From a virus: a stretch of DNA of 64,000 bases. Positions 1 to 64,000 of the stretch are shown one piece after another; the first letter of the stretch is position 1; the number at the start of each line of letters is the position of its first letter. A program made the position numbers and the translations under genes. The notes below the pieces were generated by a model. It did not search any database. It saw nothing but the letters and a program-made list of their open reading frames with translations, and was not told the origin of the DNA. The DNA lies in IMG/VR virus record IMGVR_UViG_3300032893_000028, positions 1 to 64,000 of that record; one strand, given 5' to 3'.

Positions 1-698
1 TCTTCGAGGTGCAGGACGCGAACGCGCAGGCCGCCCTCGACGGCTTCGTCGCCCGCGTCCAGAAGGACCGCGACGAGAAGGTGGCCGCGGAGAAACTCCG
101 CGCCGACAACGCGGAGAAGCTGCGCGACGTCGCGGTCAAGGAGAAGGACGCCCTCCAGGGCAAGTACGACTCCAAGATGGCCGAGGACAAGCAGCCCATC
201 AAGCTCGACGCGGCGGAGATCACGGTCGTCGACGCGGTCGACCCGGCGAAGTTCGCCGCGTTCGTCCAGCCCATCGTCGAGGCCCGCGCCACGGCGCGCG
301 CGTCGTTGCTCGTCGAGGCGCGCAAGCACCTCGGCGCCAACGAGAAGTTCGACGCGCACTCGGGCAAGGACGGCAAGGTCGTCCCCGCCAAGACCGACGA
401 CGAGATCAAGCGCCTCGTCATCGGCAAGCTCAAGCCCTCCATCAAGCTCGACGGCAAGGGCGCCGAGTACGTCCAGGCGCTCTACGACGACGCGGTGGCG
501 ACCGCCAAGCCGCAGCCGAGCGCGCTCGACCTCGCTCGCGCCACCGGCGGCCCGGCCGCCGTGCCGCACCTCGCCGGCGAGCGCGCGGACGAGACCGAGC
601 TCGACGCCGAGGCCGCGCGCAAGGCGATGATCGACCGCATGCTCCGCGCCAACCCCAACCACCCCAAGCACGACGCCGCGACGGCGTCGAAGGTGTAG
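1..698 (+). CDS. Head scaffold/prohead protease-like protein (DUF2213-type), 5' end outside window
   Basis: Charged coiled-coil ORF directly upstream of the decoration and capsid genes; reading frame open from the window start. Confidence 0.6.
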   Translation, partial: FEVQDANAQAALDGFVARVQKDRDEKVAAEKLRADNAEKLRDVAVKEKDALQGKYDSKMAEDKQPIKLDAAEITVVDAVDPAKFAAFVQPIVEARATARASLLVEARKHLGANEKFDAHSGKDGKVVPAKTDDEIKRLVIGKLKPSIKLDGKGAEYVQALYDDAVATAKPQPSALDLARATGGPAAVPHLAGERADETELDAEAARKAMIDRMLRANPNHPKHDAATASKV

Positions 699-702
699 GA
701 CC

Positions 703-1305
703 ATGGCCCAGACCACCGTTTCCGCGGGCGGCCAGTCGATCGGCGTCGCCGGTCAGATCGCCGACTCGGCCGAGGGGCGCGACATCGTCTCCGGCTTTAA
801 CAAGGAGGCGTCGAATCAGATCCCGTTCGGCGCTGGCGTCCGCGTGCAGCCGGGCTCGAACGGCGACGGCTTTCTGCTCGCGTCGGGCTTCTCGGGCGGC
901 GCGGCCGGCATGGAAGTGGCCGGCATCAACGTCTTCTCCTACAACCACTTCAAGCAGGGCGCGGCCGACCCGCTCGGCAACTACGCCGGCGACCTCGGCG
1001 GCTCGGGCCTGTTGCCGAACGCGGGCATGCAGATCGGCCGCGAGGGCCGCTGGATCGTCCCGGTCGAGATCGCCGTCGTCGCGGGCGACCGCCCCTGGTG
1101 CCGCGGCGTCCCCACGGGCAGCTCGTCGTCGGCCAACGCCCAGGGCTTCTGGGCCGGCACGGGCTACAACGCGGCGGGCGCCGGCTCGTCGTACATGATC
1201 GACTGCACCCGCCAGGGCGTGTTCCGCTCGGGCACCTACACGGCGGCCGACGGCGTCACGAAGGTGGCGATCCTCGAGGTCGACTTCACCAACAAGTCGT
1301 TCTAA
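703..1305 (+). CDS. Head decoration/minor capsid protein
   Basis: 200 aa Gly-rich ORF between scaffold and capsid genes. Confidence 0.6.
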   Translation: MAQTTVSAGGQSIGVAGQIADSAEGRDIVSGFNKEASNQIPFGAGVRVQPGSNGDGFLLASGFSGGAAGMEVAGINVFSYNHFKQGAADPLGNYAGDLGGSGLLPNAGMQIGREGRWIVPVEIAVVAGDRPWCRGVPTGSSSSANAQGFWAGTGYNAAGAGSSYMIDCTRQGVFRSGTYTAADGVTKVAILEVDFTNKSF

Positions 1306-1315
1306 GGAGCGTCCC

Positions 1316-2320
1316 ATGCGTTTGCCCCCGAACTACCGCTACGACGCCGAGACCCGCGGGGACGCGGCCGAGACGCTCTTCGTCGAGCGCGCGCTCCTCT
1401 GGGTCGAGACCGAGACCTACAACACCCTCTTCCCGCCGCTCGAGGGGCTCAAGTACGTGCCCATCGACATGAGCGCGCCCGAGGGCATGAAGGGGACCGC
1501 GTACAAGCAGTACACGCGGACCGGCATCGCCAAGCTCGTCACCGAGCGCGGCGGTGACCTGCCGACCTCCAAGCTGTTCGTGCGCGAGTTCCAGCACCAG
1601 TTCTACCGCCTCGGCATGTCGTACGAGTACACGCTCGATGACCTGCTCGCGGCGCAGGCTTCGGCGCAGAACGGCGGCCCGGCGCTCAACATCGACATGG
1701 AGCAGGCCCTCGGCGCTAAGGAGGGCATCAACAAGGCCCTCGACGCGGTGTCGGGCATTGGCTCGACGACGTCGACGACCATCCCCGGCCTGTCGGTCGG
1801 CATCGGCCCCGACGTCGGCCTGCTCGGGCTCCTGAACCAGCCCAACGCCTCGACCTACACGCCGGCCACCGGCGCGCAGGGCTCGACGCAGTGGCTCTTC
1901 AAGACGCCGGACGAGAAGGTGGCGGACGTCGTCGGCCAGTACGGCGCGATGGAGTCGGGCACCTACAAGATCTTCGTGCCCGACACGTTCCTGCTCCCCA
2001 TCACGCAGTTCCGCGGCGCGGCCAGCCAGCGTATGGGCGACGGCTCGGACGAGACGGTCATCTCGCTCATCAAGACGAAGATGCTCCCGGGCGTCACGCT
2101 CGACTCGTGGCAGTACTGCCAGGGCGCGGGCTCGGGCGGCGTCGACCGCTGCGTGGCCTACATCAACAACAAGCGCTACATCCGCCACATGATCTCGCAG
2201 ATGTTCCGCCAGATGCCGCCGCAGTACGAGAACCTCGAGTTCTCGGTCGACTGCGTCGCCAAGACCGCGGGCTGCGTGTCGCCGTACCCGATTTCGATCT
2301 CCTACATGGACGGAATCTGA
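1316..2320 (+). CDS. Major capsid protein (DUF2184/HK97-fold type)
   Basis: 334 aa; RYDA N-terminus, GLLNQPN, FLLP, and C-terminal GCVSPYPISISYMDGI typical of this capsid family; AAGGAG RBS. Confidence 0.85.
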   Translation: MRLPPNYRYDAETRGDAAETLFVERALLWVETETYNTLFPPLEGLKYVPIDMSAPEGMKGTAYKQYTRTGIAKLVTERGGDLPTSKLFVREFQHQFYRLGMSYEYTLDDLLAAQASAQNGGPALNIDMEQALGAKEGINKALDAVSGIGSTTSTTIPGLSVGIGPDVGLLGLLNQPNASTYTPATGAQGSTQWLFKTPDEKVADVVGQYGAMESGTYKIFVPDTFLLPITQFRGAASQRMGDGSDETVISLIKTKMLPGVTLDSWQYCQGAGSGGVDRCVAYINNKRYIRHMISQMFRQMPPQYENLEFSVDCVAKTAGCVSPYPISISYMDGI

Positions 2321-2336
2321 TATAGATTCGGAAACC

Positions 2337-2389
2337 CCACGCGCTTCGGTGCGTGGCCGCGCGGCCCCCGAAAGGGGGCCGTAGCTTTT
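2337..2389 (+). terminator. Two tandem hairpins after the capsid gene; probable intrinsic terminator
   Basis: CCACGCGC-TTCG-GTGCGTGG, then CGGCCCCC-GAAA-GGGGGCCG followed by TAGCTTTT. Confidence 0.65.
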
Positions 2390-2432
2390 GGGCGTCTTGA
2401 CAAACGACCGATTTGGGCGCGATTCTGGGCTC

Positions 2433-2969
2433 ATGCAGACCGTCGTGATCAACAACCGCGAAGGGCTCGTCCAGGGCCAGCTCCAACCCGACCCCGAGCT
2501 CATCGCCAAGATGACCAAGGGGTCCATCCCCATCAACCGGTGCGTGACGCTCCTACCTGGGGCGAACCTCGTCGACACCGCCGACCTCGAGGCGCTGTCG
2601 AAGAACCCGATGTTCGCCAAGCGCTTCGAGACGAAGATCCCGCGCTCGCCCGCGCCCGAGCAGAATCCCGAGAAGGTCAACCTGCCCGAGCTGCAGCTCA
2701 TGGGCGTCGACGGCAAGCTCATCGATCAGACGCAGCCGACGCCCAAGGACGCCAAGCCGGTCGCGCCGCTCCAGGTCGACAAGGACCACCCGCTCAAGGC
2801 GCTCAAGACCGAGGTCGCCAAGGCGCTCATCGACGAGACCTTCGTCGTCTCGACCCTGCGCGCGTGGCTGGCCAGCGAGGGTCGGCCCGAGGTGCGCCTC
2901 GTCCTGACCCAGCGCATCGCCGAGCTCGACGCGGCGCCCGAGGGCGGCCCGGCGGCGGCCGGCCGATAG
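2433..2969 (+). CDS. Hypothetical head-region protein
   Basis: ATG at 2433, phage-like codon usage, position after capsid gene. Confidence 0.6.
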   Translation: MQTVVINNREGLVQGQLQPDPELIAKMTKGSIPINRCVTLLPGANLVDTADLEALSKNPMFAKRFETKIPRSPAPEQNPEKVNLPELQLMGVDGKLIDQTQPTPKDAKPVAPLQVDKDHPLKALKTEVAKALIDETFVVSTLRAWLASEGRPEVRLVLTQRIAELDAAPEGGPAAAGR

Positions 2970-2972
2970 GCG

Positions 2973-3305
2973 ATGGCGATCACCTGGACCGACGTCGTCG
3001 GCATCGCCCCCGAGCTGGTCTCGGTCGAGACGGCGACGCAGACGGCCATCCTCGCCGTGGTGTCACGCCAGATCGACGGCGACGCGTGGGGCGAGTTCGC
3101 CGACGACGGCGCCAAGTACCTCGCCGCGCACCTCGCCTCCATCCGCGGCAATGAGGGCCTCGTGACCACCGAGACGCTCGGGCAGATGTCGCGATCCTAC
3201 GCACTGCCGCCCGGCATCATGGGCTCGCTGGCGCTGTCGACCTACGGCGCCGAGTACAAGCGCCTCATCGACATCGCCGTCGGCGTGCCGGGGATCATCG
3301 TCTAA
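2973..3305 (+). CDS. Head-tail adaptor (DUF4054-like)
   Basis: YLAAHL, SRSY and STYGAEYKRL motifs; synteny. Confidence 0.75.
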   Translation: MAITWTDVVGIAPELVSVETATQTAILAVVSRQIDGDAWGEFADDGAKYLAAHLASIRGNEGLVTTETLGQMSRSYALPPGIMGSLALSTYGAEYKRLIDIAVGVPGIIV

Positions 3306-3568
3306 TGCCCATCGTCGTCAAGAAGCGCTCCGACTTCGAGTGGGACGTCGTCGAGGAGAAAGGCGTCCACGAGCGCGTGCTCGAGACGCACCCGCACGAA
3401 GGCATCGCGATGGCGCGCATGCGCGAGCTGAACGCGCGTCGCGCGCAGGAGGCCATGGGCGCCGTCGGTACGTTTACCATCGGCCCAGCCGGGGTCGCCG
3501 CCGTCGGCTGCACGTGCGCAGGAGGCATCCAGCTCGAGGCGACGCCCTGCCCGGTGCACGGTGTCTGA
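3305..3568 (+). CDS. Hypothetical protein with C-terminal CxC...CPVH
   Basis: Stop/start overlap with neighbouring genes. Confidence 0.55.
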   Translation: MPIVVKKRSDFEWDVVEEKGVHERVLETHPHEGIAMARMRELNARRAQEAMGAVGTFTIGPAGVAAVGCTCAGGIQLEATPCPVHGV

Positions 3569-3965
3569 CCAGGCGCGAGCGCCCGAAGAGCAGGCGCACC
3601 TCTCCCGCTACGCCTTTCTCGCCGGGCCCGTGCGCGGGCTCGACCTGCAGAAGCGCGTGCCCGAGCTCATGCGCCGGCGCGGCTGGCCGGCGGAGGACGA
3701 GGACCTCGTCGCGTGCATCACCGTCGCCGTGGGGCTGTCTAAGATCGGCGCCGGCGCCACGCCCGTCTACCGCCCGCCGACCGCTGACGCGCTTCGTGGC
3801 GCTTGGCCGGCTGACGGCGCGCACACGGATCGCTGCCAATTCACCGCGCAGGCGCGGGGGCTCATGCTTGGCCGCGAGCCGACGTGCAAGCCGCACTTCC
3901 AGTGCATCTCGGCGAGCGAGCTAGTCGTCAAGCTCGACCTCGACGAACTGCTCCAGAATCGGTAG
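3561..3965 (+). CDS. Hypothetical protein
   Basis: 134 aa ORF overlapping the upstream stop. Confidence 0.5.
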   Translation: MSDQARAPEEQAHLSRYAFLAGPVRGLDLQKRVPELMRRRGWPAEDEDLVACITVAVGLSKIGAGATPVYRPPTADALRGAWPADGAHTDRCQFTAQARGLMLGREPTCKPHFQCISASELVVKLDLDELLQNR

Positions 3966-3971
3966 GCGTCG

Positions 3972-4469
3972 GTGGCGCGCGGCAAGAAGATCACTGTCAA
4001 GGACAAGGACCTCGGTTGGGTCGGCTTTTTCAAGCGCGTAGGAGAGATGGGTCTCGACCGCCTGCGCGTCGGCGTGCTCGCCGACAGCGCTGCGGGTGGT
4101 CTGCACGTCGAGGGCGCAGATCTTACGGTGGCGGAGATTGCTGCGGTCAACGAGTTCGGTACCGAGGACGGTCATATTCCCGCGCGCTCGTTCTTGCGCT
4201 CCAGCTTCGATGCCAACCGCGAGGCCAATGTGCGCCTGTTCGATAAGCTTCTCGGGGCTGTGCTTGACGGCAAGATGTCGATCGAACAGGCGCTCGGGCT
4301 CCTCGGCCTCAAGATGTCGAGTGACGTGAAGAAGAAGATCGTCTCCGACGTACCGCCGCCGAACGCGCAGCGTACCATCGAACGGAAGGGCTCGGCTCGC
4401 ACCCTCGTCGACACGGGCCGCATGCTCAACGCGGTGACGTGGGCCGTGGACAAGGACAAGAAGGCCTAG
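3972..4469 (+). CDS. Neck/tail-completion protein
   Basis: IAAVNEFGT, IPARSFLR, PPNAQRTIERKGS and LVDTGRMLNAVT motifs. Confidence 0.8.
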   Translation: MARGKKITVKDKDLGWVGFFKRVGEMGLDRLRVGVLADSAAGGLHVEGADLTVAEIAAVNEFGTEDGHIPARSFLRSSFDANREANVRLFDKLLGAVLDGKMSIEQALGLLGLKMSSDVKKKIVSDVPPPNAQRTIERKGSARTLVDTGRMLNAVTWAVDKDKKA

Positions 4470-4729
4470 CGAATCTGCTCGAAGTTGGCGAGAAACACGA
4501 AGAGTTCCATACCGCAACCGCCACCCGAGCTGAGAGCCATACCAGTATTACGCACGCCATGGACGTACATAGGGGCGCCATTGTACTTCTGCTTGGCGCA
4601 GGCGCGCGAAATCGTAACGGTGTGCTCCAGATTGTTCTTCAACGCCCAGACTTGACCTTTGCCGATAAAGGGAACTTCCTTTGCGACCGTCTGCCAGCCC
4701 TCAGTTACCGTCACCGACATCGTTTTCAT
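4466..4729 (-). CDS. Moron-like hypothetical protein, antisense to the structural operon
   Basis: Lower GC; own promoter directly upstream. Confidence 0.6.
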   Translation of the reverse strand: MKTMSVTVTEGWQTVAKEVPFIGKGQVWALKNNLEHTVTISRACAKQKYNGAPMYVHGVRNTGMALSSGGGCGMELFVFLANFEQIR

Positions 4730-4735
4730 ACCCCT

Positions 4736-4774
4736 AATCTAACACCACCCGCGAGTTTGTCAACAAAAATCTTC
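4736..4774 (-). promoter_or_regulatory. Early-type sigma70 promoter, copy 1
   Basis: AGATTTTTG-TTGACA-N16-TAGATT-N6-ATG. Confidence 0.75.
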
Positions 4775-4801
4775 TTACTTGAATTGTGCTATCTTTTCCT
4801 C

Positions 4802-5200
4802 GTGGACATCGACTCGCTCATCCAGTCGTTCATGACCCAGGGCGGGCCTTATACGGTCACGCGGCGCCAGCGCGCCGCCTACGCGCGCGGCATCGCCCAG
4901 CCCACCAACGACTTCACCATCACCATCAAGGCCAGCGTGCAGCCGGCGACGGGCAAGGATCTCCTCCGTCTGCCTGAAGGACGGCGCTCGAACGAGACGC
5001 GCGTGCTCTACACGACGACGCAGCTCGACTGCGGCGATGTCGACGGCCCCTATGAGGCGGACACCGTCACCATCGACGGCGCCTTCTGGGAGGTGCAGCA
5101 TTGCGAATCCTGGAATCAAGGCGGGTTCCTCAATCAGACACGATCGGCTGGATACCGCGTCATCGTGCAGGCGCCGACGCCGGGGACGGATGACATATGA
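4802..5200 (+). CDS. Head-closure/head completion protein
   Basis: ASVQPATGKDLLRLPEGRR motif; GTG start at 4802. Confidence 0.7.
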   Translation: MDIDSLIQSFMTQGGPYTVTRRQRAAYARGIAQPTNDFTITIKASVQPATGKDLLRLPEGRRSNETRVLYTTTQLDCGDVDGPYEADTVTIDGAFWEVQHCESWNQGGFLNQTRSAGYRVIVQAPTPGTDDI

Positions 5201-5355
5201 GCTACTTCTATTTCAAGCTCGACGAAGAGCCCGCCCCCGTGCGCGAATTTCGTCTCCGCACGTGGAAAAGGTGGGGGATGCGCGCCGGCTACCTTGAGGC
5301 TAGCTGGGCGGTCAAGGCCGTTCTCGCTATCGCTTGGTTAGGTGGGCTCGCGTGA
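5197..5355 (+). CDS. Small hypothetical protein (52 aa, hydrophobic C-terminus)
   Basis: ATGA and GTGA overlaps with both neighbours; too short for the ORF track. Confidence 0.45.
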   Translation: MSYFYFKLDEEPAPVREFRLRTWKRWGMRAGYLEASWAVKAVLAIAWLGGLA

Positions 5356-5936
5356 GCTGGAACGACGTCGCCGACGCCATCCAGGCCGCTGTGGCGCGCG
5401 CCAGCGGGCTCGACGCGGGGCAGGTCGTCTGGAAGGACCAGGACCGCGGTCAGCCGCTCACGGACTACGTGGCGTTGCGCCTGGGCGGCGGCATCACGCT
5501 GGGCGTCGACTACGTCCAGACCTCGACCGACCTGACGCGAGCGCCCGGGCAGGAGGTCGAGCTCAAGGTGCGCGGTCGGCGCGAGGTACCATTAGAGGTC
5601 GAGTGCTTCACGTCCCAGTCGGTTTCGGGCCGCGCGGGCTCGGCCCTCGAGTTGTGCTCGCGCATCATGGCCGGGCTGACGCTGCCGTCCGTGCGCGCTA
5701 TCCTCGCTGCGCAGGACGTCTCGCCCTTCGATCCGGGCACGCCCAACTGGATCCCCGACGTCCCCTCGACGCGCTTCCGCGGCCGCGCGGTGGCGACCGT
5801 GCGCTGCTACATGCCGCCGCCCACCGTGGTCGAGTACGCCGGCTTCATCGAGCGCGTCTCGGGCACCGTGACCATCCAGGGCGGCGCCAGCGGCGACCAG
5901 ACCCAGACCTTCGACTCCGACCAGGCCGACGAGTAG
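5352..5936 (+). CDS. Tail terminator/neck protein
   Basis: Position directly before the sheath gene; size and VVWKDQ motif. Confidence 0.65.
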   Translation: MSWNDVADAIQAAVARASGLDAGQVVWKDQDRGQPLTDYVALRLGGGITLGVDYVQTSTDLTRAPGQEVELKVRGRREVPLEVECFTSQSVSGRAGSALELCSRIMAGLTLPSVRAILAAQDVSPFDPGTPNWIPDVPSTRFRGRAVATVRCYMPPPTVVEYAGFIERVSGTVTIQGGASGDQTQTFDSDQADE

Positions 5937-5981
5937 CCCGCCATTTTGCGTGTGATACAGCCGGGAGTGTAGCCTCGATAC

Positions 5982-7541
5982 ATGTCCCTGGCCGACATCG
6001 TCAACGTCACGTTCACCCTGCAGAACCCGGGCGTGACGGCGCAGGGTTTCGGCATCCCCCTCATCGTCTCGCACACGGCCACCTGGGCCGAGCGCACGCG
6101 CACGTACAAGACCCTCTCCGCCGTCGGCGCCGACTTCGGCGCGGCGACGCCCGAGTACCTGGCGGCGCAGAAGATGTTCAGCCAGACGACAGGCATCCAG
6201 CAGATCATGATCGGTCGCGCGGCCAACAAGCCGACGCAGCAGTACGACGTTGGGACCAACAGCGTCGTCGCCAACGCGGTCTACAAGCTGCGAGTCGCCT
6301 GCGACAACGGTTCGGCCGTCTGGACCTCGCAGGAGTGCGACTACACGGCCGCGCCAGCGACGGCGTGGGCGTCGGGCACGGCCTACACGCAGGGCCAGGT
6401 CGTGGTCAACGACTCGCCGGCCAAGTACTACATCTGCACCACCGGCGGCACGTCGGCCGGCTCGGGCGGCCCGACGGGCACCGGTGCGGCCATCACCGAC
6501 AACACCGTCACGTGGATGTACGCGGGCGGCTCGGCCACCGTCGGCACGACGACCAACGACGCGATCGTGTACGGGCTCAAGCTACTCGTCGACGCGCTCG
6601 CCGCACCGGCCCTCCCGGTGGCGACCAGCCTCCAGGGCTCGGTTGGGTCCAAGACCTTCCGCATGGTCGCCAATACCGCCGGCGCGTACTTTGCCGTCGA
6701 AGTGCTGGATATGACCTACCTCTCGGTTGCGCAGGACCACGCCGACCCGGGGATCGCCGCCGACCTCGCCGCCATCAAGCTCGCGTCGAGCGCCTGGTAT
6801 GGGCTCGTCACGCTGTTCAACTCGTCGCTGCTCGTGCAGGCCGCCGCCGCGTGGGCCGAGGCCAACAGCAAGCTCTACATCGTCGCATCGAGCGACTCGG
6901 CCGTCGCCACCGTCGCCTACGTCGCCAGCGGCGCCGACGTGTTCAACAAGCTGCGCGACGCGGCCTACGCGCGCACGGGGCCGATCTTCCACACCGCCCC
7001 GGACGACTTCGCCGACGCGGCCGAGATCGCGCGCTGGTTCCCTATCAACCCGGGCGGCGACAACTGGATCTACAAGACGCTCGCGGGCGTGACCATCAAG
7101 ACCTACACCGACACCATGGTCACCAATATCACCGCCAAGTACGCGAACTATTACGCGGACTTTGCCGGGGCGAACGCGGTCCAGGGCTCGGGCCTGGTCG
7201 CGGCCAACGAGTACATCGACGTCATCCGCTTCCGCGATTGGTACGTCGCGCGGCTTCAGGAGCGCGTGGCCAATCTGCTCCTCAGCGCCGAGAAGATTCC
7301 CTTCACCGACGCCGGCATCGCGCTCATGGAGACGCAGGTCAAGGCGCAGAACACCGAGGGCGTGCGCGCCGGCGGCATCGCGCCCAACACCCCGTCCACG
7401 CCCATCACGGTGCTCGCGCCCGACCTGGCGAGCATCTCGAGCGCCGACAAGCAGGCGCGCTGGCTCAAGGGTGTCACGTCGACGTGGACGCTGGCCGGCG
7501 CGATCAACAAGCTCTCGGTCTCGGTCGAAGCGAGCCCGTAA
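5982..7541 (+). CDS. Tail sheath protein (DUF3383 type)
   Basis: DIVNVT start, WIYKTLAGV, YIDVIRFRDW, KIPFTDAGI and LAGAI motifs. Confidence 0.88.
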   Translation: MSLADIVNVTFTLQNPGVTAQGFGIPLIVSHTATWAERTRTYKTLSAVGADFGAATPEYLAAQKMFSQTTGIQQIMIGRAANKPTQQYDVGTNSVVANAVYKLRVACDNGSAVWTSQECDYTAAPATAWASGTAYTQGQVVVNDSPAKYYICTTGGTSAGSGGPTGTGAAITDNTVTWMYAGGSATVGTTTNDAIVYGLKLLVDALAAPALPVATSLQGSVGSKTFRMVANTAGAYFAVEVLDMTYLSVAQDHADPGIAADLAAIKLASSAWYGLVTLFNSSLLVQAAAAWAEANSKLYIVASSDSAVATVAYVASGADVFNKLRDAAYARTGPIFHTAPDDFADAAEIARWFPINPGGDNWIYKTLAGVTIKTYTDTMVTNITAKYANYYADFAGANAVQGSGLVAANEYIDVIRFRDWYVARLQERVANLLLSAEKIPFTDAGIALMETQVKAQNTEGVRAGGIAPNTPSTPITVLAPDLASISSADKQARWLKGVTSTWTLAGAINKLSVSVEASP

Positions 7542-7550
7542 GGAGAACCA

Positions 7551-7982
7551 ATGGCCGAGTGGGATCCCACCAAGTTCACGATGTCCGTAGGGGCGAACAC
7601 CATCGTGGAGTATGCCGCGGGCACGTTCATCAAGGCGAGCTTCGACGAGGACCAGTACTCCCTCGAGATTGGCGCCGACGGGCGCGGCTGCCGCATCCGC
7701 AACGCTAACGAGGCGGGGAAGTTCGAGATCACGCTCCTCAAGTCGAGCCCCTCGAACGACCTCCTGTCGGCCCAGGCCATCCTCGACCGGCAGACCGGCC
7801 AGGGTGTGGTGCCGATCCAGGTCAAGGACGGCAACGGCGCGGCGGTGGCGTCGGCGCAGAACGCGTGGATCGTCAAGATGGCCGACCTCGAGCGCGGCAA
7901 GGAGCTGGGCGAGGTGACCTGGACGATCCAGACCGATAAGCTCGAGATGGTCCAGGGCGGCATCCTGCCGTTGGGGCAGTAG
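7551..7982 (+). CDS. Tail tube protein (DUF3277 type)
   Basis: IGADG, ITLLKSSPSNDLL and AWIVK motifs; follows sheath. Confidence 0.82.
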   Translation: MAEWDPTKFTMSVGANTIVEYAAGTFIKASFDEDQYSLEIGADGRGCRIRNANEAGKFEITLLKSSPSNDLLSAQAILDRQTGQGVVPIQVKDGNGAAVASAQNAWIVKMADLERGKELGEVTWTIQTDKLEMVQGGILPLGQ

Positions 7983-7987
7983 GCTAG

Positions 7988-8479
7988 ATGGTCGACCCCG
8001 CGCTCAAGATCGGCGACGACGTCTTCGTCGTTTCGCCGCTGCTCGGCGAGGAGAGCTTCCTGCTCCAGCCCAAGCTCATGCCCATCGTGGCCGACTGCAT
8101 CACCGCCTTCGTGGCGATGCAGGAGAACGTGGGCGAAGGCGGGCTCGATTACGCCGCGCTCGCCGGCAAGCTGTCGCCGCTCGTGCAGTCGATCGCGGCC
8201 AAGCTGCCGATGGAGGACCTCCGCTTCATCATGCGCTCGCTGCTCCGCGGCGCGACCATGAACGGCAAGCTCCTCTACGCGCAGGATGGCGCGCCCATTA
8301 ACGTACTGCTCCAGCAGCGCTCGCTCGACGTCTGGCGCCTGCTCTTCCACGCGGTCAAGGTGAGCTACCCCGATTTTTTTCAGGCCGCCCGGCGCGTGCT
8401 CGCCGGCGCCGCGGCGCAGGCGGCCGCCCCCTCCGCGACGTCGACCACGTCCGGCCCTGGCCCGTCTGGCGGCTCGTAA
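7988..8479 (+). CDS. Tail assembly chaperone (G)
   Basis: Between tube and tape measure genes; contains slippery T-TTT-TTT at 8374-8380. Confidence 0.75.
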   Translation: MVDPALKIGDDVFVVSPLLGEESFLLQPKLMPIVADCITAFVAMQENVGEGGLDYAALAGKLSPLVQSIAAKLPMEDLRFIMRSLLRGATMNGKLLYAQDGAPINVLLQQRSLDVWRLLFHAVKVSYPDFFQAARRVLAGAAAQAAAPSATSTTSGPGPSGGS

Positions 8480-8613
8480 TGCGGCAGTGGTGCACGCTGG
8501 GCGAGATCTCGACGCTGTCACGGCAGCGCATTCTCGACGCCAACGACCTGCTCGACGCGCAGGACGAGGCCGAGGACGACGCGCGGCGCGAGTCCGAGAA
8601 GAAGCAACGATAA
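8374..8613 (+). CDS. -1 frameshift extension of the tail chaperone (G-T)
   Basis: -1 frame open from the heptamer to TAA at 8613: WPVWRLVMRQWCTLGEISTLSRQRILDANDLLDAQDEAED. Confidence 0.7.
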   Translation, partial: FFSGRPARARRRRGAGGRPLRDVDHVRPWPVWRLVMRQWCTLGEISTLSRQRILDANDLLDAQDEAEDDARRESEKKQR

Positions 8614-8660
8614 CGCAACGCGCGGGCTAGCTGGTAAGAGGTGGCCCGAGGAGAACGACC

Positions 8661-9011
8661 ATGGCGAACCCGACTGGCTACGCAGGGCCTCCGATCACGA
8701 CGCACCAGTGGCTGCAGCCGCTCTACCGCTGGCTCAAGGGCTGGGGCACGGCCTCGGTCTTCACCGGTCCGACCGGCGCGCGCTTCCCGGCGGCGCTCCA
8801 GGTCGGCTTCCCGACCGGCATCCTGGGCTTTTTCGGCGCGACCGGCACGCTCCAGCCGACGGGCCTCGGCTCGACCGGCAGCGCGGCCGGCGGCGGCGTG
8901 ACCGGCACCACCTTTTTCGACGCCCGTTCGAACGGCGGTACCGGCGCGAACTACTACACGCTCACCGACATCGTCAACGCGCTCAAGCTCGAAGGCCTGC
9001 TCGCCAAGTAG
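8661..9011 (+). CDS. Small virion-associated protein paralogous to the C-terminal domain of collagen-like fibre 1
   Basis: Shares LGFFG...[15 protein letters not shown].xYYT...GLLA with 20834-21007; GAGGAG RBS. Confidence 0.7.
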   Translation: MANPTGYAGPPITTHQWLQPLYRWLKGWGTASVFTGPTGARFPAALQVGFPTGILGFFGATGTLQPTGLGSTGSAAGGGVTGTTFFDARSNGGTGANYYTLTDIVNALKLEGLLAK

Positions 9012-9023
9012 TAGGATAGGCGC

Positions 9024-10604
9024 GTGAGCACTATCCTCCGCGAGGTCGCCGTCGCGCTCGGGCTCGAGGTCGATTCGGCCTCGTTCGCTGAGGGCGAGCT
9101 CGCGGCCAAGGCCCTGGAAAAGGGTCTCGAGGGCATCGTCGAAATCGCCAAGAAGGCCGTCGAGTTCTTCGTCGACGTGGCCAAGGAAACGGTGCTTGCC
9201 ACCGACGAGATCGACAAGAACGCGCAGGCGGTCGGCCTCACGACCGCCGCCTACCAAGAACTAGCCTACGTCGGCGGGCTCGCCGGAGTCTCTATTGAGG
9301 AGATGGCGCAGTCGTTCGGTCTCCTCTCGCGCAACCTCTACGCGGCGTCGAAGGGCGGTGAGGAGCAGGCCAAGATCTTCGCGCAGCTCGGGATCCACAT
9401 AAAGGGCGCCGACGGCAAGCTGCGCGGCGCCGACGACGTGCTCGGCGACATCGCCGAGAAGTTCCAGAAGATGCCCAACGGGGCGCAGAAGACTGCGCTC
9501 GCGCTGGAGCTCTTCGGCCGCGCTGGCAAGCGGATGATCCCGCTGCTCAACGAAGGCTCGGAGGGCCTCGCTGAGTTGCGGCAAGAGGCCCGGGACCTCG
9601 GCGTCGTGCTCGACGAGGAGACGGTCAAGCAGGGCGCCGAGATCAAGGACAACGTCGAGCGGCTCCAGGCGCTGTGGGAGGGTATCAAGCGGCGCGCGGG
9701 CGCGTCCATCTTTCCGGTGCTCAAGCAGCTCACCGACGGCGCCGTGGCGTGGGTGAAGGCGAACAAAGAGGTCATCAAGCAGAAGCTCGAGGTCGTGCTG
9801 CGCGGCATCGCGCGCGCTGTGCGCGTGCTGCTCGATGTGTTCGATGTCCTGCGTGGCTCGGCCAAGTTGCTCTACGACGCCTTCATGGGCATGATCGTGG
9901 AACCGCTCAAGAACGTGCTGGCGCTCTTCGATATCATTGGACCGCGAGCGCGCGCAGTGCTCATCGGTCTAGGATTGACGGCCGCGATCATCCTCAACCC
10001 GTTCGCAGCACTCGCGGTCGCGTTCGGCGGCATTTTGCTCTTCCTCAACTCCATCCAGCGCTTCCGTGAGGGGCGCGATTCGCTATTTGGCGACTGGATG
10101 CGGATGCTCAATGATTGGGCGCAGCCCAATGCCAATGACCCCTGGTGGCTCAAGGCCATCAAGGAGCTTGTGCTATACATGCAGAAGGCGCTCGGCATCG
10201 CTGACAAGCTGGGCGTGGCGGGTGACAAGGCGCGCAACAAGATTCCCGATCTGACTCTCGGTGAGCGCGCCGCTTCGCTCACAGTCCCAGGGGCGGCATA
10301 CATCTTCGGTAAGAAGAAATTAGAGCAAAGCCGGCAGCAAGGCGGATTGCTGTACGGATACAATCAGGCGCGGGAAGCGGGACTCAATCCATTCGCGGCG
10401 ACGCTGCATGCGTCCGATTACGCGGATACGAGCCCTTATTATTTGCCGCCGGGGCAGGGAGTACTCAAGGCTCCGACGCAAAATAACGCGCGCACCTACA
10501 ACATCTATCAGGCGCCCGGGATGAGCGCGTCCGACGTCGTCAACCTCATCCAACAGCACGAGGACACGGCCAATGAAGAAGCGGCCGCGGCGCTGGGAGA
10601 CTAA
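9024..10604 (+). CDS. Tape measure protein (short, 526 aa)
   Basis: Helical Ala/Leu-rich sequence, LFGRAGKRMIPLLNEG motif, hydrophobic segment, synteny. Confidence 0.8.
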   Translation: MSTILREVAVALGLEVDSASFAEGELAAKALEKGLEGIVEIAKKAVEFFVDVAKETVLATDEIDKNAQAVGLTTAAYQELAYVGGLAGVSIEEMAQSFGLLSRNLYAASKGGEEQAKIFAQLGIHIKGADGKLRGADDVLGDIAEKFQKMPNGAQKTALALELFGRAGKRMIPLLNEGSEGLAELRQEARDLGVVLDEETVKQGAEIKDNVERLQALWEGIKRRAGASIFPVLKQLTDGAVAWVKANKEVIKQKLEVVLRGIARAVRVLLDVFDVLRGSAKLLYDAFMGMIVEPLKNVLALFDIIGPRARAVLIGLGLTAAIILNPFAALAVAFGGILLFLNSIQRFREGRDSLFGDWMRMLNDWAQPNANDPWWLKAIKELVLYMQKALGIADKLGVAGDKARNKIPDLTLGERAASLTVPGAAYIFGKKKLEQSRQQGGLLYGYNQAREAGLNPFAATLHASDYADTSPYYLPPGQGVLKAPTQNNARTYNIYQAPGMSASDVVNLIQQHEDTANEEAAAALGD

Positions 10605-10607
10605 CCC

Positions 10608-11285
10608 ATGGCGCAGCAGCGGGTCACGGTCATCCAGCGCGGCGGGGTCATCACCGCCGACACGACGATGATCACCATGCACGCGGTGGTGAGCGAGCAG
10701 CATACGCTTACCAACACGATCACCGACCACCCCGTTGAAACGGGCTTCAACGCGAGCGACCACTCGCGCCCCAACCCGGACCTTGTCACGATGGACTGCC
10801 GCATTTCCAACACGCCGCTGTCGAGCGGGCAGGCGACGGAGGCGGTCAAGGCCGGCGCGTTCACCATCCAGACCACGACCGCCGCGGCGCAGGCCGCCGG
10901 CGCTATCGGGGCCGTCGATGGCTACGCGCAGGGCGAGTGGGCCAAGCTGCGCCGGCTGCGCGACATCGGCGCCATCGTCACCGTGGCGACGACCATGGGC
11001 AGCTACGACTCGATGGCGATCGAGTCCATCTCGCTGCCACGCTCGGCCAGGAACTACGACGCGATCGCGTTCTCCATCTCGTTCAAGCGCATTCGCGTCG
11101 TGCAGAACAAGCTCACGCGCGGTGTCGTCTCGACCGACAAGCGCGTCGGCAAGAAGAAGTCGACGGGCAACAAGACGGCGAAGGACGCAGGGCAGGATAT
11201 TGACCCGCTGCGCAAAGTCGCGAACGGCATCAAGGACGCGAGTAATAAGGTGCTCAGCGGCTTCGGCGGCGCGGCGGGAGACTAA
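10608..11285 (+). CDS. Tail tube initiator/Dit-like baseplate protein
   Basis: ITDHPVETGFNASDH motif directly after the tape measure gene. Confidence 0.75.
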   Translation: MAQQRVTVIQRGGVITADTTMITMHAVVSEQHTLTNTITDHPVETGFNASDHSRPNPDLVTMDCRISNTPLSSGQATEAVKAGAFTIQTTTAAAQAAGAIGAVDGYAQGEWAKLRRLRDIGAIVTVATTMGSYDSMAIESISLPRSARNYDAIAFSISFKRIRVVQNKLTRGVVSTDKRVGKKKSTGNKTAKDAGQDIDPLRKVANGIKDASNKVLSGFGGAAGD

Positions 11286-11287
11286 CG

Positions 11288-11629
11288 ATGCCGCTTGAGA
11301 TCGACATCCCGCTGTCCGAGGGCGCGCCGCTGCCGTTCTTCGACATGCAGGTGAGCCTGGAGGCGGTGACCTACACGCTCCAGCTCCGGTGGAACGTGCG
11401 CGCGTTGGCGTGGTACATGGACGTGCTCGACGAGCAGGGCTCGACGTATATCGTCCCCGGGCTCAAGCTCGTCACCGACTGGCCGCTCGGCGCGTACCGC
11501 TTCGGCCGGCAGCCGCCGGGCGCGTTCGCCGTGGTCGACAGCGCCGGCGAGGGGCAGGACCCCGACGATCTGAGCCTCGGCGTGCGCCACAAGCTCGTCT
11601 ATTTCACCTCGACCGAGCTGGGGCTGTGA
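11288..11629 (+). CDS. Small baseplate protein
   Basis: LRWNVRALAWYMDV motif; synteny. Confidence 0.7.
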   Translation: MPLEIDIPLSEGAPLPFFDMQVSLEAVTYTLQLRWNVRALAWYMDVLDEQGSTYIVPGLKLVTDWPLGAYRFGRQPPGAFAVVDSAGEGQDPDDLSLGVRHKLVYFTSTELGL

Positions 11630-11630
11630 C

Positions 11631-12560
11631 GTGGCGGATAGGCTCTACGACCGCCGCGCGCGCGTGACCTTCGCGTCGCCCACCAGCACGACTAAGACGA
11701 CCCAGACCACCGGCGACATCCGCGTCGACTACACGACCGTCACGAGCGACGTGCTCGTCGTCGAGGCGGGCGAAGGCGGCGAGCGGCCGGCGGGGCTGCG
11801 CATCTCGTTCAAGGTGACCAAGACCGACGGCAAGGAGCCCAACACGGCCGAGATCGTCGTCACCAATTTGAACGACGACAGTCGCGGGCTCATCCAGAAG
11901 AAGGGGACCAAGATCATCCTCGAGGCGGGCTACGCGAGCACGGGCGTCTCGCGCATCTGGCGCGGGGACGCGCGCACGGTCGACAACGTGCGCGACGGCG
12001 CCGACTGGAACTCGACGATCAAGGGCGGCGACGGCGAGCGCGCCTACAAGCTGGCGCGCGTGTCGGAGAGCTTCGCACCGGGGACGCAGGCGGGCGCCAT
12101 CCTGCAGTACCTGGCCAACGCCAGCGGGCTGCAGATCGGCAACACGCCCGACGTTGTCCTGAACCTGACGCAGTCCTTCGACCAGGGCTACGTCGTCTCG
12201 GGGCAGTGGGCGCACGAGATGGACCGATTCCTCAGGGGCACGGGCTATGCGTGGAGCGTGCAGGACGACACGCTCCAGGTGCTCTTACCCGGTCAGGCGT
12301 CGACGGCCGAGTTTCCCGAGATCTCGCCCGACAGCGGTCTCATCGGCTCGCCCGAATTCGGCTCGCCCGAGAAGAAGGGCAAGCCGGCGCTAGTCAAGTT
12401 TCGCTCACTGCTCCAGCCGTGCGTACCGGGAGCGAAATTGGTCCTGCGTTCCCGTCGATATAACGGCCCCGTGCGGGTGAAAAAAATATCCATAATTGGT
12501 GACACGCATGGCGCCGAGTGGTACACCGACTACGAAGGCGTGTTACTATCGACGACGTGA
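11631..12560 (+). CDS. Baseplate hub protein
   Basis: PNTAEIVVTNL, LEAGY, WSVQD, SGLIGSPE and GDTHG..WY motifs. Confidence 0.8.
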   Translation: MADRLYDRRARVTFASPTSTTKTTQTTGDIRVDYTTVTSDVLVVEAGEGGERPAGLRISFKVTKTDGKEPNTAEIVVTNLNDDSRGLIQKKGTKIILEAGYASTGVSRIWRGDARTVDNVRDGADWNSTIKGGDGERAYKLARVSESFAPGTQAGAILQYLANASGLQIGNTPDVVLNLTQSFDQGYVVSGQWAHEMDRFLRGTGYAWSVQDDTLQVLLPGQASTAEFPEISPDSGLIGSPEFGSPEKKGKPALVKFRSLLQPCVPGAKLVLRSRRYNGPVRVKKISIIGDTHGAEWYTDYEGVLLSTT

Positions 12561-12692
12561 GAGCCAGCGCGTGGGAGTGAAGTTGCTCGGCCGTCGAACC
12601 TACAAGCTACGCAAGCGGGGGCAGAAAGCGCAGGCGCCGCGCGGGGCGTCGGCCGGTAAGCGCAAGCGCTGCCCGACCTGCGGGGCGCAGCG

Positions 12693-13442
12693 GTGAGCGA
12701 CCAGGAGCGCGACGAGGAGGTCCGCCGGCCCAGGCGACAGACCGTCATCGCCGCCGCCGTCGAGGCCGCGCTCAAGCGCCTGCCGCGCGCGCTGCCCGCG
12801 CGCGTGGTCTCGTACGATTCGTCGATGCAGCGCGTCTCGTGCAAGGTGCTCGTCATGCGCCCGTTCTTCGACGAGGAGGACGCGCGTCAAGTCGAGTCGA
12901 TCCCCGTCGTCCCAGGCGTCCCGGTCGTGTTCCCGGGCGCCAACGGCAGCTTCCGCACGACTGTGCCCATCTCCGACGGCAACCTGCAGATCAACGGCGC
13001 GACCGTGCCGGCCACGACGGGCCTGCTCATCTGGGCCGACCGCTCGCTCGACAAGTGGCTGACGGGCAAGGGCGACGAGGTCGACCCCGAGTTCGACCAC
13101 GCCAACTCCATCGCCGACGCGTTCTTCTTGCCCGGGCTCAACCCCTTCGGCGCGCCGCTGGCGTACGCGCCGACGGACCGCATGACCATCGGCCGCGACC
13201 AGTCGCCCTCGGACATCGAAATCGATGGCGGCGGAAACGTCAACGTGGCGAATGGCTCCAACGGGGCGGCGCGCGTGGGCGACCCAAGCCAGATAGGAAC
13301 GCCGCTCTCGACGTGGATGAGCCAGGTGGAGACGGCCATCAACCTGATCGCCGGTGGCTCCGTCGTTCCGCTCTCCTCCACGTTCCTGACGTCGCCGGGC
13401 ATCACCGTTAAGACGGGTTCCAGCAAGGTCAAAATCGGGTAG
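12693..13442 (+). CDS. Baseplate spike (Gp138-like)
   Basis: LPARVVSYD, VPVVFP, ADRSLDKW and DAFFLPG motifs. Confidence 0.8.
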   Translation: MSDQERDEEVRRPRRQTVIAAAVEAALKRLPRALPARVVSYDSSMQRVSCKVLVMRPFFDEEDARQVESIPVVPGVPVVFPGANGSFRTTVPISDGNLQINGATVPATTGLLIWADRSLDKWLTGKGDEVDPEFDHANSIADAFFLPGLNPFGAPLAYAPTDRMTIGRDQSPSDIEIDGGGNVNVANGSNGAARVGDPSQIGTPLSTWMSQVETAINLIAGGSVVPLSSTFLTSPGITVKTGSSKVKIG

Positions 13443-13451
13443 AATCGGCCC

Positions 13452-13829
13452 ATGGCCGACCCGGTTCGCGATTTCGCCCTGGACGACGACGGCGACATGG
13501 CGGTGGCCAACGGCGACCGCGTGGTAGTCGCGGGGCAAGACGCTGTGGCGCAGGCGTGCAAGGTCAAGCTCAAGCTCTTCCTCAAGGAGATTTTCCTCGA
13601 CCAATCGCTCGGCGTCGACTACCTGGGCGTGGTACTGGTTAAGAACCCCGACCCGATCGTCGTGCGCGAGGCCATCCGCGCGCGCCTGCTCTCCGTGGCG
13701 GACGTGATCGAGGTCGTCGGCGCGCAGCTCCTCTTCAGCGACCCGAATGACCCGCGCTCGGCCAGCATCGCCTACTCCATCCGCACCAACTACTCGCAGA
13801 CGCCTATCACCGACACGGTGAGCCCGTAA
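13452..13829 (+). CDS. Baseplate wedge/sheath initiator
   Basis: LKLFLKEIFLDQSLGVDY motif; synteny. Confidence 0.72.
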   Translation: MADPVRDFALDDDGDMAVANGDRVVVAGQDAVAQACKVKLKLFLKEIFLDQSLGVDYLGVVLVKNPDPIVVREAIRARLLSVADVIEVVGAQLLFSDPNDPRSASIAYSIRTNYSQTPITDTVSP

Positions 13830-15295
13830 TGGCCACCGTCTACGGGCTCACGGCCGAGGGCTGGGTCGGCAAACCGCTGTCGGTCATCGTCGACGAGCTG
13901 CAGACCGACTACCTCAACATCCTCGGCAGCAGCGCGGGCACTGAGAGCGATGGCACTATCCCGCTCGACTCGCTGGCGGGCCAAGAGATCACTGTCCTGT
14001 CTGACGGATTCGCGGCCATGTGGGACCTCGGGCAAGCCATCTACTCGAGCCTCGACCCCAACGCGGCGTCCTCCGCCGCGCTCGATCAGGTCTGCGCGCT
14101 GACCGGCACCACGCGCGACCAGAAGTCATTCTCGACGGTGACCGAGACCTGCACGGGGACGCCCGGGACGCTGCTCGTCGTCGGTCGGCAGGTCAAGACG
14201 AACGACGCCACCAATTCCGTCTTCGTCTCGACGGCCGCTGGCACCATCGCGGCCTTGACGGCATGGGCATCGGGGACGGGCTACTCCATCGGTGACCGGC
14301 GCACCAACGCCAACCGGACCTACGTCTGCATCACCGCGGGGACGTCGGCCGGCTCTGGCGGCCCGACCACCACCGCGAGCGACATCACCGACAACACCGT
14401 CCACTGGCAATACATGGGCGACGGGACGGGCGCGGTCGACGTCGCATTCAAGGCCGCGCAGGCCGGTCCCGTGGGCGCGCTGGCGGGCGTACTGACGAGC
14501 ATTGTCACGCCCGTGTCGGGGTGGTCGGGGGCGATCAACCTCCACGATGCGGCCGCGGGCGCGCTGGCCGAGACTGACCCGGCGCTGCGCGCGCGCCGCG
14601 AGGCGGAGCTCGCCGGCCAGGGCGGCTCGACCGCCGACGCCATCCGCGCGGCCATCCTCAAGGTCAACGAGGGCTCGACCGACCCCAACCACCAGCCCCC
14701 GACGTCCTGCACGGTCTTCTACAACGACACCGACGCGGCCGACGCCAACGGCGTGCCTCCCCACTCGGTCGAGATCTTGGTGCAGAACGGCACCGACCAG
14801 GACGTCACGCAGGCGGTGTGGAACGCGGTCGGCGCGGGCACAGGCACCTACGGCAACACGTCGGGCGTGGCGACAGACTCGCAGGGCAACTCGCAGCCCG
14901 TGTCCTGGTCGCGACCGGTGGCGGTGCCCATCTACGTGACGGCGACGGTCAACTACGACTCGACGCAGTGGTCGAGCTCAGCGCTGGTCGTCCAGGCGGC
15001 GTTGTCGGCGCTGCTCACCTACGGTGATGCCATCGCGATCGGCGTCGACGTCCGCTCGTCCATCCTGTCGGGCGCCATCCTCTTCCAGCCCTCGGCCACC
15101 GACACGGCCGGCAACGCCGTGGTCCCGGCCCCGGCCGGCTCGGTCGCGGCGCCTGGGCTGCTCGAGGTGTCGACGATGCTTATCGGCACAGCGCCCAGTC
15201 CGGTCAGCTCGGCGTCGATCCCCATCTCCACCAGGCAGCTCGCGACTTTCGATAGCTCGCGGTGCATCATCACCGCCGTCGCGGAGACGCCGTAG
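13829..15295 (+). CDS. Baseplate J-like wedge protein
   Basis: ETDPALRARR and NGVPPHSVEILV motifs; carries an inserted aromatic module at 14258-14419. Confidence 0.85.
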   Translation: MATVYGLTAEGWVGKPLSVIVDELQTDYLNILGSSAGTESDGTIPLDSLAGQEITVLSDGFAAMWDLGQAIYSSLDPNAASSAALDQVCALTGTTRDQKSFSTVTETCTGTPGTLLVVGRQVKTNDATNSVFVSTAAGTIAALTAWASGTGYSIGDRRTNANRTYVCITAGTSAGSGGPTTTASDITDNTVHWQYMGDGTGAVDVAFKAAQAGPVGALAGVLTSIVTPVSGWSGAINLHDAAAGALAETDPALRARREAELAGQGGSTADAIRAAILKVNEGSTDPNHQPPTSCTVFYNDTDAADANGVPPHSVEILVQNGTDQDVTQAVWNAVGAGTGTYGNTSGVATDSQGNSQPVSWSRPVAVPIYVTATVNYDSTQWSSSALVVQAALSALLTYGDAIAIGVDVRSSILSGAILFQPSATDTAGNAVVPAPAGSVAAPGLLEVSTMLIGTAPSPVSSASIPISTRQLATFDSSRCIITAVAETP

Positions 15296-15296
15296 C

Positions 15297-15863
15297 GTGG
15301 CGCTCACGATCGACTACGTCTCGGACTGGCAGTCGCGGCTGCGCGCCCGCATCTATTGGCAATTTAAAGGTAAGCCTAAAATTCAGGCTTGGGTTGATAT
15401 GGTGGCGAAGCAATTCGCCGACCTCGAGGACGCGTTCCAGTCGCTCCTGACGCTGCCGTCGATCGACGACTCGGCCGGCGCGCAGCTCGATCTCCTCGGG
15501 CGCCTGCTCGGCCAGGCGCGCGGGGGCGTCGACGACGCCACCTACCGGCTCTACCTGCGCGCGGCGATCGTGGCCGAGAAGTCGGGCGGTCGCGGCGAGG
15601 ACATTTACCGCACCTTCGCGGCGCTCTTCCCGGGCTCGCCGTTGCTGTTGGTCTCGGGCGGGGTCAAGAGCTTCTACCTCCGCGTCGGCCAAGTGCTCAC
15701 GCGCGCGCAGGCGCTGGTCGGCCAGCAGTTCCTGCTCCGCGCCAAGGAGGCCGGCGCGCGCGCCAACCTCATCTGGCAGGAATCACCGACCGCCGCGCTG
15801 TTCACGCTTGACTCGGGACCCGGCTTGGACTCCGGGGTATTCACCGGCGCGCTGCCGGTGTAG
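15297..15863 (+). CDS. Baseplate protein (DUF2612-like)
   Basis: GAQLDLLGRLLGQ and DDATYRLYLRA motifs; GTG start. Confidence 0.75.
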   Translation: MALTIDYVSDWQSRLRARIYWQFKGKPKIQAWVDMVAKQFADLEDAFQSLLTLPSIDDSAGAQLDLLGRLLGQARGGVDDATYRLYLRAAIVAEKSGGRGEDIYRTFAALFPGSPLLLVSGGVKSFYLRVGQVLTRAQALVGQQFLLRAKEAGARANLIWQESPTAALFTLDSGPGLDSGVFTGALPV

Positions 15864-15872
15864 TCTGGACGC

Positions 15873-16940
15873 ATGACGGCACGTCCGACCGGGTACGCCA
15901 CGTGGGCCGCGAGCGGGGCGACCAATCTCGCGCAGCCGGACGGCGCGCATCAAAACGTCGGCTGGGGCGTCGGCGAGGCGCCGCCGAGCTCATATTTCAA
16001 CTACCTGCAGCAGCAGTACGACCAGTGGATCCGCTACCTCGACGCACAGCGCGGGGGCGCCATCTTCGGCGACGGCAGCGACGGCGCCGTGGTCTTCGAC
16101 GGCGTGGCTACCGGCGCCTCGATGGGCCTGGGCGCGTTGGCGACTGGACCAAGCGGCGGCGCATACCGCCTCGTGCGAGACCTCTTTGCGACCACCGTCG
16201 GCGTGGCCACGGGGATCGAGCTGCAGACGGCCGGATTTCGCGTTTTTGCGACCGATCAGTTTACGGCCACTGGTCTGGCGCGCGTCACCTCCAACGGCAT
16301 GACTGGTGCGACCGGCAACGGAGCATCCGGCGGTCTCGGCGGCCTGCCTGCTCCGGCGGGGACCGTCGGTGGCGGCGCTACAGGCGGGCGCGGCAGTAAC
16401 ATCGGTGGAACCCCAGCTACCGGCGGTACGGCGACGGGATACGGTGGGGCGGGCGGCGGTGGTGGCAGCGAGACCAATGGTGGCGTGGTCACGGCCCCGC
16501 CGGCGAACGCGGGATCGCCGCGCGGACCTATCGGCGGTCAATTTTTCGGCTCGATCGCAGGGGCCGGCCTCGCGGCGCCGTATTGGTACCAGGCCGGCGG
16601 CGGCGGAGGAGGCGGCGACGCGGGCGCCAGCACGGGCGTGGGCGGCGGCGGTGGAGGCGGCGGCGGTGTGCTCGCGATTTCGGCGCGCAACCTGTATTGT
16701 GCGACGTCGATCAACCTGCAGACGCGCGGCGGCGCCGGCGGCGCGGGAAGCGCGCTCGGGCCGAACTCGGGCGGTGGAGGAGGCGGCGGCGGCCTCGTAC
16801 TATTGGCCTACGGGGCAAAGTCGGCGGGTGCATCGTTTCCGGCGGTTGAATGCTGCCCGGGGGGCATCGGTGGCGCCGGCATCACCGCGACCGGAAAAAC
16901 GGGCGCCGTGGGCACCGTGATTGAATTAGCTATTCGTTAG
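15873..16940 (+). CDS. Glycine-rich tail fibre protein
   Basis: N-terminal GW..GEAPP..YFN baseplate anchor, FGDGSDG motif, poly-Gly tracts. Confidence 0.72.
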   Translation: MTARPTGYATWAASGATNLAQPDGAHQNVGWGVGEAPPSSYFNYLQQQYDQWIRYLDAQRGGAIFGDGSDGAVVFDGVATGASMGLGALATGPSGGAYRLVRDLFATTVGVATGIELQTAGFRVFATDQFTATGLARVTSNGMTGATGNGASGGLGGLPAPAGTVGGGATGGRGSNIGGTPATGGTATGYGGAGGGGGSETNGGVVTAPPANAGSPRGPIGGQFFGSIAGAGLAAPYWYQAGGGGGGGDAGASTGVGGGGGGGGGVLAISARNLYCATSINLQTRGGAGGAGSALGPNSGGGGGGGGLVLLAYGAKSAGASFPAVECCPGGIGGAGITATGKTGAVGTVIELAIR

Positions 16941-17439
16941 AATGTACAGCGAAATACTCGGCCGCGTCGGCCTCCCGTAGACCTTCGGCAGCCAGCGGGT
17001 GGTTGACGTACCGGTACATGACCGCGTACTGATCGTCGACGTGCCAGAGGCCGAGCGCATGACCAAGTTCATGCGCGAGTGCCACTTCCTGCTCTCCCGG
17101 GAGCAACGCCGCCAGCGCCTCGCGCTGCACCTCGATGCAGGGGCCATCCGCGCAGGCGCCCACTCCCTCGGCGCCAACGCTGCTTGGCGCGTGATCCCAG
17201 GCCGCCGCCGAGACCAGACGCAGCGGTAGTCCGTCCCCCGACAGACGCACTTCGACGTCGGCACCGACGGTACTCCAGAGCGAGGCGGCGGCGCGTACGC
17301 GCTGTATAAGCGCCGGGTCAGTTTGGACGGCGGCGTCCGGGATGATCGTGATATGAGTCGGTGACGTCATCGCCCCTTCGCCGCATCCGGCCGCCAGCGC
17401 GAGCAGGAGCACGAGCTGCTTGACGTTGACATTGTCCAT
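16930..17439 (-). CDS. Matrixin-like zinc metalloprotease lipoprotein
   Basis: HELGHALGLWH (HExxHxxGxxH), Met-turn AVMY, lipobox LAAGC. Confidence 0.8.
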   Translation of the reverse strand: MDNVNVKQLVLLLALAAGCGEGAMTSPTHITIIPDAAVQTDPALIQRVRAAASLWSTVGADVEVRLSGDGLPLRLVSAAAWDHAPSSVGAEGVGACADGPCIEVQREALAALLPGEQEVALAHELGHALGLWHVDDQYAVMYRYVNHPLAAEGLREADAAEYFAVHSNE

Positions 17440-17445
17440 GCGCGT

Positions 17446-17484
17446 AATCTAGCATCGCCCTCCAATTTGTCAACAAAAATCTTC
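17446..17484 (-). promoter_or_regulatory. Early-type promoter, copy 2
   Basis: AGATTTTTG-TTGACA-N16-TAGATT-N6-ATG. Confidence 0.75.
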
Positions 17485-17522
17485 TTAAAATCGACCGGGC
17501 CGTCGGTGCTAGAATCGGGACC

Positions 17523-18941
17523 ATGCGCAAGTACTTGACCGCCGTCGTCATGATCGCAGTCGCCGTATTAGGCGCCGGCTTGGCGCTCCGCGAGCGCTCC
17601 GCCGCCGCGACCGCCACCGCCGATAACAGCGCCATTTCCGTCGGGGCTGGCGTCCGCTACATCTGCCAGACGTCCGCGCCCGCGCCGGTCGGGCGCGCGC
17701 GCACGTGGGTGCGCTGCTCGGACGGGCACCAGATGTTCACGGGCGCCAACAACGTCGACATCGACTTGCAGGCGGGCGCGGGCGGCGCGGTCTCCTGCTT
17801 GACCTCGACGGGGGCCGCGGGCACGGGGTGCGCGATCTACGGCGCTGCGGCGCGCGTCCGCGCCGTGGGCGCCACGACCGACCAGTACAGCCCCACGCTG
17901 GGAACGAGCTTCCAGCAGCTCAACGGCCGCACCTTCCCGGTGCCCAGCGATGTCTCGCGGGTGCGGGTGCGGATCAACAACGGCATTTGGAACACCGCCT
18001 CGCAGAATACGGGGGCGGCCACCATCAACGTGGGCGTCTGCCCGAGCAACGGCTCCTACGCCTGCGCCGGCGGGGCGTTCTCGGGGACGACGACGGGGCT
18101 CTCGCTGCCCGGCGCGGACATCGACGTCGTCGCCCCGTCGACCTCGACCTGGTACACCGTCTCGCAGGGCACCGACAAGAACGTGCTCGTGATCTTCGGC
18201 ATGGACACCGCCAGCAACGGCTCCTTCAAGGAGTCGTTCGGCGGTTTCTCCGTGTGGGGGAAGTACCTCAGCGGAACGGCGACGCTCAACGCCAGCCCGA
18301 CGTGGACGGGCACCGATCCCACCCCCGAGCTCTGGGTCTCGCTCGAGTACGAGACCTCCAAGCGGCGCATCGTGGTCATCGGCGACAGTATTTCGAAGGG
18401 CAACAGCTCGAGCACGCCGCCGGGCTTCGACGCGGCGTGGCCGAACGTCGTCGCGCGCGACAAGGACTACGGGGTCACGGTGATCGGCATCGCGGGCGCC
18501 AGCTTCTCCACCTATCTGACCTACAACAGCGGCCCCAACATCTACACGCAGCCCATTTTCACGGGGGCGGACTGCATCGTCGCCCTCGGCACGAATGATT
18601 TTTCCAGCGGCGTCGATACGCTGAAGGCCGGCGCGTCGCAGTTCATCCCCTACCTGCGCGGCGCGGGCTGCAAGGCCGTCTACCTCCTGAACGTGGCACC
18701 GTGCAACGTCTCGGGCGTGTCCACCGACCGGGTCTACTGGAATACCTACCTCGCGAGCACGGACGTTCCGCCGTTCGGCGTTACTAAGGTGATCGACATC
18801 GACTCCGCCCTCGACCCCACGCACGCCAATACCTTGTCGTCCACGGCGTGCGGGGGCGGCACGTGCGACTCCGGGGATGCGTGCCATCCCAGCACCGCCG
18901 GGCAACTCAAGATCGCGCAGACCGTCGAGGCGGCCATCTAG
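17523..18941 (+). CDS. SGNH/GDSL hydrolase with N-terminal signal/anchor
   Basis: GDSIS, GTND and DACHP catalytic blocks. Confidence 0.8.
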   Translation: MRKYLTAVVMIAVAVLGAGLALRERSAAATATADNSAISVGAGVRYICQTSAPAPVGRARTWVRCSDGHQMFTGANNVDIDLQAGAGGAVSCLTSTGAAGTGCAIYGAAARVRAVGATTDQYSPTLGTSFQQLNGRTFPVPSDVSRVRVRINNGIWNTASQNTGAATINVGVCPSNGSYACAGGAFSGTTTGLSLPGADIDVVAPSTSTWYTVSQGTDKNVLVIFGMDTASNGSFKESFGGFSVWGKYLSGTATLNASPTWTGTDPTPELWVSLEYETSKRRIVVIGDSISKGNSSSTPPGFDAAWPNVVARDKDYGVTVIGIAGASFSTYLTYNSGPNIYTQPIFTGADCIVALGTNDFSSGVDTLKAGASQFIPYLRGAGCKAVYLLNVAPCNVSGVSTDRVYWNTYLASTDVPPFGVTKVIDIDSALDPTHANTLSSTACGGGTCDSGDACHPSTAGQLKIAQTVEAAI

Positions 18942-18979
18942 GCGCCGTAGTCAAGAGCGAATAGTGTAGAATCGGCCGC

Positions 18980-21007
18980 ATGGCCGCACGAGTCACAGCG
19001 CTCACCGTCAACGTCGGGACCGCGCAAGAGCTCGAGGTAGCCCAGGGCGAGGACCGCGACTTCCAGCTCCTGTTCAAGGACGGCGGCGTCGCGGTCGATA
19101 TGACCGGCGCGCTCGCCGTCGTCCTGTCGGTGCGCGACGCGCAGGGCGTCCTCCTTTTCGCCCGCATGTACACGGGCTTCGTCGGCGGTGACCCGACGAG
19201 CGGCAACGTCATCTTCTCCGTCCGCTCGACGGACACGATCGAGAAGTCCGCCGGGCCGTATACGGCCGACGTCGTCCTCACCCGCTCGGACAGCTCGCGC
19301 GAGCAGCTCCTCGTCTCGTCCCCCTTCGTCGTCCTCACGTCCGAATCCCTATTCGCCGACGTCGTCACCACGCCGCCGGCCGTGCCGCTCGTCTTCGGCC
19401 TCAACTGGCTCGCCGGCTTCTGGTCGGGCGGGACGTCCGGCTACAACCTCAACGACGCGGTGCAGGCGTACGATCCGACGCTCGGCGCCACCGCCGTGTC
19501 GACCTTCCGCGCCACCGCGCAGGGCATCACCCACGCACCGATCAACGCCAGCCTGCTCCAGGTAGCGACGGGGTGGGCCTACGTTGGCCAGCACGGCGGC
19601 GCGGGCGCCACCGGGCCGACCGGTCCGCGCGGCGCGACGGGGCTGGGGACCACGGGCGTGACCGGGCCGACGGGCCCGGCCGGCGTCACCGGCGCGACGG
19701 GGCCTACCGGCCCGCGGGGCAACACGGGTCCGACGGGCGCCGCCGGCCCTACCGGTGTCACGGGTGCGACGGGGCCGACTGGCCCCGCCGGGGCCACCGG
19801 CGCCACGGGTCCGACCGGTGCGCGCGGCGCCACCGGGGTCACCGGCGCGACGGGTCCGACGGGTCCGGCCGGCGTCACGGGCGCGACGGGACCTACCGGC
19901 GCCCGAGGAGCGACGGGCCCGGCGGGGGCCACAGGCGTCACGGGCGCGACGGGACCCACCGGGCCGCAGGGCGGCGTGGGACCCAAGGGCAACACCGGGC
20001 CCGCCGGTCCCGCGGGGGCCACCGGCGCTACAGGTCCGACCGGACCGCAGGGTGCCGCGGGCGCGCGCGGCAACACGGGGCCTACCGGACCGGCCGGCGC
20101 CACGGGGGCCACCGGACCTACGGGACCCGCGGGCTCCGTGGGCGCGCGCGGCAACACCGGCCCGACCGGGCCGGCGGGGGCCACCGGCGCAACGGGCCCG
20201 ACTGGGCCCCAGGGCGCCACGGGGCCCGCCACCATCAACTTCACTGGATCGCCGACGTCGTTCGTCGCGCCCGGCGGCATGATCGTCGCCTCGCCTACGT
20301 CGCTGTCTCTGGGCATCGCCGGCGACGGGCCGACCGGGCTCGCCACGCTCTTCGTCACGGCCCAGCGCATGCGCATGGCGCAGGTCGCCGGGGTGAGTTC
20401 GCTCGTCAACCCGGCCTGGCAGATCGTGGGCGCCTCGCACCGCCTCGCGCCGTCGGGCACCGAGATCTTCGACGTCAACATCGCGCTCAACGCCACGGTC
20501 GAAATCCTCGGCGGCACGGTCTCGCAGAACCGCTCGTTCATCCTGAGCCCGCGCACGATCGGCTTCGCCTCGGGCAGCTCGGGCACCGTGAACATGGCGG
20601 CCGCGCTCGCCATCAATGGCGCGCCTATCCCGGGCACCGGGGCGGCCTTTCTCGACTCGGCGGCGTTGTGGGTGCAGACGGGCATGGCCCGTCTCGACGA
20701 CCGGCTCAAGATGGGCGCGTCGGGTACCAAGCAGCTCTGGGCGGGCTCGCTCTTCCCGGGCGCCGCCAACCAACCGCTGGCGATCGGCCCGACCAATACG
20801 GCCTGGCTCGGCCTCGGGCCCACCAGCGCCGCGCTCGGCTTCTTCGGCGTCTCGGGCTGCTTCCAGCCCTCGGGCGCCGGCGTCACGGGCGGCGCCACCG
20901 GCACCACCTTCTTCGACGCCCGCTCCAACGGTGGCACGGGTAGCCAGTACTACACGCACGCCGACCTCGTCCTCGTCTTCAAGCGTCTCGGCCTACTGGC
21001 CACGTAG
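18980..21007 (+). CDS. Collagen-like fibre protein 1
   Basis: Globular N-terminus, about 70 Gly-X-Y triplets rich in GPT/GAT/GVT, globular C-terminus. Confidence 0.8.
19604..20229 (+). repeat. Collagen Gly-X-Thr repeat tract
   Basis: [12 protein letters not shown]-type triplets. Confidence 0.9.
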
Positions 21008-21050
21008 CCCACAGCGCGAAAATTTTCGCCTTGCGCTGATTCTGCGCGCC

Positions 21051-21428
21051 GTGACACATTCGAGTCACGTGGCGCCGTTTCCAGATTTTCTCGACGAGAA
21101 AGAAGACTATGAGGGGGCGGACCTCACCAAGAACAAGGTCGTGCACGTCCGGCTGCTCCCCATTACGTGGGTGTGGGTGCGATACGAGGCGCGGCGCTGC
21201 AAGCTGCGGCCCTCCGAGTGGGTGCGCGAGGCCATCCTCAACTACGACGATGAGGCCGCCACCGATTTGATCATCAAGGACAAGGTGCTGCACGTGCGCG
21301 TGGACAGCGAGCAGTGGGCGCACCTGCAGAAGGCGGCCCGGGGGGCGGACCGGCGCGCCGCCGACGTCATCCGCCGGGCCATCAACCAGCGGCTGCTCGC
21401 CAGCGGCGACGACAAGGGGAAGAAATGA
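21051..21428 (+). CDS. Tandem ribbon-helix-helix regulator (start uncertain, 21051 or 21069)
   Basis: Two KV.HVR...W......A......S/A..IR.AI units. Confidence 0.6.
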   Translation: MTHSSHVAPFPDFLDEKEDYEGADLTKNKVVHVRLLPITWVWVRYEARRCKLRPSEWVREAILNYDDEAATDLIIKDKVLHVRVDSEQWAHLQKAARGADRRAADVIRRAINQRLLASGDDKGKK

Positions 21429-24202
21429 GCATCGAGCTCTCGATCGCGATCATCGCCAAGGACGAGGAGCAGAATCTGGACGCGGCCCTCGCCTCCGTCA
21501 AGGGGTGCGCCGACGAGATCATCGTCGTCGACACGGGCTCGACCGACAACACGACGGCGGTGGCCGAGCGCCACGGCGCGCGCGTGGCGCTGTTCACGCC
21601 CGAGACCGACCCCGACGCGTTCTTCCGCGACGACGAGGCGACCTGCGCCGCCTTCGGCGTGCCGCCGCCGTATTCGGGCGAGGTCATGCTGGGGGACTTT
21701 GGCGCCGCCCGGCGCAAGTCCTTCTCGCTGGCGCGCGGCGAGTTCGTCTACTGGATGGACTCGGACGACGTGGTCGAGGGGGCGCCGAACCTGCGCGGCA
21801 TCGTGCAGCAGATGCGCGCGGCCAACCTGGACCTCGGCTTCCTCGCCTACGACTACGCGCGCGACGCCCAGGAGCGGACCTTCTACCGGCAATGGCGCGA
21901 ACGCGTCGTGCGCGCCGGCGCCGCCGTGTGGGTCAACCCCGTGCACGAGGTGCTCATGCCGACGCGCCCGGTGCAGTCGGCGCGCTTCGAGGGTGTGCTC
22001 AACGTCCACCGGCGCAAGGTCGACCGCAAGTCGGTGCCCAACCGCAACTACAAGATCCTTCTCCGCCAGCTCGCGCGCGACCGGGCGACCGGCGCCGTGG
22101 TCGACCCGCGCACGCTCTTCTATCTCGGGCAGGAGGCGCGCTGGATCGAGCCGCACAGGTCGCGTGAGTTCTACGAGGACTACCTCAAGCGATCAGGCTG
22201 GTGCGAGGAGCGCGCGGCGGCGCACGTGGCGCTCGGCTCGATGTACGAGTTCGGCCAATTCGGCGGAACCCCCGAGGAGTCCTACGCCAAGGCCGATATG
22301 CACTTCGCCGCGGCGGCGGCGGAGATGGCCGACAACCCCGACGGGTTCTTCGGGCTGGCGCGCATCGCGTACCTGCGCGGACGTTACGCCGACTGCGTCT
22401 CGTACACCGAGCGGGCGCAGAAGATCGGCAACACCGAGTCCATGCTTGGCGCCAACCCGCTCGACCGCACCTACCGCCCGCACGTCTACCTCAACCACGC
22501 CCTGGCTAAGCTCGGCCGAACCGAGGAGGCGATCGCGAGCTGCGAGGCCGCGCTCAAGGTGTGCCCCGAGGACCCGGGCGTCCCCGGCGGCGCGCCGGGC
22601 ATGATCAAGCACAACCTCGCCGTCTACCAGGCCGAGCTCGCCGCGCGCCGCGCGCCGGCTGCGCCCGCGCCCCAGAAGGCCATGGTCGAGTTCACCAAGT
22701 TCGAGGACCTCGACGCGCCGCCCGTGCAGCAGAACCCCGACGCCTATGTGATTTACGCCATGCAGCTCTGGAAGCAGTGCGCGGCGTGCGGCGACGAGGC
22801 GGGCGCGCGCGGGGCGGTGGCGGCGGCGCGCTGGACGGGCGACGCGGTGGTCGAGCGCATGCGCGCGGCGACGGAGCGGCGATGGCCGGCGCGCAATTCC
22901 CACATGGGCCCGACGCTCGATAGCTTCCTATGTGAAGAAGGAATCAAGGACGATGTCGACAAGCTAACGAAGATGAAGCTCGATGAAGTGAAGCTCTACG
23001 AGGCACGTGAAATCGTTCGGCAGTACAAAACCAACGATAGGCAGCGCGTCGCCTTCTGGGTCGGCCCCTCGGTCGAGCCCTGGGATCCGAACACGCCGAA
23101 CACGCGCGGCATCGGCGGCAGTGAGACGGCGTGCGTCGAGCTGGCGCGCGAATTGGCCGCGCTCGGGCATGAGGTGACGGTCTACGGCGATTTACCGAAT
23201 GGTGCGGCGCACCCGGTCGGGTACTCGATCGGCTTCAATGGCGTGCACTATGTCCATTGGCAGAACGCCCGCGCGCCCATCGAGTGCGACGTCTTCATCT
23301 CCTCGCGCCAGGCTGCCATCATGGAGCGCCCCGACGACGTGCGCGCGAGGGTCAAGCTTCTTTGGGTGCACGACGTCAACGTCGGCCCCGACTCGCCGCA
23401 GATGCAGCGCTGGCTCCTCCGCTTCGACCGCGTCCTGTGCCTGAGCGAGTGGCACCGCGGGTACTTCCTATCGTGCTACCCCGGCCTCGACCCGGCCAAG
23501 GTGCTCGTCACGCGCAACGGGATCGATCCTGCGCGCTTTCGAGTGAAGGGCTTCTCCGATGATGAAGGATTGCTGTTCAAGCAGAACCATCTCGTCTTCT
23601 CGTCGTCGCCCAACCGTGGCCTCGACACGCTCGTGCTCAACTTCCCGCACATCAAGGCGCGCGTGCCCGACGCGGAGCTACACGTGATGTATGGGTTCGA
23701 CACGTGGGAGGCGTTCGCGCGAGCGCGCGGCGACCAAGGCGAGCTCGAGCAAATTCGGCAGTTCAAACAATTCCTGAGCGACCGCGCGCATCCGGGCAGT
23801 GGCATTCATCTACACGGACGAGTCTCGCAGCAGGTGCTCGCGGAAGCGCTCATGCGCGCCAAGATTCGACCGCACTGGACGCAGTTCACCGAGACGTCCT
23901 GCATCTCCATGATGGAAGCGATGGCGGCCGGCTGCGTGCCCATCGTCTCGCGCGTCGCCGCTCTCCCCGAGACGGTGAAGCACGGCGTGTTCGTGGATAC
24001 GCCGCAGCAATTCGTCGACGAGTGCGTGCGCCTCTTGACCGACGAAAACTACCGTCGCCCGATCGCGGAAGCGGGCCGGCAATACGCGCTCGCCAACTTG
24101 TCATGGAAGTCTCTGGCGGCGGAGTGGTCGGAGATGTTCAAGCGAGTCGATGGCGAGCTGGCGATGGACCCGCTGCCAAAGTACATGGAAGTTGGAAAGT
24201 GA
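21425..24202 (+). CDS. Glycosyltransferase: GT2 + TPR + GT4-like domains
   Basis: IIAKDEE, VVDTGSTD, WMDSDD, VHE; TPR-like helices; GGSE, WVHD, SSSPNRGL, ETSCISMMEAMAAG. Confidence 0.9.
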   Translation: MSIELSIAIIAKDEEQNLDAALASVKGCADEIIVVDTGSTDNTTAVAERHGARVALFTPETDPDAFFRDDEATCAAFGVPPPYSGEVMLGDFGAARRKSFSLARGEFVYWMDSDDVVEGAPNLRGIVQQMRAANLDLGFLAYDYARDAQERTFYRQWRERVVRAGAAVWVNPVHEVLMPTRPVQSARFEGVLNVHRRKVDRKSVPNRNYKILLRQLARDRATGAVVDPRTLFYLGQEARWIEPHRSREFYEDYLKRSGWCEERAAAHVALGSMYEFGQFGGTPEESYAKADMHFAAAAAEMADNPDGFFGLARIAYLRGRYADCVSYTERAQKIGNTESMLGANPLDRTYRPHVYLNHALAKLGRTEEAIASCEAALKVCPEDPGVPGGAPGMIKHNLAVYQAELAARRAPAAPAPQKAMVEFTKFEDLDAPPVQQNPDAYVIYAMQLWKQCAACGDEAGARGAVAAARWTGDAVVERMRAATERRWPARNSHMGPTLDSFLCEEGIKDDVDKLTKMKLDEVKLYEAREIVRQYKTNDRQRVAFWVGPSVEPWDPNTPNTRGIGGSETACVELARELAALGHEVTVYGDLPNGAAHPVGYSIGFNGVHYVHWQNARAPIECDVFISSRQAAIMERPDDVRARVKLLWVHDVNVGPDSPQMQRWLLRFDRVLCLSEWHRGYFLSCYPGLDPAKVLVTRNGIDPARFRVKGFSDDEGLLFKQNHLVFSSSPNRGLDTLVLNFPHIKARVPDAELHVMYGFDTWEAFARARGDQGELEQIRQFKQFLSDRAHPGSGIHLHGRVSQQVLAEALMRAKIRPHWTQFTETSCISMMEAMAAGCVPIVSRVAALPETVKHGVFVDTPQQFVDECVRLLTDENYRRPIAEAGRQYALANLSWKSLAAEWSEMFKRVDGELAMDPLPKYMEVGK

Positions 24203-24699
24203 GACCGACAGTAGACGAACGCTTCGACGCTAAATGGATACCAGAACCAAATACTGGGTGCTTTCTTTGGTTCGCTGCGCGCGACAAGGATGGTTACGGT
24301 ATTTTCTGGGATGGCGAGAAGGACGCAAAAGCGCATCGTCATGCTTTAGAGAAAACAGGGGTTCATATTCCTGCGAATAAGCTGGTTTGTCATCGATGCG
24401 ACACGCCTGAATGCGTCAACCCGGAGCATCTGTGGATCGGCACGGCAGGAGACAATAACCAAGATGCGGCGCGTAAAGGCCGTTCCGCGAGTGGAAATCG
24501 AAACGCTTCACGCGCGCGACCAGAAACGCGCCCGCGTGGCACTTCGCACTATATGGCCAAGCTCTCCGCGAATGATGTCTTAGAGATTCGTAGACGTTTC
24601 GATGCGGGTGAAGCGCATAACTCAATAGCTCGTGACTTCGGCATCGGACGCAATAACGTCAGCGAAATCGGTCGCCGTAAGACCTGGAGGCATCTATGA
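24199..24699 (+). CDS. Free-standing HNH homing endonuclease
   Basis: EPNTGC, AHR, VCHRCDTPECVNPEHLWIGT..DN; C-terminal HTH; low GC. Confidence 0.88.
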   Translation: MRPTVDERFDAKWIPEPNTGCFLWFAARDKDGYGIFWDGEKDAKAHRHALEKTGVHIPANKLVCHRCDTPECVNPEHLWIGTAGDNNQDAARKGRSASGNRNASRARPETRPRGTSHYMAKLSANDVLEIRRRFDAGEAHNSIARDFGIGRNNVSEIGRRKTWRHL

Positions 24700-25760
24700 G
24701 AATCCTCATCACCGGCGGCCTCGGCTGCATCGGCTCGCAGATCGCGCGCTCGTATCTCGACGAGAGGCACGAGGTCGTTCTCATTGACTCGTGCGAGGAA
24801 GCGCGCAACGAATGGATTTATCAAAAATTCATAAATTACGCCGATCAAACTACCGTGTATGTCGGACGCATGGAGCATCGGGATACGGAATCGTGGATAC
24901 ATCAGATATTGCCTTCATGCGACGCTGTCATCCACGCCGCCGCGTCCACCGGCATCCCGCACTCGGCCTTGCACCCGGACGACGACTGGGCCTCGAACGT
25001 CGACGCCACCAAGGTGCTGCTCGACGCGCTCCGCGAGCGCCCCGTGCCGACGGTGGTGCTCTCTAGCGTGAAGCCTTATCGCACGACTTTCGGAGGCCCG
25101 GTCTGCGAATCTATCGACGGAGGGGGCATTCGTTTGCGCATGAACGCGTCGCAAGCGGACGAGATGCAAGCCCACGGCGGCCTCCGCGAGGACGACCCAC
25201 TCGAGCCCGACGAGCCCTACGCCGCGTCGAAGGCGGCGCAGTCCATGCTCGCGATGGCCTGGGCGCGGTCGTACGACTTGCCCATCGTCACGCTGCGCTG
25301 CTCCAACCTCTACGGCCCGGCGCCGTGCCACGGCCCGCGCCATGGCTGGCTGACGTGGTTCTGCATCGCCGCCGCCATCGGCCGACCCATCGAAGTGCAG
25401 GGCGGTGGCGCGCAGGCGCGCGACATGCTTTTCGGCTCGGACGTCGCCGCGGCGTGCCGGGTGGCGCTCGCCAACGCGCCTGCGCTCGCCGGCAAGGTCT
25501 TCAACATTGGCGGCGGGCGCGCGAACGTGACTAGCGTGCGGCGCATGGCCACCAAGATCCAGGGCATGACTGGGTGCGAGGTGGTCGAGGGTCCCGGGCG
25601 CAGGCACGAGGATCAGCTCGTCTTCGTCGACCACTCGCGCTTCACGGAGGCGACGGGGTGGCGGCCGCTGGTCGACGTCGAGGAGGGTTCCGACCGCGTG
25701 CTTGCCTGGGCGGAGGAGAACGCGGATGAGCTCAAGAAGGTCTACGAGGGGGTCAAGTAG
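24696..25760 (+). CDS. NAD-dependent nucleotide-sugar epimerase/dehydratase (CDP-paratose epimerase-like)
   Basis: ITGGLGCIG, YAASK, NLYGP, GWLTWF and QARD motifs. Confidence 0.85.
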   Translation: MRILITGGLGCIGSQIARSYLDERHEVVLIDSCEEARNEWIYQKFINYADQTTVYVGRMEHRDTESWIHQILPSCDAVIHAAASTGIPHSALHPDDDWASNVDATKVLLDALRERPVPTVVLSSVKPYRTTFGGPVCESIDGGGIRLRMNASQADEMQAHGGLREDDPLEPDEPYAASKAAQSMLAMAWARSYDLPIVTLRCSNLYGPAPCHGPRHGWLTWFCIAAAIGRPIEVQGGGAQARDMLFGSDVAAACRVALANAPALAGKVFNIGGGRANVTSVRRMATKIQGMTGCEVVEGPGRRHEDQLVFVDHSRFTEATGWRPLVDVEEGSDRVLAWAEENADELKKVYEGVK

Positions 25761-25928
25761 ATGCGTGTTCTCGCGCTCTCGTATAACGCCCGTGGCGAGA
25801 TGCTGAGGCGCTCGGGCGACAAGCTCATCGTGGTCCGTCTCGACAATGGCAAAACGGTCTATGAATCCGTCGCGCGATGTATCCCACAAGACGACGAGGC
25901 CAAGAAATTTCTAGCGGAGGGGAAATGA
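25761..25928 (+). CDS. Small hypothetical protein (55 aa)
   Basis: Abuts the epimerase stop; ATGA overlap with the next gene. Confidence 0.5.
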   Translation: MRVLALSYNARGEMLRRSGDKLIVVRLDNGKTVYESVARCIPQDDEAKKFLAEGK

Positions 25929-26728
25929 GAAAGATCGGAATCGTGGGCGTCGGCTTCGTCGGCGGCGCCGTTTCGCGCTATTTCAAGGGGGACTCGCGCT
26001 TCGCCGTCGTCGAGCACGACCCGGCCAAGGGGCTCGACGGCGACCTGTCGGACGTCGACGTCGCATTCGTCTGCGTCCCGACGCCGTTCGGGCCGAGCGG
26101 CTTCGACGACTCCTACGTGCGCGCGGCGGTGGCGGCCATCCCTGGCTCCAAGGTGGTCGCGGTCAAGTCCACCGTGCTGCCCGGCACGACCGACCGGCTG
26201 CAGGCCGACAACCCGCGCCACAAGGTGCTCTTCAACCCCGAGTTTCTGCGCGAGCGCTGCGCCTACGAGGACTTCATCAAGCCCGACCGGCAGGTCGTGG
26301 GCTGCGGCGCCGACCAGGCCAACATCGCCAACGAGCTGCTCGACATCCTGCCGCCGGCGCCGTTCGCCACCATCGCCACGCGCAAGCAGGCGGAGCTGGT
26401 CAAGTACTTCTCCAACTGCTACCTGTCCATGCGCGTCACCTTCGCCAACCAGATCTACGACATCTGCGACAAGCTCGGCGTGTCGTACGAGGAGGTCAAG
26501 CGCATGGCGGAAGCGGACCCGCGCGTCGGCGGGGGCTACCTGGAGGTCGCCACCGACGGCTACCGCGGCTACGGTGGGACATGCTTCCCCAAGGATATGC
26601 GCGCGCTCATCCAGCTCGGCCGCGCGCTGGGCGCGCCGCAGCGCGTGCTCGAGGCGTGCGAGGACGTGAACAACGACTTGCTACGCGCGGGCGGACGCGC
26701 GGAGTGGCTGCCGCCGAAGGAGAAGTAA
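25925..26728 (+). CDS. ugd: UDP-glucose/GDP-mannose 6-dehydrogenase family (short form lacking the C-terminal domain)
   Basis: GVGFVG, VCVPTP, KSTVLPG, FNPEFLRE, AELVKY and GYGGTCFPKD motifs. Confidence 0.88.
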   Translation: MRKIGIVGVGFVGGAVSRYFKGDSRFAVVEHDPAKGLDGDLSDVDVAFVCVPTPFGPSGFDDSYVRAAVAAIPGSKVVAVKSTVLPGTTDRLQADNPRHKVLFNPEFLRERCAYEDFIKPDRQVVGCGADQANIANELLDILPPAPFATIATRKQAELVKYFSNCYLSMRVTFANQIYDICDKLGVSYEEVKRMAEADPRVGGGYLEVATDGYRGYGGTCFPKDMRALIQLGRALGAPQRVLEACEDVNNDLLRAGGRAEWLPPKEK

Positions 26729-26947
26729 ATGCGTCGCATCACGATCGCCGGCGAGAAGTGGTGGTGGGCCGTTCGTAAAGAGCCCGATTATTCGGAATAC
26801 ACGCCCTGTAATTTGCGCACTATGACGCTCCAGGGGCCCGACGGATATCGTCGATCGTTTACGCTCGATTATGATACGTCGCCTGTGACGCCCTCAAAGG
26901 TGGCGAATATCATCCGCGAGAAGAAAGCGACTTGGCCATGCGTTTGA
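26729..26947 (+). CDS. Hypothetical protein
   Basis: 72 aa, lower GC, abuts neighbours. Confidence 0.5.
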   Translation: MRRITIAGEKWWWAVRKEPDYSEYTPCNLRTMTLQGPDGYRRSFTLDYDTSPVTPSKVANIIREKKATWPCV

Positions 26948-27546
26948 ATCTCGCCTCGGGCACCGACATTCGCGACGGCTGGGTCAACCTCGACGTCGTC
27001 GAGAAGTGGCCGCTGGCGCGGCGCGGCTGCGATGTCGTCTGGGACGCGCGCTCGCAGGCCATCCCGTTTCCCGACGGCAGCGCCAACGAGATCTACGCGG
27101 GCTACCTCCTGCTCCATCTCGCGCCGCACCACCACGGCCGCGTGCTCGACGACATCCGCCGCGTGCTGCGCGTCGGCGGTCGGCTGGTCGTGGGCGAGGT
27201 GGACATGCGCGAGGTAATGCGCCGGTGGTTGGCCGACCCGCGCGACGCGCGGCTGGCGGAGCTGGTCTGGGGCGAGCAGGGCGCGTTGCCACCGCGCAAC
27301 TGTCTCATCTGCCAGGCGTCCGAAGCGCGGATGCGGCATGAAGGCAAAATGGGCTATGTCATGTGCGGCGAATGCCTGGCGCACGAGGAGCAGGCGCGCC
27401 TTGCCGACTTCGACAAGCATTGCCACGGCTACACCGAGGAGACGCTGCGCGAGGCGTTGGCGGCGCACGGCTTCCCGTTGGCGCGGCGGATCAACGTCCA
27501 CGGGCCGGCCGTTTGGTACGAGCTCACCCTCGAGGCTTTCAAATAA
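26938..27546 (+). CDS. Class I SAM-dependent methyltransferase
   Basis: LNLASG, GWVNLD, IPFPDGS and RRVLRVGG motifs; CxxC...CxxC insert. Confidence 0.8.
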   Translation: MRLNLASGTDIRDGWVNLDVVEKWPLARRGCDVVWDARSQAIPFPDGSANEIYAGYLLLHLAPHHHGRVLDDIRRVLRVGGRLVVGEVDMREVMRRWLADPRDARLAELVWGEQGALPPRNCLICQASEARMRHEGKMGYVMCGECLAHEEQARLADFDKHCHGYTEETLREALAAHGFPLARRINVHGPAVWYELTLEAFK

Positions 27547-27726
27547 ATGGGTCGACATAAATCGAAAAATCCGAAGGAAACGCACATCGGCATTCGTGTC
27601 GATAAGGCGCTGGACGCGGCCATCACGGCCGAAGGGAAGCGAATCGAGCGCGAGTTAGGACTCACGCTCAAGAAGTCGGACATCGTGCGGATGCTGATTC
27701 AGCGCACATTGGGAGCTAAGCGATGA
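27547..27726 (+). CDS. Ribbon-helix-helix DNA-binding protein (59 aa)
   Basis: HIGIRVDKALDAAI...KKSDIVRMLI; too short for the ORF track. Confidence 0.65.
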   Translation: MGRHKSKNPKETHIGIRVDKALDAAITAEGKRIERELGLTLKKSDIVRMLIQRTLGAKR

Positions 27727-29972
27727 GTCCGTTTCTCAGCGTGATTGTGCCGACCTACCGCGCCGGCGGAATCGACGTACTGCTCGACGCGCTCGCCGCG
27801 CAGAGCTACACCGACTTCGAGCTGGTGCTCGTCGACATGCTCAAGCGCCACCGCGCCGAGAAGGTGGCCGCGGAGGCGCGCGACCGGTTCCTGCGCGTCG
27901 TCCACGTCGAGCCCAAGCCCTCGCCGTTTCCGATCGCCAGCTACTGCGCCTGCGCCAACGTGGGGCTCGCGGCGGCGTCGGGCGAGGTGGCGCTCTTCCT
28001 GGCCGACTACTCGCGGCCGACGCCGGGCGCGCTGGCGGCGCACGCCGCCTTCCATCGCGCGGACAAGACGGCCGGGCGCGCCGGGCTCATGATGCCGCAC
28101 CGGTACGTGGCGCTCGAGCTGGAGCCGCGCTTCAATCTGCGCTACGCAGCCTCGGATTGGGAGCGATACGCGCGTGATATCGAGCGCGGATATCTCGACC
28201 CGTGGATGATCTCGATCGGCCAGCCCTCCGAGCGCGCCGACGCGGGGCACGAGGTCGACGGCGGCGGGCGCGCGACGGCGGACGCCGACCCCAAGCTGCG
28301 CATGGCGGCCGGGCCGATCGACGCCAACTTCTTCCACGCCAAGTGCGAGTCGGTCCGGCTCGAGCGTTGCCTGGAGGTCAACGGCTTCGACGAGGACCTC
28401 GACGGCGGCCACGGCTACCAGGACTCCGACTTCGCGGCGCGGCTGTCGCTCAAGGCCGGCGTGCAGTGGACGCTCGACCCGTCGCTCGCGTGCGAGATCG
28501 CCAACCCGCGCGGCGTGTTCCCGATGCTGCGCCGGCTGCGCGACGTGCGCGAGAACGAGGCGATCTGGCGGAGCAAGGCCGCCGCGGGCTACCCGCCGAC
28601 CAACCCGCGGTGGAGCCTGCGCGAGCGCCGTGCTATTTTCCTGTCCCAGGGTTCCGGCGTCGTCGAGGGTCCACCCCCGACCTCCCCGCCGGCGGCGCCG
28701 GAGCCCCCTTTGACCTTCAGCATCAAGATGCGCGTCAATATGTCGCCGGAAGTCGTGGATGACCTCCGCGAGCGCGCCGCGAAGCGAGGAACGACACTGG
28801 ACGAGGTCATGAAGACGGCCGGGGTTCCGCCACGCAGACTGCGCGTGGCGATGGTCTACGGCGAGTTCTCGACGGCCATCCACGGCCCCTTCGACTTCGC
28901 CAAGCTGGGCGACGCGGCGCTCACGGGCAGCGAGGGCTCGTTCTTCAACCTCGCCCGGTCGCTGGCCGAGCGCGGCCACGAGGTGGTCGTGTTCGCCCCG
29001 GCCGCCGCCGCGCACCACCACGAGTCGGGCGCGCACATGCTGCCCATCAAGGCGATCCGCGGGCTGCCCTCCGTCCCCGGGCTCGACGCGGTGGTGGCGT
29101 GGAACGAGCCCGACTACCTGGCCCACGCGCCCAAGGGCGTCCTACGCGTCGTCAACCAGCAGCTCAACGACTGGGGATACTGCAAGCCTGATTGGGGGAA
29201 GCTCGTCGACCACTTCGTTTTCCCGTCAAAATCATCGCAGGGAAATCACGAACAGTATATCGGTGACAGTCTTCGGCATCCGAAGTACGCCAGCGTCATC
29301 CCCAACAGCGTCGACCTCGACCTCTTCGAGCGCCACGCCGTCGAGCGCGTCCCGCACCGCGTCGTCTACTGCTCCTCGCCCGACCGCGGGCTGCACCACC
29401 TCCTGGCGATGTGGCCGGCGGTGCGCACGCGGGTGCCCGACGCCGAGCTCAAGATCTTCTACCGCATCGAGCCATGGCTGCAAGCCAACCTGCTCAATCC
29501 TAACGAGATCGGCCAGCGGGCGCGCTTCGTCGAGGAAGCGCTGCGGCGGCTCGGCCCGGCCCGGGGCGTCGAGGTCGTTGGCCCCGTGCCCAACCGCGAG
29601 ATGGCGCGCCAGCTCCGCATGGCCTCCGTCCTGGCCTACCCGTGCGACCCGGTGCGCTACACGGAGGGCTTCGGCTGCTCGGTCCTCGACGCGTGCGCGG
29701 CGGGCTGCCTGCCGATCATCTCCGATGCCGACGCGCTGGCGGAGGTGCACGAAAGCGGAAGTGAAGTGATTGCGGGCAGACCAGGTGATCACATGCAAAT
29801 CTGGATCGACACCATCACCAAGCATTTAGGGTACATCCCGCCGGAACATCCGAAGGGCGCGCCGTATTACACCGATCGAGGAGATATCATGTGCGTGGCG
29901 TCGGTGCACGCCCAGACCCACAGCCGCCAGAAGGTGGCGGAGATGTGGGAGCGCCTCCTGTCGCGAACGTAG
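27723..29972 (+). CDS. Glycosyltransferase: GT2 + GT4-like domains
   Basis: LSVIVPTYR, NGFDED...GYQDSD; TGSE, IPNSVD, SSPDRGL, EGFGCSVLDACAAG. Confidence 0.88.
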   Translation: MSPFLSVIVPTYRAGGIDVLLDALAAQSYTDFELVLVDMLKRHRAEKVAAEARDRFLRVVHVEPKPSPFPIASYCACANVGLAAASGEVALFLADYSRPTPGALAAHAAFHRADKTAGRAGLMMPHRYVALELEPRFNLRYAASDWERYARDIERGYLDPWMISIGQPSERADAGHEVDGGGRATADADPKLRMAAGPIDANFFHAKCESVRLERCLEVNGFDEDLDGGHGYQDSDFAARLSLKAGVQWTLDPSLACEIANPRGVFPMLRRLRDVRENEAIWRSKAAAGYPPTNPRWSLRERRAIFLSQGSGVVEGPPPTSPPAAPEPPLTFSIKMRVNMSPEVVDDLRERAAKRGTTLDEVMKTAGVPPRRLRVAMVYGEFSTAIHGPFDFAKLGDAALTGSEGSFFNLARSLAERGHEVVVFAPAAAAHHHESGAHMLPIKAIRGLPSVPGLDAVVAWNEPDYLAHAPKGVLRVVNQQLNDWGYCKPDWGKLVDHFVFPSKSSQGNHEQYIGDSLRHPKYASVIPNSVDLDLFERHAVERVPHRVVYCSSPDRGLHHLLAMWPAVRTRVPDAELKIFYRIEPWLQANLLNPNEIGQRARFVEEALRRLGPARGVEVVGPVPNREMARQLRMASVLAYPCDPVRYTEGFGCSVLDACAAGCLPIISDADALAEVHESGSEVIAGRPGDHMQIWIDTITKHLGYIPPEHPKGAPYYTDRGDIMCVASVHAQTHSRQKVAEMWERLLSRT

Positions 29973-29984
29973 TAGAATCGCCCC

Positions 29985-32900
29985 ATGGCGATCGTCCTGC
30001 CTCGTCTGACGGGTGTTCTCGAGGACGGGACGGGCTCGCTCGCGCAGTCCACCCAGCAGCGCGCGTTCCAGCGCGCCGCGTCCGGCACCATCTCCATCAC
30101 CTGCTTCCGCGCCAGCGGCGCGCGCTTCAACCTCACCGGCGGCGCGCTCGTCTGGACGGTGGCGGACGGCAAGGGCGTCGAGATCTTCGCCCGCGCCGCC
30201 GACTTCGACGACGCCGCCAGCGGCGAGGCTACCTTCACCTTCGTCACCGAGGACACCGACCAGGCCGGCGGCGTCTCCAACTCCAACATCATCGGCCAGC
30301 ACGACGTCGCCTTCGTCGACAACGCGGGCACCTACGGCGTCCCGGGGGCGATCTACCAGCTCGTCCCGCCGTCGATCCTGTACCTGTCCGATCTGCTCCT
30401 GCCCATCCCGCCCGTGGTCACGCCGCTGCCGCCGCAACTCCCCTTCTCCCAGGGCGCCACCGGCGCGCCGGGGCCAACGGGGCCCGCGGGTGTGACCGGC
30501 CCGGCCGGCCCTACGGGCGCCGCGGGCCCACAGGGCGCGACCGGCCCCGCCAACGGACCGCAGGGGCCGACCGGACCGCAGGGCGCTACAGGCCCGACAG
30601 GGCCGGCGGGTACCAATGGAACCACCGGCGCGACGGGACCGACGGGGCCGCAGGGTCCTACAGGCGCCGCCGGTCCCACCGGCGTCACGGGCGCGACCGG
30701 CCCGACCGGCCCCGCAGGCGCCAACGGTGCGCAAGGCGCCACCGGCCCGACTGGCCCGCAGGGTCCAACCGGGACGCCCGGACCGACCGGCGTCACGGGG
30801 GCGACAGGTCCAACCGGCCCCGCCGGCGCACAAGGAGTGACAGGACCCGCGGGGCCGCAGGGCGCAACGGGCCCAACAGGGCCGCAAGGGCCGACAGGAC
30901 CGCTTGGCGGCGGACCTCAGGGCGTTACCGGCGCAACGGGGCCGACAGGACCGCAGGGAGCCCAAGGCGTCACGGGCGCGACGGGCCCGACGGGTCCCCA
31001 GGGAACGCAAGGCGTCCAGGGCGTCACCGGGGCGACGGGGCCGACCGGCCCGGCCGGCAGCACGGGCCCGGCGGGGCCGAACAGCCCGGCCTCCGACAGC
31101 ACAGTCGCGCTCGGAACCACCAATCTGCGCTGGCTCGGCTTATACAATGCGGGCCCGCTCGGCGGCGGCTGGACGCAGGTGGCCATGGGCGCCGCCAGCG
31201 GCTGGACCGCCAGCGCGCGCAGCTACGGCGTGGGCGTCACGGGCGCCTCGGGCGACCGCATCGTCCAGCTCCCCGCGGCGGCGCAGTTCTACGCCGGCCA
31301 GGAGCTACGCGTGCGCGACGTCGGCGGTGGCGGCAACGTCCTCGCCGTCAAGTCGGCCGGCGCCGACCGCATCAACGGCGCCACCGGGGTCACGTCTACC
31401 GCGGCCTACGCGCAGTGGCTGCTCGTCTCCGACGGCGCCTCCAACTGGTACGCGTCGCTCGGCCCGACGGGGCCGACCGGCCCGCAGGGGGCCACGGGCG
31501 CGACGGGTCCCACGGGCCCGGCGGGGACGACCGGCGCCACCGGCCCGACCGGACCCCAGGGCGCGCAGGGCGTCACGGGTGCGACCGGCCCGACGGGTCC
31601 GCAGGGGAGCCAGGGTGCGCAGGGCGTCACGGGGGCGACGGGCCCTACCGGCCCGGCTGGTGTGCAGGGGGTCACAGGCGCCACGGGTCCGACGGGGCCG
31701 CAGGGAGCCACGGGCCCGATCGGCCCGCAGGGCGCGACGGGGCCGGCGGGCGGCGGTGGCGGAGGCACGCCGACCACGCTCCAGGGCGCGTACAACGCCG
31801 GGCCCTCGGGGCCGCAGGCGATCGCGCTCGGGCCGTCGAGCGCGGGCCTGTACGGCGTGCTCATCCAGGACATGACCGGCGGGACGACGGGGCCGATCTT
31901 CGGCGTCGGCGGCCCGAGCGGCACGACCGGCTACCTGGTGGTGTACCCGACCGGCGCCTTCGCACAGGGTCTCGTGGTCGGCACTGGCAACAACTACGGT
32001 CAGTTCAACGCGGTGCCCGGCAGCAACACGGGGTACCCGAGGATCCTGCTCGCCACCGACAACATCTCGGCGGTCACCATGCTCGAGCTCGTCAACTCGC
32101 TCTACGCGACGACGAGCCAGTTCGCGCAGGCCGGCAACCTGGCGCTCTTCTCGGCCGGAGACATCTTTCAGATCTACACGCAGAACGGCGGCGTAGCGCT
32201 CCTCGACCTTCGAACGCTGACCGCCTCCTTCAACGGCGCGGTGCAGCCGGGCGCGGACGCGGGCGCCGCGCTGGGCGCAACTCTTCGGCGATGGAACGGC
32301 CTCTACAACGTGGGGCCCTTATCCGCCGCGCTGTCCGTCAAGGCCTCGCCGACGGGGACGCCGTACGTCCTGGCATCCACCGACCACTTCATCGGGTTGA
32401 CCGGGGCGTCGGGCACGAGGAGCGCGTTCCTGCCCGCGGCCAGCAGCGTTCCCGCCGGTCAATTCATCCGCGTGCAGGACGTGGCCGCCAACCCCAACGG
32501 CTTCCTGCTGGCGACCGCGACGGGGGCGACGGCCGACCGCATCAACGGCGCCACGGGGCTCACGCTGGCGGCGCGCTACGGCGGGATGATGGTCGTCTCC
32601 GACGGCGCCACCAACTGGTACGCCGCCGACATGGCGGGCTCGCTCCAGGACGCCTACGCCAACGGGGCGAGCGGGCCCGCTGTCATCGCGATCGGTCCGA
32701 CGGGCTGGTACGGCGTTCTCATCCAGGATATGGGCAGCGGCGTAGCCACCGGACCGATCTTCGCCGTGCAGAATGCGCTCGGCACCACCAACTATCTGCG
32801 CGTGCAGGCCACCGGCGTTGACACCGTCGGGTATTTCAAGGGCAAGCGCCTCGACTTGAGCGTCGGCAAGGCGATCGGAACCAACAGCTTCACCGGCGCG

Positions 32901-33212
32901 CGGTTCGGCAACAGCGCCGGGAGCATCACGGGGTATACGGGGACCGACTCGGCCGGGCAATTCACGATCGTGGTCGGCGTGACCGGCTACACCATCAATC
33001 CCCAGATCACCATGTTCTACGCCGACGGGCCGCGCGCGACGCCCCGCTACATATCGAAGCTGCGCGCCTTCTCGCCCACCACCTTAGCGCCATATCTCGT
33101 CGACAACGAGACACCCACGTCCGTCACATGGACGCTGATAGGCAACGGGGCGCAGATGGGCGCGCCCACGGGCCTCGGCTTCTACACCATTGAGTACATG
33201 GGCCTGGGGTGA
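29985..33212 (+). CDS. Collagen-like fibre protein 2
   Basis: Two Gly-X-Y tracts interspersed with duplicated globular modules. Confidence 0.8.
30453..31748 (+). repeat. Collagen Gly-X-Thr tracts (about 30453-31079 and 31461-31748)
   Basis: [10 protein letters not shown]-type triplets. Confidence 0.9.
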
Positions 33213-33261
33213 GGTGATTCTGCCTTGCGCAGTCGGCGCTGCGCGTGTTGAATTGTGACAC

Positions 33262-33764
33262 ATGCAAACGATCGCGCTGACTCGCGGACATGTAGCCTTA
33301 GTTGACGACGAGGACTACGAAAAACTCCAGAAATGGAAGTGGTTTGCGCAGCCGTCCTCAACATCCTGGTACGCCAAACGTGATGGGCGTACCAGGGGGA
33401 AGGCATCGTTTATATGCATCGTGTCATTTGTGAAGCGCCTCGAGGTGTCGAAGTCGATCATATCGATGGTAACGGTTTGAATAATTGCAAAACTAATTTA
33501 CGATTAGCTTCTCGTCGAGAAAACGCTAGAAATACTCGAATATTTGTGCCCAAAAAATCGCGATTCAAGGGAGTTTCTTGGTTCACGCGCGATCAGTGTT
33601 GGCGTGCGTACATTTGCGATAAGTCAGTACAATTCGGAAAGTCGCCGCAGCGCCATCTCGGCTATTTCGATTCTGAATTAGAAGCCGCGCGAGCGTACGA
33701 TATCGCTGCCGTCAAATCCTTCGGCGTTTTTGCGGCCGTCAATTTCCCGTCGGAGAAAGCATGA
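33262..33764 (+). pseudogene. HNH-AP2 endonuclease split by a frameshift
   Basis: N-terminus ALVDDEDYE..W in one frame; MHR..VDHIDGNGLNN..NLR and AP2 domain (FKGVSW, HLGYF, AARAYD) in the -1 frame. Confidence 0.75.
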
Positions 33765-34459
33765 GTCTCAATGTAGTTTGCGTTCATGCCAAACACGGGT
33801 TTCGATTCGCCGAGGTGTCCGGTACGCCGGCCGATCACGCGAGTCATTGGTCCTTCGACGACGAGCAGGAGGTGCGCGACCGCTGGTGGCGCGCCCAGCC
33901 GGGCGAGACCGTGCTCGACGTCGGCGCCGCGTTCGGCAGCTACGCCCTGCCCGCGCTGGCGGCCGGCGCGCGCGTCGTGTGCTTCTCGCCGGCGGACTTC
34001 GACACGGAGCTGCTCCGACACAATCTCTCGCTCAACCCCGAGCTGGCGCGGCGCTGCCTCGTCGTGCGCGACGGGCTGCACGAGCGCGACGGCTGGTTCG
34101 ACCCGGATCATTCGCACTTTACTGACGACGTCGGACCTCTTGGAATTCCGAGTCCGAAGGGCTACCAATGGCTCCGCGTGCGCTCGCTCGACTCATGGCT
34201 CGCCGAGCGGCCTGGCGTCGACCACGTCGACCTCGTCAAGATCGACGTCGAGGGCGCAGAGCTGGGCGTACTCCGGGGCGCCGCGGGCATGCTGCGCCGC
34301 TGGCGCCCGCGGCTGCTGGTCGAGCTGCACGAATTCCACGTGCCGGACATGGCCGCGCGGATCTGGGCGTTCCTGGAGAGCCTTGAGCTCGGCTACACCG
34401 TCGAGGGGCCGGTCAAGCACTGCGCGGTCTCCCACGCGTTCTACGAGGTGAAGCGGTGA
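33761..34459 (+). CDS. FkbM-family methyltransferase
   Basis: VLDVGAAFG and VKIDVEGAELGVLRG motifs. Confidence 0.88.
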   Translation: MSLNVVCVHAKHGFRFAEVSGTPADHASHWSFDDEQEVRDRWWRAQPGETVLDVGAAFGSYALPALAAGARVVCFSPADFDTELLRHNLSLNPELARRCLVVRDGLHERDGWFDPDHSHFTDDVGPLGIPSPKGYQWLRVRSLDSWLAERPGVDHVDLVKIDVEGAELGVLRGAAGMLRRWRPRLLVELHEFHVPDMAARIWAFLESLELGYTVEGPVKHCAVSHAFYEVKR

Positions 34460-35988
34460 AGCCTACCGTCTGCCTCATCACGCCGCCGTCGGTGTTCCTG
34501 CTCGACGAGCGCGTCTTCCCCAACCTGGGGATCCTCAAGATCGCCGCCGCGCTGGAGGCGCGCGGGTACCCAGTAGAGCATCTCGACCTCGACGGCGTCT
34601 CCAACTTCGAGCAGGCCGTCGAGGCGCACTTCGAGGCCTCGTCGGCCGAGTACGTGGGCATCACCTGCACCACGCCGCAGCTCCCCGCGGCGGTGCGGAT
34701 CGCGCGCGCCATCCGCCACGTGCGCGGCGTCGCCGGGCCGCAGCTCATCGTCGGCGGCCCGCACCCGACCGTTACGCTGGCGGCGGTGAAGAAGGCCGGC
34801 GCTGGCGGCCGCGCGGGGCGCGCGCTCGAGCGGCTCAAGCAGGAGTTCGACGTCGTGGTGGCCGGCGACGGCGAGGAGTCGATCTTCTCGGCAATCGGCG
34901 CCTCCTACGGCAGCGTCATCGACGCCGACGACGCCAAGTCGCCGCTCTTCCTGCTCGGCAAACGGCTCGAGCAGGCGCCGTGGCCGGCGAGGCACCTGCT
35001 CGACCTCGACAGCTACCGCTATAAGATCGACGGAGTGCCCGCGTCCACGCTGGTCGCGCAGCTCGGCTGCCCATTCCGCTGCACGTTCTGCTCGGGGCGC
35101 TCGTCGCCGATGCTGCGCCGCGTGCGCTTCCGACCGACCGAGGACGTGCTGGCGGAGGTCGAGCACCTCCACGTGCGCTACGGCTTCCGGGGCTTCATGT
35201 TCTACGACGACGAGCTCAACGTGTCGAAGGGCATGATGGACCTGATGCGCGGCATGGCCGCGCTCGCCAAGAAGCACAATACTGAGTGGCGCCTGCGCGG
35301 CTTCGTCAAGGCCGAGCTGCTCACGCAGGAGCAGGCCGACGCCATGCACGAGGCCGGCTTCCGCTGGCTGCTCTGCGGCTTCGAGAGCGGCAGCGAACGC
35401 ATCCTGGCCAACATCGAAAAGCAGGCCACCGTCGCCGATAATGATCGCGCCGTCGAGTACGCGCGCCGCGCCGGGCTCAAGGTCAAGGCCCTCATGTCGC
35501 TCGGCCACGCCGGCGAGTCGGCCGAGACGATCGCCGACACCGAGGCGTGGCTGCGACGCGTGCGCCCCGACGACTTCGACGCCACCGTGATCACACCCTA
35601 CCCGGGCTCGCCGTACTACGACGAGTCGGTGCCGTCGGAGTTCGTCTGGAACGACCGCTCGCGGTTGGAAACTGCCAACAAGCTCCAGGCATGCTGGACG
35701 TACACGCACCCGAAGTCGGGCGATCGGTTGCACATGGTCGAGCTTGACTACGCCGAGACGGTTGACTTCTACAAGGGCGCGCCCGGCGAGTACCGCGCGT
35801 ACACGTGGACCGACCATCTTTCGTCCGCGGACCTCGTGCGGATGCGCGATGAGCTGGAGACGCGCGTGCGCGCCGACCTCGGCATCCCCTACAACGCCGG
35901 CGCGCCCGGGATCCAGTTCGAGGCGTCGATGGGTCAGACGAAAAAACTCCCGCCGTCGATTTTGAGGTCGACGGCGGGAATGTTATGA
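34456..35988 (+). CDS. Cobalamin-binding radical SAM enzyme
   Basis: PNLGIL, VGGPHPT, GDGE, GCPFRCTFC, FYDDEL, GFESGS and TPYPGS motifs. Confidence 0.9.
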   Translation: MKPTVCLITPPSVFLLDERVFPNLGILKIAAALEARGYPVEHLDLDGVSNFEQAVEAHFEASSAEYVGITCTTPQLPAAVRIARAIRHVRGVAGPQLIVGGPHPTVTLAAVKKAGAGGRAGRALERLKQEFDVVVAGDGEESIFSAIGASYGSVIDADDAKSPLFLLGKRLEQAPWPARHLLDLDSYRYKIDGVPASTLVAQLGCPFRCTFCSGRSSPMLRRVRFRPTEDVLAEVEHLHVRYGFRGFMFYDDELNVSKGMMDLMRGMAALAKKHNTEWRLRGFVKAELLTQEQADAMHEAGFRWLLCGFESGSERILANIEKQATVADNDRAVEYARRAGLKVKALMSLGHAGESAETIADTEAWLRRVRPDDFDATVITPYPGSPYYDESVPSEFVWNDRSRLETANKLQACWTYTHPKSGDRLHMVELDYAETVDFYKGAPGEYRAYTWTDHLSSADLVRMRDELETRVRADLGIPYNAGAPGIQFEASMGQTKKLPPSILRSTAGML

Positions 35989-36171
35989 CGTCTTTTTTTC
36001 CTCCGCCTCGACCAGCTTTGCTATCGCTTCTCTAATTCGTTTGTCCGCCAATCCTCTAATTGGCTCTCCAGCTATCCATCGACGAACACTGCGATAGTCT
36101 ACGCATGCGGCTTCAGCGATTTCTAATTCGCGTTCACGACTAATGATCCGCTTAGGAATTTTCTTCATCAT
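35983..36171 (-). CDS. Small HTH DNA-binding protein
   Basis: EIAEAACVDYRSVRRWIAG; own promoter. Confidence 0.6.
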   Translation of the reverse strand: MMKKIPKRIISRERELEIAEAACVDYRSVRRWIAGEPIRGLADKRIREAIAKLVEAEEKKTS

Positions 36172-36189
36172 CCCGCCTTTCTTCGCGCA

Positions 36190-36230
36190 AACCTAATGTT
36201 GCCTATCGTGTTCGTCAACCAAATTCTACT
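36190..36230 (-). promoter_or_regulatory. Early-type promoter, copy 3
   Basis: AGAATTTGG-TTGACG-N17-TAGGTT. Confidence 0.7.
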
Positions 36231-36265
36231 TTACCCGCGCGCGCCCTGCCGCTAGTCTCGTCTCC

Positions 36266-36574
36266 ATGCGAACCGTCATCATGTACACGTGCCTCACGCT
36301 CTCGTCGGTCATTCTCATTCTCGTGGCCTGCGCCGCGCTGCTCGGCTGCGCGCCGGCGCCCGACGGCCGAGTCGCGCCGCTGGCGGTGCGCCCGCCGTCG
36401 CTGTGCGCGGACGGGGGCGGCTGCCCCGAGGGGCTCCTGTGCGCCGACGACGGCCACTGCGGCGAGCCGTGCGGGGTCAACTTCGCCTGCCCGCTCGGCT
36501 ACTACTGCTCGGCGCGCTTCCCCGGCCACGACTGCCTGCCGCTGTGCCTGCGCTCCGACGCGGGGTGCCAGTGA
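36266..36574 (+). CDS. Cys-rich lipoprotein
   Basis: Hydrophobic leader, LLGC lipobox, about 11 Cys in the C-terminal repeat region. Confidence 0.65.
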   Translation: MRTVIMYTCLTLSSVILILVACAALLGCAPAPDGRVAPLAVRPPSLCADGGGCPEGLLCADDGHCGEPCGVNFACPLGYYCSARFPGHDCLPLCLRSDAGCQ

Positions 36575-37536
36575 AGGCTCGCCGACTCGCCCTCCTCACC
36601 GGCGGCGCCGGGTTCCTGGGCTCGCACCTCGTCGATCGGCTGCTCGCCGACGGGCGCGACGTCGCGGTCGTGGACGACTTCTCGACCGGGCGGCACGCCA
36701 ATCTGGAGCACCTGCCCGTCGGCGCGATCAAGGTCCTGGAGCTCGACGTGCGCTCGCCCAACGCGGCCCGGCTCATGGCCTCGTTCGAGCCCGACGAGGT
36801 CTACCACCTGGCCTGCCCGGCCAGCCCGCCGGCGTACCAGCGCGACCCGCAGAAGACGATCGAGACCTGCTTCCTCGGCACGCGCGCCGCGCTCGACGCG
36901 GCCGAGCGCTCGCGGGCGCGCTTTCTCATGACTTCGACCTCGGAGATCTACGGCGACCCGCCGGCGAGCCAGCACCCGCAGCGCGAGGAGTACTGGGGCA
37001 ACGTGAATCCTCGGGGATCTCGATCCATGTACGACGAGGGCAAGCGCGCCGCCGAGGCGCTATCGTGGTGCTACGAGCAGCGCGGCGTGCAGGTACAGGT
37101 GGCACGCATCTTCAACACCTACGGCCCGCGCATGGCCCCGGACGACGGCCGCGTCGTGAGCAACTTCGTGTGCCAGGCGCTCGCCGGCCAGCCGCTGACG
37201 GTCTACGGCGACGGGTCGCAGACGCGCTCGCTCTGCTACGTCGCCGACACGGTCGACGCGCTCGTGCGCCTGATGCAGATGCCGCACCCGATCGGCCCGG
37301 TCAACGTCGGCAATCCGGCCGAGGTGACCATGCTGGAGCTGGCGGAGGCCGTGGCGACGGCGATCGGGGCGGACCTCGCGGTCGACTACCTGCCCCTCCC
37401 CGCCGACGATCCCAAGCGCCGGCGGCCGGACATCGGTCGCGCGGGGCGGTTGCTGGGGTGGCGGCCGACGACGCCGCTGGCGGTGGGCTTGGCGAGGACG
37501 GTGGATTACTTCAGAGAGGCGACGCGGAGGGGCTAG
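36571..37536 (+). CDS. UDP-glucuronate decarboxylase (UDP-xylose synthase family)
   Basis: TGGAGFLGSH, HLACPASP, STSEIYGDP, YWGNVNP, YDEGKR, RIFNTYGPRM and DDPKRRRPDI motifs. Confidence 0.92.
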   Translation: MKARRLALLTGGAGFLGSHLVDRLLADGRDVAVVDDFSTGRHANLEHLPVGAIKVLELDVRSPNAARLMASFEPDEVYHLACPASPPAYQRDPQKTIETCFLGTRAALDAAERSRARFLMTSTSEIYGDPPASQHPQREEYWGNVNPRGSRSMYDEGKRAAEALSWCYEQRGVQVQVARIFNTYGPRMAPDDGRVVSNFVCQALAGQPLTVYGDGSQTRSLCYVADTVDALVRLMQMPHPIGPVNVGNPAEVTMLELAEAVATAIGADLAVDYLPLPADDPKRRRPDIGRAGRLLGWRPTTPLAVGLARTVDYFREATRRG

Positions 37537-37757
37537 CGGAAGGGATGGGGGACTTGCGCGGCTAGTGTTGCGGGATTGAACCACTCGCAACGTTTTTCGG
37601 CCTCGCGCGTGAACCACGTACATTGAATGCAATAGGTTTCGCGCTCGGGCAGGTGCTTCACTGCGTCATATGTGAGGACACAATTGATTGTCATCGATGG
37701 CCCGCCACTGAGCAGCGAAACGACCATACCAACTTTGCAATCTTCCTTCTTCATCAT
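37533..37757 (-). CDS. DUF2158/YodC-like protein
   Basis: VGMVVSLLSGGPSMTI...CTWF motif. Confidence 0.7.
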   Translation of the reverse strand: MMKKEDCKVGMVVSLLSGGPSMTINCVLTYDAVKHLPERETYCIQCTWFTREAEKRCEWFNPATLAAQVPHPFR

Positions 37758-38050
37758 CCGCCCGCCATCTTCCTGACCGCTGCGCGGACCTCCTCGAGCT
37801 GCGCCGTGGGCTGACCCTTGGCGCGGCACTCGGTCACGGCGCGGTTGAGCAGCGAGACCACGTCCCACAGCGCCTCCTGGCGCCCGGCGCGGCGCACGCG
37901 CGTCAGCGTCTCGTCGTCGCGGCGCAGGCGGTCGTTCTCCAAGATCACCTTGAGCTCCTGCGTCGTCGGTCCCTTGGGCCGCATGTGCTCCTCCCACCGC
38001 GCGTCGATGCGCTCCTGCTCCGCCACGATCTGTATGAGATTCGCCGTCAT
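37754..38050 (-). CDS. Hypothetical protein
   Basis: Coupled ORF in the early operon. Confidence 0.5.
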   Translation of the reverse strand: MTANLIQIVAEQERIDARWEEHMRPKGPTTQELKVILENDRLRRDDETLTRVRRAGRQEALWDVVSLLNRAVTECRAKGQPTAQLEEVRAAVRKMAGG

Positions 38051-38421
38051 GGCAAATAATCCCCCTTGCGGCGCACGATGGTTTGGGCCTCGTCGGAACC
38101 AATCTTCGGATATAGCCATCTTTTTTGGCGCGGTGGATGCGGCAACGAATCGTAGCAATCTTGGCAGACGCCGACATCAGCGAGGAACGGGCTTCCCGTC
38201 CGTTCCATGAACTCGCGGATCTTGTGAATATTGGTGGACGGCATAAGGTGAGCTACCACTCCCGCCCGGCCGCAGACATGCGGACCACCACCGCGCATCT
38301 CGTCCGCCCGTCTACGGCACGTGCTGTAATCTTTCGTCCTTTCGTATAGAGAGTTTATCTCTTCTACCTGCTCGTCTGATAAGCCGATAAAGTCCCCGAC
38401 GATGCCGCATGTCATGTCCAC
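38047..38421 (-). CDS. Hypothetical Cys-containing protein
   Basis: Coupled ORF, GGAGG RBS. Confidence 0.5.
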   Translation of the reverse strand: MDMTCGIVGDFIGLSDEQVEEINSLYERTKDYSTCRRRADEMRGGGPHVCGRAGVVAHLMPSTNIHKIREFMERTGSPFLADVGVCQDCYDSLPHPPRQKRWLYPKIGSDEAQTIVRRKGDYLP

Positions 38422-38423
38422 GG

Positions 38424-38648
38424 TCAGCCTCCTCCCTTAATCTCGTCCAGCGAGCAGGCGGCCCGCCGCGCGTCCAGGCGCCATTGCATCTCGCGCTCGA
38501 GCGACTCCAGCACGTCGCGTCCGCGGTCGATGTGCTCCAGCCCGCGGAGAAGCTTCTCGGCGTCGGTCTCGGTCAGATCGACCACGATCCGGCGGGTGGC
38601 GCGGTGGTCCTCGATGGCCTCGACGGGGGCGTTGTGCTCTCGCTTCAT
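38424..38648 (-). CDS. Hypothetical protein
   Basis: ATG 7 nt after the promoter -10 box. Confidence 0.55.
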   Translation of the reverse strand: MKREHNAPVEAIEDHRATRRIVVDLTETDAEKLLRGLEHIDRGRDVLESLEREMQWRLDARRAACSLDEIKGGG

Positions 38649-38655
38649 GATCCTC

Positions 38656-38696
38656 AGCTTGCCCCCGTCCGGCCCGTTTGTCAACAAAAATCTTTT
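38656..38696 (-). promoter_or_regulatory. Early-type promoter, copy 4
   Basis: AGATTTTTG-TTGACA-N17-CAAGCT-N7-ATG. Confidence 0.7.
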
Positions 38697-38934
38697 AACT
38701 CGGGGCGCGGCCGTGCAGGTAGTGGGCGACGCCGCGGTCGGTCTCGCCGCGGGTCCAGATCGCCACCAGCACGTCGCGCTCCCAGATCGTGGCGCCCTCG
38801 ATGCCTGGGGTGGCGCGCGCGACCTCAACCGCGTCGGCAAGCGTGTGCGTCCAGGCATCCGGGGCCCTGCGCACGCGGTCGGAGACGTTCTCCTCGAGCG
38901 TGCGCTCGGAGAAGTGCAGGAAGACGGCGTACAT
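38695..38934 (-). CDS. Hypothetical protein
   Basis: GGGAGG RBS, ATG at 38934. Confidence 0.5.
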   Translation of the reverse strand: MYAVFLHFSERTLEENVSDRVRRAPDAWTHTLADAVEVARATPGIEGATIWERDVLVAIWTRGETDRGVAHYLHGRAPS

Positions 38935-38935
38935 G

Positions 38936-39973
38936 CTAGGCGCCTCCCTTCTCGTCGAGCGCGGCGCCTTCATAGGCGCAATCGCGAGCTGCGCCAATGC
39001 GATCAATGTGGTTCTGCTTTGACTGTCCGCACGAGCGACAAAGCACCGCATTACTCGATTTCTTCAAGTGCTCTCGCGCGCGTTCTAGCGCGTTATCGAT
39101 CTCGAATTCATGCGCCAGAGATCCGTCAGCGCGATCGAACGACTCCGAAAGATCTTTCAGCCTGACAAGATGATCCCCTGCGTCGGTCTGTGTCTTCTCT
39201 AGACGCTGGCGCATGACTGCACGCTCATGGAGCGCCTTCGCTAACTCGGCCTGCGTGCGTGCGATGGCCTCCACCGCAGCCTTGCCGGCGCTCTTGGCGT
39301 CGATGAATTCGCGATTGTGCGCGTGCACCTTGTAATCTTCGACGTCGAGCCCAAACGCCTACAGGATGTTAGTCAGGGCTTCGGGCACGTCCTTCGCCGC
39401 CTGATACACCGCTTCTAATTCGCGCATCTCCTCGACGGCTGCGGTCGCGGATGGGTCGGTCAAGATGGCGTCGGCCTCTTTGATTCGCCTGTCAATTTCC
39501 ATGATGCCGATAGTGTGCCGAGTACAGACTAATTCGAATATGTCTCGCAGCGCCGCGACCGCGCGAGCGAGGCGGGTTTGCAGGTGCAGACGTTCCCGTG
39601 CTGGACCGGAGAGCGAGATCGCATCTTTCAGCTGCGCGTTCTCCTCTCGCGCAGCCGCAAGCTCGGCCATCACATCGCGCAGATCGCGACACGTCTCGTC
39701 TCGTTGTCCTTCCGCCGCCTCCGCGCGCTTGACTGCAGCGTCGCGTTCTTCGCGCACCAGTTTTCGCCGCTCTTCGGTTAAATCGCGATCTAAGAGCAGG
39801 TATTCCGCGCGTGCGTGCTGCTCGTCGCGCTCCGCCCGCGCCTGGTCGCGTTCGGCGAGCGCAACGTCTCGGGCTCTCTCGGCCTCGTTGGCGCGGTGCC
39901 ACTCCCTCTCGCGCTGCGTGTTGGCGGCGTCGCGCTCGGCGCGGGCCTGCGCGAGGAGCTCCGCCGCCGTCAC
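38936..39973 (-). CDS. Coiled-coil hypothetical protein(s) with an in-frame TAG at 39359-39361
   Basis: ORFs 39359-39973 and 38936-39358 are in the same frame, separated only by one amber codon. Confidence 0.5.
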
Positions 39974-40233
39974 CTCCGCACCGCCCGCGCGACCGCGGCG
40001 TCGACCGCCTCGACCGAGTCGTAGAGCTTGCCCGCGCCCGACGGGCCGCGCAGGTAGCAGCTCGCCCGGCCCTCGACCAGCACGCCGACGATGACCCCCA
40101 GCACCACCACCCAGTGCCTCGCGCCCTCGCCGGCGGCCGTGAAGCGCACGCGCGAGGCCCCGGGGGCGATCTGGTACGTGAAGGGGCGCATGGCCGCCGG
40201 GACATACTCGTGCGTCGCTCGCTCTTGTTTCAT
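39970..40233 (-). CDS. Hypothetical protein
   Basis: GGGAGG RBS; coupled to neighbours. Confidence 0.5.
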   Translation of the reverse strand: MKQERATHEYVPAAMRPFTYQIAPGASRVRFTAAGEGARHWVVVLGVIVGVLVEGRASCYLRGPSGAGKLYDSVEAVDAAVARAVRR

Positions 40234-40235
40234 GG

Positions 40236-40397
40236 TCACCCTCCCGCCTTGGCGCGCTTGAACACGCAGTGGGCGATAAAGCCCTTGTTCTCGATGTGCA
40301 CCAGTTCCCACCCGAGATCGCCCCGATCGTTGATCCATTGCGAGAATGATTTCGCCGTGCGGTCGCACATTAACTCCTGGTACTCCCAACGTTGCAT
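40236..40397 (-). CDS. DUF4177-like small protein (53 aa)
   Basis: MQRWEY...INDRGDLGWELV...VFKR; flanked by 21-bp direct repeats. Confidence 0.7.
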   Translation of the reverse strand: MQRWEYQELMCDRTAKSFSQWINDRGDLGWELVHIENKGFIAHCVFKRAKAGG

Positions 40398-40399
40398 GG

Positions 40400-40626
40400 T
40401 CACCCTCCCGCCTTGCGAACCTGCTCCGCCAGCTCCAGCGCGAGCGCGTACAGCTCCGCCTCGTACGTCTGTGCTGCGTCCGTCGCTGTTGAATGCACGA
40501 GTCGATAAGCTGTCGCGCGCAGCTTCCGCGCCGTGTACTCCAGCGGGTTGTCGCGCGGCAGCTCGCGTCGCAGGATGGATAGCAGCACGCGCGCGGTGGC
40601 GTTCGTCTTTGCATCAATGCTAGTCA

Positions 40627-40627
<1 letters not shown>
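40400..40627 (-). CDS. Hypothetical protein
   Basis: Coupled ORF. Confidence 0.5.
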
Positions 40628-41559
<932 letters not shown>

Positions 41560-41829
41560 TTTCGTCTCCCCGTTATCCCACCACGTACGATTTGCGCAGA
41601 TATTCCCCACCGCGGCGGTCGCCGCGCGGCCCGCACCACCACGAGACACGGCTTTCGCACTCGGGCACGAGCGGCAGGAGCGGCTCGATGAAATCGTCGC
41701 GCTCGGGCTCCAGCGCCGGCAGACCGCCGCCCATCGGCGCGCGCTTGGCCTCGATCACCCGCGTCTTGTCGGCCCACATGCCCGTTACATCGGGCGTTGC
41801 GCCCATGACTTGAGTCTCGAACGACACGG

Positions 41830-42048
41830 CTAGTCCGCCTCGTCGGCGCCCGGCGCCTGCCCGAGCGTCACCGCGAACCCGTCCTGCGTGCCGTCCTCGA
41901 CTATCATGTAGGACGATCCGCGACCGCGCAGGAAGTCCCAGTATTCCTCCTCCTGCACCGTGGCCATCCGGTAGGGCTTCCCCGTGTGGAAGTCGTAGAG
42001 CCAAGTCGCCGCCGTCGTCTCGCTCATGTCGCCCTCCGTCGCGCTCAT
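41830..42048 (-). CDS. Hypothetical protein
   Basis: First gene after promoter copy 5. Confidence 0.55.
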   Translation of the reverse strand: MSATEGDMSETTAATWLYDFHTGKPYRMATVQEEEYWDFLRGRGSSYMIVEDGTQDGFAVTLGQAPGADEAD

Positions 42049-42055
42049 GAACTCC

Positions 42056-42096
42056 ACGTTACGCGCGCGGCCCGAGTTAGTCAACAAAAATCTTTT
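42056..42096 (-). promoter_or_regulatory. Early-type promoter, copy 5
   Basis: AGATTTTTG-TTGACT-N17-TAACGT-N7-ATG. Confidence 0.72.
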
Positions 42097-42111
42097 TATT
42101 CGAGGGTCGAT

Positions 42112-42141
42112 TTGACCCGCAGCGCGCAAAAGCGCTATCCT
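42112..42141 (+). promoter_or_regulatory. Possible promoter for the lysis cassette
   Basis: TTGACC-N18-TATCCT, divergent from copy 5. Confidence 0.4.
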
Positions 42142-42165
42142 CGCGTCTATATAGGGGTGAAGCAC

Positions 42166-42882
42166 ATGCTCGACCAGTTGCACGCCTACGCGGCCCTCCA
42201 CTGGACGCTGATCATGACCATCGCGGGGGTCTGGATCTTCGGGGCGACCGTCGTCGCCCGCGGCTGGCCCAAGCCGCCCGCCACCGCGCCGTGGTACGTC
42301 CGCGCCGGACACTTTCTCTTCGTCGACCTGCCGTCGCTGGCGGCGACGCTCAACGGCAAGACGTGGATGGGCCTGACCGTCTCCATCCCCTTCGTCACTT
42401 GGACCGTGCGACCCGACAAGACCGAGGAGCCCAACGCCCGCACCAAGGACGGCGGCTTCGTCGTCCAGGGCGTCCTGCTCGTGGTGGCGCTCGTCGGCGC
42501 GCTCCTGCTCTCAGCGGCGCTCCTGGCGGGCTGCGCCCCGGGCACCGACGGGCTGCGCCAGGCGTGCGCGACCGAGCAGCGCGCGCTCTCGGGCGCGTAT
42601 GAGTCGGGGGCGGCGTGGTATCGGGCCAAGATCCACGCGGCCGAGACGCTGGCGAGCACCGACCCGAAGTCAGCCGCGGCCGGGCTTGAGGCCGCCAAGG
42701 CGACGCACGACAAGCTGCGCGCGACGCTCGCCGCCGCCGGCGCCACGGCCGAGACGCAGTGCAAGCTCGCCAACGCCATCGACGCAGGCGAGAAGCACGA
42801 CGTCAAGGCCCTCATCGCCTCGGTCGGCGCCGTGACGGCGCAGATCGCCGACGCCCTCACCTCCATCTCGGGAGCGCTCTAA
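42166..42882 (+). CDS. Membrane protein of the lysis cassette (holin/spanin-like)
   Basis: N-terminal TM segments, internal hydrophobic helix ending LLAGC, then coiled coil; upstream of the endolysin. Confidence 0.55.
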   Translation: MLDQLHAYAALHWTLIMTIAGVWIFGATVVARGWPKPPATAPWYVRAGHFLFVDLPSLAATLNGKTWMGLTVSIPFVTWTVRPDKTEEPNARTKDGGFVVQGVLLVVALVGALLLSAALLAGCAPGTDGLRQACATEQRALSGAYESGAAWYRAKIHAAETLASTDPKSAAAGLEAAKATHDKLRATLAAAGATAETQCKLANAIDAGEKHDVKALIASVGAVTAQIADALTSISGAL

Positions 42883-43098
42883 ATGGACCCGGCCACCGAG
42901 GCTCTCATTGTTGCCGCCATCGAGGGGCTCATCAAGATCATCCAGGACGAGGTCGCCAACCGATCGGCGGTGCACGACGCTGTTCTGGCCAACCTCCAGG
43001 CCGCCCGCGCCGCACTCGCCTCGTCCAAGGCGGACGACGACGCCGCGGCGGCCGAGGGCGAGGCGGAGCTCAAGAAGATCGAGGAGCCCGCTCCGTAA
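42883..43098 (+). CDS. Small hypothetical protein in the lysis cassette
   Basis: Coupled to neighbours. Confidence 0.55.
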   Translation: MDPATEALIVAAIEGLIKIIQDEVANRSAVHDAVLANLQAARAALASSKADDDAAAAEGEAELKKIEEPAP

Positions 43099-43643
43099 TG
43101 GGCGTCGCCGACGCCATCCCGGCGGCGGTGCCGTACGGGCTCGCGCAGATCGTCGAGGTTTACGGCGACCCCAAGGTGCGCTGGACCGGGACCGAGTACG
43201 ATGTCGACCGCGCCTGGGAGTCGCGCTCGATGACCTCGCTCGCGCACGGCTTCATCCCCAACGCGAGGCAGGAGATCTACTGCCACCGCCTGTTCGCGCC
43301 GCTGCTCGGGCGCCTGCTCGACGCGTGGGCCGCGCGCGTGCGCGCCGGCGACCCGTACCGCCTGGTCAAGCTGGCGTGCTTCAACCCGCGGCTGCAACGC
43401 GGCGCCGACCCGGGCTCGCAGCTCTACTCGACGCACTCGTGGGGCATCGCGATCGACGCCAACGAGGACACCAACCGCCTGATCTCGCCCTGCCCGCTCG
43501 GCGATCCGCGCCGCGCGGTCGGCCCGCTCAACGACCTGCCCGAGGCGTGGCTCGACGACGCGCGCCGGCTGGGCCTGGTCTGCGGCGCGGACTTCAAGAA
43601 TCGCAGCGATCGCATGCACATCCAAGCGGCCGCGGAATACTAG
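43098..43643 (+). CDS. Endolysin, M15-family peptidase
   Basis: FNPR, STHSWGIAID and DRMH zinc-peptidase motifs. Confidence 0.85.
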   Translation: MGVADAIPAAVPYGLAQIVEVYGDPKVRWTGTEYDVDRAWESRSMTSLAHGFIPNARQEIYCHRLFAPLLGRLLDAWAARVRAGDPYRLVKLACFNPRLQRGADPGSQLYSTHSWGIAIDANEDTNRLISPCPLGDPRRAVGPLNDLPEAWLDDARRLGLVCGADFKNRSDRMHIQAAAEY

Positions 43644-43789
43644 CGTGATAGCGCGCGGCAAATTGTCGCAGGTCGAGCGCGAACCCAACGCGCCGGAGGA
43701 TGAGGCGGATATGGCCGATACGAACGAGGAATTTGCTATGATGGTCCGCGCGGTGCACGAGTTCAAAACCGCGCAACAGGAGCGCGCCG

Positions 43790-44215
43790 ATGGCGGACGA
43801 GTCGACGACAGACGAGAAAATTCTTCAGCGTCTGTCGACGCTGGCCGACCGCCAGAAGCTCACCGCTAGGTCCGTCGCCGACCTCGCCATCGGCCTCAAC
43901 ACCTTCTCGCGCCAGATCAACCAACGCCTCGACAAGATCGAGGGCGCGCTCGTCGTCCTGCTCGGCGTGCCCGCCAAAAAGCCGCGCCGCGACACGCCCG
44001 AGAGCACCGACAAGTTCAAGCTCCCCGCCGGCGTCGAGCTCCAGGTGCCGCGCGCCACCACCAAGAGCGCCATCGAGAAGGCCGGCAAGTACGTCTTCTA
44101 CGTCCTGCTCTTCCTGCTCTCGCACCTGGCCAACTGCCTCGTCAACCACGCGCACTGGCCCGCGGCGCTCGAGCCCAAGCGGGCGCCCGCGGTCGCCGCG
44201 CCGGCTGAGCAGTAG
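43790..44215 (+). CDS. Single-TM membrane protein (possible holin/antiholin)
   Basis: Coiled N-terminus and C-terminal TM; follows the endolysin; AGGAG RBS. Confidence 0.5.
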   Translation: MADESTTDEKILQRLSTLADRQKLTARSVADLAIGLNTFSRQINQRLDKIEGALVVLLGVPAKKPRRDTPESTDKFKLPAGVELQVPRATTKSAIEKAGKYVFYVLLFLLSHLANCLVNHAHWPAALEPKRAPAVAAPAEQ

Positions 44216-44218
44216 AGT

Positions 44219-44256
44219 AGATTCCTGTTGACAAACGCCCCCGAGCGCGCGATGTT
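44219..44256 (+). promoter_or_regulatory. Early-type promoter, copy 6
   Basis: AGATTCCTG-TTGACA-N17-GATGTT-N8-ATG. Confidence 0.65.
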
Positions 44257-44264
44257 GCTCGGAA

Positions 44265-44576
44265 ATGGGTCGACCTCGGACGAAGCAGGACAACACGGCA
44301 TTCGGGCGCTTCCTCGACGGGGAACGCCTCGGCAAGCGCGGCGAGCCCGTGCAGACCGCCGACAAGATCACCTACCAGGATGCGGCCGAGGCCCTCTGCC
44401 TGGCGCGCGGCTACGTCAACCAGCTCGCCTCGGGCGCGGTCCTGCCCGGCCGGGCGCTCATGTTCCGCATCGAGGCGTGGGCGAAGTCGCGGGGCGGGGA
44501 CGTGTCGGTGAGGAGCTGGGCGCCGCCGGCGCCGGCGCCGGCGATCGCGCCCAAGAGGAAGCGGAGGCGGGCCTAG
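44265..44576 (+). CDS. XRE/Cro-like HTH regulator
   Basis: TYQDAAEALCLARGYVNQLASGAVLPG. Confidence 0.72.
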   Translation: MGRPRTKQDNTAFGRFLDGERLGKRGEPVQTADKITYQDAAEALCLARGYVNQLASGAVLPGRALMFRIEAWAKSRGGDVSVRSWAPPAPAPAIAPKRKRRRA

Positions 44577-45097
44577 CGCTCCCTCGCCTGCCGCAGCGCC
44601 CACAGGCCGATCGCCACCGCATCCCAGACGTTCTCCGCCAGCTTCTTGTTGACCCGCCCGCGCGAGCCCGGCAGCTCGACGCGCGTCAGTTCCGCCGGCG
44701 ACAGGTCGCGCTTGGCGCGCTCCATGTTGACCGACTTCTCCGCGCAGCCCCACTCCTGTGGCAGAACGATGCGCGACGGCGCGCCCAAGCGCCCGACGAC
44801 GGTGCCGACGACCACCGCCACGTCGATGAGGTCGGAGGCGTCGCCGCGCTTGGCGCGCCCACCATAGACGCGCTGGCGCTCGATGACGACAGCATGCGGA
44901 TTTCCGTCTTCATCGTTAGGACGATAATCCCACGCGAATAGATAAACAGAATAGGCCATAGATTCGACGACGTCGGCAAAAGAGGCGTTTTGATCGCTAT
45001 TACCTAGCCTATATGCAGCGCGGACAAGTTGGCCATCGCGCCATAGGGCGCAGCCGCAGCCGCGCAGGCCGGGGTCGACGCTGAGGAGGGTGCTCAT
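44573..45097 (-). CDS. RuvC-like Holliday junction resolvase
   Basis: LSVDPG, VVIERQ, PQEW and WDAVAIG motifs. Confidence 0.8.
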   Translation of the reverse strand: MSTLLSVDPGLRGCGCALWRDGQLVRAAYRLGNSDQNASFADVVESMAYSVYLFAWDYRPNDEDGNPHAVVIERQRVYGGRAKRGDASDLIDVAVVVGTVVGRLGAPSRIVLPQEWGCAEKSVNMERAKRDLSPAELTRVELPGSRGRVNKKLAENVWDAVAIGLWALRQARER

Positions 45098-45342
45098 CGC
45101 GGAATCCGCATGGACACTAGGCCATCCCCGTTCACATCTTGGTATAAGGGCACCGTGACGGCGACGAGGGCCAATACACCACCATCCGGCGTTCGTATCG
45201 GCGGTCTATCGAGGAAGCCCACGTAAGGCCCGGCATCAGGATCAAACGAGACGGCGCGCGCCTCGACGCCGTAGACCGATTGGTCCGTGAAGAACGGTAA
45301 CGACGCCTCGTCGTAATCGAGTAGCTCGAAGAAAACTAGCAT
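45094..45342 (-). CDS. Hypothetical protein
   Basis: GGAGGA RBS; coupled to neighbours. Confidence 0.5.
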   Translation of the reverse strand: MLVFFELLDYDEASLPFFTDQSVYGVEARAVSFDPDAGPYVGFLDRPPIRTPDGGVLALVAVTVPLYQDVNGDGLVSMRIPR

Positions 45343-47447
45343 GCGATCCTCCTCGCTTCCCCGCGCCCGGGGTCGTGCACCCAGCGCGTTTTGCCCTCCG
45401 CGTCCTTGACCGGCATGACCGGCAAGTGCGGGGCGTCCTTGATCGGCTTGGCGCCCTTGTGCCACCGCCGCATGAGCACGAACGTCGAGCCCGACGGCAC
45501 GCGCGGGAACCACTTGGCCAGGCCCTCGAGCACGACGGCCTGCTGGCGCCAGCCGCGATCGCCCTCGGTCCCGTTCTCGGGGTGCTCGAGAATGGGCTCG
45601 TCATGGAGGAACATGACCGGCCGCGAGCCGACCAAGATCGACCGGCCCGCGTGCGTGCAATCGCTCGAACCGCCGTGGCGGTGCGCGCTCGTGCAACGGC
45701 CCGTGTAGCACTCGTCCCCGAGGCGGAAGAGGATCTCCTTCATCGCGTCGGCGACGCGCCCTTGGAAGAACCCGTTGGCGATGGCGGTGAAGCGCGCGCC
45801 GCCGCGGATGCGGCCGGACATGAGCTGGCGCACCGTGGCCAGCCGCTCGCCGCCCATCATGTCCTCGATGCGCTTGAAGTAGGGCCGGTTCTCCGGCGCG
45901 TACTCGAACCACGCCTCTCGGATCGCCTTGGCCTTCGCCTCGGCCTTCCTGCGGTCGACGTCGAACCACTTGAGGAACTGCGCGCGGTCGAGCTGGGCGG
46001 CGGCGTAGGCGACGAACACGCGCGGGCCCAAGCCGCCGAGAAAGCCGTACTGCGGGATCTTGGCGAACTGGCGCGCGTCCTCCATGTCCTTGTCGCCGGC
46101 GCGCACGGCGGCCTGGAGCGCCTCGGGCGTAACGGTGCCGACGATGCTCGCCGCCAGCGCCTCATGTGGGTCGGGCCCGCCCGACTGCTTCCAGTGGACG
46201 ATCGTGTCGGCCGTCTTGGACCAGCCGAGGAGGTCGAGGCAATTTTCGGCGTGCGCCACCAGCTCGATGGCATCGGCGTCGGTCGAGCAGAAAAGGTAGC
46301 CGTCGCGCGGCACCACCGCCGGGCGCACATCGCCCTTGCGCGGCGGATTCTGGATGTTGGTGCCCTCCTGCCCCTCGGAGCCCGACGAGGCCGTGCGGCC
46401 GGTCTCGACCAGCTCGACGTAGCGGCAGCACACGGGCCGGTCGACGGCGGCGCGCAGCACGGGCCCCCACTGGCCGAGGTGCTTGGCGAAGGACATCGAC
46501 TCGGCCAGGACATGCAGGGCCGGGTCGTCGGTGAGCAGCAGCGTGTCAGCGTCGGTCTTGACCTGCCCGTTGGGGAACTTGCCCGACGGCGGCGTCATCG
46601 GCACCTGCGCGCCCTGCGCCTCGAGCGAGGCGACGACGCGGGCCATGATCTCCTTCATGACCCGCTGAGGCGTGCCGTTGGGGTTGCGCTTGAGGCCGCC
46701 GGTCTTCTTGTCGACCTTGAAGATGCCGGTGTCGTCGAGCGCGTCCTCCATCTTCTCGATCTCGGCGCGGCAGTGGCGCTCGAAGGCCTCGACGCGCTCG
46801 CGCTCGGCGCGGATGCCCCACATCGACATGAGGTGCAGGACCCAGGCGGCGCGCTGCTGCTCGGCCTGGTTGGGCAGCTCGCCGAAGTACTCCCGGATCG
46901 CCTCCTCCTGCGCGTCGTGCACGCGCAGCGCTTCGACCGCGTCGGAGACGGCGTAGTCGACGGCCTCCTGCGGCCACTGCTCGACCGGCACGCCGTCGAG
47001 CTCGGAGTAGCGCAGTCGCCAGGTGTCGACCTTCTCGAGGTGCTCGTCGAAGTAGAGCTCGACCAAGTCGCCGAGGCCGTACGTCGCGCGCGCGACCTTG
47101 CCGCGGTACCGGCGCCACTTGCGCATGCCGAGCGCGATGTCAAGGAGCTTCTGCTTCGTGGAGGTACAGCGCACGCGCCCGGCGGCGTAGGCGTCGAACA
47201 CGAGCGGCACGAGGTCGGGGTCCTCGGCGCAGACCACGCCAAGGTCGTAAGGGAGGTTGTGGCCGACGAGGGCGACCTCCGGGTCGAGCAACCACTGCCG
47301 GATCAGCTCCAGCCCGCGATCGCGGAGCACGACACCGGTGGCGGCGCCGGTCAGGTGCGGGATGGCGAACGACAGACAGACCATGCGCGGCGCGAGGCAC
47401 CCGGCGCGGATGAGGTGGGTCTCCGTGTCGAACGCAACCAGCTTCAT
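45336..47447 (-). CDS. Family A DNA polymerase with 3'-5' exonuclease domain
   Basis: FDTET, GHNLPYD, YAVSD; TGRTAS, NIQN, DADAIEL, RQFAK..YG, HDE. Confidence 0.9.
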   Translation of the reverse strand: MKLVAFDTETHLIRAGCLAPRMVCLSFAIPHLTGAATGVVLRDRGLELIRQWLLDPEVALVGHNLPYDLGVVCAEDPDLVPLVFDAYAAGRVRCTSTKQKLLDIALGMRKWRRYRGKVARATYGLGDLVELYFDEHLEKVDTWRLRYSELDGVPVEQWPQEAVDYAVSDAVEALRVHDAQEEAIREYFGELPNQAEQQRAAWVLHLMSMWGIRAERERVEAFERHCRAEIEKMEDALDDTGIFKVDKKTGGLKRNPNGTPQRVMKEIMARVVASLEAQGAQVPMTPPSGKFPNGQVKTDADTLLLTDDPALHVLAESMSFAKHLGQWGPVLRAAVDRPVCCRYVELVETGRTASSGSEGQEGTNIQNPPRKGDVRPAVVPRDGYLFCSTDADAIELVAHAENCLDLLGWSKTADTIVHWKQSGGPDPHEALAASIVGTVTPEALQAAVRAGDKDMEDARQFAKIPQYGFLGGLGPRVFVAYAAAQLDRAQFLKWFDVDRRKAEAKAKAIREAWFEYAPENRPYFKRIEDMMGGERLATVRQLMSGRIRGGARFTAIANGFFQGRVADAMKEILFRLGDECYTGRCTSAHRHGGSSDCTHAGRSILVGSRPVMFLHDEPILEHPENGTEGDRGWRQQAVVLEGLAKWFPRVPSGSTFVLMRRWHKGAKPIKDAPHLPVMPVKDAEGKTRWVHDPGRGEARRIAC

Positions 47448-47629
47448 GTACGATCTTCAATGGGCTGGAACTTACGAGGATCCTTACCGCGCGATCGAGC
47501 CGCGTCTGCACACGTCTTGCAAACGTTACTGTAGATGCCCGTCAGGACTGTGCAGGGGTCTTGGAGCACGCGCCCGCACATCGCTACGCGCGTCGACCCG
47601 GCCCATAAGAAATGGAATTTGCGCTTCAT
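47444..47629 (-). CDS. Small Cys-containing protein
   Basis: ATGA coupling; CG...CKTC. Confidence 0.5.
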   Translation of the reverse strand: MKRKFHFLWAGSTRVAMCGRVLQDPCTVLTGIYSNVCKTCADAARSRGKDPRKFQPIEDRT

Positions 47630-47769
47630 CGAATCGCGTGCTCCTCGTCGGCTCCGACGCAGCGGCCGTGATGTAGCTCGGTCGGACGCTGCTCGTGGAC
47701 GATCTGGGCGACGCGCGCGCCCTGCTCGCGCGACATACCGTCGCGGGTGCCAGTGAAGCCGACGATCAC
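47626..47769 (-). pseudogene. Truncated SLOG/YspA-like fragment
   Basis: VGFTGTRDGM...ELHHGRCVGAD ending abruptly at a junction repeat. Confidence 0.5.
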
Positions 47770-47912
47770 GTCGCCCTCTTCTTGCGCGCCTTGATCGCCG
47801 CCGCGCACTCCTTGCAGAACGGTCGCTCGGCCATTTCGAGGTTGTAGCCGGCGCCGCTCTTGCGCTTGGCCCTCTCGTTCTTGGTCATCTGGCACTTCTT
47901 ACACAGCTTCAT
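47766..47912 (-). CDS. Small CxxC...CxxC protein
   Basis: MKLCKKC...FCKEC; GGAGGAG RBS. Confidence 0.5.
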   Translation of the reverse strand: MKLCKKCQMTKNERAKRKSGAGYNLEMAERPFCKECAAAIKARKKRAT

Positions 47913-47932
47913 CGAATGCTCCTCCGACACGA

Positions 47933-48139
47933 CTAGCACCCAACGCGAAGCGCACTCACGATCGCATCCAAGCAATCGTTACACGCCACGAGGCGATCTC
48001 CTTTTAGGGCGGCGTATGCGGCATGATCGATATTCTGGAAAGTGAATTCCAGCGGTTGAACTACACGTTTGCACCACGTCTCATGCTTCTTGTCTTCATG
48101 CGTATGCTGAACGCACTTGATCCATGTGGGCCGATTCAT
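47933..48139 (-). CDS. Hypothetical protein
   Basis: MNRPTWIKC...; lower GC. Confidence 0.5.
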   Translation of the reverse strand: MNRPTWIKCVQHTHEDKKHETWCKRVVQPLEFTFQNIDHAAYAALKGDRLVACNDCLDAIVSALRVGC

Positions 48140-48351
48140 CGGATCGCGTGCTCCTCGTCGACGACGTAGCGGCGCTCGAGCGCGCGGCAGGCCGCCAGCG
48201 CCTCCTCGGCCGCCAGCGCGCGACGCTGGAGCCGCTGCACGTCGTAGCGCACCGGCTCGAACCACAGCCACGTCATGAACGCCCCGAGCCCCGCCGCGCC
48301 GACAGCGAGCAGGCACAGCGTGCCGAACAGAACCCAATCCGCGGACGACAT
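48136..48351 (-). CDS. Small membrane protein
   Basis: N-terminal TM; AGGAGG RBS. Confidence 0.55.
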   Translation of the reverse strand: MSSADWVLFGTLCLLAVGAAGLGAFMTWLWFEPVRYDVQRLQRRALAAEEALAACRALERRYVVDEEHAIR

Positions 48352-48353
48352 CG

Positions 48354-48584
48354 CTACCTCCTGCCGAACTTGGGGAACGCCCCGACCGGCGGCGACCACG
48401 CCGCGCGAATCTCGCTCTTCTCGATGAACTCGTGGTTGCGCGACGAGTTGGACCTGCGCTCGCGCTGGCGGACGAGCGACCGCGCCCGGCGCAGATGCTT
48501 AGGCTCGGCCTCGGGCGGGCCGCCGTGAAGGCAGCGCTCGCCGGGGACGCGTGGGAGGCCGCAGTAGCAGGTCGACTTGCTCAT
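48354..48584 (-). CDS. Hypothetical protein
   Basis: Coupled ORF. Confidence 0.45.
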   Translation of the reverse strand: MSKSTCYCGLPRVPGERCLHGGPPEAEPKHLRRARSLVRQRERRSNSSRNHEFIEKSEIRAAWSPPVGAFPKFGRR

Positions 48585-49123
48585 CCATCCACCGTTCCGC
48601 AGATACCACAGAACGGACCGAGTAGCGTCCGCTTGCCGGCGTCATAGTCCTTGTGCCACTGCGCCCGGCATTGGCGCTGCGCCACGCGCGCTCGCTTCCC
48701 CGTGCTCCCCGTCCCCTTGGCGCCGCGCGCCGAGGGCGACAGCTCGTCGACGACCGTCAGGCGTACCCCGGGCACGCGGGCGAAGAGCATCTGGCAGCAG
48801 CGCTCGCCGGGCTGGACGTCGTAGGCGCGGTCGCCATGATTGAAGAGTAGCGCCTTGACCTCGCCGCGGAAGTCGCTGTCGATCGTGCCCCAGAACTCGA
48901 CCACGCCGTCGTCGAACGCCAGGCCCGAGCGCGGCACGATATGCGCCACCCAGCCCGAGGGGACCTCCATCGCGAACCCGAGCGGCACGACCGCGCGGCA
49001 GTCCGGGTAGACGCGGATCTGTGTCTCCGCCGCCGAGCAGCAGTCCAGCCCGGCCGCGCCCTCGGTCATGCGCTCGGGCAGCCGAGCCGTCGGGCGGAGA
49101 AGCTTGATGCGGACGTCGATCAC
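48581..49123 (-). CDS. dut: dUTPase (trimeric type)
   Basis: AAGLD, PRSGLA, GTIDSDFRGE and RGAKGTGSTG motifs. Confidence 0.92.
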   Translation of the reverse strand: MIDVRIKLLRPTARLPERMTEGAAGLDCCSAAETQIRVYPDCRAVVPLGFAMEVPSGWVAHIVPRSGLAFDDGVVEFWGTIDSDFRGEVKALLFNHGDRAYDVQPGERCCQMLFARVPGVRLTVVDELSPSARGAKGTGSTGKRARVAQRQCRAQWHKDYDAGKRTLLGPFCGICGTVDG

Positions 49124-49323
49124 TTCCGCTCCAGCTCGCGCTTGACCGCGCGCAAGGCCGCGCCGACGCAGCGCAGACAGGTACGGCAGAGGCGAGCCCG
49201 CTGCGATGTGGTCGGAATCATCCAACCTGCGACGAGTTCGCCTTGCTTGCATAGATCGCATACACCATCGCCCACGTTGATCGTGGTCTGAATCGTGCGA
49301 GACATCCCCGATACCTCCAGCAG

Positions 49324-49404
49324 TGGGCGCTCGTGGAGTCGAACCACGTCGGCCGAAGCTGCGGCTCTACAGGCCGCCCCGCGTCCCTAACGGTCTACGC
49401 GCCC
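49324..49404 (-). tRNA. tRNA-Tyr(GTA)
   Basis: GGGCGC acceptor stem, anticodon arm GCGGC-CT-GTA-GA-GCCGC, long variable arm, T arm CGTGG-TTCGACT-CCACG, discriminator A; CCA not encoded. Confidence 0.85.
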
Positions 49405-50021
49405 GGCTGAAGCGGGTTGACCTGCCAGCTCGGTTCAACCTGGCGCCAGACCTCGGCGGCCTGGGCGAACTCCGTGGCGTTGAGCGCTCGCAGGTTCACG
49501 TTGATGAACTGCTGGCCCGTGCGCCCGTCGAGCTTGGGCTTGCCGAGCTTGTCCACCGCCGGAACGCCATCGGACGCAAACATGAGACCGGTGAAAGGCT
49601 GTTCGGAAGAATACGTCTTGACCGTGCCGGGCGTGTCAACGTCGTGGGGCCCACATCCGCAGGCGGCCATGATGAACTTGGCGATGCGGCTGTCGTAGCC
49701 TTCCTTGTCGGCGCGCTCCATGATCGTGCGCGGGGTGCCGACCTGGACCTTGGGGTTGTTGGTCGCGACCACGCGCACTTCCACGAGGTACGTACCAATC
49801 TTGCCGATGCGCGTCCTGAAGTACTTGATGCGGTCGACCACGAGGATTTGGGAGCACTGTCCGTCGGTGAAGAGCTGCGGGTAGCGCGCGCCCCCGGCCT
49901 TCTGCGCCGCATCACTCATGTTGGCGAAGTCGTCGTAGCCGTCATCGGCGGGGGCCTGCGCCGCGGCCTGGGGCGGCGCAGTCTCCGGGGCGGTGGCGGG
50001 GCGTTTGTCGAAGATTCCCAT
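49395..50021 (-). CDS. Hypothetical protein, possible ssDNA-binding protein
   Basis: Strong AGGAG RBS, own promoter, beta-rich core, replication-region location. Confidence 0.45.
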   Translation of the reverse strand: MGIFDKRPATAPETAPPQAAAQAPADDGYDDFANMSDAAQKAGGARYPQLFTDGQCSQILVVDRIKYFRTRIGKIGTYLVEVRVVATNNPKVQVGTPRTIMERADKEGYDSRIAKFIMAACGCGPHDVDTPGTVKTYSSEQPFTGLMFASDGVPAVDKLGKPKLDGRTGQQFINVNLRALNATEFAQAAEVWRQVEPSWQVNPLQPGA

Positions 50022-50056
50022 GCTTGAATTCTCCTGTTTGAAGGTGAAATGTGAAG

Positions 50057-50099
50057 ATCATGCTCGCCTACTGGCGAACGTTCGTCAACAGAAATCTAC
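50057..50099 (-). promoter_or_regulatory. Early-type promoter, copy 7 (-10 box unclear)
   Basis: AGATTTCTG-TTGACG-AAC. Confidence 0.55.
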
Positions 50100-50101
50100 T
50101 C

Positions 50102-50362
50102 AGTCGTGAACGCGAGGGACGAGGGTAGAACTTCAATCGGCTTGCTAATCACTTGCGGCTCATTTCTCACCACTGACCGCTGAGCGCTGTTTCAGCTAAA
50201 CGCTGACCGCTCGGGTGCCGATGGTTTTTGCCTTGTGAGGGCGTCAATGTATGCCTCGCATACGCACCGTCGTGCGCGACATCGTCATACTGACCGACGC
50301 GCGACCAAACGATGGAGTTTGCCGATTCCGTCGCCCTATCCTCGTCCCTCGCGTCCACGACT
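50102..50362 (-). ncRNA. Candidate structured ncRNA with a heptamer array
   Basis: 27-bp terminal inverted repeat (50102-50128/50336-50362), nested 7-bp stem, ten AG-initiated units at 50140-50211; no credible ORF. Confidence 0.65.
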
Positions 50363-50369
50363 TCCTGAT

Positions 50370-50870
50370 CTAGACCAAGAGCGTCTTGTGATTGATCGTC
50401 TCGACGGCATCGTTGAGCGCGTCGAATGCCTCTTGCTCGGTGCAGATCATCTCCGTCCGCATCATCTCCGGGCAGTCGCACACGGTGAGCACCGGAATGT
50501 CGGCGTACTGCCCGTTCATCACCACGCGTGTGAGCTTGTTGAGCTTCTTGCTATTCTGCACCGTCAAGCTCTTCAGCCACACGATGCGCGCCTTGTGCTC
50601 CTGCAGCTCCGCCGTGGCCTGCGCCAGCGGCATTTCGCGCTCGCCCACCTTGATCACTGTTCGCGCATTGGTGACGCGCAGCTGCGATTCGAGCCCAATC
50701 AGCTCGACGCGAATCGCGTTGGCGCGCTCCAGCATCGCGTTGAACGCGAACGCCGGAGGATCCGACTCCTGATACGTCACCGACGCTGCGGCGCGGTCCA
50801 GAGTCTCCTTGTACTCGCCCTTGAGCTTCGCGATGCGCCGAAGTGCCTGCGAGATCGTTTTCCGTTCCAT
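50370..50870 (-). CDS. Coiled-coil protein, DIP1984/septicolysin-like
   Basis: TISQALRRIAKLK...LIGLESQLRVTNARTVI...LAQA...LNDAVETINHKT pattern, recognised from memory of the family. Confidence 0.6.
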   Translation of the reverse strand: MERKTISQALRRIAKLKGEYKETLDRAAASVTYQESDPPAFAFNAMLERANAIRVELIGLESQLRVTNARTVIKVGEREMPLAQATAELQEHKARIVWLKSLTVQNSKKLNKLTRVVMNGQYADIPVLTVCDCPEMMRTEMICTEQEAFDALNDAVETINHKTLLV

Positions 50871-50895
50871 CCCTGTTTACCTCCGTCGAGAAGTC

Positions 50896-50935
50896 AACCT
50901 AGACTCCTCTGTCGCGTTCGTCAACTAAAATCTTT
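50896..50935 (-). promoter_or_regulatory. Early-type promoter, copy 8
   Basis: AGATTTTAG-TTGACG-N17-TAGGTT. Confidence 0.75.
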
Positions 50936-52804
50936 CTATCCGCCGCACCGCTCGTCTTCCTCGACGAAATCTAGGCCGACCTTGTCGGCGTAGTAGAGGC
51001 GCTGGGGCTCCTTGGTCTCCGTGTCGCGCCACGCCTCGCGCCAGGCGGCGCAGAGCGCATTGCGCAGCGCGCGGTCGCCGACGTGCACGGCGCACTCGAC
51101 CTCCTCGGCGCGCTGGCCGGCGCGGTGCCAGCGCCCGAGGAGCTGCTCCCAGCGGCCGTTGGATGACGGCGGGGTCAGGACCAGGCCCCGGCGGAAGTGC
51201 TGCAGGTTCTTGCCCGTGCCATGCGCAGCGATGCTGGCGGCGCAGGCCGGCCCGCGGAACTCGACGATCTGGTCGCCCTCCGAGCCGGCGCGGAAGACCG
51301 GCAGCCCGCGCGAGGCCAGCTTCTCGCCGACAGCGCGGTGGTCGTACCAGACGACCAGCGGCCCCGCGCCCTCGCCGACCGCGCGCTCGACGTCGCGCCA
51401 GACCAGCTCGCGGTCGAGCCAGACCGTCTCCTTGGGCGGCTCGGGCCGGTAACGGTCGGCGACGGCGAGCCACGCGGCGTATTCGGCCGACTGCACCTCG
51501 CCGCGCTCGACCGCCCGGCGGAGCAGCTCCGGCGAGTCGCAGCCCGAGCGCGAGCGGCGCGAGAGCCAATCGCGCTGGAATCCGCGCCAGGCCGCGCGGG
51601 CGTCGAGCCACTCCTGGTCCTTGCCGTTCGGCCACACCCAGCGGTAGTAGAAGCCGAGGTAGAGCTGCTTGGCGAAGCGCGCCACCTCCTTGGCGTCGAC
51701 CAGGTCCTGACCGCCGACGGACCACAGCTTGCGCAGTTCGGCGAGCGCTGCGGCGACTGGGGCCGACTCGGGCATAGTCCGGCCGCGCAGCATCAGCCGG
51801 CAGTCGACCGATGCGCCGGACGTGGCCACGACACCCGGAGTCTCGGTCGCGCGGCGGCGGAAGATGCGCCAGGCGACGAGGCGGCGCACGGTCAAAGCCG
51901 AAGAGTGGTCCGAGACGAAGAGCTGTTGTTCTTCGTGCGATAGCTTGCTTATTTCGCCTTCCAGGTCCGCCGGGCCGCAGAGGTCGAGCAGTGCGCCGGG
52001 CTCTATCGGGTCGGCGCCGGCCTCGGGGTTGGGGTCCACGGCCCGGCCCCAATCGTCGGCCTCGTGGAAGCTGCGCGGGACGTGGGAGAGCGCGCGGAGC
52101 GACCGCGCGGGGAGCCGGCGCGAGCGCTTGACGCCCTTGGAGCCGAGCGTGCCCGATAAGAAGCAGACCGGCGCGTCGGGGCGCGCGTCGGCCTCGCGCC
52201 AGAAGCGCTCGGAGCGCACCGAGTCGTTCTCGAGCGTGTGCGCCTCGTTGCAGATGAAAGCGTCGGGGTCGAGGCGCTCGAGCACGTCGCCCTTCGAGGT
52301 CGAGGAGAGCTCGGAGTAGGAGACGACGCCGACGATCCGGTCGAGCGGCAGGCGAAAGTGACGGCCGTAGCGGGGGAGGTCCACGTCGAGCATCTGCGAC
52401 TTGAGTCTGGCCTCGGTCAGGATGACGGCGCGCCGGGCCTGGAGCGCGTCGGGCAGGAGGAGGCAGGCGAGCTCCTTGCCATGCCCGACGCCGACCGGGG
52501 CATAGAGCCCCCCGACGCGCTCGGCCTCGAGCAGCACGGCCGACTGTATGGGGCGCAGGCGCGGCTGGCGCGGGTGACCGTCGGGGTCGCGGCAGAGGTC
52601 GCAGCCGGGGCAGTCGGCGTTGGGGATTAACCAGATGGGCGTGAGGTCGACGGCGGCGGGGTCAAGGACGCGGCGCGGGAGGGTCGAGATCCGCTTCCAC
52701 TCCGAGGACCGCCCGACGCCCTTGGCCGCCAGCGCGCGGTCGGCGAGCGTGCCGCGCTTGATGGCGACGCCGGTCTTCTCGCGGAGGAGGTCGGAGAGGG
52801 ACAC
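50936..52804 (-). CDS. Superfamily 2 helicase
   Basis: LRPIQ, GVGHGKE, CNEAH, LSGT, GTGKNLQ and EQLLGRWHRAGQ motifs. Confidence 0.8.
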   Translation of the reverse strand: MSLSDLLREKTGVAIKRGTLADRALAAKGVGRSSEWKRISTLPRRVLDPAAVDLTPIWLIPNADCPGCDLCRDPDGHPRQPRLRPIQSAVLLEAERVGGLYAPVGVGHGKELACLLLPDALQARRAVILTEARLKSQMLDVDLPRYGRHFRLPLDRIVGVVSYSELSSTSKGDVLERLDPDAFICNEAHTLENDSVRSERFWREADARPDAPVCFLSGTLGSKGVKRSRRLPARSLRALSHVPRSFHEADDWGRAVDPNPEAGADPIEPGALLDLCGPADLEGEISKLSHEEQQLFVSDHSSALTVRRLVAWRIFRRRATETPGVVATSGASVDCRLMLRGRTMPESAPVAAALAELRKLWSVGGQDLVDAKEVARFAKQLYLGFYYRWVWPNGKDQEWLDARAAWRGFQRDWLSRRSRSGCDSPELLRRAVERGEVQSAEYAAWLAVADRYRPEPPKETVWLDRELVWRDVERAVGEGAGPLVVWYDHRAVGEKLASRGLPVFRAGSEGDQIVEFRGPACAASIAAHGTGKNLQHFRRGLVLTPPSSNGRWEQLLGRWHRAGQRAEEVECAVHVGDRALRNALCAAWREAWRDTETKEPQRLYYADKVGLDFVEEDERCGG

Positions 52805-52807
52805 GAG

Positions 52808-53026
52808 TTAGCGGAGGCCCACTTCGCCCAGCTTACGGGACAGGATGGCGCCTTCGGCATGGTCAGACCATCCAACAATGTGCCAGCCCCGAGACCCATA
52901 TTCGCGATCAATACGTGAGAGAAAATCGGGGATGGACTCGTCGTCAGCTAGATGCTGATTCCATCCAGAGCCTACCGATTTTCTACGACTCCATGCGACG
53001 AACATATGCTCATAGCGCTGCATCAT
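52808..53026 (-). CDS. DUF4177-like small protein
   Basis: MQRYEH...YGSRGWHIV; ATGA coupling. Confidence 0.5.
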   Translation of the reverse strand: MMQRYEHMFVAWSRRKSVGSGWNQHLADDESIPDFLSRIDREYGSRGWHIVGWSDHAEGAILSRKLGEVGLR

Positions 53027-54021
53027 TTCTCCCACGGCAGCCGCTCGACCTCGCACCCGGCCGCGCGGTGGTGGCCGCCCCCGCCGAAGGCCTTGGCGAT
53101 GGCGGAGACGTCGGGGGCGGTCCGAACGGCGACAGTACGCATGCCGATGTATACGTTCTCTGGGTGTAGCTCCTCCGAATCTACGTCCCGGCTGCGCAGC
53201 GACACGCGCCACTTGCCCGACGGGCCGTCCTTGTAGTAGACGACCCCAATCGCATCGAAGCCCCGGCGCGCGGACTCGAGCGCGAGCGCCTCGCCAACCT
53301 CGCTCTGCAGGACCGAGGAGCAGGCGGCGAGGGCACTCGCGAACTTCACCGGACCGAAAGACGCGTCACCATTCTCGACGATTGGATCGATGTATTCGAT
53401 CTCCACCTCCTCCGCGGTCGCGACGATGCGCTCGACCATGAGGCGCTCGGCGCGGAGGATGACGGCGCCGTCCTGCATGAGCGACTCGCTGATCGGGCTG
53501 AATCTACAATCATTATAAATTGGGATCAGCGCGCGGAAGTCCGTCAGCGCGCCGGAGGCCGCGAGCGCCGCCGAGACCTCCTTCGAGTGCGGCAGCTCCC
53601 AGCGCCAGAGATCGCGGTCCTGGACGTAGGCGAACAGCTCGGGGAGCATTGTTTCGTTTCGCGACGTCGTACGCCCGTGGAATCGGAACCACGCCAGCGC
53701 CGCGCCCGAGTGGTCCATGTCGAACGTGCAGAACTCAAGTCCCTCGCAGTCGGCCTTCGCCGACTTGTGGTGGTCGATCACTTCGAGATGTCCACCGTCC
53801 GGCGACGCGCACGCCGCCGCCATCCGCTCCAGTTCCGCCCGCGGGTACGAGAAGTCGAGCACGTATACGTCGCGCCCGCGCACCTCGTCGTCCGTCGGCG
53901 CCGGGTCACCGTAGCTCGCCGGGCGGTACTCGGCCTCGTCGCCGAACTTGAGCCAGGCCGCGAGCGCCGCGGCGGCGCCGTCGAGGCAGCCCTTGTGGTA
54001 GATAATGAGGGGCTTGCTCAC
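53023..54021 (-). CDS. DHH/DHHA1 phosphoesterase
   Basis: YHKGCLDG, LDFS, IDHH, DRDLW, SLRS and GGGGH..AAG motifs. Confidence 0.9.
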   Translation of the reverse strand: MSKPLIIYHKGCLDGAAAALAAWLKFGDEAEYRPASYGDPAPTDDEVRGRDVYVLDFSYPRAELERMAAACASPDGGHLEVIDHHKSAKADCEGLEFCTFDMDHSGAALAWFRFHGRTTSRNETMLPELFAYVQDRDLWRWELPHSKEVSAALAASGALTDFRALIPIYNDCRFSPISESLMQDGAVILRAERLMVERIVATAEEVEIEYIDPIVENGDASFGPVKFASALAACSSVLQSEVGEALALESARRGFDAIGVVYYKDGPSGKWRVSLRSRDVDSEELHPENVYIGMRTVAVRTAPDVSAIAKAFGGGGHHRAAGCEVERLPWEK

Positions 54022-54290
54022 GACGACACCGCCGCCAGCAGCTTCTCGAGCTGACGGATCTTTCCGATCGCCAATCGCTTTCTCCTGAACGCTCCGAAGA
54101 AGACGCGCCTGCCGCGCGCGTCGACCTTCGAGACGACGAAACGGCGATACGACGAGCGCGTGATGCGGTAGCCGCTCGGCGAGCGGATGTCGCTCCGATT
54201 GGCCCACCAGCCCTCGGGAATGCCATACTTCTTCTCGTAGGCGCGCACGGCGCGCTCCACGAATGTTTCACGACACAGCATCTTCTTCAC
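54018..54290 (-). CDS. Hypothetical basic protein
   Basis: Coupled ORF. Confidence 0.5.
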   Translation of the reverse strand: MKKMLCRETFVERAVRAYEKKYGIPEGWWANRSDIRSPSGYRITRSSYRRFVVSKVDARGRRVFFGAFRRKRLAIGKIRQLEKLLAAVSS

Positions 54291-54292
54291 GC

Positions 54293-54454
54293 TCAGACCT
54301 CCCCGTGCGGCGCGAGCAGATCGGCCGCGATTCGCTTCCCCGGCAGCGCGCAGACGCGCACCACCCTGTAGCCCATCTCCTCCAGCGATCGGAGCGCGCG
54401 GTCGCGCGGCCCCGGCGCGCCCTCGACCGTCACGCGCAGGCGCGGGCGCTTCAT
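54293..54454 (-). CDS. Small hypothetical protein (53 aa)
   Basis: MKRPRLRVTVEG...; ATGA overlap with the displaced gene end. Confidence 0.45.
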   Translation of the reverse strand: MKRPRLRVTVEGAPGPRDRALRSLEEMGYRVVRVCALPGKRIAADLLAPHGEV

Positions 54455-54552
54455 CGCCCCTTCGCCTGCACCACGACCGCCGCGTGCGGGCGCAGGACGT
54501 CGAGCGCGACCTGCTGCGCGGGGCTGGACGAGTCGACCGCGAGCACGGCCGG
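54451..54552 (-). pseudogene. Displaced original 3' end of the exonuclease gene
   Basis: PAVLAVDSSSPAQQVALDVLRPHAAVVVQAKGR matches the current C-terminus PAVLCINSSSPAQQVALEVLTPHAASIVKGL. Confidence 0.8.
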
Positions 54553-54556
54553 CGTA

Positions 54557-55042
54557 TTATTCAACATGTTTCCATGCCTTTCTCTGTCTTATGTGACGAA
54601 TAGTGTTTCTCGCGACACCTAATTGCGCCGCGAGTGAACGTGAGCCTACTTTCGATTCACGAATTTGACGCACTTGCTCGTCGGTGAATTTGGCATTGGC
54701 ATGCTTCTCTCCGCGTCGAAGATGCCCGCTATTTCTGATACCAGCTGCCGTCCTACCTCTATCTTGCCGGTCTTTTACGTTGTCTTTATGCGTACCGAGG
54801 TAAAGGTGATCTGGTCTCACGCAAAGACGGGTATCGCAGGTATGTAATACGCACATGTCTGGCGAAACAGGAACGCCTTGCGCAAGTTCCCACGCCACTC
54901 GATGAGCAGATACCAGCTTGTGTCCCACTCGAATTTGCCCGTACCCATGTAGAGTTTTCTTGGCCGTCCACAGCCAACAAGTGGCTGTCATACGAACCTT
55001 CTTCCAGAAACGGATCTCCAAGGGCCGGGCATTAGGATGCAT
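54557..55042 (-). CDS. HNH homing endonuclease
   Basis: RFWKKV, CWLW, AHRVAW, VLHTCDTRLCVRPDHLYLGT..DN; low GC. Confidence 0.9.
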   Translation of the reverse strand: MHPNARPLEIRFWKKVRMTATCWLWTAKKTLHGYGQIRVGHKLVSAHRVAWELAQGVPVSPDMCVLHTCDTRLCVRPDHLYLGTHKDNVKDRQDRGRTAAGIRNSGHLRRGEKHANAKFTDEQVRQIRESKVGSRSLAAQLGVARNTIRHIRQRKAWKHVE

Positions 55043-55047
55043 AGCGC

Positions 55048-57207
55048 TTATAGCCCTTTGACGATGCTTGCCGCGTGCGGGGTGAGAACCTCCAATGCGA
55101 CCTGCTGCGCAGGGCTGCTAGAATTGATGCACAAGACGGCGGGACAAGAATCGAGAGTTTCGCGCAGGGCCGCCGCGAGGACGGCTCGGCCGGTACCGAA
55201 GGGCGCGAGGAAGACATCGTCGAGCGGCGCGGGCTTGCCGCTGTCGCGGTCGACGTGCGCGAGGGCCGCCAGCTCGGCGATGGGCCCGATCCAGTCGGCC
55301 GCGTCGACCACGCCGGCCTTATGCGGGCCCTTGACGGGGTGGCAGTCGACATAGATGGTCGGCGCGACCGCGGGCACCTTCGGGGGCGCCTTGCGCAGGG
55401 CCTTGATGTGCTCCTGGACGCGGTCGAGCTGGTGGCCGATGGCCTTCTCCGTCTCCTTCGCGATCTGCTCGATCGCCGGCGCCTTCTCGGCGACTTGCGC
55501 CTGCGCGCGTTCGTTCGGCGCCGCCGTGAAGTGGTTGTTGACGATGGTGACCGGCTGCGCTGGCGGTGTCGACGTCGGAAGCGGCTCACGTCCTTCCTTC
55601 ACCAGCTGCTCGCGCACCATCGTGTGCGCCGGGTGCTCGGTGAGCTGGCCGCTAGCCGCTGGCGGCCCGCTGTTCTTGTACCAGGCCTCCTTATTCGGCT
55701 CGAGCGCGACGCCGGCCACGATGGGGACTTTCTCCTGCTCTGGCTCGGGGGCCGGAGTCGGCGCGGCCTTGGCCGGCGCAGGCTGGCGCAGCATACCAGG
55801 CGTGATCTTGCCGGCGAGGGCGTCCTCGATGGCGCCATCCTTCATGAGCCGCTCGACCTCGTTGAGCGAGAATCCGCGCTTTTCGTTCAGCTCGCCGTAG
55901 ATGCGCAGCATCTCCGCCGGGTCCGTCGCCGCTTTCTTCGGCCGGCCGCGCTTCTTGGTCTTCTCCTCGGCTGCGTCCGATTCGGCGCTCGTCGACGTGC
56001 GAGGGGGCGCGTCGGGCGGCAGGACGCGGCCGGGCTCGCAGACCGTGCAGGCGTGGCCGGGCTCGACCGGGATGAAGCCCTGCCCGTTTGAGCTCGCGTA
56101 GTGGCCGTTGCCGTTGCAGGGCTGGCCGCTCTTGTAGCCCGCGTCCTTCGGTAGGACATCGCCCGGGTGGGCGTGGTTGGGGTTGGCGGGCTGGTAGCCC
56201 GCTGCCGTCGAAGCCTGCTCCTGCGTCGGAATCGGCTGTACGACGACGTACGACTGCCCCTCCTTCGTCACCATCGGCTGACTCACGACCGCCTGCGTCG
56301 CCGTTCCATTCGCCGCGTTCGCCTGCGCGGCCTTGGCCGCGTTCAACCTGTCGATCAGACTCATCCCGCTCATGGTCTTCTTCCTTCCTCCTAAGACGTC
56401 CAACCCACAGCGCGCGCGGAAGTGGCACCCGCCGAACCGCTCGCACCCGGTCTTTCCGAACTCGTCCACGTCCAGCGCTCCCAGCGCCGGCAGGTCCTCG
56501 AAGCTCGCCGCCTCCTTGGCCGCCTGCACCATCGCCCGCACGCCGTCGTGCAGCGAGGCCCACTGCGCCATGACGTGGTCGCGGTCCATCTCCGCCGGCT
56601 CCGACAGCCGCGCGCCCCGGAAGCGGTAGCCCACGGGGTGCTTGGCGTCCTTGTCGAACTTCGCCGTGACGTGGCGGGCGCGCACGCGCTTGACCTCGGG
56701 GATGGTCCACAGCCAGGCCGAATAGCTGATCGGCTGGATGTGCGCGCGGAGCTGCTCGGCCGTCTTGGCGTAGCGGAAGTCGGACGTGCTCTTGAGGTCG
56801 TCGACGAACACGTCCCCCGGCGCCGCCTCGTACAGGAAGTCCGGGTAGCCGACCAGCACCGGGCCGCCCTCGTACGTGGGCGTCACGATCTTTTGCTGGA
56901 TGACCACGCCCGGCGGCAGGAGCTTGACGATCCCGTCGACGGCCTCCCGCCACCCGGGGTGCACCGCCTCGCCGCGGTAGTGCTTCTGCACCTCGTGGTC
57001 GACCGCCGTTCCGCGCGCCTGCGCGTCGGTCTGCGGCGCCCAGTCGCCCTCCACGTAGCCGCCGAACCACTGCCGCGGGCACTGGCCCCAGCGGTCCATG
57101 GCGCTGGCGCTCGTCGACTGCAGGACCTTGAGTCGGCGCTCGGCGTGCGCGTCGCGCACGAGAACGCCCGCAGCCCGCAGCCGCTCTTCTACCGATTCAG
57201 ATGACAC
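55048..57207 (-). CDS. PD-(D/E)XK (RecB/Cas4-like) exonuclease with a long C-terminal extension
   Basis: SAS...CPRQW, RGTAVD, GYPD, DDLKS and C...GCHF..RC motifs. Confidence 0.8.
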   Translation of the reverse strand: MSSESVEERLRAAGVLVRDAHAERRLKVLQSTSASAMDRWGQCPRQWFGGYVEGDWAPQTDAQARGTAVDHEVQKHYRGEAVHPGWREAVDGIVKLLPPGVVIQQKIVTPTYEGGPVLVGYPDFLYEAAPGDVFVDDLKSTSDFRYAKTAEQLRAHIQPISYSAWLWTIPEVKRVRARHVTAKFDKDAKHPVGYRFRGARLSEPAEMDRDHVMAQWASLHDGVRAMVQAAKEAASFEDLPALGALDVDEFGKTGCERFGGCHFRARCGLDVLGGRKKTMSGMSLIDRLNAAKAAQANAANGTATQAVVSQPMVTKEGQSYVVVQPIPTQEQASTAAGYQPANPNHAHPGDVLPKDAGYKSGQPCNGNGHYASSNGQGFIPVEPGHACTVCEPGRVLPPDAPPRTSTSAESDAAEEKTKKRGRPKKAATDPAEMLRIYGELNEKRGFSLNEVERLMKDGAIEDALAGKITPGMLRQPAPAKAAPTPAPEPEQEKVPIVAGVALEPNKEAWYKNSGPPAASGQLTEHPAHTMVREQLVKEGREPLPTSTPPAQPVTIVNNHFTAAPNERAQAQVAEKAPAIEQIAKETEKAIGHQLDRVQEHIKALRKAPPKVPAVAPTIYVDCHPVKGPHKAGVVDAADWIGPIAELAALAHVDRDSGKPAPLDDVFLAPFGTGRAVLAAALRETLDSCPAVLCINSSSPAQQVALEVLTPHAASIVKGL

Positions 57208-57216
57208 GCGTCCCCC

Positions 57217-57256
57217 ACCTTGCCCGCGATGCGGGTGTTCGTCAACTAAAATCTAC
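57217..57256 (-). promoter_or_regulatory. Early-type promoter, copy 9
   Basis: AGATTTTAG-TTGACG-N17-CAAGGT. Confidence 0.7.
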
Positions 57257-57738
57257 TTATCCCAGTCGGGCCCGAGGGTGCGGTACTCGATTTTATGGCA
57301 CGCCAGATCATCGGGCAGTACGGCTTGACGCAACAGCGTCTTGGCGTGCTCCTCGCCCGCGCGCATCCCGCGCGACCAGCCAAGGTCCGTGTAGAACGCG
57401 GTCGCATGCATCGCCTCGCGCATGGCGAAGCCGGCGCGAATGCCCAGCTCGCGCTCCTCGGGGACGTCGTCGCGCAGCACCCCCGGCAGCGTCAGAAGCC
57501 CATGCGACGCGTACGGCGTTTCCCCACGCCTGACGCAGTCGCGCAGGCAAGCCGCGAGGTAGCGGGCGTTGCGCGTGGCTTCCCATTTTCGCCTGTCCGC
57601 GGCGGTACAATGCGCGCACCCACAATCCCACGCATAACCGCCATACCCTTTGACTTGGACGTAGGGGCTCCCCTTGCACCCGCCCTCGGGCAGCGGCGTC
57701 TGCGGCGCGAAGGGCGACTCGACATGCACGCGCCTCAC
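57253..57738 (-). CDS. Conserved phage protein, nucleoside deoxyribosyltransferase-like fold
   Basis: VESPFA, GETPYASH, ERELGI and YTDLGWSRGM motifs. Confidence 0.65.
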   Translation of the reverse strand: MRRVHVESPFAPQTPLPEGGCKGSPYVQVKGYGGYAWDCGCAHCTAADRRKWEATRNARYLAACLRDCVRRGETPYASHGLLTLPGVLRDDVPEERELGIRAGFAMREAMHATAFYTDLGWSRGMRAGEEHAKTLLRQAVLPDDLACHKIEYRTLGPDWDK

Positions 57739-58013
57739 GCCGGTCTCCGCTCGCGCATGCGCGCCCGCAGGCGCGCGGCCACCCATGACGGCGACCTGCC
57801 CGTCGCGGCCTCGACCTCGCGGTCGAGCAGGATCTCGTCGACGCCGCAGGAGCAGTCGACGCGGAAGATCCCATGCCCGTCGTCGAACGTGACCAGACTG
57901 TGGCCCATGGCCTCATGCCCGGGCAAGAGCGCCGCGAGGATCTCGCGGGACGTGGACTTGTCGTCGATGATGTTCGGGGCGTCGACGCAGCCGTTGGCGT
58001 TCAGCTTCCTCAT
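57735..58013 (-). CDS. Hypothetical protein
   Basis: Coupled ORF. Confidence 0.45.
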   Translation of the reverse strand: MRKLNANGCVDAPNIIDDKSTSREILAALLPGHEAMGHSLVTFDDGHGIFRVDCSCGVDEILLDREVEAATGRSPSWVAARLRARMRERRPA

Positions 58014-58131
58014 TCGTCGCAATCCCAATCAGTAGGCAACGGCCGACCGCACGTCGGGCACGCGAATGTGATCTCGTACTCGACGGCCTCTTGGTCGTCG
58101 GTCTCGTCCATGAACGGAAAACTGAGCTGCG

Positions 58132-59403
58132 TCACGTCGTCTCCTCCGCGGCCTCGGCCGCATCCTTGATCTTGTAGCCGAGCGCCTCTTGCTCCGCCTT
58201 CCATTCCGCCTTGCGGCGGCGCATGAGCTTGAGGTACGCCTCGTAACCCTCGGACTTCTGTTGCGAGAAGCCCAGTCCCTTGCCCCAGTAGTCGTTGCGC
58301 AGGAGCGACTTGCACACGCGCCGCCACGACGGCGCCTTGCGCTGCGCCTCCATGTCGTAGTCGGCCTCGTCGGGGATCCCCTTCGGGTACCCGCGTTCGG
58401 TCCACCACTTCTCGAACAAGAGCACCTTGTTTCGGTAGTGCTCGCGCGACTTGGGCGGCATGCTGGCGACGAGGAGCTCGGCGAAGCTGCGCCACGTGTG
58501 CCCCGGCGGCTTGGTCACGCGCCGGTAGCCATTGATGTTGCCCCACTCCTGGACGTACAGAGCGCCGCCGTTGGCGCCGTTGACGCGCGCCACGACGCGG
58601 GCCCATGTCTGCGGCTCGACGACGTGGTACAGCCACAAGTTGCGCCGTTGGTCGTCGCCGTAGGGCTGGCAGATGCGCATCTGGTGCGGCGTCAATCCGG
58701 CCTGATGCATGAGGTCGTAGAGCCGATTGTGCCTCCGCTCGGGCCACTTGGCGTGGTACGTCCAGAGGTCGTCGACGTGCCAGTCGTAGATCGGGTAGAC
58801 GTTGTAGAGCTGCTGCTCGCCGACGCGCGACGTCCAGCGCCATCCCCGCCACGTCTCTTTGTCGGAGAGTGCGATCGTGCGGAACCGATTGAGTGACTCG
58901 TCCGTGCGGATGCCGACGAAGCACGCGCACCGCTCGCCCTGCGCATACCACTCGCCGAAGAACGGCACGAACTCCTCGAACTCCATCGACCGCCAGAAGA
59001 AGGGGAAGAACTTCTCGTCGGTGATGGCGAAGTCCGGCGGCTGGCGCACCCACGCCTCGCGCGCCTCGGGGTCCCAGCAGGTCCAGAAGGGCTCGTAGAC
59101 CGAGACCGCATTGCGCAGGTGAATGGGCAGGCAGCACCAGAAGGGCTCCGTGCAGTCGGCGTACTCGCGGAAGAGCGCCTCGCCGTGCTCCATCGTCACG
59201 CCGAATTGCGCCTCTAGATCGATGAGCAGCAGGCCGAACTTGCGCCCGCGCTTGCGCGCCTCGTCGGCGACAAGGTGCAGCATCACCGTCGAGTCCTTGC
59301 CGGCCGAAAAGCTGAGGTACACGCGTGGGAACTCGTCGAACACGCGCGCGATGCGCTCGCGAGCGGCGGTGAGCACGTCGACGTCTAGGTATCGCTTAAG
59401 CAC
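58132..59403 (-). CDS. ibrA: PAPS-reductase-family/DUF3440 protein (IbrA/YbdN-like)
   Basis: SFSAGKDS, IDLEAQ, LRNAVS, VGIRTDESLNRF, YPIYDW, MRICQPYG and PSWRRVCKSLLRND motifs. Confidence 0.88.
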   Translation of the reverse strand: MLKRYLDVDVLTAARERIARVFDEFPRVYLSFSAGKDSTVMLHLVADEARKRGRKFGLLLIDLEAQFGVTMEHGEALFREYADCTEPFWCCLPIHLRNAVSVYEPFWTCWDPEAREAWVRQPPDFAITDEKFFPFFWRSMEFEEFVPFFGEWYAQGERCACFVGIRTDESLNRFRTIALSDKETWRGWRWTSRVGEQQLYNVYPIYDWHVDDLWTYHAKWPERRHNRLYDLMHQAGLTPHQMRICQPYGDDQRRNLWLYHVVEPQTWARVVARVNGANGGALYVQEWGNINGYRRVTKPPGHTWRSFAELLVASMPPKSREHYRNKVLLFEKWWTERGYPKGIPDEADYDMEAQRKAPSWRRVCKSLLRNDYWGKGLGFSQQKSEGYEAYLKLMRRRKAEWKAEQEALGYKIKDAAEAAEETT

Positions 59404-59773
59404 GTGGGTCCCTCCATTCGGCGGCGCACTCCGCGGCGTCGCGATCGGCGCGCTCGCGCTCCTCGGGCGACAGCTCCCAGTAGCCCGCGCGCATGAATTC
59501 CTCGGGGATGTGGGCGACCAGCGCCGCACCGGCGTGCGCCAGCCAGTTGGACTTATTGAGCGACGGCGTCGTGAAGGCGACGAGGCAACTCGTCGGCCAC
59601 TCGGCCAGCGCCCGGCGCATGGCAGCGCGGAAGACATTCGAGTCGCGCAAGTGCGCTACGGCCATCGCGAGCCATCGGGCGCGCTCGGAGTCACCGGCGA
59701 CGCGGCGCCACATGCCGGCGTGGAACTCCTCAAGGTCACGGTAGTCGGCGTAGAAGCGCGGCAGGCTAGGCAT
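59396..59773 (-). CDS. Hypothetical protein, paralogue B
   Basis: FYADYRDLEEFHAGMWRR...EWPTSC...PE. Confidence 0.7.
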   Translation of the reverse strand: MPSLPRFYADYRDLEEFHAGMWRRVAGDSERARWLAMAVAHLRDSNVFRAAMRRALAEWPTSCLVAFTTPSLNKSNWLAHAGAALVAHIPEEFMRAGYWELSPEERERADRDAAECAAEWRDPRA

Positions 59774-60179
59774 GAGCCGCCTTCCAGCACGCCTCGGCCT
59801 CGGCCGCGCACTCATCGGCGGCGAGTCGCTGCGCATCGGTCAGCTTCCACCAGGCGCGCCGGGTCAGGTGCTCGGGCACACCGTGGGCGATGCAGCACGC
59901 GGCGGCGCCGAACCAGGCGTAGTGGTTGCCGCGGCGGGTGAGCTCCGCCTTGCAGCTCGTCGGCCACTCGCGCAGCACGCGCGCCAGCGCGTTGCGGAAG
60001 CGATCGGGGTTACGCAGCAGGCGCACGGCCAGCGCGATGAGGTTGAGCTGGTGCGCCTCGCCCGACGCGCGCCGCCACATGCCGGCCTCGTACTCCTCGA
60101 GCTCGCGGTAGTCGGCGTAGTACCGCCCCCGCTCGGGCGCGCGCCCCGGGCCGATGAGGTCCCGCTCCCAGTTACCCAT
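59766..60179 (-). CDS. Hypothetical protein, paralogue A
   Basis: YYADYRELEEYEAGMWRR...EWPTSC...AWFGAAACC...PE. Confidence 0.7.
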   Translation of the reverse strand: MGNWERDLIGPGRAPERGRYYADYRELEEYEAGMWRRASGEAHQLNLIALAVRLLRNPDRFRNALARVLREWPTSCKAELTRRGNHYAWFGAAACCIAHGVPEHLTRRAWWKLTDAQRLAADECAAEAEACWKAAHA

Positions 60180-60891
60180 CGATCACCTCCTCCTCCACCG
60201 TCGGCTCACCGGCGAGCGCGTCGACCTCCTCATCGTCCGCGGCAAGGTCCGTCTCCCAGGCGCGCGAGAAGCTGCGGTCCTTGAAGGCCTCGCGCAAGCC
60301 GGTGATCTGCGCCAAGCGCAGCACTTCGTCGGGGTCCATGCCGAGGTCGCGGCCGATCTTCTCGTCGCTCCAGTTGCGGCGCTTGAGCTCGATCACGATC
60401 TTGGACATCTGCTCGACCTGGTGCTTCCCGCGCGCCCGGTTGTGGCGAATGGTCGAGGCGATGCGGTCTGAGCGGTCCTTTTGCGTCGAGCGAATTTGCA
60501 CGACCGGCAGGTAGCCCTGGACGCGCTTGCGCACCACGTCCGACTCCTTGCCGACGCGATGGCGATGGAAGCCGTCGACGACGACGAACGCGGCCTTCTC
60601 CTCGTCGAGGTCGGCGACGATGGGCTGCGTATAGCCGTCGGCGTCGATGGAAATCTCGAGCAACTTCATCTCCGGCGGCGCCACGGCGTTGGGGTTGTAG
60701 TCGTTCGCCGTGACGAGGTCCGACTCGATCCACAGGACGCAGTCGACCGGCTCGGACGCGAACGGACTCACGTCGTGGAGCGCCTCTTTAATGCGGTTGC
60801 ACGCGTCGACGCGCTCGGCGAGCGGCATGTCCTTGATGGCTGCGAAGAGCCTCTGCGCCTCCGCGACGACGTCCTTTTGCCTCTTTTCCAC
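60172..60891 (-). CDS. ibrB: ParB/Srx-fold protein (IbrB/YbdM-like)
   Basis: ANDYNPNAVAPPEM, DGYTQPIV, VVDGFHR and STIRHNRARGKH motifs. Confidence 0.88.
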   Translation of the reverse strand: MEKRQKDVVAEAQRLFAAIKDMPLAERVDACNRIKEALHDVSPFASEPVDCVLWIESDLVTANDYNPNAVAPPEMKLLEISIDADGYTQPIVADLDEEKAAFVVVDGFHRHRVGKESDVVRKRVQGYLPVVQIRSTQKDRSDRIASTIRHNRARGKHQVEQMSKIVIELKRRNWSDEKIGRDLGMDPDEVLRLAQITGLREAFKDRSFSRAWETDLAADDEEVDALAGEPTVEEEVIDG

Positions 60892-61108
60892 GGTTACGCC
60901 CTCTTCGCCGCGAATCGCCCGCGACGCGTAAATCGGTAGGTCCTTGTCCGGCGCTCCGCCGCGCAGCACGGCCGGCACATGCGCGACTGCGTGTGGATCC
61001 AAACGCCGCAGGCGCAGCGGCGCGATTTCTGACGCGATGGCGCGCCCTGGCGCTCGCCAGCGTGGCGGCGAATATTGTGCCCGCTGATGCCGCAGTGGTT
61101 GCAGGCCA

Positions 61109-62100
61109 TTACCACACGCTCCCGCGGTCGCGGTCGGTCGACGCGCGACGCTCGCGCGCCCGACCGCAGAAGGGGCAGAAGTCGACCGGGTAGTGGCGCC
61201 CGGCGGCGACGAGGTAGAGCACCCCGCGGAGCCGCGTGGCGCGCAGCACTCCGGCGGCGAGCGCCGATTCGAGCGCGTCGCAACATACCTCGACCATGGA
61301 CGACTCGGCGCGCTCCTCAGGCGACGGCGGCCCCATGCGGAGGATCATCGATTCCACCAATCCTCCCCGCTCGCGCGCCGGCGAGCCTGGTACACCTTCG
61401 TGAAGTCCACCACGCGCGCCGACGGCTCGCGCACGACCCGGTTGCGCTCGCGGGCGCGGCGCACGAGCCAGACCCCGAACGCGAACGGCACCGTCACGAC
61501 CGCGGGCGTCAAGAAAAAGAGGGCGATGAGCGCCAAGCGGCGGCGACGCGGGGTCATCGCTTCACCGGTTCGGTTCCGTAGAGCAGAAGCTGCGCCTGCA
61601 GCCGCGCGATCGTGATCCTGTTCTGCTCCGTGAACAGCTCTCGATTCTCCTTGCTGTCCATCGCCCGCAGGAAGTAGCGGAGCACCGCCGCGAGCACGCG
61701 CGCCTCCTCCCTCGAGATCTTCACGGCACCCACCCCGCGACCGAGGCCCACGACAGGCTCGCCGCTGCGCCGAAGGCCGCGCCCGCGAGGCCGACCAGCG
61801 CCAGCACCGCGCGGCGCTCGCTCTCGGGGGCAAGGACGGCGAAGATCGCGGCCGACACCGCGCAGGCGTAGCCGACGTCGAGCGCGGTCACGAGCGCGCC
61901 TCCGACCGGCGATCGGCGTCGGCGAACGCCTCCTCCCAGCTCCAGCCCCGACCGTAGGCGAACGTGCCGTTGGGCAGCATATCGCCTCCGATCGTGCCGA
62001 CGATGCATTCGCCGTCGCGGGTGATGGCAGTACCCGAGAACCCCCAGCGCCGACGCGCCTCCCTGCGCGCGTCATCGATGCCCATGATGGCCGGCTTCAT
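61109..62100 (-). other. Run of five small coupled hypothetical genes (61109-61360, 61345-61557, 61554-61724, 61721-61891, 61888-62100)
   Basis: Overlapping stop/start junctions downstream of promoter copy 10. Confidence 0.5.
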
Positions 62101-62120
62101 GCTCCCCTCCTCGTGCCCCC

Positions 62121-62160
62121 ACCTTGCGCCTAGTCGCTCCGTTCGTCAACAAAAATCTTC
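62121..62160 (-). promoter_or_regulatory. Early-type promoter, copy 10
   Basis: AGATTTTTG-TTGACG-N17-CAAGGT. Confidence 0.72.
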
Positions 62161-62196
62161 TAACGCGGTGCGCACCGTCGGCGATCGTGGGCAAGC

Positions 62197-62226
62197 TTGA
62201 CACGCGAGAGGACAACGTAGCACAAT
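62197..62226 (+). promoter_or_regulatory. Possible rightward promoter
   Basis: TTGACA-N18-CACAAT, divergent from copy 10. Confidence 0.45.
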
Positions 62227-62237
62227 CGTCACCTTCC

Positions 62238-62462
62238 ATGAAAACAAAAAACAAAAAGTCGAGCGCGCCCGTCGCCGCGTCCGCCCGACGGGAGCTGCTC
62301 GCGCTCGTGCGCCAGTTGGGAGAGGACGCCGTGCTCGCTGTGCTCGGCACTCGGCGCGACACTCTAGCGCGGGCGCTCGCCGGTCTGAACGTGCACGCCG
62401 GCACGCGCGCGGCCGTCGAGGCGGCGCTCGCCAAGCTGGCGGCCGAGCGCGGTGCGGCATGA
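62238..62462 (+). CDS. Small HTH-like protein
   Basis: AVLAVLGTRRDTLARALAG. Confidence 0.5.
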   Translation: MKTKNKKSSAPVAASARRELLALVRQLGEDAVLAVLGTRRDTLARALAGLNVHAGTRAAVEAALAKLAAERGAA

Positions 62463-62998
62463 GATGCCCAAAATGCGGTGGTGCGTTCGACAAGTGCATC
62501 GACGGGGCTTTGTGCGTCGACTGCAAAGGCGTTGGCCATTGTACCAAATGCGAAATGCAAGCTTGGGTACTAGCGCCAGATGGCGATTTTTATATACCGA
62601 ATTCGCCTATCGAACGTCTTCTATTGACGGCATTACTGCGTCAATGTCCCGCTGATATCGTTTGGGAGCAGACACGCCAATGCTATGGTAATTCATACGG
62701 TTATAATATTTTTTGTTGTGCCAAGTCTGACGATCCCCCCTTTTTAGTACCGCAATATCCTGTCGGTCGTTATCGAATCGATTTCGCCATTATTGGCGAC
62801 GATCGAAAAATCGCTATCGAGGCAGACGGGCACGACTTCCACGAGCGAACGAAGCAGCAAGCCGAGCACGACCGGCGACGCGATAGAGACCTTCAGGCCG
62901 CTGGGTGGACCGTCTATCGATATACCGGCTCGGAAATCTACCGTGATGCCGATGCCTGCGCGCGAGAGATCTTCGCGCGCGTGTGGGGGCTCGCATGA
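62459..62998 (+). CDS. DUF559/Vsr-like endonuclease
   Basis: PQYPVGRYRIDFAI, IEADGHDFH and DRRRDRDLQAAGWTVYRY motifs. Confidence 0.85.
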   Translation: MRCPKCGGAFDKCIDGALCVDCKGVGHCTKCEMQAWVLAPDGDFYIPNSPIERLLLTALLRQCPADIVWEQTRQCYGNSYGYNIFCCAKSDDPPFLVPQYPVGRYRIDFAIIGDDRKIAIEADGHDFHERTKQQAEHDRRRDRDLQAAGWTVYRYTGSEIYRDADACAREIFARVWGLA

Positions 62999-64000
62999 CG
63001 CGTCTTGAGCTGGCGCTCGGGCTCGCCGCGGCGGGCATGAAGATCTTTCCCTGCCACTCCGTCACCGATGGCGCGTGCTCCTGTGGCGACGAAGGCTGCA
63101 AGCCCAACAACCGCGGCAAGCACCCGCGCCTCGGAGGCTGGCAGCGCGAGGCCACGAGCGACGAGGGCAAGATCCGCGCGTGGTTCGGCTTCTGGCCGGA
63201 CATGAATTACGGCGTGGCCACCGGCGCGCCGTCGGGCGTCTGGGTGCTCGACATCGACCCCGACAAGGGCGGGTGGGATTCGATCGCCGAGCTCGTGGCG
63301 CAGCAGGGCGCGCCGCCGACGACGTTCGAGACGGTGACGGGCTCGGGCGGGCAGCACCTGTGGTTCAAGCACGTCGCCGGCCTGCGCAACCGATCCGCCA
63401 TTATGCCCGGCATCGATGCGCGCGGCGACGGGGGCTACGTCATCGGCCCGGGCTGCGCCAACGCCAAGGGGCAGTACGCGGTTGGCTCCGACGCCGACGT
63501 GGCCGAGGCGCCAGCATGGCTGGTCGAGATGGTGCTGCCGGGCAAGCGCGAGCCGCGGGCGACCAAGGGTGAGGACCGCAGGCCGACGGCGGAGGAACTG
63601 CCGCTCGTGCGCGAGCACGCCAGGGCGGACATCCAGCGCCGACCGCCTGGCAAAGAAGGGCAGGGCGGCGGCCCCGCGCTCCTGCACGTCTGCCGCGACT
63701 TGTACCGCGGCTACGGGCTGCCCGACGACGCGGAGACGCGGGCCATCGTCGACGAGTACTGCGCGCGCTGCGAGCCGCCGTGGTCGGACGCGGGCGAAGT
63801 GGATCACAAAGTCGATGAGGGGCAGGACGAGGATAAGGATCCCGACGGCAGGCCGGTCGGCTATCTGCTACACGAGTTCTACGTCCGGCAAGCGTTCGAG
63901 CTCGCCGCGAACGAAGAGACTGCGCGTTGCCTGACCGACAAAGTCGTGCGGCTGGACGTCGACGAGCACCGCGTGGTCGACGAGGTCATCGGCCACCTGG
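62995..64000 (+). CDS. Bifunctional DNA primase-polymerase (runs off the window)
   Basis: IFPCH..CSC..GKHP, NYGVATG, VLDID, TGSGGQHLWF and IDARGDGGYVI motifs; absent from the ORF track because it has no stop. Confidence 0.88.
   Translation, partial: MTRLELALGLAAAGMKIFPCHSVTDGACSCGDEGCKPNNRGKHPRLGGWQREATSDEGKIRAWFGFWPDMNYGVATGAPSGVWVLDIDPDKGGWDSIAELVAQQGAPPTTFETVTGSGGQHLWFKHVAGLRNRSAIMPGIDARGDGGYVIGPGCANAKGQYAVGSDADVAEAPAWLVEMVLPGKREPRATKGEDRRPTAEELPLVREHARADIQRRPPGKEGQGGGPALLHVCRDLYRGYGLPDDAETRAIVDEYCARCEPPWSDAGEVDHKVDEGQDEDKDPDGRPVGYLLHEFYVRQAFELAANEETARCLTDKVVRLDVDEHRVVDEVIGHL

Follow-up and report, generated by a model that had tools for sequence, protein, structure and literature searches.

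A predicted phage-encoded O-glycosylation system for the collagen-like fibres of an uncultured wetland myovirus

The closest characterised counterpart of the locus described here is the SgtA/BclA3 pair of Clostridioides difficile, in which SgtA, a glycosyltransferase whose TPR domain comes after its GT-A domain, transfers beta-O-linked GlcNAc in vitro onto Thr residues of peptides derived from the collagen repeats of BclA3, a protein of the spore surface (PMC7157674). SgtA is soluble, uses a nucleotide sugar and is encoded beside a collagen-like gene rich in GPT, GAT and GVT triplets, and the phage enzyme analysed below resembles it in these respects, as well as in the predicted O-linked modification of the Y-position Thr of the repeat. 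In structure, the GT-A and helical-repeat module of the phage enzyme is matched best by the peptide-directed glycosyltransferases SunS and ThuS (PDB 7msn, 7msk), of which SunS (yolJ) is likewise phage-borne, being encoded by the prophage SPbeta. The substrates of SunS and ThuS are, in contrast, small secreted bacteriocin peptides modified mainly on Cys, and these enzymes have neither a collagen partner nor a GT4 fusion.

In giant viruses, glycosylation of collagen goes through hydroxylysine. Mimivirus brings its own nucleotide-sugar pathways and glycosyltransferases for its surface fibrils and has collagen-like proteins, as does the phage, but it infects eukaryotes and its enzymes are unrelated (PMC9614988). 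Che8-type mycobacteriophages carry glycosyltransferase genes among their structural genes and place glycans on their own capsid and tail-tube proteins (Freeman et al. 2023, as cited in PMC12619734); according to that citation these subunits are modified at their C-termini, and the hosts belong to another group. In Riftia cuticle collagen and in (Gly-Pro-Thr)10, glycosylated Thr at Y is described as stabilising the triple helix in place of hydroxyproline, and (Gly-Pro-Thr)10 as folding only when its Thr is glycosylated (cited in PMC11923368), the Riftia protein being an extracellular animal collagen whose enzymes are unrelated or unknown. We found no published description of an SgtA-like-GT4 virion-glycosylation system in the literature searched.

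The window that we analysed comprises 64,000 nucleotides (positions 1 to 64,000 of the IMG/VR record IMGVR_UViG_3300032893_000028) from an uncultured wetland phage with a complete, circular, 74-kb genome, the ends of the contig overlapping by 85 bp so that it closes. The presence of sheath, tape measure and baseplate genes confirmed the assignment to myoviruses made in an earlier note on this DNA, and all genes named in that note were located between 18980 and 37536 on the plus strand, which is the late strand and runs in the direction of late structural genes (Table 1). Two collagen-like fibre genes, col1 and col2, flank the genes for the GT2-TPR-GT4 enzyme (hereafter the large glycosyltransferase), a second GT2-like-GT4 enzyme, a short-chain dehydrogenase-like protein (SDR), a Ugd-like protein and a SAM methyltransferase, while the genes for an FkbM methyltransferase, a B12 radical SAM enzyme and UXS follow beyond col2. 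The large glycosyltransferase gene begins 418 bp after the end of col1, and col2 starts 13 bp past the second glycosyltransferase gene. Pfam searches recovered the GT2-TPR-GT4 enzyme, the epimerase-like SDR, the two methyltransferases and the B12 radical SAM enzyme that had been proposed from the letters of the DNA. The proposal that these enzymes are interleaved with the fibres holds for the genes themselves, but two HNH genes and several small ORFs are interspersed among them and UXS lies beyond a terminator-like hairpin. Taking homology and gene context together, we infer that the locus probably encodes a cytoplasmic system that O-glycosylates the collagen-like fibres of the phage's own virion.

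Table 1. Features of the predicted fibre-glycosylation cluster and its immediate surroundings (positions in the window).
Feature	Position	Strand	Basis
SGNH/GDSL-type hydrolase	17523..18941	+	Pfam Lipase_GDSL_2 at residues 285-461, below cut-off; adjoins cluster
col1, collagen-like fibre 1, 675 aa	18980..21007	+	Pfam Collagen 8e-29
GT2-TPR-GT4 enzyme, 925 aa	21425..24202	+	Pfam GT2 (PF00535), TPR_1, TPR_2, GT4
HNH endonuclease	about 24199..24699 (start approximate)	+	Pfam HNH_3, zf-His_Me_endon
Extended SDR, nucleotide-sugar epimerase-like	24696..25760	+	Pfam Epimerase 1.5e-40
Ugd-like protein, 267 aa	25925..26728	+	PF03721 NAD domain and PF00984 central domain
Class I SAM methyltransferase, Cys4 insertion	26938..27546	+	Pfam Methyltransf_11
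GT2-like-GT4 enzyme	27723..29972	+	Pfam GT4 families; NCBIfam EpsD 4e-13, residues 5-157
col2, collagen-like fibre 2, 1075 aa	29985..33212	+	Pfam Collagen 2e-37
HNH-AP2 homing-endonuclease-like gene	about 33262..33764	+	Pfam HNH_3 and AP2 on 33414-33764
FkbM-family methyltransferase	33761..34459	+	Pfam Methyltransf_21 1.3e-19, TIGR01444
B12-binding (class B) radical SAM enzyme	34456..35988	+	PF02310 at 21-118, PF04055 at 202-365
Hairpin, 14-bp, GC-rich	35946..35981	.	Terminator scan; T runs on both sides
Small Cys-rich ORF	36266..36574	+	Signal peptide, lipobox-like motif
UXS, UDP-glucuronate decarboxylase (UDP-xylose synthase)	about 36559..37536 (start approximate)	+	Homology to human UXS1

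The large glycosyltransferase, the real start of which lies 37 codons downstream of the longest-ORF start, consists of a GT-A domain (residues 1-205), a TPR region (207-409, helical in the AlphaFold2 model) and a GT4 domain of GT-B type (about 560-925). In BLASTP, C. difficile SgtA (358 aa) and the phage enzyme aligned over residues 2-345 and 3-386, respectively, at 24% identity and E 3e-29. Within the 4.1-Mb C. difficile genome, sgtA was the best match of the GT2-TPR module and the two were reciprocal best matches; there the next gene downstream of sgtA is bclA3, which has GPT/GAT repeats. The end-to-end homology between the GT2-TPR half of the phage enzyme and SgtA is new here. Like SgtA, the phage enzyme has a GT-A domain, a TPR domain, similarity over the full length of the module and an adjoining GXT collagen gene; unlike SgtA, which stands alone at ~360 aa, its module is fused to a GT4 and accompanied by a second two-domain glycosyltransferase, UXS, SDR, methyltransferases and a radical SAM enzyme, and the protein that it is predicted to modify is a fibre of the virion, attached by a BppU-like anchor, and not a protein of the spore surface. 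The AlphaFold2 model (pLDDT 93.6) had ThuS and SunS as its top Foldseek matches, over about 400-430 columns (E 7e-15). Residues D36, T37, G38, S39 and D41 of the VDTGSTD motif and D112, D114 and D115 of the DxDD motif were invariant among homologues (23 and 28 homologues), as were the residues of the EX7E motif. We predict that the large glycosyltransferase both starts and extends a protein O-glycan.

The earlier note had asked for a survey of the co-occurrence of GT2-TPR enzymes with GXT collagens, and its outcome depended on the clade. Of 19 metagenome relatives whose upstream sequence spans 9 kb or more, 12 have a collagen gene on the same strand upstream of the glycosyltransferase, compared with 1 of 74 loci in a sister podovirus clade, and the pairing recurs across GC contents of 0.34-0.67. 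Relatives with a glycosyltransferase 49-81% identical keep the order from col1 and the glycosyltransferase through to the GT4 and col2, and in large contigs (36-42% identical) giant GXT collagen genes precede it; a metagenomic subclade (loci L115, L161 and L179) had no collagen gene within 9-10 kb of flank. Two phages, Actinomycetia phage DSL-LC01 and the cultured Tunturiibacter phage Tunturi_5, have stand-alone SgtA-like genes within or close to their GXT collagen fibre genes. A PMSF tree grouped SgtA with the collagen-associated phage clades (SH-aLRT 93); support for this grouping is moderate, which counts against fibres as the target, and SgtA sits on a long branch. The 24% identity to SgtA and the occurrence of the GT2-TPR-GT4 family outside collagen loci count in the same direction.

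The sister clade raises the question of whether the glycosyltransferases might instead decorate the capsid, tail tube or sheath, their place beside fibre genes being incidental. In 71 of the 74 podovirus loci, on contigs of ~40 kb that lack collagen, the GT2-TPR-GT4 gene follows the major capsid gene at a distance of 0.5-1.5 kb, Dickeya phage JA13 has a weak SgtA-like gene in its head module, and the capsid and tail-tube glycosylation cited for mycobacteriophages (in PMC12619734) offers a precedent. We consider this explanation unlikely for the present phage. In its own clade the glycosyltransferase gene is always beside collagen genes and not head genes, and SgtA, its nearest characterised homologue, modifies GPT repeats of a collagen-like protein. 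In virion proteins other than the collagens, G-x-T-G motifs showed no enrichment, with 10 counted where 6.4 were expected. A tblastn comparison of the 925-aa enzyme with 50,697 phage records showed no similarity to actinobacteriophage glycosyltransferases; it returned 16 records, none of them from a mycobacteriophage or another named actinobacteriophage.

The two fibres have the long GXT tracts described in the earlier note, and they contain 68 and 101 Gly-X-Y triplets. In col1, an N-terminal BppU-like anchor (residues 1-122) is followed by the tracts (209-417) and a C-terminal globular part; 44 of its 68 GXY triplets have Thr at Y, and GAT, GPT, GPA and GVT are the commonest. The AlphaFold2 model of residues 1-122, built on an alignment of 7 sequences and of moderate confidence, is a beta-sandwich (pLDDT about 80-90), which matched the Bas63 connector chains, the 80alpha baseplate, TP901-1 BppU (3uh8, 4v96) and the Sf14 neck in Foldseek (E 2e-6 to 2e-4). 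With moderate confidence, the N-terminus of col1 is predicted to be a virion anchor of baseplate or neck type. In col2, tracts at 157-366 and 493-588 alternate with globular domains between and after them; Thr occupies Y in 56 of the 101 triplets, and the tracts contain no Lys, Arg, Asp or Glu. Taken together, the tracts of both fibres comprise 169 triplets with 100 Thr at Y and 7 charged residues.

Among the accompanying enzymes, the assignment of the UDP-glucuronate decarboxylase was borne out: residues 5-320 of UXS align with residues 24-332 of human UXS1 (2b69) at E 6e-99, and the GxxGxxG, TSE and YxxxK (YDEGK) motifs are conserved. UXS homologues directly follow the glycosyltransferase in many relatives, for example in L142. 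The gene itself lies beyond the 14-bp hairpin, which sits just ahead of the radical SAM stop codon (35986-35988), is followed by an AT-rich spacer and is probably the terminator of the late unit. This position of UXS, together with the variability of accessory enzyme genes among relatives, counts against fibres as the target. The Ugd-like protein has the NAD and catalytic-Cys domains expected of a dehydrogenase, with a GxGxxG stretch and the catalytic Cys in a GGTCFPKD motif, but it ends after the central domain and is missing the C-terminal UDP-binding domain PF03720. For this reason it is best not classed as a standard Ugd, and the self-sufficient route from UDP-glucose to UDP-xylose through Ugd and Uxs that had been proposed is incomplete as written and not established, which likewise weighs against the fibre assignment. 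The short form is no isolated case: it is kept in L001 and L016, and the 120 best homologues listed are 252-322 aa long (apart from one SIS fusion of 454 aa), none with PF03720.

The second glycosyltransferase had been described as a GT2-GT4 enzyme, and both halves were recovered, the GT2 part scoring below the Pfam cut-off (5.6e-4) but matching NCBIfam EpsD. No similarity between this enzyme and SgtA was detected, and L014 and L016 have only its GT4 half. The best solved relative of the SDR is CDP-tyvelose 2-epimerase; its YxxxK motif is present, and the TDE dehydratase motif with its Asp-Glu pair is missing. The class I SAM methyltransferase is 84% identical in L001, and the FkbM methyltransferase recurs in 11 of 80 metagenome relatives. 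The radical SAM enzyme has 9ccb and the sugar-modifying AprD4 as its nearest solved relatives, and copies 54-57% identical adjoin the glycosyltransferase in L017, L018, L116 and L122. From this gene content alone, xylose and methyl groups are predicted in the glycan. Both HNH genes are mobile inserts outside the pathway; each is missing from the syntenic L001 (glycosyltransferase 80% identical), and the HNH-AP2 gene has an apparent frameshift near 33400 with its N-terminal fragment in another frame.

Several of these enzyme families would also fit an auxiliary island, lodged in the variable fibre region, that alters an envelope glycopolymer of the host (teichoic acid, LPS or exopolysaccharide) in the course of infection, for instance to block superinfection, and glycosyltransferases in the tail-fibre regions of marine myophages have been so interpreted (PMC7029224). 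GT4, UXS and FkbM proteins are common in polysaccharide loci, and the GT-A domain resembles the wall-teichoic-acid enzymes TarS and TarP. The Foldseek match to these glycopolymer enzymes is confined to the GT-A part, however, whereas SgtA, ThuS and SunS match the whole GT-A and TPR module. The cluster enzymes have no membrane segment, and the cluster has no gene for a lipid carrier, flippase, polymerase or initiating phosphoglycosyl transferase. The SGNH hydrolase, secreted or anchored to judge from a hydrophobic stretch at residues 2-24, and a lipoprotein-like ORF, the small Cys-rich one, do adjoin the cluster. A homologue of the C-terminal part of the hydrolase, itself only a possible member of the pathway, stands in L016 directly upstream of the large glycosyltransferase and downstream of the col1 homologue; the Cys-rich ORF had no counterpart in relatives by tblastn. 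Envelope modification would moreover leave the recurrent pairing with GXT collagens unexplained, and we regard it as quite improbable.

Phage glycosyltransferases are classically known for modifying DNA (reviewed in PMC12619734), and a role in glycosylating the bases of the phage genome was also weighed. This is very improbable indeed: the cluster sits between fibre genes and is oriented like the late structural genes, no genes for hydroxymethyl-pyrimidine synthesis adjoin the glycosyltransferases, the early region has a candidate DNA-modification module of its own at 58-61 kb (PAPS-reductase-like), and both homology and fold indicate protein substrates.

We thus return to the fibres. Because an SgtA-like enzyme lies between the two GXT fibre genes and is accompanied by enzymes for sugar donors and tailoring, the phage's own fibres are very probably glycosylated. 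The earlier suggestion that the glycosyltransferases decorate these fibres is supported in part, by the homology to SgtA, the peptide-glycosyltransferase fold and the recurring collagen pairing, while its donor route is incomplete. During late expression, the TPR domain of the large glycosyltransferase would bind the Gly-X-Thr tracts of both fibres while these are unfolded or still folding, and the SgtA-like GT-A domain would transfer the first sugar from a nucleotide sugar onto the Thr hydroxyls at Y, by analogy with SgtA a beta-linked HexNAc. The fused GT4 and the second GT2-like-GT4 enzyme may then lengthen it to a short oligosaccharide. UXS would supply UDP-xylose, with other donors coming from the SDR and perhaps the short Ugd-like protein, and the two SAM methyltransferases and the B12 radical SAM enzyme would tailor the sugars.

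As the collagen tracts lack a hydroxyproline system and contain almost no charged residues, the most likely role of glycosylated Thr is to stabilise the triple helix and, in addition, to give the fibre a coat. The near-absence of charge points at least as strongly to helix stabilisation (PMC11923368) as to the spore-nap-like coat for shielding or adhesion that had been suggested. Across phages, the SgtA-like-GT4 system may have collagen fibres as its target in myoviruses and jumbo phages and head proteins in a large podovirus clade, and its recurrent B12 radical SAM partner might act on the sugar, or even on the collagen itself. The joint reading, in which Thr glycosylation is a folding requirement, the SgtA-like-GT4 enzyme is the core of a virion-glycosylation system widespread among environmental phages and the radical SAM enzyme modifies sugar or collagen, is put forward only tentatively. 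If it is true, Thr O-glycosylation as a folding requirement would be a viral counterpart of prolyl hydroxylation.

All elements named in the earlier note, which had proposed that this phage glycosylates its own collagen-like fibres, were found in the window at the places it had assigned to them. The window covers the leading 64 kb of its source contig (73,971 bp), the ends of which overlap by 85 bp (1-85 and 73886-73971, the first 25 bases being repeated at 73,886); the assembly is therefore circular and the genome complete. The GC content is ~68%. A late operon extends from ~65.7 kb over the contig junction up to ~36 kb, and the tail sheath, tape measure and baseplate hub and wedge genes on its + strand bear out the assignment of the virus as a myovirus. 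A lone tRNA gene is present in the early region. Megablast detected no DNA-level likeness of the cluster among 50,697 phage records, and the head (capsid) protein shares at most 27% identity with that of any cultured phage. Most of the window is present in two wetland metagenome runs, and no RNA run was listed among the sequencing runs with window sequence.

The two collagen-like fibre genes, col1 and col2, are positioned after the baseplate genes. GPQ is among the commonest triplets in the encoded proteins, and charged residues are scarce in their collagen tracts (7 per 169 triplets, 0 in col2). Residues 1-122 of col1 are predicted to fold into a beta-sandwich (pLDDT ~80-90), for which the best PDB matches were TP901-1 BppU, the 80alpha baseplate and the necks of Bas63 and Sf14 (E 2e-6 to 2e-4), all of them anchors of trimeric fibres on baseplates or necks. 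This N-terminal anchor fold lends moderate support to col1 being a virion fibre, moderate because the underlying alignment is shallow. The C-terminal ~60-aa module of col1 is shared with a 116-aa ORF located between the genes for the tail chaperone and the tape measure; the module (LGFFG, then a stretch of 15 residues, YYT and GLLA) occurs in only two copies in the genome and may be a common docking or assembly element. Encoded directly upstream of col1 is an SGNH/GDSL-like protein whose N-terminus carries a signal or membrane-anchor segment, which makes a secreted or anchored protein more probable than a classical tail fibre.

Features of the fibre and glycosylation cluster and of its genomic surroundings (window positions; genes at 66-74 kb are on the same contig)
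Feature	Position	Strand	Remarks
Terminase, portal, Mu-F-like and DUF2213 proteins	66-74 kb	+
Major head protein, tail sheath, tape measure, baseplate hub and wedge	1-15 kb	+	past contig junction
116-aa ORF	8661-9011
SGNH/GDSL-like protein	17523-18941
col1 collagen-like fibre	18980-21007	+	68 Gly-X-Y triplets, Thr at Y in 44
Module of col1 shared with 116-aa ORF	20830-21007
Putative ORF, ribbon-helix-helix-like repeats	21051-21424
GT2-TPR-GT4 enzyme, 925 aa	21425-24202	+	start from the database's own gene call
HNH endonuclease gene 1	24199-24699	+	inserted in cluster
Epimerase-like SDR	24696-25760	+
Ugd-like protein	25925-26728	+	NAD domain and catalytic-Cys central domain
ORF	26729-26947
SAM methyltransferase	26938-27546	+
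Putative ORF, ribbon-helix-helix-like repeats	27546-27722
GT2-like-GT4 enzyme (second glycosyltransferase)	27723-29972	+
col2 collagen-like fibre	29985-33212	+	101 triplets, Thr at Y in 56
HNH-AP2 endonuclease gene 2	33262-33764	+	inserted; apparent frameshift, two frames near 33400
FkbM methyltransferase	33761-34459	+
B12-binding radical SAM enzyme	34456-35988	+
UDP-xylose synthase (UXS)	about 36559-37536	+	matches human UXS1 at E 6e-99; conserved catalytic motifs
Replication genes	beyond 37.5 kb	-
tRNA-Tyr (GTA)	49323-49404	-

In C. difficile, the glycosyltransferase SgtA (358 aa, a GT-A domain and four TPRs) is encoded immediately upstream of bclA3, the gene for a spore protein, and in vitro it transfers beta-O-GlcNAc onto Thr of GPT collagen-repeat peptides (PMC7157674). 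Using the cloning primer printed in PMC7157674, we fetched sgtA from public C. difficile genomes and found bclA3, with its GPT/GAT/GVT repeats, just downstream. Residues 3-386 of the 925-aa phage enzyme align with SgtA residues 2-345 across both domains (E 3e-29), and in a six-frame search of the 4.1-Mb C. difficile genome sgtA was the best place for this GT-A plus TPR module; for the second phage glycosyltransferase, no similarity to SgtA was found. When the module was modelled with AlphaFold2 (28 aligned sequences, pLDDT 93.6), its best PDB matches, over about 400-430 columns, were ThuS and SunS, GT-A plus helical-repeat enzymes acting on bacteriocin peptides, which they glycosylate; the wall-teichoic-acid enzymes TarS and TarP matched the GT-A part only. 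The GT-A nucleotide-binding and DxD residues and the EX7E pair of GT4 are invariant in the homologues. Since the cluster enzymes have no membrane segments, no genes for a lipid-carrier glycosyltransferase, flippase or polymerase were found in the genome, and the module resembles protein glycosyltransferases, the predicted chemistry is that of a soluble, cytoplasmic, protein-directed system. Glycosylation of phage DNA by the cluster is unlikely, given its position and its homologies. The family to which the module belongs is large, with some 14,000 cluster representatives at an E of 1e-30 or lower. Inteins are typically found in conserved, important genes, and three homologues of the 925-aa enzyme (P0015, P0030 and P0046; ~1200 aa) carry an intein domain (PF14890).

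About 70 full-length homologues, 44-77% identical to the 925-aa enzyme, were retrieved, most of them from contigs measuring up to 72-77 kb. The earlier note had called for a survey of GT2-TPR enzymes and Gly-X-Thr collagens, and the predicted co-occurrence held in the clade of the 925-aa enzyme itself, with Gly-X-Thr tracts within 10 kb in 5/6 viral-contig relatives (glycosyltransferase identity 37-81%) and the gene order col1-GT-...-GT4-col2-FkbM kept in the close ones; the sixth relative, L013, has a col1 orthologue that no longer contains a collagen tract, on a contig that stops before col2. It also held in metagenome loci, where 12 of the 19 with at least 9 kb of upstream sequence have a same-strand collagen gene upstream, some encoding 1400-2000 aa. 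The whole metagenome set comprised 80 loci (28-77% identity to the 925-aa enzyme, GC 0.30-0.67), 26 of which contain a collagen tract within the fetched sequence. A gene for a 1533-aa collagen is followed directly by those for the glycosyltransferase, a GT4 and the radical SAM enzyme on two contigs that measure 150-198 kb. Flanking genes on the large metagenome contigs gave only weak phage-type PHROGs matches, and these contigs may be large phages, which they resemble. Accessory genes vary among the 80 loci (UXS in 19, FkbM in 11, radical SAM in 10, short Ugd-like in 1), in keeping with glycan tailoring that diversifies around a conserved core.

The co-occurrence failed in a podovirus sister clade of 74 GT2-TPR-GT4 relatives (25-35% identity, ~40-kb contigs), only one of which has a collagen tract. 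Here, the major capsid gene is followed at a distance of 0.5-1.5 kb by the glycosyltransferase gene in 71/74 loci (L019-L092; an annotated example is MW202524, L093:1656-5432), and the clade may represent a capsid glycosylation system. This adjacency suggests that the glycosyltransferases of our phage, too, could decorate virion proteins other than the collagen fibres, a reading opposed by the invariable collagen context in the 925-aa enzyme's own clade and by the distribution of G-x-T-G, whose count shows no enrichment once the two collagen proteins are set aside (10, with 6.4 expected, half of the 10 coming from one small ORF). We also considered a G-x-T-G or x-T-G sequon spread through the non-collagen virion proteins and rejected it, the excess (26 against 9 expected) being owed almost wholly to the two collagen proteins. 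In the sister clade, more glycosyltransferases and methyltransferases are encoded downstream of the GT2-TPR-GT4 gene, and in several inspected loci the GT-A nucleotide-binding stretch VDTGSTD is replaced by an ITITN- or ITTTN-type sequence.

In a tree of the GT-A plus TPR module (IQ-TREE, PMSF), SgtA grouped with two collagen-associated phage clades (SH-aLRT 93), with the capsid-adjacent clade and distant bacterial stand-alone proteins falling elsewhere, and FastTree returned the same topology with weak support; because SgtA is a long branch, we regard this grouping as suggestive only. With SgtA as query, stand-alone homologues were found among GenBank phage records. In Actinomycetia phage DSL-LC01 such a homologue stands at the end of an operon with two GPT collagen genes, and in the cultured Tunturiibacter phage Tunturi_5 the homologue, gp35, lies 3.7 kb from the Gly-X-Thr-bearing tail fibre gene gp29. 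Together with C. difficile and the relatives of the 925-aa enzyme, these cases indicate that the pairing recurs in a Firmicute chromosome and several unrelated phage types. Modification of a host envelope polymer by the cluster is a much less probable reading, which would leave both the recurrent collagen partner and the whole-module likeness to protein glycosyltransferases unexplained. By sequence, architecture and context, the phage module is a member of the SgtA family, and with its collagens it would work as SgtA does with BclA3; unlike SgtA, it is fused to GT4 and set within a donor and tailoring pathway. Mycobacteriophage glycosyltransferases within the 50,697 phage records show no sequence relation to the 925-aa enzyme. 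To our knowledge, virion glycosylation has been demonstrated only in some mycobacteriophages and giant viruses, and enzymatic glycosylation of Gly-Pro-Thr collagen repeats only on a spore protein. In the literature searched, coverage of which was incomplete, we found no published account of a phage SgtA-like enzyme with collagen fibres.

Among the remaining enzymes, the dehydrogenase that the earlier note had described as Ugd-like is present with both its NAD and catalytic-Cys domains but ends before the UDP-binding C-terminal domain, so that a defining feature of Ugd is missing. The short form is kept in relatives of the cluster, and all 120 nearest database homologues lack PF03720 and measure 252-322 aa, save one of 454 aa (a SIS fusion); the shortness of the protein is therefore not a sign of decay. 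The two-domain UDP-glucose/GDP-mannose-dehydrogenase-like family without PF03720 is large, and its members are found both in Patescibacteria (Uhrbacteria, Parcubacteria) and on contigs of phage-like character. For the radical SAM enzyme, the sugar-modifying AprD4 is among the closest relatives with a solved structure; no informative solved relatives were found for the GT4 domain and the FkbM enzyme. The radical SAM gene ends in a strong hairpin of 14 bp (from 35946), flanked on either side by T runs. Between this hairpin and UXS lie an AT-rich spacer (~280 bp) and a lipoprotein-like, Cys-rich ORF of 102 aa (ending at 36574) that has a signal peptide and also a lipobox-like motif; UXS therefore seems to belong to a separate transcription unit. 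Neither HNH gene is present in the syntenic relative L001 (glycosyltransferase 80% identical), and both are therefore mobile passengers; the split reading frame of the second points either to a homing endonuclease in decay or to an error in sequencing. A small ORF with ribbon-helix-helix-like repeats precedes each glycosyltransferase gene. Using tblastn, no counterparts of these two ORFs, of ORF 26729-26947 or of the lipoprotein-like ORF were found in close relatives, and it is therefore uncertain whether the repeat-containing ORFs are real.

We propose that, late in infection, the TPR domain would hold the Gly-X-Thr tracts while the SgtA-like GT-A domain adds the first sugar to Thr at Y, which the fused GT4 domain and the second glycosyltransferase would then lengthen. 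UXS would convert UDP-glucuronate to UDP-xylose, other donors would come from the SDR and perhaps also from the short Ugd-like protein, and the methyltransferases and the radical SAM enzyme would tailor the sugars; the donor sugars and glycan structure are predictions from gene content. With respect to purpose, the earlier note had favoured shielding or adhesion. According to a survey of collagens (PMC11923368), viral collagen-like proteins usually rely on KGD/KGE salt bridges, viruses and bacteria show an excess of TGP and TGA triplets, and (Gly-Pro-Thr)10 stays a random coil as long as its Thr residues are not glycosylated. Considering these points and the few charged residues in the tracts, we regard the glycans as at least as likely to stabilise the triple helix as to serve in shielding or adhesion.

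The idea is directly testable in Tunturi_5, a cultured phage with the same pairing. If the collagen fibres of phages are indeed sugar-coated by the phages' own SgtA-type enzymes, this would account for the commonness of Thr-rich triplets in viral and bacterial collagens and offer compact enzyme/substrate pairs for glycosylated, hydroxyproline-free collagen materials, while host recognition, fibre stability and antigenicity would gain a further, post-translational level.

What the first reader, a model, noticed from the sequence alone, without database searches (positions are those of the whole stretch)
50102..50935. Coiled-coil protein plus a 260-nt structured RNA with an AG-heptamer array: candidate undescribed ribonucleoprotein module
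Seen: a self-contained unit between two promoters, made of promoter copy 8, a 166-aa coiled-coil gene, and a non-coding element starting 7 nt after the stop. On the transcribed (-) strand the element's ends, AGUCGUGGACGCGAGGGACGAGGAUAG and CUACCCUCGUCCCUCGCGUUCACGACU, form a 27-bp stem with one G-U pair and one mismatch; the G-U favours pairing as RNA on this strand. A nested AAUCGGC/GCCGAUU stem (50321-50327/50135-50141) follows. Inside are ten consecutive units: AGCGGUC AGCGUUU AGCUGAAAC AGCGCUC AGCGGUC AGUGGUG AGAAAUG AGCCGCA AGUGAUU AGCAAGC. They share only the leading AG and the 7-nt period (one unit is 9 nt). From memory, not searched: the protein resembles the DIP1984/septicolysin-like family, whose function is unclear. 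Inference: fixed period with variable sequence suggests one RNA unit per subunit of an oligomeric protein, by analogy with TRAP or Hfq rings. This could be an RNA-scaffolded RNP, a type III toxin-antitoxin-like pair, or a decoy for host defence proteins.
Basis: partly seen in the sequence, partly recalled or inferred. Interest (0 to 1): 0.9.

Follow-up and report, generated by a model that had tools for sequence, protein, structure and literature searches.

The report
Phage heptad-repeat RNA with partner protein
Right behind a small helical-protein gene, this uncultured phage encodes a real, conserved, about 260-base folded RNA that displays ten evenly spaced 7-base units. The same uncatalogued gene-plus-RNA pair recurs in many unrelated phages, so it is probably an undescribed protein-RNA particle whose job is unknown.

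Summary

It is not chance. At least 20 divergent relatives of the gene (32-53% identity, loci of 43-67% G+C) carry a 200-290-nt element right after the stop codon, with the same plan. That plan is a long rod closed by both ends, variable hairpins, and a row of about ten units with consensus AGCNNUY (2 units, one long unit, 7 units).

A covariance model built from one lineage finds the window's element end to end (45 bits). On the resulting alignment 91% of cells pair (61% when shuffled), and 36 of 40 pairs show compensatory changes. G-U outnumbers A-C about 3:1, so the fold belongs to the gene's strand.

No Rfam family matches, no paper was found, and no neighbouring gene is conserved. The protein has the DIP1984/DUF6847 fold (3KDQ) and is predicted to self-associate.

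The best reading is a two-part ribonucleoprotein module with the units as protein-binding sites. Binding and function are inferred, not shown.

This scan has already flagged the same module on at least eight other genomes. I partly verified the phage T5 copy.

The parts
50916..50933 (-). Copy of the phage's repeated promoter-like motif (AGATTTTAGTTGACGAAC, with a -35-like TTGACG) upstream of the gene. It is the likely start of the transcription unit.
   Evidence: 10 copies of the motif in the window (0.01 expected), 9 of them on the - strand. A generic sigma-70 scan did not call it. Promoter function is inferred.
50370..50870 (-). Gene for a 166-aa protein with the DIP1984/DUF6847 fold: four long helices and two beta-hairpins.
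   Evidence: ORF. Pfam DUF6847 E 1.2e-5, 25.7 bits against a cut-off of 27. NCBIfam DIP1984_fam E 3.6e-5. AlphaFold2 model with pLDDT 97.9. Best solved match is 3KDQ, TM 0.78/0.85. 241 cluster representatives at E<=0.001 in 1.8 billion proteins.
50102..50362 (-). Structured non-coding RNA of 261 nt (heptad-array RNA), co-oriented with the gene and starting 7 nt after its stop codon.
   Evidence: Fold z = -6.4. Covariance model R1, built from another lineage, matches 50112-50352(-) end to end at 45 bits, E about 1e-9. Covariation is shown.
50336..50362 (-). 5' strand of the closing rod P1 (purine-rich).
   Evidence: Family-wide pairing.
50102..50128 (-). 3' strand of the closing rod P1 (pyrimidine-rich).
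   Evidence: Family-wide pairing.
50321..50327 (-). 5' strand of the top of the rod (AAUCGGC), pairing with 50135-50141.
   Evidence: This is helix 4 of the family structure, 97.7% paired.
50135..50141 (-). 3' strand of the top of the rod (GCCGAUU). It overlaps the last unit by 2 nt.
50213..50229 (-). A-rich, semi-conserved motif before the array (AAAAACCAUCGGCACCC; family form AAAACGAUACCGRCA).
   Evidence: Conserved block in alignment A2. Its role is unknown.
50140..50211 (-). Array of ten units: AGCGGUC AGCGUUU AGCUGAAAC AGCGCUC AGCGGUC AGUGGUG AGAAAUG AGCCGCA AGUGAUU AGCAAGC. Probably single-stranded binding sites.
   Evidence: No covarying helix was found inside the array.
50080..50097 (-). 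Next copy of the promoter-like motif, 5 nt after the 3' end of the RNA. It marks the start of the next unit, the 208-aa ORF 49395-50021.

Best explanation
This is a two-part accessory module of tailed phages. A small DIP1984/DUF6847-fold protein gene is co-transcribed with a cognate structured RNA of about 260 nt. The two ends of the RNA pair into a rod of about 30 bp. By analogy with rRNA and phage processing stalks, this rod could be cut by a double-strand-specific RNase to release a discrete stable RNA. The rod carries a junction with variable hairpins and a 72-nt single-stranded row of ten AGCNNUY units.

The most likely mechanism is that the self-associating protein reads the invariant AG(C) of each unit at 7-nt spacing. 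Several protomers, possibly five dimers, would then line up on one RNA to make a defined ribonucleoprotein particle that acts in trans.

Shown here:
- the RNA structure is real;
- it is conserved by compensatory change;
- it lies on the gene's strand;
- among the loci examined here the full RNA plan was found only directly behind this protein gene.

Inferred:
- co-transcription and processing;
- direct binding of the protein to the units, and the stoichiometry;
- any cellular role. A role in tRNA/RNA metabolism or counter-defence is only hinted at by frequent placement in tRNA clusters.
For: Recurrence behind homologues:
- Relatives of the gene were found in 4 viral and 23 metagenome contigs.
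- About 20 of them, in roughly 15 lineages, carry the element right after the stop codon. It has a long closing stem and a 7-nt array. Locus G+C ranges from 43 to 67%.

Unit array: ten aligned units arranged as 2 units, one long unit of 9-17 nt, then 7 units. Over 118 seven-nt units the consensus is A95 G90 C80 N N U75 Y.

Covariance model:
- R1 was built from one lineage only.
- It finds 19 elements at E<=0.05, including window 50112-50352(-) at 45 bits.
- Every hit lies just 3' of the protein gene on its strand.
- It matches none of the 14 pattern-only loci that lack the protein.

Base-pair counts on the model's alignment:
- 91.4% of cells are paired, against 60.8 +/- 1.6 when shuffled and 41-51% when the partners are slid.
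- 36 of 40 pairs change on both sides.
- The covariation score is 0.374 against 0.110.
- Caveat: the alignment was fitted to the model.

Arm matching: after correcting for composition, each 5' arm prefers its own 3' arm. The cognate arm ranks first in 13 of 20 cases and in the top two in 18 of 20.

Strand: 48 G-U against 17 A-C in the rods of 14 lineages. The fold therefore belongs to the sense strand.

Independent pattern scan: a scan of 2.9 million viral contigs for the array gave 22 hits. Eight have a family protein (hmmsearch E 1e-43 to 1e-67) ending about 150 nt upstream on the same strand. The rest are simple tandem repeats or chance matches.

Neighbours: no neighbouring gene is conserved across lineages, so the pair is the unit of inheritance.

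Protein self-association:
- Four copies scored 0.63; the best of 3 controls scored 0.02.
- The mark was reached by 20 of 30 proteins solved as pairs of one chain and by 1 of 23 solved as single chains.
- The runs agree in at least 87% of contacts, and partner pLDDT is at least 84.
- A like protein (3KDQ, four chains) is solved, so the pass may come from memory.

Conserved residues: the most conserved polar residues outside the predicted interface are Q8, R11, K17, N153, E157 and N160. By their positions in the N- and C-terminal helices of the model they probably lie together and could form a ligand site. This placement is inferred, not measured on the model.

Phage T5: a weak relative of the gene, T5.085, is followed by an unannotated 363-nt stretch. 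That stretch has a 20-bp closing stem (z = -5.8) and A-rich units at 7-nt spacing. The unit motif therefore appears to change with the protein subfamily.
Against: - No experiment or transcript data exist for this phage.
- The protein family is roughly neutral (median pI 6.6) and has no known RNA-binding domain.
- The predicted interface is a two-fold dimer contact. This does not by itself explain an odd 2(3)+7 arrangement of units or a ring.
- Ten sites could equally serve a host protein.
- Thermodynamic folding alone does not separate the strands: z = -6.4 for the sense strand and -7.2 for the antisense.
- Within-lineage comparisons gave 82 pair-preserving changes against 61 disruptive ones on automatic alignments. 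The inner parts of the fold are therefore less certain than the rod.
- No additional covarying helix or pseudoknot was found.
Confidence: 0.55

Rival explanations
1. The element is a cis-acting 3' untranslated region. It would stabilise the mRNA, end transcription before the next promoter, or let the protein feed back on its own message, with no trans-acting particle.
For: - The element always sits 1-43 nt after the stop codon on the same strand.
- In the window it ends 5 nt before the next promoter motif.
- Several relatives have a short U-run just after the rod: L009 GUUUUUG, L010 CCCUUUUC, L012 GUUUCUU.
Against: - A conserved 200-290-nt architecture is far more than a terminator or stabiliser needs. 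It has about ten invariant AG positions, GNRA/UUCG-type hairpins and a conserved motif before the array.
- Many relatives have no U-run after the rod: L016, L018, L019, L020.
- The array lies in the loop, so binding there would not open the rod.
- The generic terminator scan called nothing here.
Confidence: 0.15
2. The RNA is a sponge or decoy. The ten units would bind and titrate a host RNA-binding protein or nuclease, for example a defence effector. The neighbouring protein would help to load, protect or process the RNA.
For: - Multiple identical short sites on one RNA is the design of known protein sponges (CsrB/RsmZ; from established knowledge).
- The module lies in or beside tRNA clusters in L007, L011 and L016, and 0.7 kb from this phage's only tRNA. 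In T5-like phages such regions hold counter-defence genes (bioRxiv 10.1101/2023.03.15.532788).
Against: - The unit motif differs between protein subfamilies: AGCNNUY here and A-rich AAAG-type units in T5. This fits a co-evolving phage-encoded reader better than one conserved host target across hosts of 39-65% G+C.
- No host factor with a 7-nt NAG period is known outside Bacillus HutP.
Confidence: 0.12
3. The pair is a toxin-antitoxin-like system of type III kind, in which the RNA neutralises a toxic protein.
For: A protein gene is tightly linked to a repeat-bearing RNA and inherited as a pair.
Against: - Known type III antitoxins are tandem repeats of 34-36 nt placed upstream of an endoribonuclease toxin, which cuts them into monomers (established knowledge of ToxIN, CptIN and TenpIN).
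- Here the units are 7 nt, the RNA is downstream, and it folds into one closed molecule.
- The protein has a helical DIP1984 fold with no nuclease match.
Confidence: 0.05
4. The element acts at the DNA level, as a replication or packaging signal, a single-strand initiation site, or a miniature transposable element with terminal inverted repeats.
For: - 27-bp terminal inverted repeats.
- The element lies next to a helicase-like gene, 50936-52804 (weak PHROG DNA helicase match).
- Both strands fold equally well in silico.
Against: - It is single-copy in the genome.
- Its position and orientation relative to the protein gene are fixed in every lineage, while all other neighbours differ.
- G-U outnumbers A-C about 3:1 in the rods. 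This is not expected for a duplex-DNA palindrome, though a single-stranded DNA form of the sense strand is not strictly excluded.
- The arms differ between lineages while staying complementary.
Confidence: 0.03

Closest known systems
HutP with the hut leader RNA, and TRAP with the trp leader RNA (Bacillus subtilis)
   Same: An RNA presents a row of NAG motifs at fixed spacing to an oligomeric protein. HutP sites are NAG plus four spacer bases, a 7-nt period in two sets separated by a linker (established knowledge). Here there are ten AG(C) units of 7 nt in two sets, split by a longer unit.
   Different: - The protein fold is unrelated: a helical bundle with two beta-hairpins, not the HutP alpha/beta hexamer or the TRAP beta-sandwich 11-mer.
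- The RNA lies 3' of the gene as a closed 260-nt molecule, not a 5' leader that switches a terminator.
- The predicted self-contact is a dimer, not a ring.
DIP1984 family / Pfam DUF6847 (NF038048, PF20935; crystal structure 3KDQ; often annotated 'septicolysin')
   Same: Same length class and same fold: Foldseek TM 0.78/0.85 to 3KDQ and a full-length profile alignment to 3KDQ at E 0.0067. Atlas neighbours carry DUF6847 or the name 'putative septicolysin'.
   Different: The window's protein scores just under both curated cut-offs. It belongs to a mostly viral subfamily with no hit in named phages or in 185,579 species genomes by the searches run here. The family has no known function and no partner RNA on record.
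Ro60 (Rsr) with bacterial Y RNAs
   Same: A protein gene is paired with a non-coding RNA whose two ends form a long stem. Such pairs are found in bacteria and phages and are often placed near tRNA or RNA-repair genes (established knowledge). Three relatives here sit in tRNA clusters.
   Different: There is no TROVE/vWA protein and no Y RNA match in Rfam. Y RNAs have no 7-nt unit array. No RNA ligase was found among 20 immediate neighbours tested.
Type III toxin-antitoxin systems (ToxIN)
   Same: A protein is inherited together with a repeat-bearing RNA.
   Different: Repeat length (7 nt against 34-36 nt), gene order, closed RNA fold and protein fold all differ.

Membership tests
DIP1984 / DUF6847 protein family | Score at or above the curated cut-off of the family model. 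| tested here: not met
   Pfam PF20935.2 gives 25.7 bits against a cut-off of 27. NCBIfam NF038048 gives 24 bits against 70. The precomputed table lists PF20935.3 for this protein and for 4 of its 8 close relatives. The protein is therefore borderline: a divergent subfamily.
DIP1984 / DUF6847 protein family | Same three-dimensional fold as the solved member 3KDQ, over the whole length. | tested here: met
   The model has pLDDT 97.9. Foldseek gives 3kdq_C at E 6.8e-4, probability 1.00, TM 0.78/0.85 over 165 columns. A profile of 128 relatives aligns positions 3-166 to 3kdq_A residues 3-152 at E 0.0067.
Heptad-array RNA that follows DIP1984-like genes (uncatalogued; flagged earlier by this scan) | Lies directly 3' of a DIP1984-like gene on the same strand. 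| tested here: met
   The gap in the window is 7 nt. The same arrangement holds in all 19 model hits and in 8 pattern hits.
Heptad-array RNA that follows DIP1984-like genes (uncatalogued; flagged earlier by this scan) | The 5' and 3' ends pair into a long rod kept by compensatory changes. | tested here: met
   helices 1-4 are 83-98% paired, and 31 of their 32 pairs change on both sides. Supported also.
Heptad-array RNA that follows DIP1984-like genes (uncatalogued; flagged earlier by this scan) | A row of about nine to ten units at 7-nt spacing with an invariant dinucleotide. | tested here: met
   Ten units at 50211-50140. Family consensus AGCNNUY.
Rfam RAGATH-27 (RF03100), named by earlier notes as the nearest catalogued motif | Match to the family's covariance model. 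| tested here: not met
   No Rfam match at gathering score in the window or in 20 related loci. None at E<=10 in 49200-51000. None at E<=1 in the T5 region.
TRAP / HutP-type attenuation proteins | Ring-forming beta-sandwich (TRAP) or alpha/beta hexamer (HutP) fold. | tested here: not met
   The model is four helices plus two beta-hairpins. No TRAP or HutP chain appears among the structural matches.
TRAP / HutP-type attenuation proteins | Target RNA is a 5' leader in which binding decides between terminator and antiterminator. | tested here: not met
   The array lies 3' of the gene, inside the loop of the rod, and a separate promoter motif follows.
Type III toxin-antitoxin | Tandem RNA repeats of about 34-36 nt upstream of an endoribonuclease toxin gene. 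| tested here: not met
   The units are 7 nt, the RNA is downstream, and there is no nuclease family match.
MITE / transposable element with terminal inverted repeats | Several copies in a genome at unrelated sites. | tested here: not met
   One copy in the 73,971-bp genome. Its place relative to the gene is fixed in all lineages.

The most novel reading that the evidence does not exclude
A new class of ribonucleoprotein particle, widespread in tailed phages and including the model phage T5. In it, protomers of a DIP1984-fold helical protein measure out a single-stranded RNA at exactly 7 nt per protomer: ten sites, perhaps five dimers, as in a miniature nucleocapsid. The closed, rod-stalked particle would act in trans on host tRNA/RNA metabolism or on RNA-targeting immunity. 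This would give a function to a large domain-of-unknown-function family and reveal a new way for proteins to read RNA.
Probability: 0.25. Interest if true: 0.9.

Novelty: categorically new. Interest (0 to 1): 0.8.

Why it matters
- The RNA is conserved by covariation across phages of very different base composition, has no Rfam family, and no paper on it was found.
- It is tied to a protein family of unknown function that has had a crystal structure since 2009.
- If the pair forms a particle, it would define a new RNA family, give DUF6847/DIP1984 a ligand, and add a protein-RNA recognition mode with a strict 7-nt register.
- A weakly related copy sits in an unannotated gap of phage T5, behind gene T5.085. 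The question is therefore directly testable in a standard laboratory system.
- Frequent placement beside phage tRNA genes points to RNA metabolism or counter-defence, both active fields.
- This scan has flagged the same module on at least eight other genomes, so it is a recurrent, general feature and not a curiosity of one contig.

Tried and rejected
Related loci came from the search for related loci instead.
- blastn of the region against named phages: no match.
- tblastn of the protein against named phages: no match.
- First single-protein scan of viral contigs: nothing.
- Genome-contig scan with alignment A1: no relative. Alignment A3 was too diverse to make patterns.
- Sequencing runs: no RNA holder is listed, only two wetland DNA runs, one of which may be the source.
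- Papers: nothing for DUF6847, DIP1984, 3KDQ (in context), RF03100 or RAGATH-27.
- Cluster look-up of ten distant representatives gave no useful names. One, P0130, is a plant coiled-coil protein and a spurious hit.

**Analyses that did not work well or gave a negative result**
- RNAalifold on MAFFT alignments of divergent lineages gave poor, partly spurious stems. I replaced this with a model built from one lineage and with model-guided alignment.
- A search for extra covarying helices or a pseudoknot in the model alignment found only the rod.
- A possible 4-bp helix between the motif before the array (ACCG) and unit 1 (CGGU) fits about 11 of 16 lineages read by eye, with one compensatory case (L012, AAUG/CAUU). 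It is too weak to claim.

**Leads followed and dropped or weakened**
- T5 anti-retron link. Rad is a 189-aa TOPRIM-like protein, so it is not this family. The Ec83-blocking ORF72/73 lie in a tRNA-rich fragment, whereas T5.085 has no tRNA within 41-46.5 kb. I dropped this lead.
- Pfam PF20935 alone does not detect T5.085. Only my family profile does, and weakly: E 3e-4 and hhalign probability 46% over 38 columns.
- Conserved neighbours: none. Twenty flanking proteins gave mixed or no families and no RNA ligase.
- Rho, Hfq, CsrA or toxin cleavage-site decoy ideas were considered from memory. I set them aside because the invariant AG at 7-nt spacing fits none of their known motifs.
Full report
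**Source and observation**

The window is part of a 73,971-bp IMG/VR phage record with direct terminal repeats. A near-identical contig and two DNA runs come from wetland metagenomes.

On the - strand, ORF 50370-50870 encodes 166 aa. Seven bases after its TAG stop, a 27-nt arm (50336-50362) begins. Its only other match in the window is the opposite arm at 50102-50128, with none expected by chance. Read by hand, the stem has 25 Watson-Crick pairs, one G-U and one A-C.

The 276-nt stretch folds at -126 kcal/mol (z = -6.4), with the nested AAUCGGC/GCCGAUU helix. The antisense strand folds as well (z = -7.2), so energy alone does not choose a strand.

The ten units lie at 50211-50140. The unit is bracketed by two copies of a motif, AGATTTTTGTTGACRAAC, at 50916-50933 and 50080-50097. 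The motif occurs 10 times in the window against 0.01 expected. The element is single-copy in the genome.

**Not catalogued**

- Rfam 15 gives no match at gathering score in the whole window.
- It gives nothing for the element at E<=10.
- It gives nothing but tRNAs in 20 related loci.
- Full-text searches for the protein family names, the PDB code and the Rfam motif named by earlier notes found no relevant paper.

**The protein**

- Pfam DUF6847 (E 1.2e-5) and NCBIfam DIP1984_fam (E 3.6e-5) match just under their cut-offs.
- A search of 1.8 billion cluster representatives found 241 relatives at E<=0.001, nearly all 160-180 aa.
- An AlphaFold2 model from 128 of them has pLDDT 97.9: four long helices and two beta-hairpins.
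- The only significant solved match is 3KDQ, the DIP1984 protein of unknown function, at TM 0.78/0.85. The family profile aligns to it over the full length at E 0.0067.
- Atlas neighbours are mostly viral clusters, some carrying DUF6847, plus bacterial 'putative septicolysin' clusters.
- The family is about neutral in charge (median pI 6.6).

Four copies are predicted to self-associate through a symmetric interface, residues 24-133:
- The score is 0.63; the best of 3 controls is 0.02.
- The mark was reached by 20 of 30 proteins solved as pairs of one chain and by 1 of 23 solved as single chains.
- The runs agree in at least 87% of contacts, and partner pLDDT is at least 84.
- 3KDQ has four chains, so the pass may come from memory.
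- The job held four copies and my own alignment, unlike the calibration.

The conserved polar residues outside that interface are Q8, R11, K17, N153, E157 and N160. They lie in the N- and C-terminal helices of the model and probably sit together. I propose this, by inference, as a ligand site.

**The RNA is conserved with the gene**

Relatives of the gene (32-53% identical) were fetched from 4 viral and 23 metagenome contigs. In nearly every one with enough downstream sequence, a 200-290-nt element starts 1-43 nt after the stop. It is closed by a long stem whose sequence differs from lineage to lineage, and it holds a row of 7-nt units. The loci range from 43 to 67% G+C.

The row aligns across all 23 sequences and is the best-conserved part. 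Ten units are arranged as two of 7 nt, a third of 9-17 nt, then seven of 7 nt. The consensus is A95 G90 C80 N N U75 Y over 118 units.

Before the row lies a semi-conserved A-rich motif (AAAACGAUACCGRCA). Before that come hairpins that vary in number and often have GCAA or UUCG loops. One hairpin is absent in L025 and L029 although the rest of the element is kept, so the variable domain is dispensable.

**Formal tests of the structure**

1. *Strand.* In gapless-to-lightly-gapped alignments of each 5' arm with the reverse complement of its 3' arm, G-U outnumbers A-C 48 to 17 in 14 lineages. L005 was left out because its alignment ran past the stem. Neutral decay of a DNA palindrome would give 1:1, so the fold is selected on the gene's strand.

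2. *Arm matching.* Duplex energies of every 5' arm with every 3' region, double-centred for composition, rank the cognate partner first in 13 of 20 cases and in the top two in 18 of 20. The exceptions are mostly sister lineages.

3. *Covariance model.* Model R1 was built from four sequences of a single lineage with a hand-set structure: the rod plus two hairpins, with the array left open. It finds 19 elements at E<=0.05, including window 50112-50352(-) end to end at 45 bits. All hits lie just behind the protein gene on its strand. It finds none of the pattern-only loci that lack the protein.

4. *Pair counts on that alignment.*
   - 91.4% of cells pair, against 60.8 +/- 1.6 when shuffled and 41-51% when the partners are slid.
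   - 36 of 40 pairs change on both sides.
   - The covariation score is 0.374 against 0.110.
   - The alignment is fitted to the model, which favours the structure, but the margin over both controls is large.

5. *Within-lineage comparisons.* On automatic alignments these gave 40 double and 42 single pair-preserving changes against 61 disruptive ones. The rod is solid; the inner folds are less certain.

6. *Further helices.* No further covarying helix or pseudoknot was detected, and none inside the array.

**Linkage**

An independent scan of 2.9 million viral contigs for the array pattern gave 22 hits, about the number expected by chance from my own estimate. Eight of them have a family protein (E 1e-43 to 1e-67) ending about 150 nt upstream on the same strand. 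The others are perfect tandem heptamer repeats or isolated matches without the architecture.

All-against-all comparison of ORFs in 21 loci found no other gene shared across lineages. Twenty immediate neighbours gave mixed or no Pfam families and no RNA ligase. The gene and the RNA are thus inherited as a pair and move between contexts.

Three relatives sit in or beside tRNA clusters (L007, L011, L016). This phage's only tRNA, a tRNA-Tyr, lies 0.7 kb downstream.

**Earlier findings of this scan**

After I had formed this reading, a look-up showed that the scan has flagged the same gene-plus-RNA pair on at least eight other genomes. Follow-up agents reached similar verdicts and named T5 relatives, RAGATH-27, tRNA look-alikes, RNA-repair neighbours and HutP/TRAP as points of comparison. 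I tested some of these.

- *T5.* My family profile hits T5.085 weakly: E 3e-4 and hhalign probability 46% over 38 columns. PF20935 alone does not. The 363 nt after T5.085 are unannotated. They contain an ACCGACA-type motif and A-rich units at 7-nt spacing, and they close with a 20-bp stem (z = -5.8). The T5 claim is plausible but weakly supported here. Model R1 does not reach it.
- *RAGATH-27.* It matches neither this subfamily nor the T5 stretch.
- *RNA-repair neighbours.* None were seen in this subfamily.
- *tRNA look-alike.* A degenerate tRNA-Trp-like element abuts the RNA in L007.

**Interpretation**

The best-supported reading is a two-part ribonucleoprotein module. The steps shown are listed above. 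The remaining steps are inferred.

- *Co-transcription.* There is no promoter motif between the gene and the RNA, and the gap is 7 nt.
- *Release.* The roughly 30-bp rod may be cut by a double-strand-specific RNase. This is an analogy with rRNA and phage processing stalks and is untested.
- *Recognition.* The self-associating protein may read the invariant AG(C) at 7-nt spacing.

The 7-nt NAG register is that of HutP sites, and the many-site design is that of TRAP. But the protein fold, the gene order and the closed RNA are different. It may work like them, but it is not a member of their families.

I give 0.55 to the particle reading. The rivals are a cis-acting 3' region (0.15), a sponge for a host protein (0.12), a type III-like toxin-antitoxin pair (0.05) and a DNA-level element (0.03). 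The cellular role is open. Placement near tRNA genes hints at RNA metabolism or counter-defence.

**Verdict**

This is a real, conserved and uncatalogued RNA with a partner protein of unknown function. Interest is high, because the family is widespread and testable in T5.

Noticed in passing
window 49323-49404 (-): This is the only tRNA ARAGORN finds in the window: an 82-nt tRNA-Tyr (GTA), 0.7 kb downstream of the module. Rfam's tRNA model does not reach its gathering score here; the best clan hit is tRNA-Sec at 25.6 bits against a gathering score of 47. The 3' end of ORF 49395-50021 overlaps it by 10 nt. Phage tRNA-Tyr is a known answer to a tRNA-Tyr-cutting retron effector (bioRxiv 10.1101/2023.03.15.532788).
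   Followed up: partly
window 4755-62158, ten sites: A repeated 18-nt motif, AGATTTTTGTTGACRAAC, occurs ten times: nine on the - strand and one on the + strand at 44219. It looks like an upstream element plus a -35 box of a phage-specific promoter class. The generic sigma-70 scan does not call it.
   Followed up: partly
window 19590-20230 and 30450-31920 (+): Long runs of 9-nt-periodic G+C-rich repeats (GGN CCN ACN type) that read as collagen-like Gly-X-Y repeats, probably in tail-fibre genes (repeat finder families D1-D6).
   Followed up: no
window 40790-41040: A 250-nt run of imperfect GGC/GTC triplet repeats (family D4).
   Followed up: no
window 48581-49261 (-): A 226-aa ORF whose sequence reads like a dUTPase (motifs such as GxIDxDYRGE-like 'GTIDSDFRGE'). 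This was judged by eye only and not searched.
   Followed up: no
L055 2143-2505 (-) = phage T5 AY543070 43142-43504: An unannotated 363-nt gap behind T5.085 folds with a 20-bp closing stem (z = -5.8) and carries A-rich units at 7-nt spacing. A separate 'rnaX, stable RNA with unknown functions' is annotated about 1.6 kb further on (40848-41566).
   Followed up: partly
L007 4719-4792 (+): In a 324-kb phage contig the heptad RNA sits inside an 18-tRNA cluster. It is followed at once by a degenerate tRNA-Trp(CCA)-like element that ARAGORN calls only at a relaxed threshold.
   Followed up: partly
L031, L045, L051 (GGTTAGA/GGTTAGC) and L052 (GGTCAGA): Unrelated viral contigs hold perfect tandem arrays of 7-nt repeats, 10-16 copies, with no DIP1984-like gene nearby. 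L035, L044 and L050 hold short CAGCNNT runs followed by their complement. These are other kinds of heptamer repeat and should not be confused with this RNA.
   Followed up: no
L016 5665-5741 (+): ARAGORN calls a tRNA with anticodon TCA (read as SeC or an opal suppressor) about 0.9 kb downstream of the module in a 54-kb contig that also holds seven other tRNAs.
   Followed up: no
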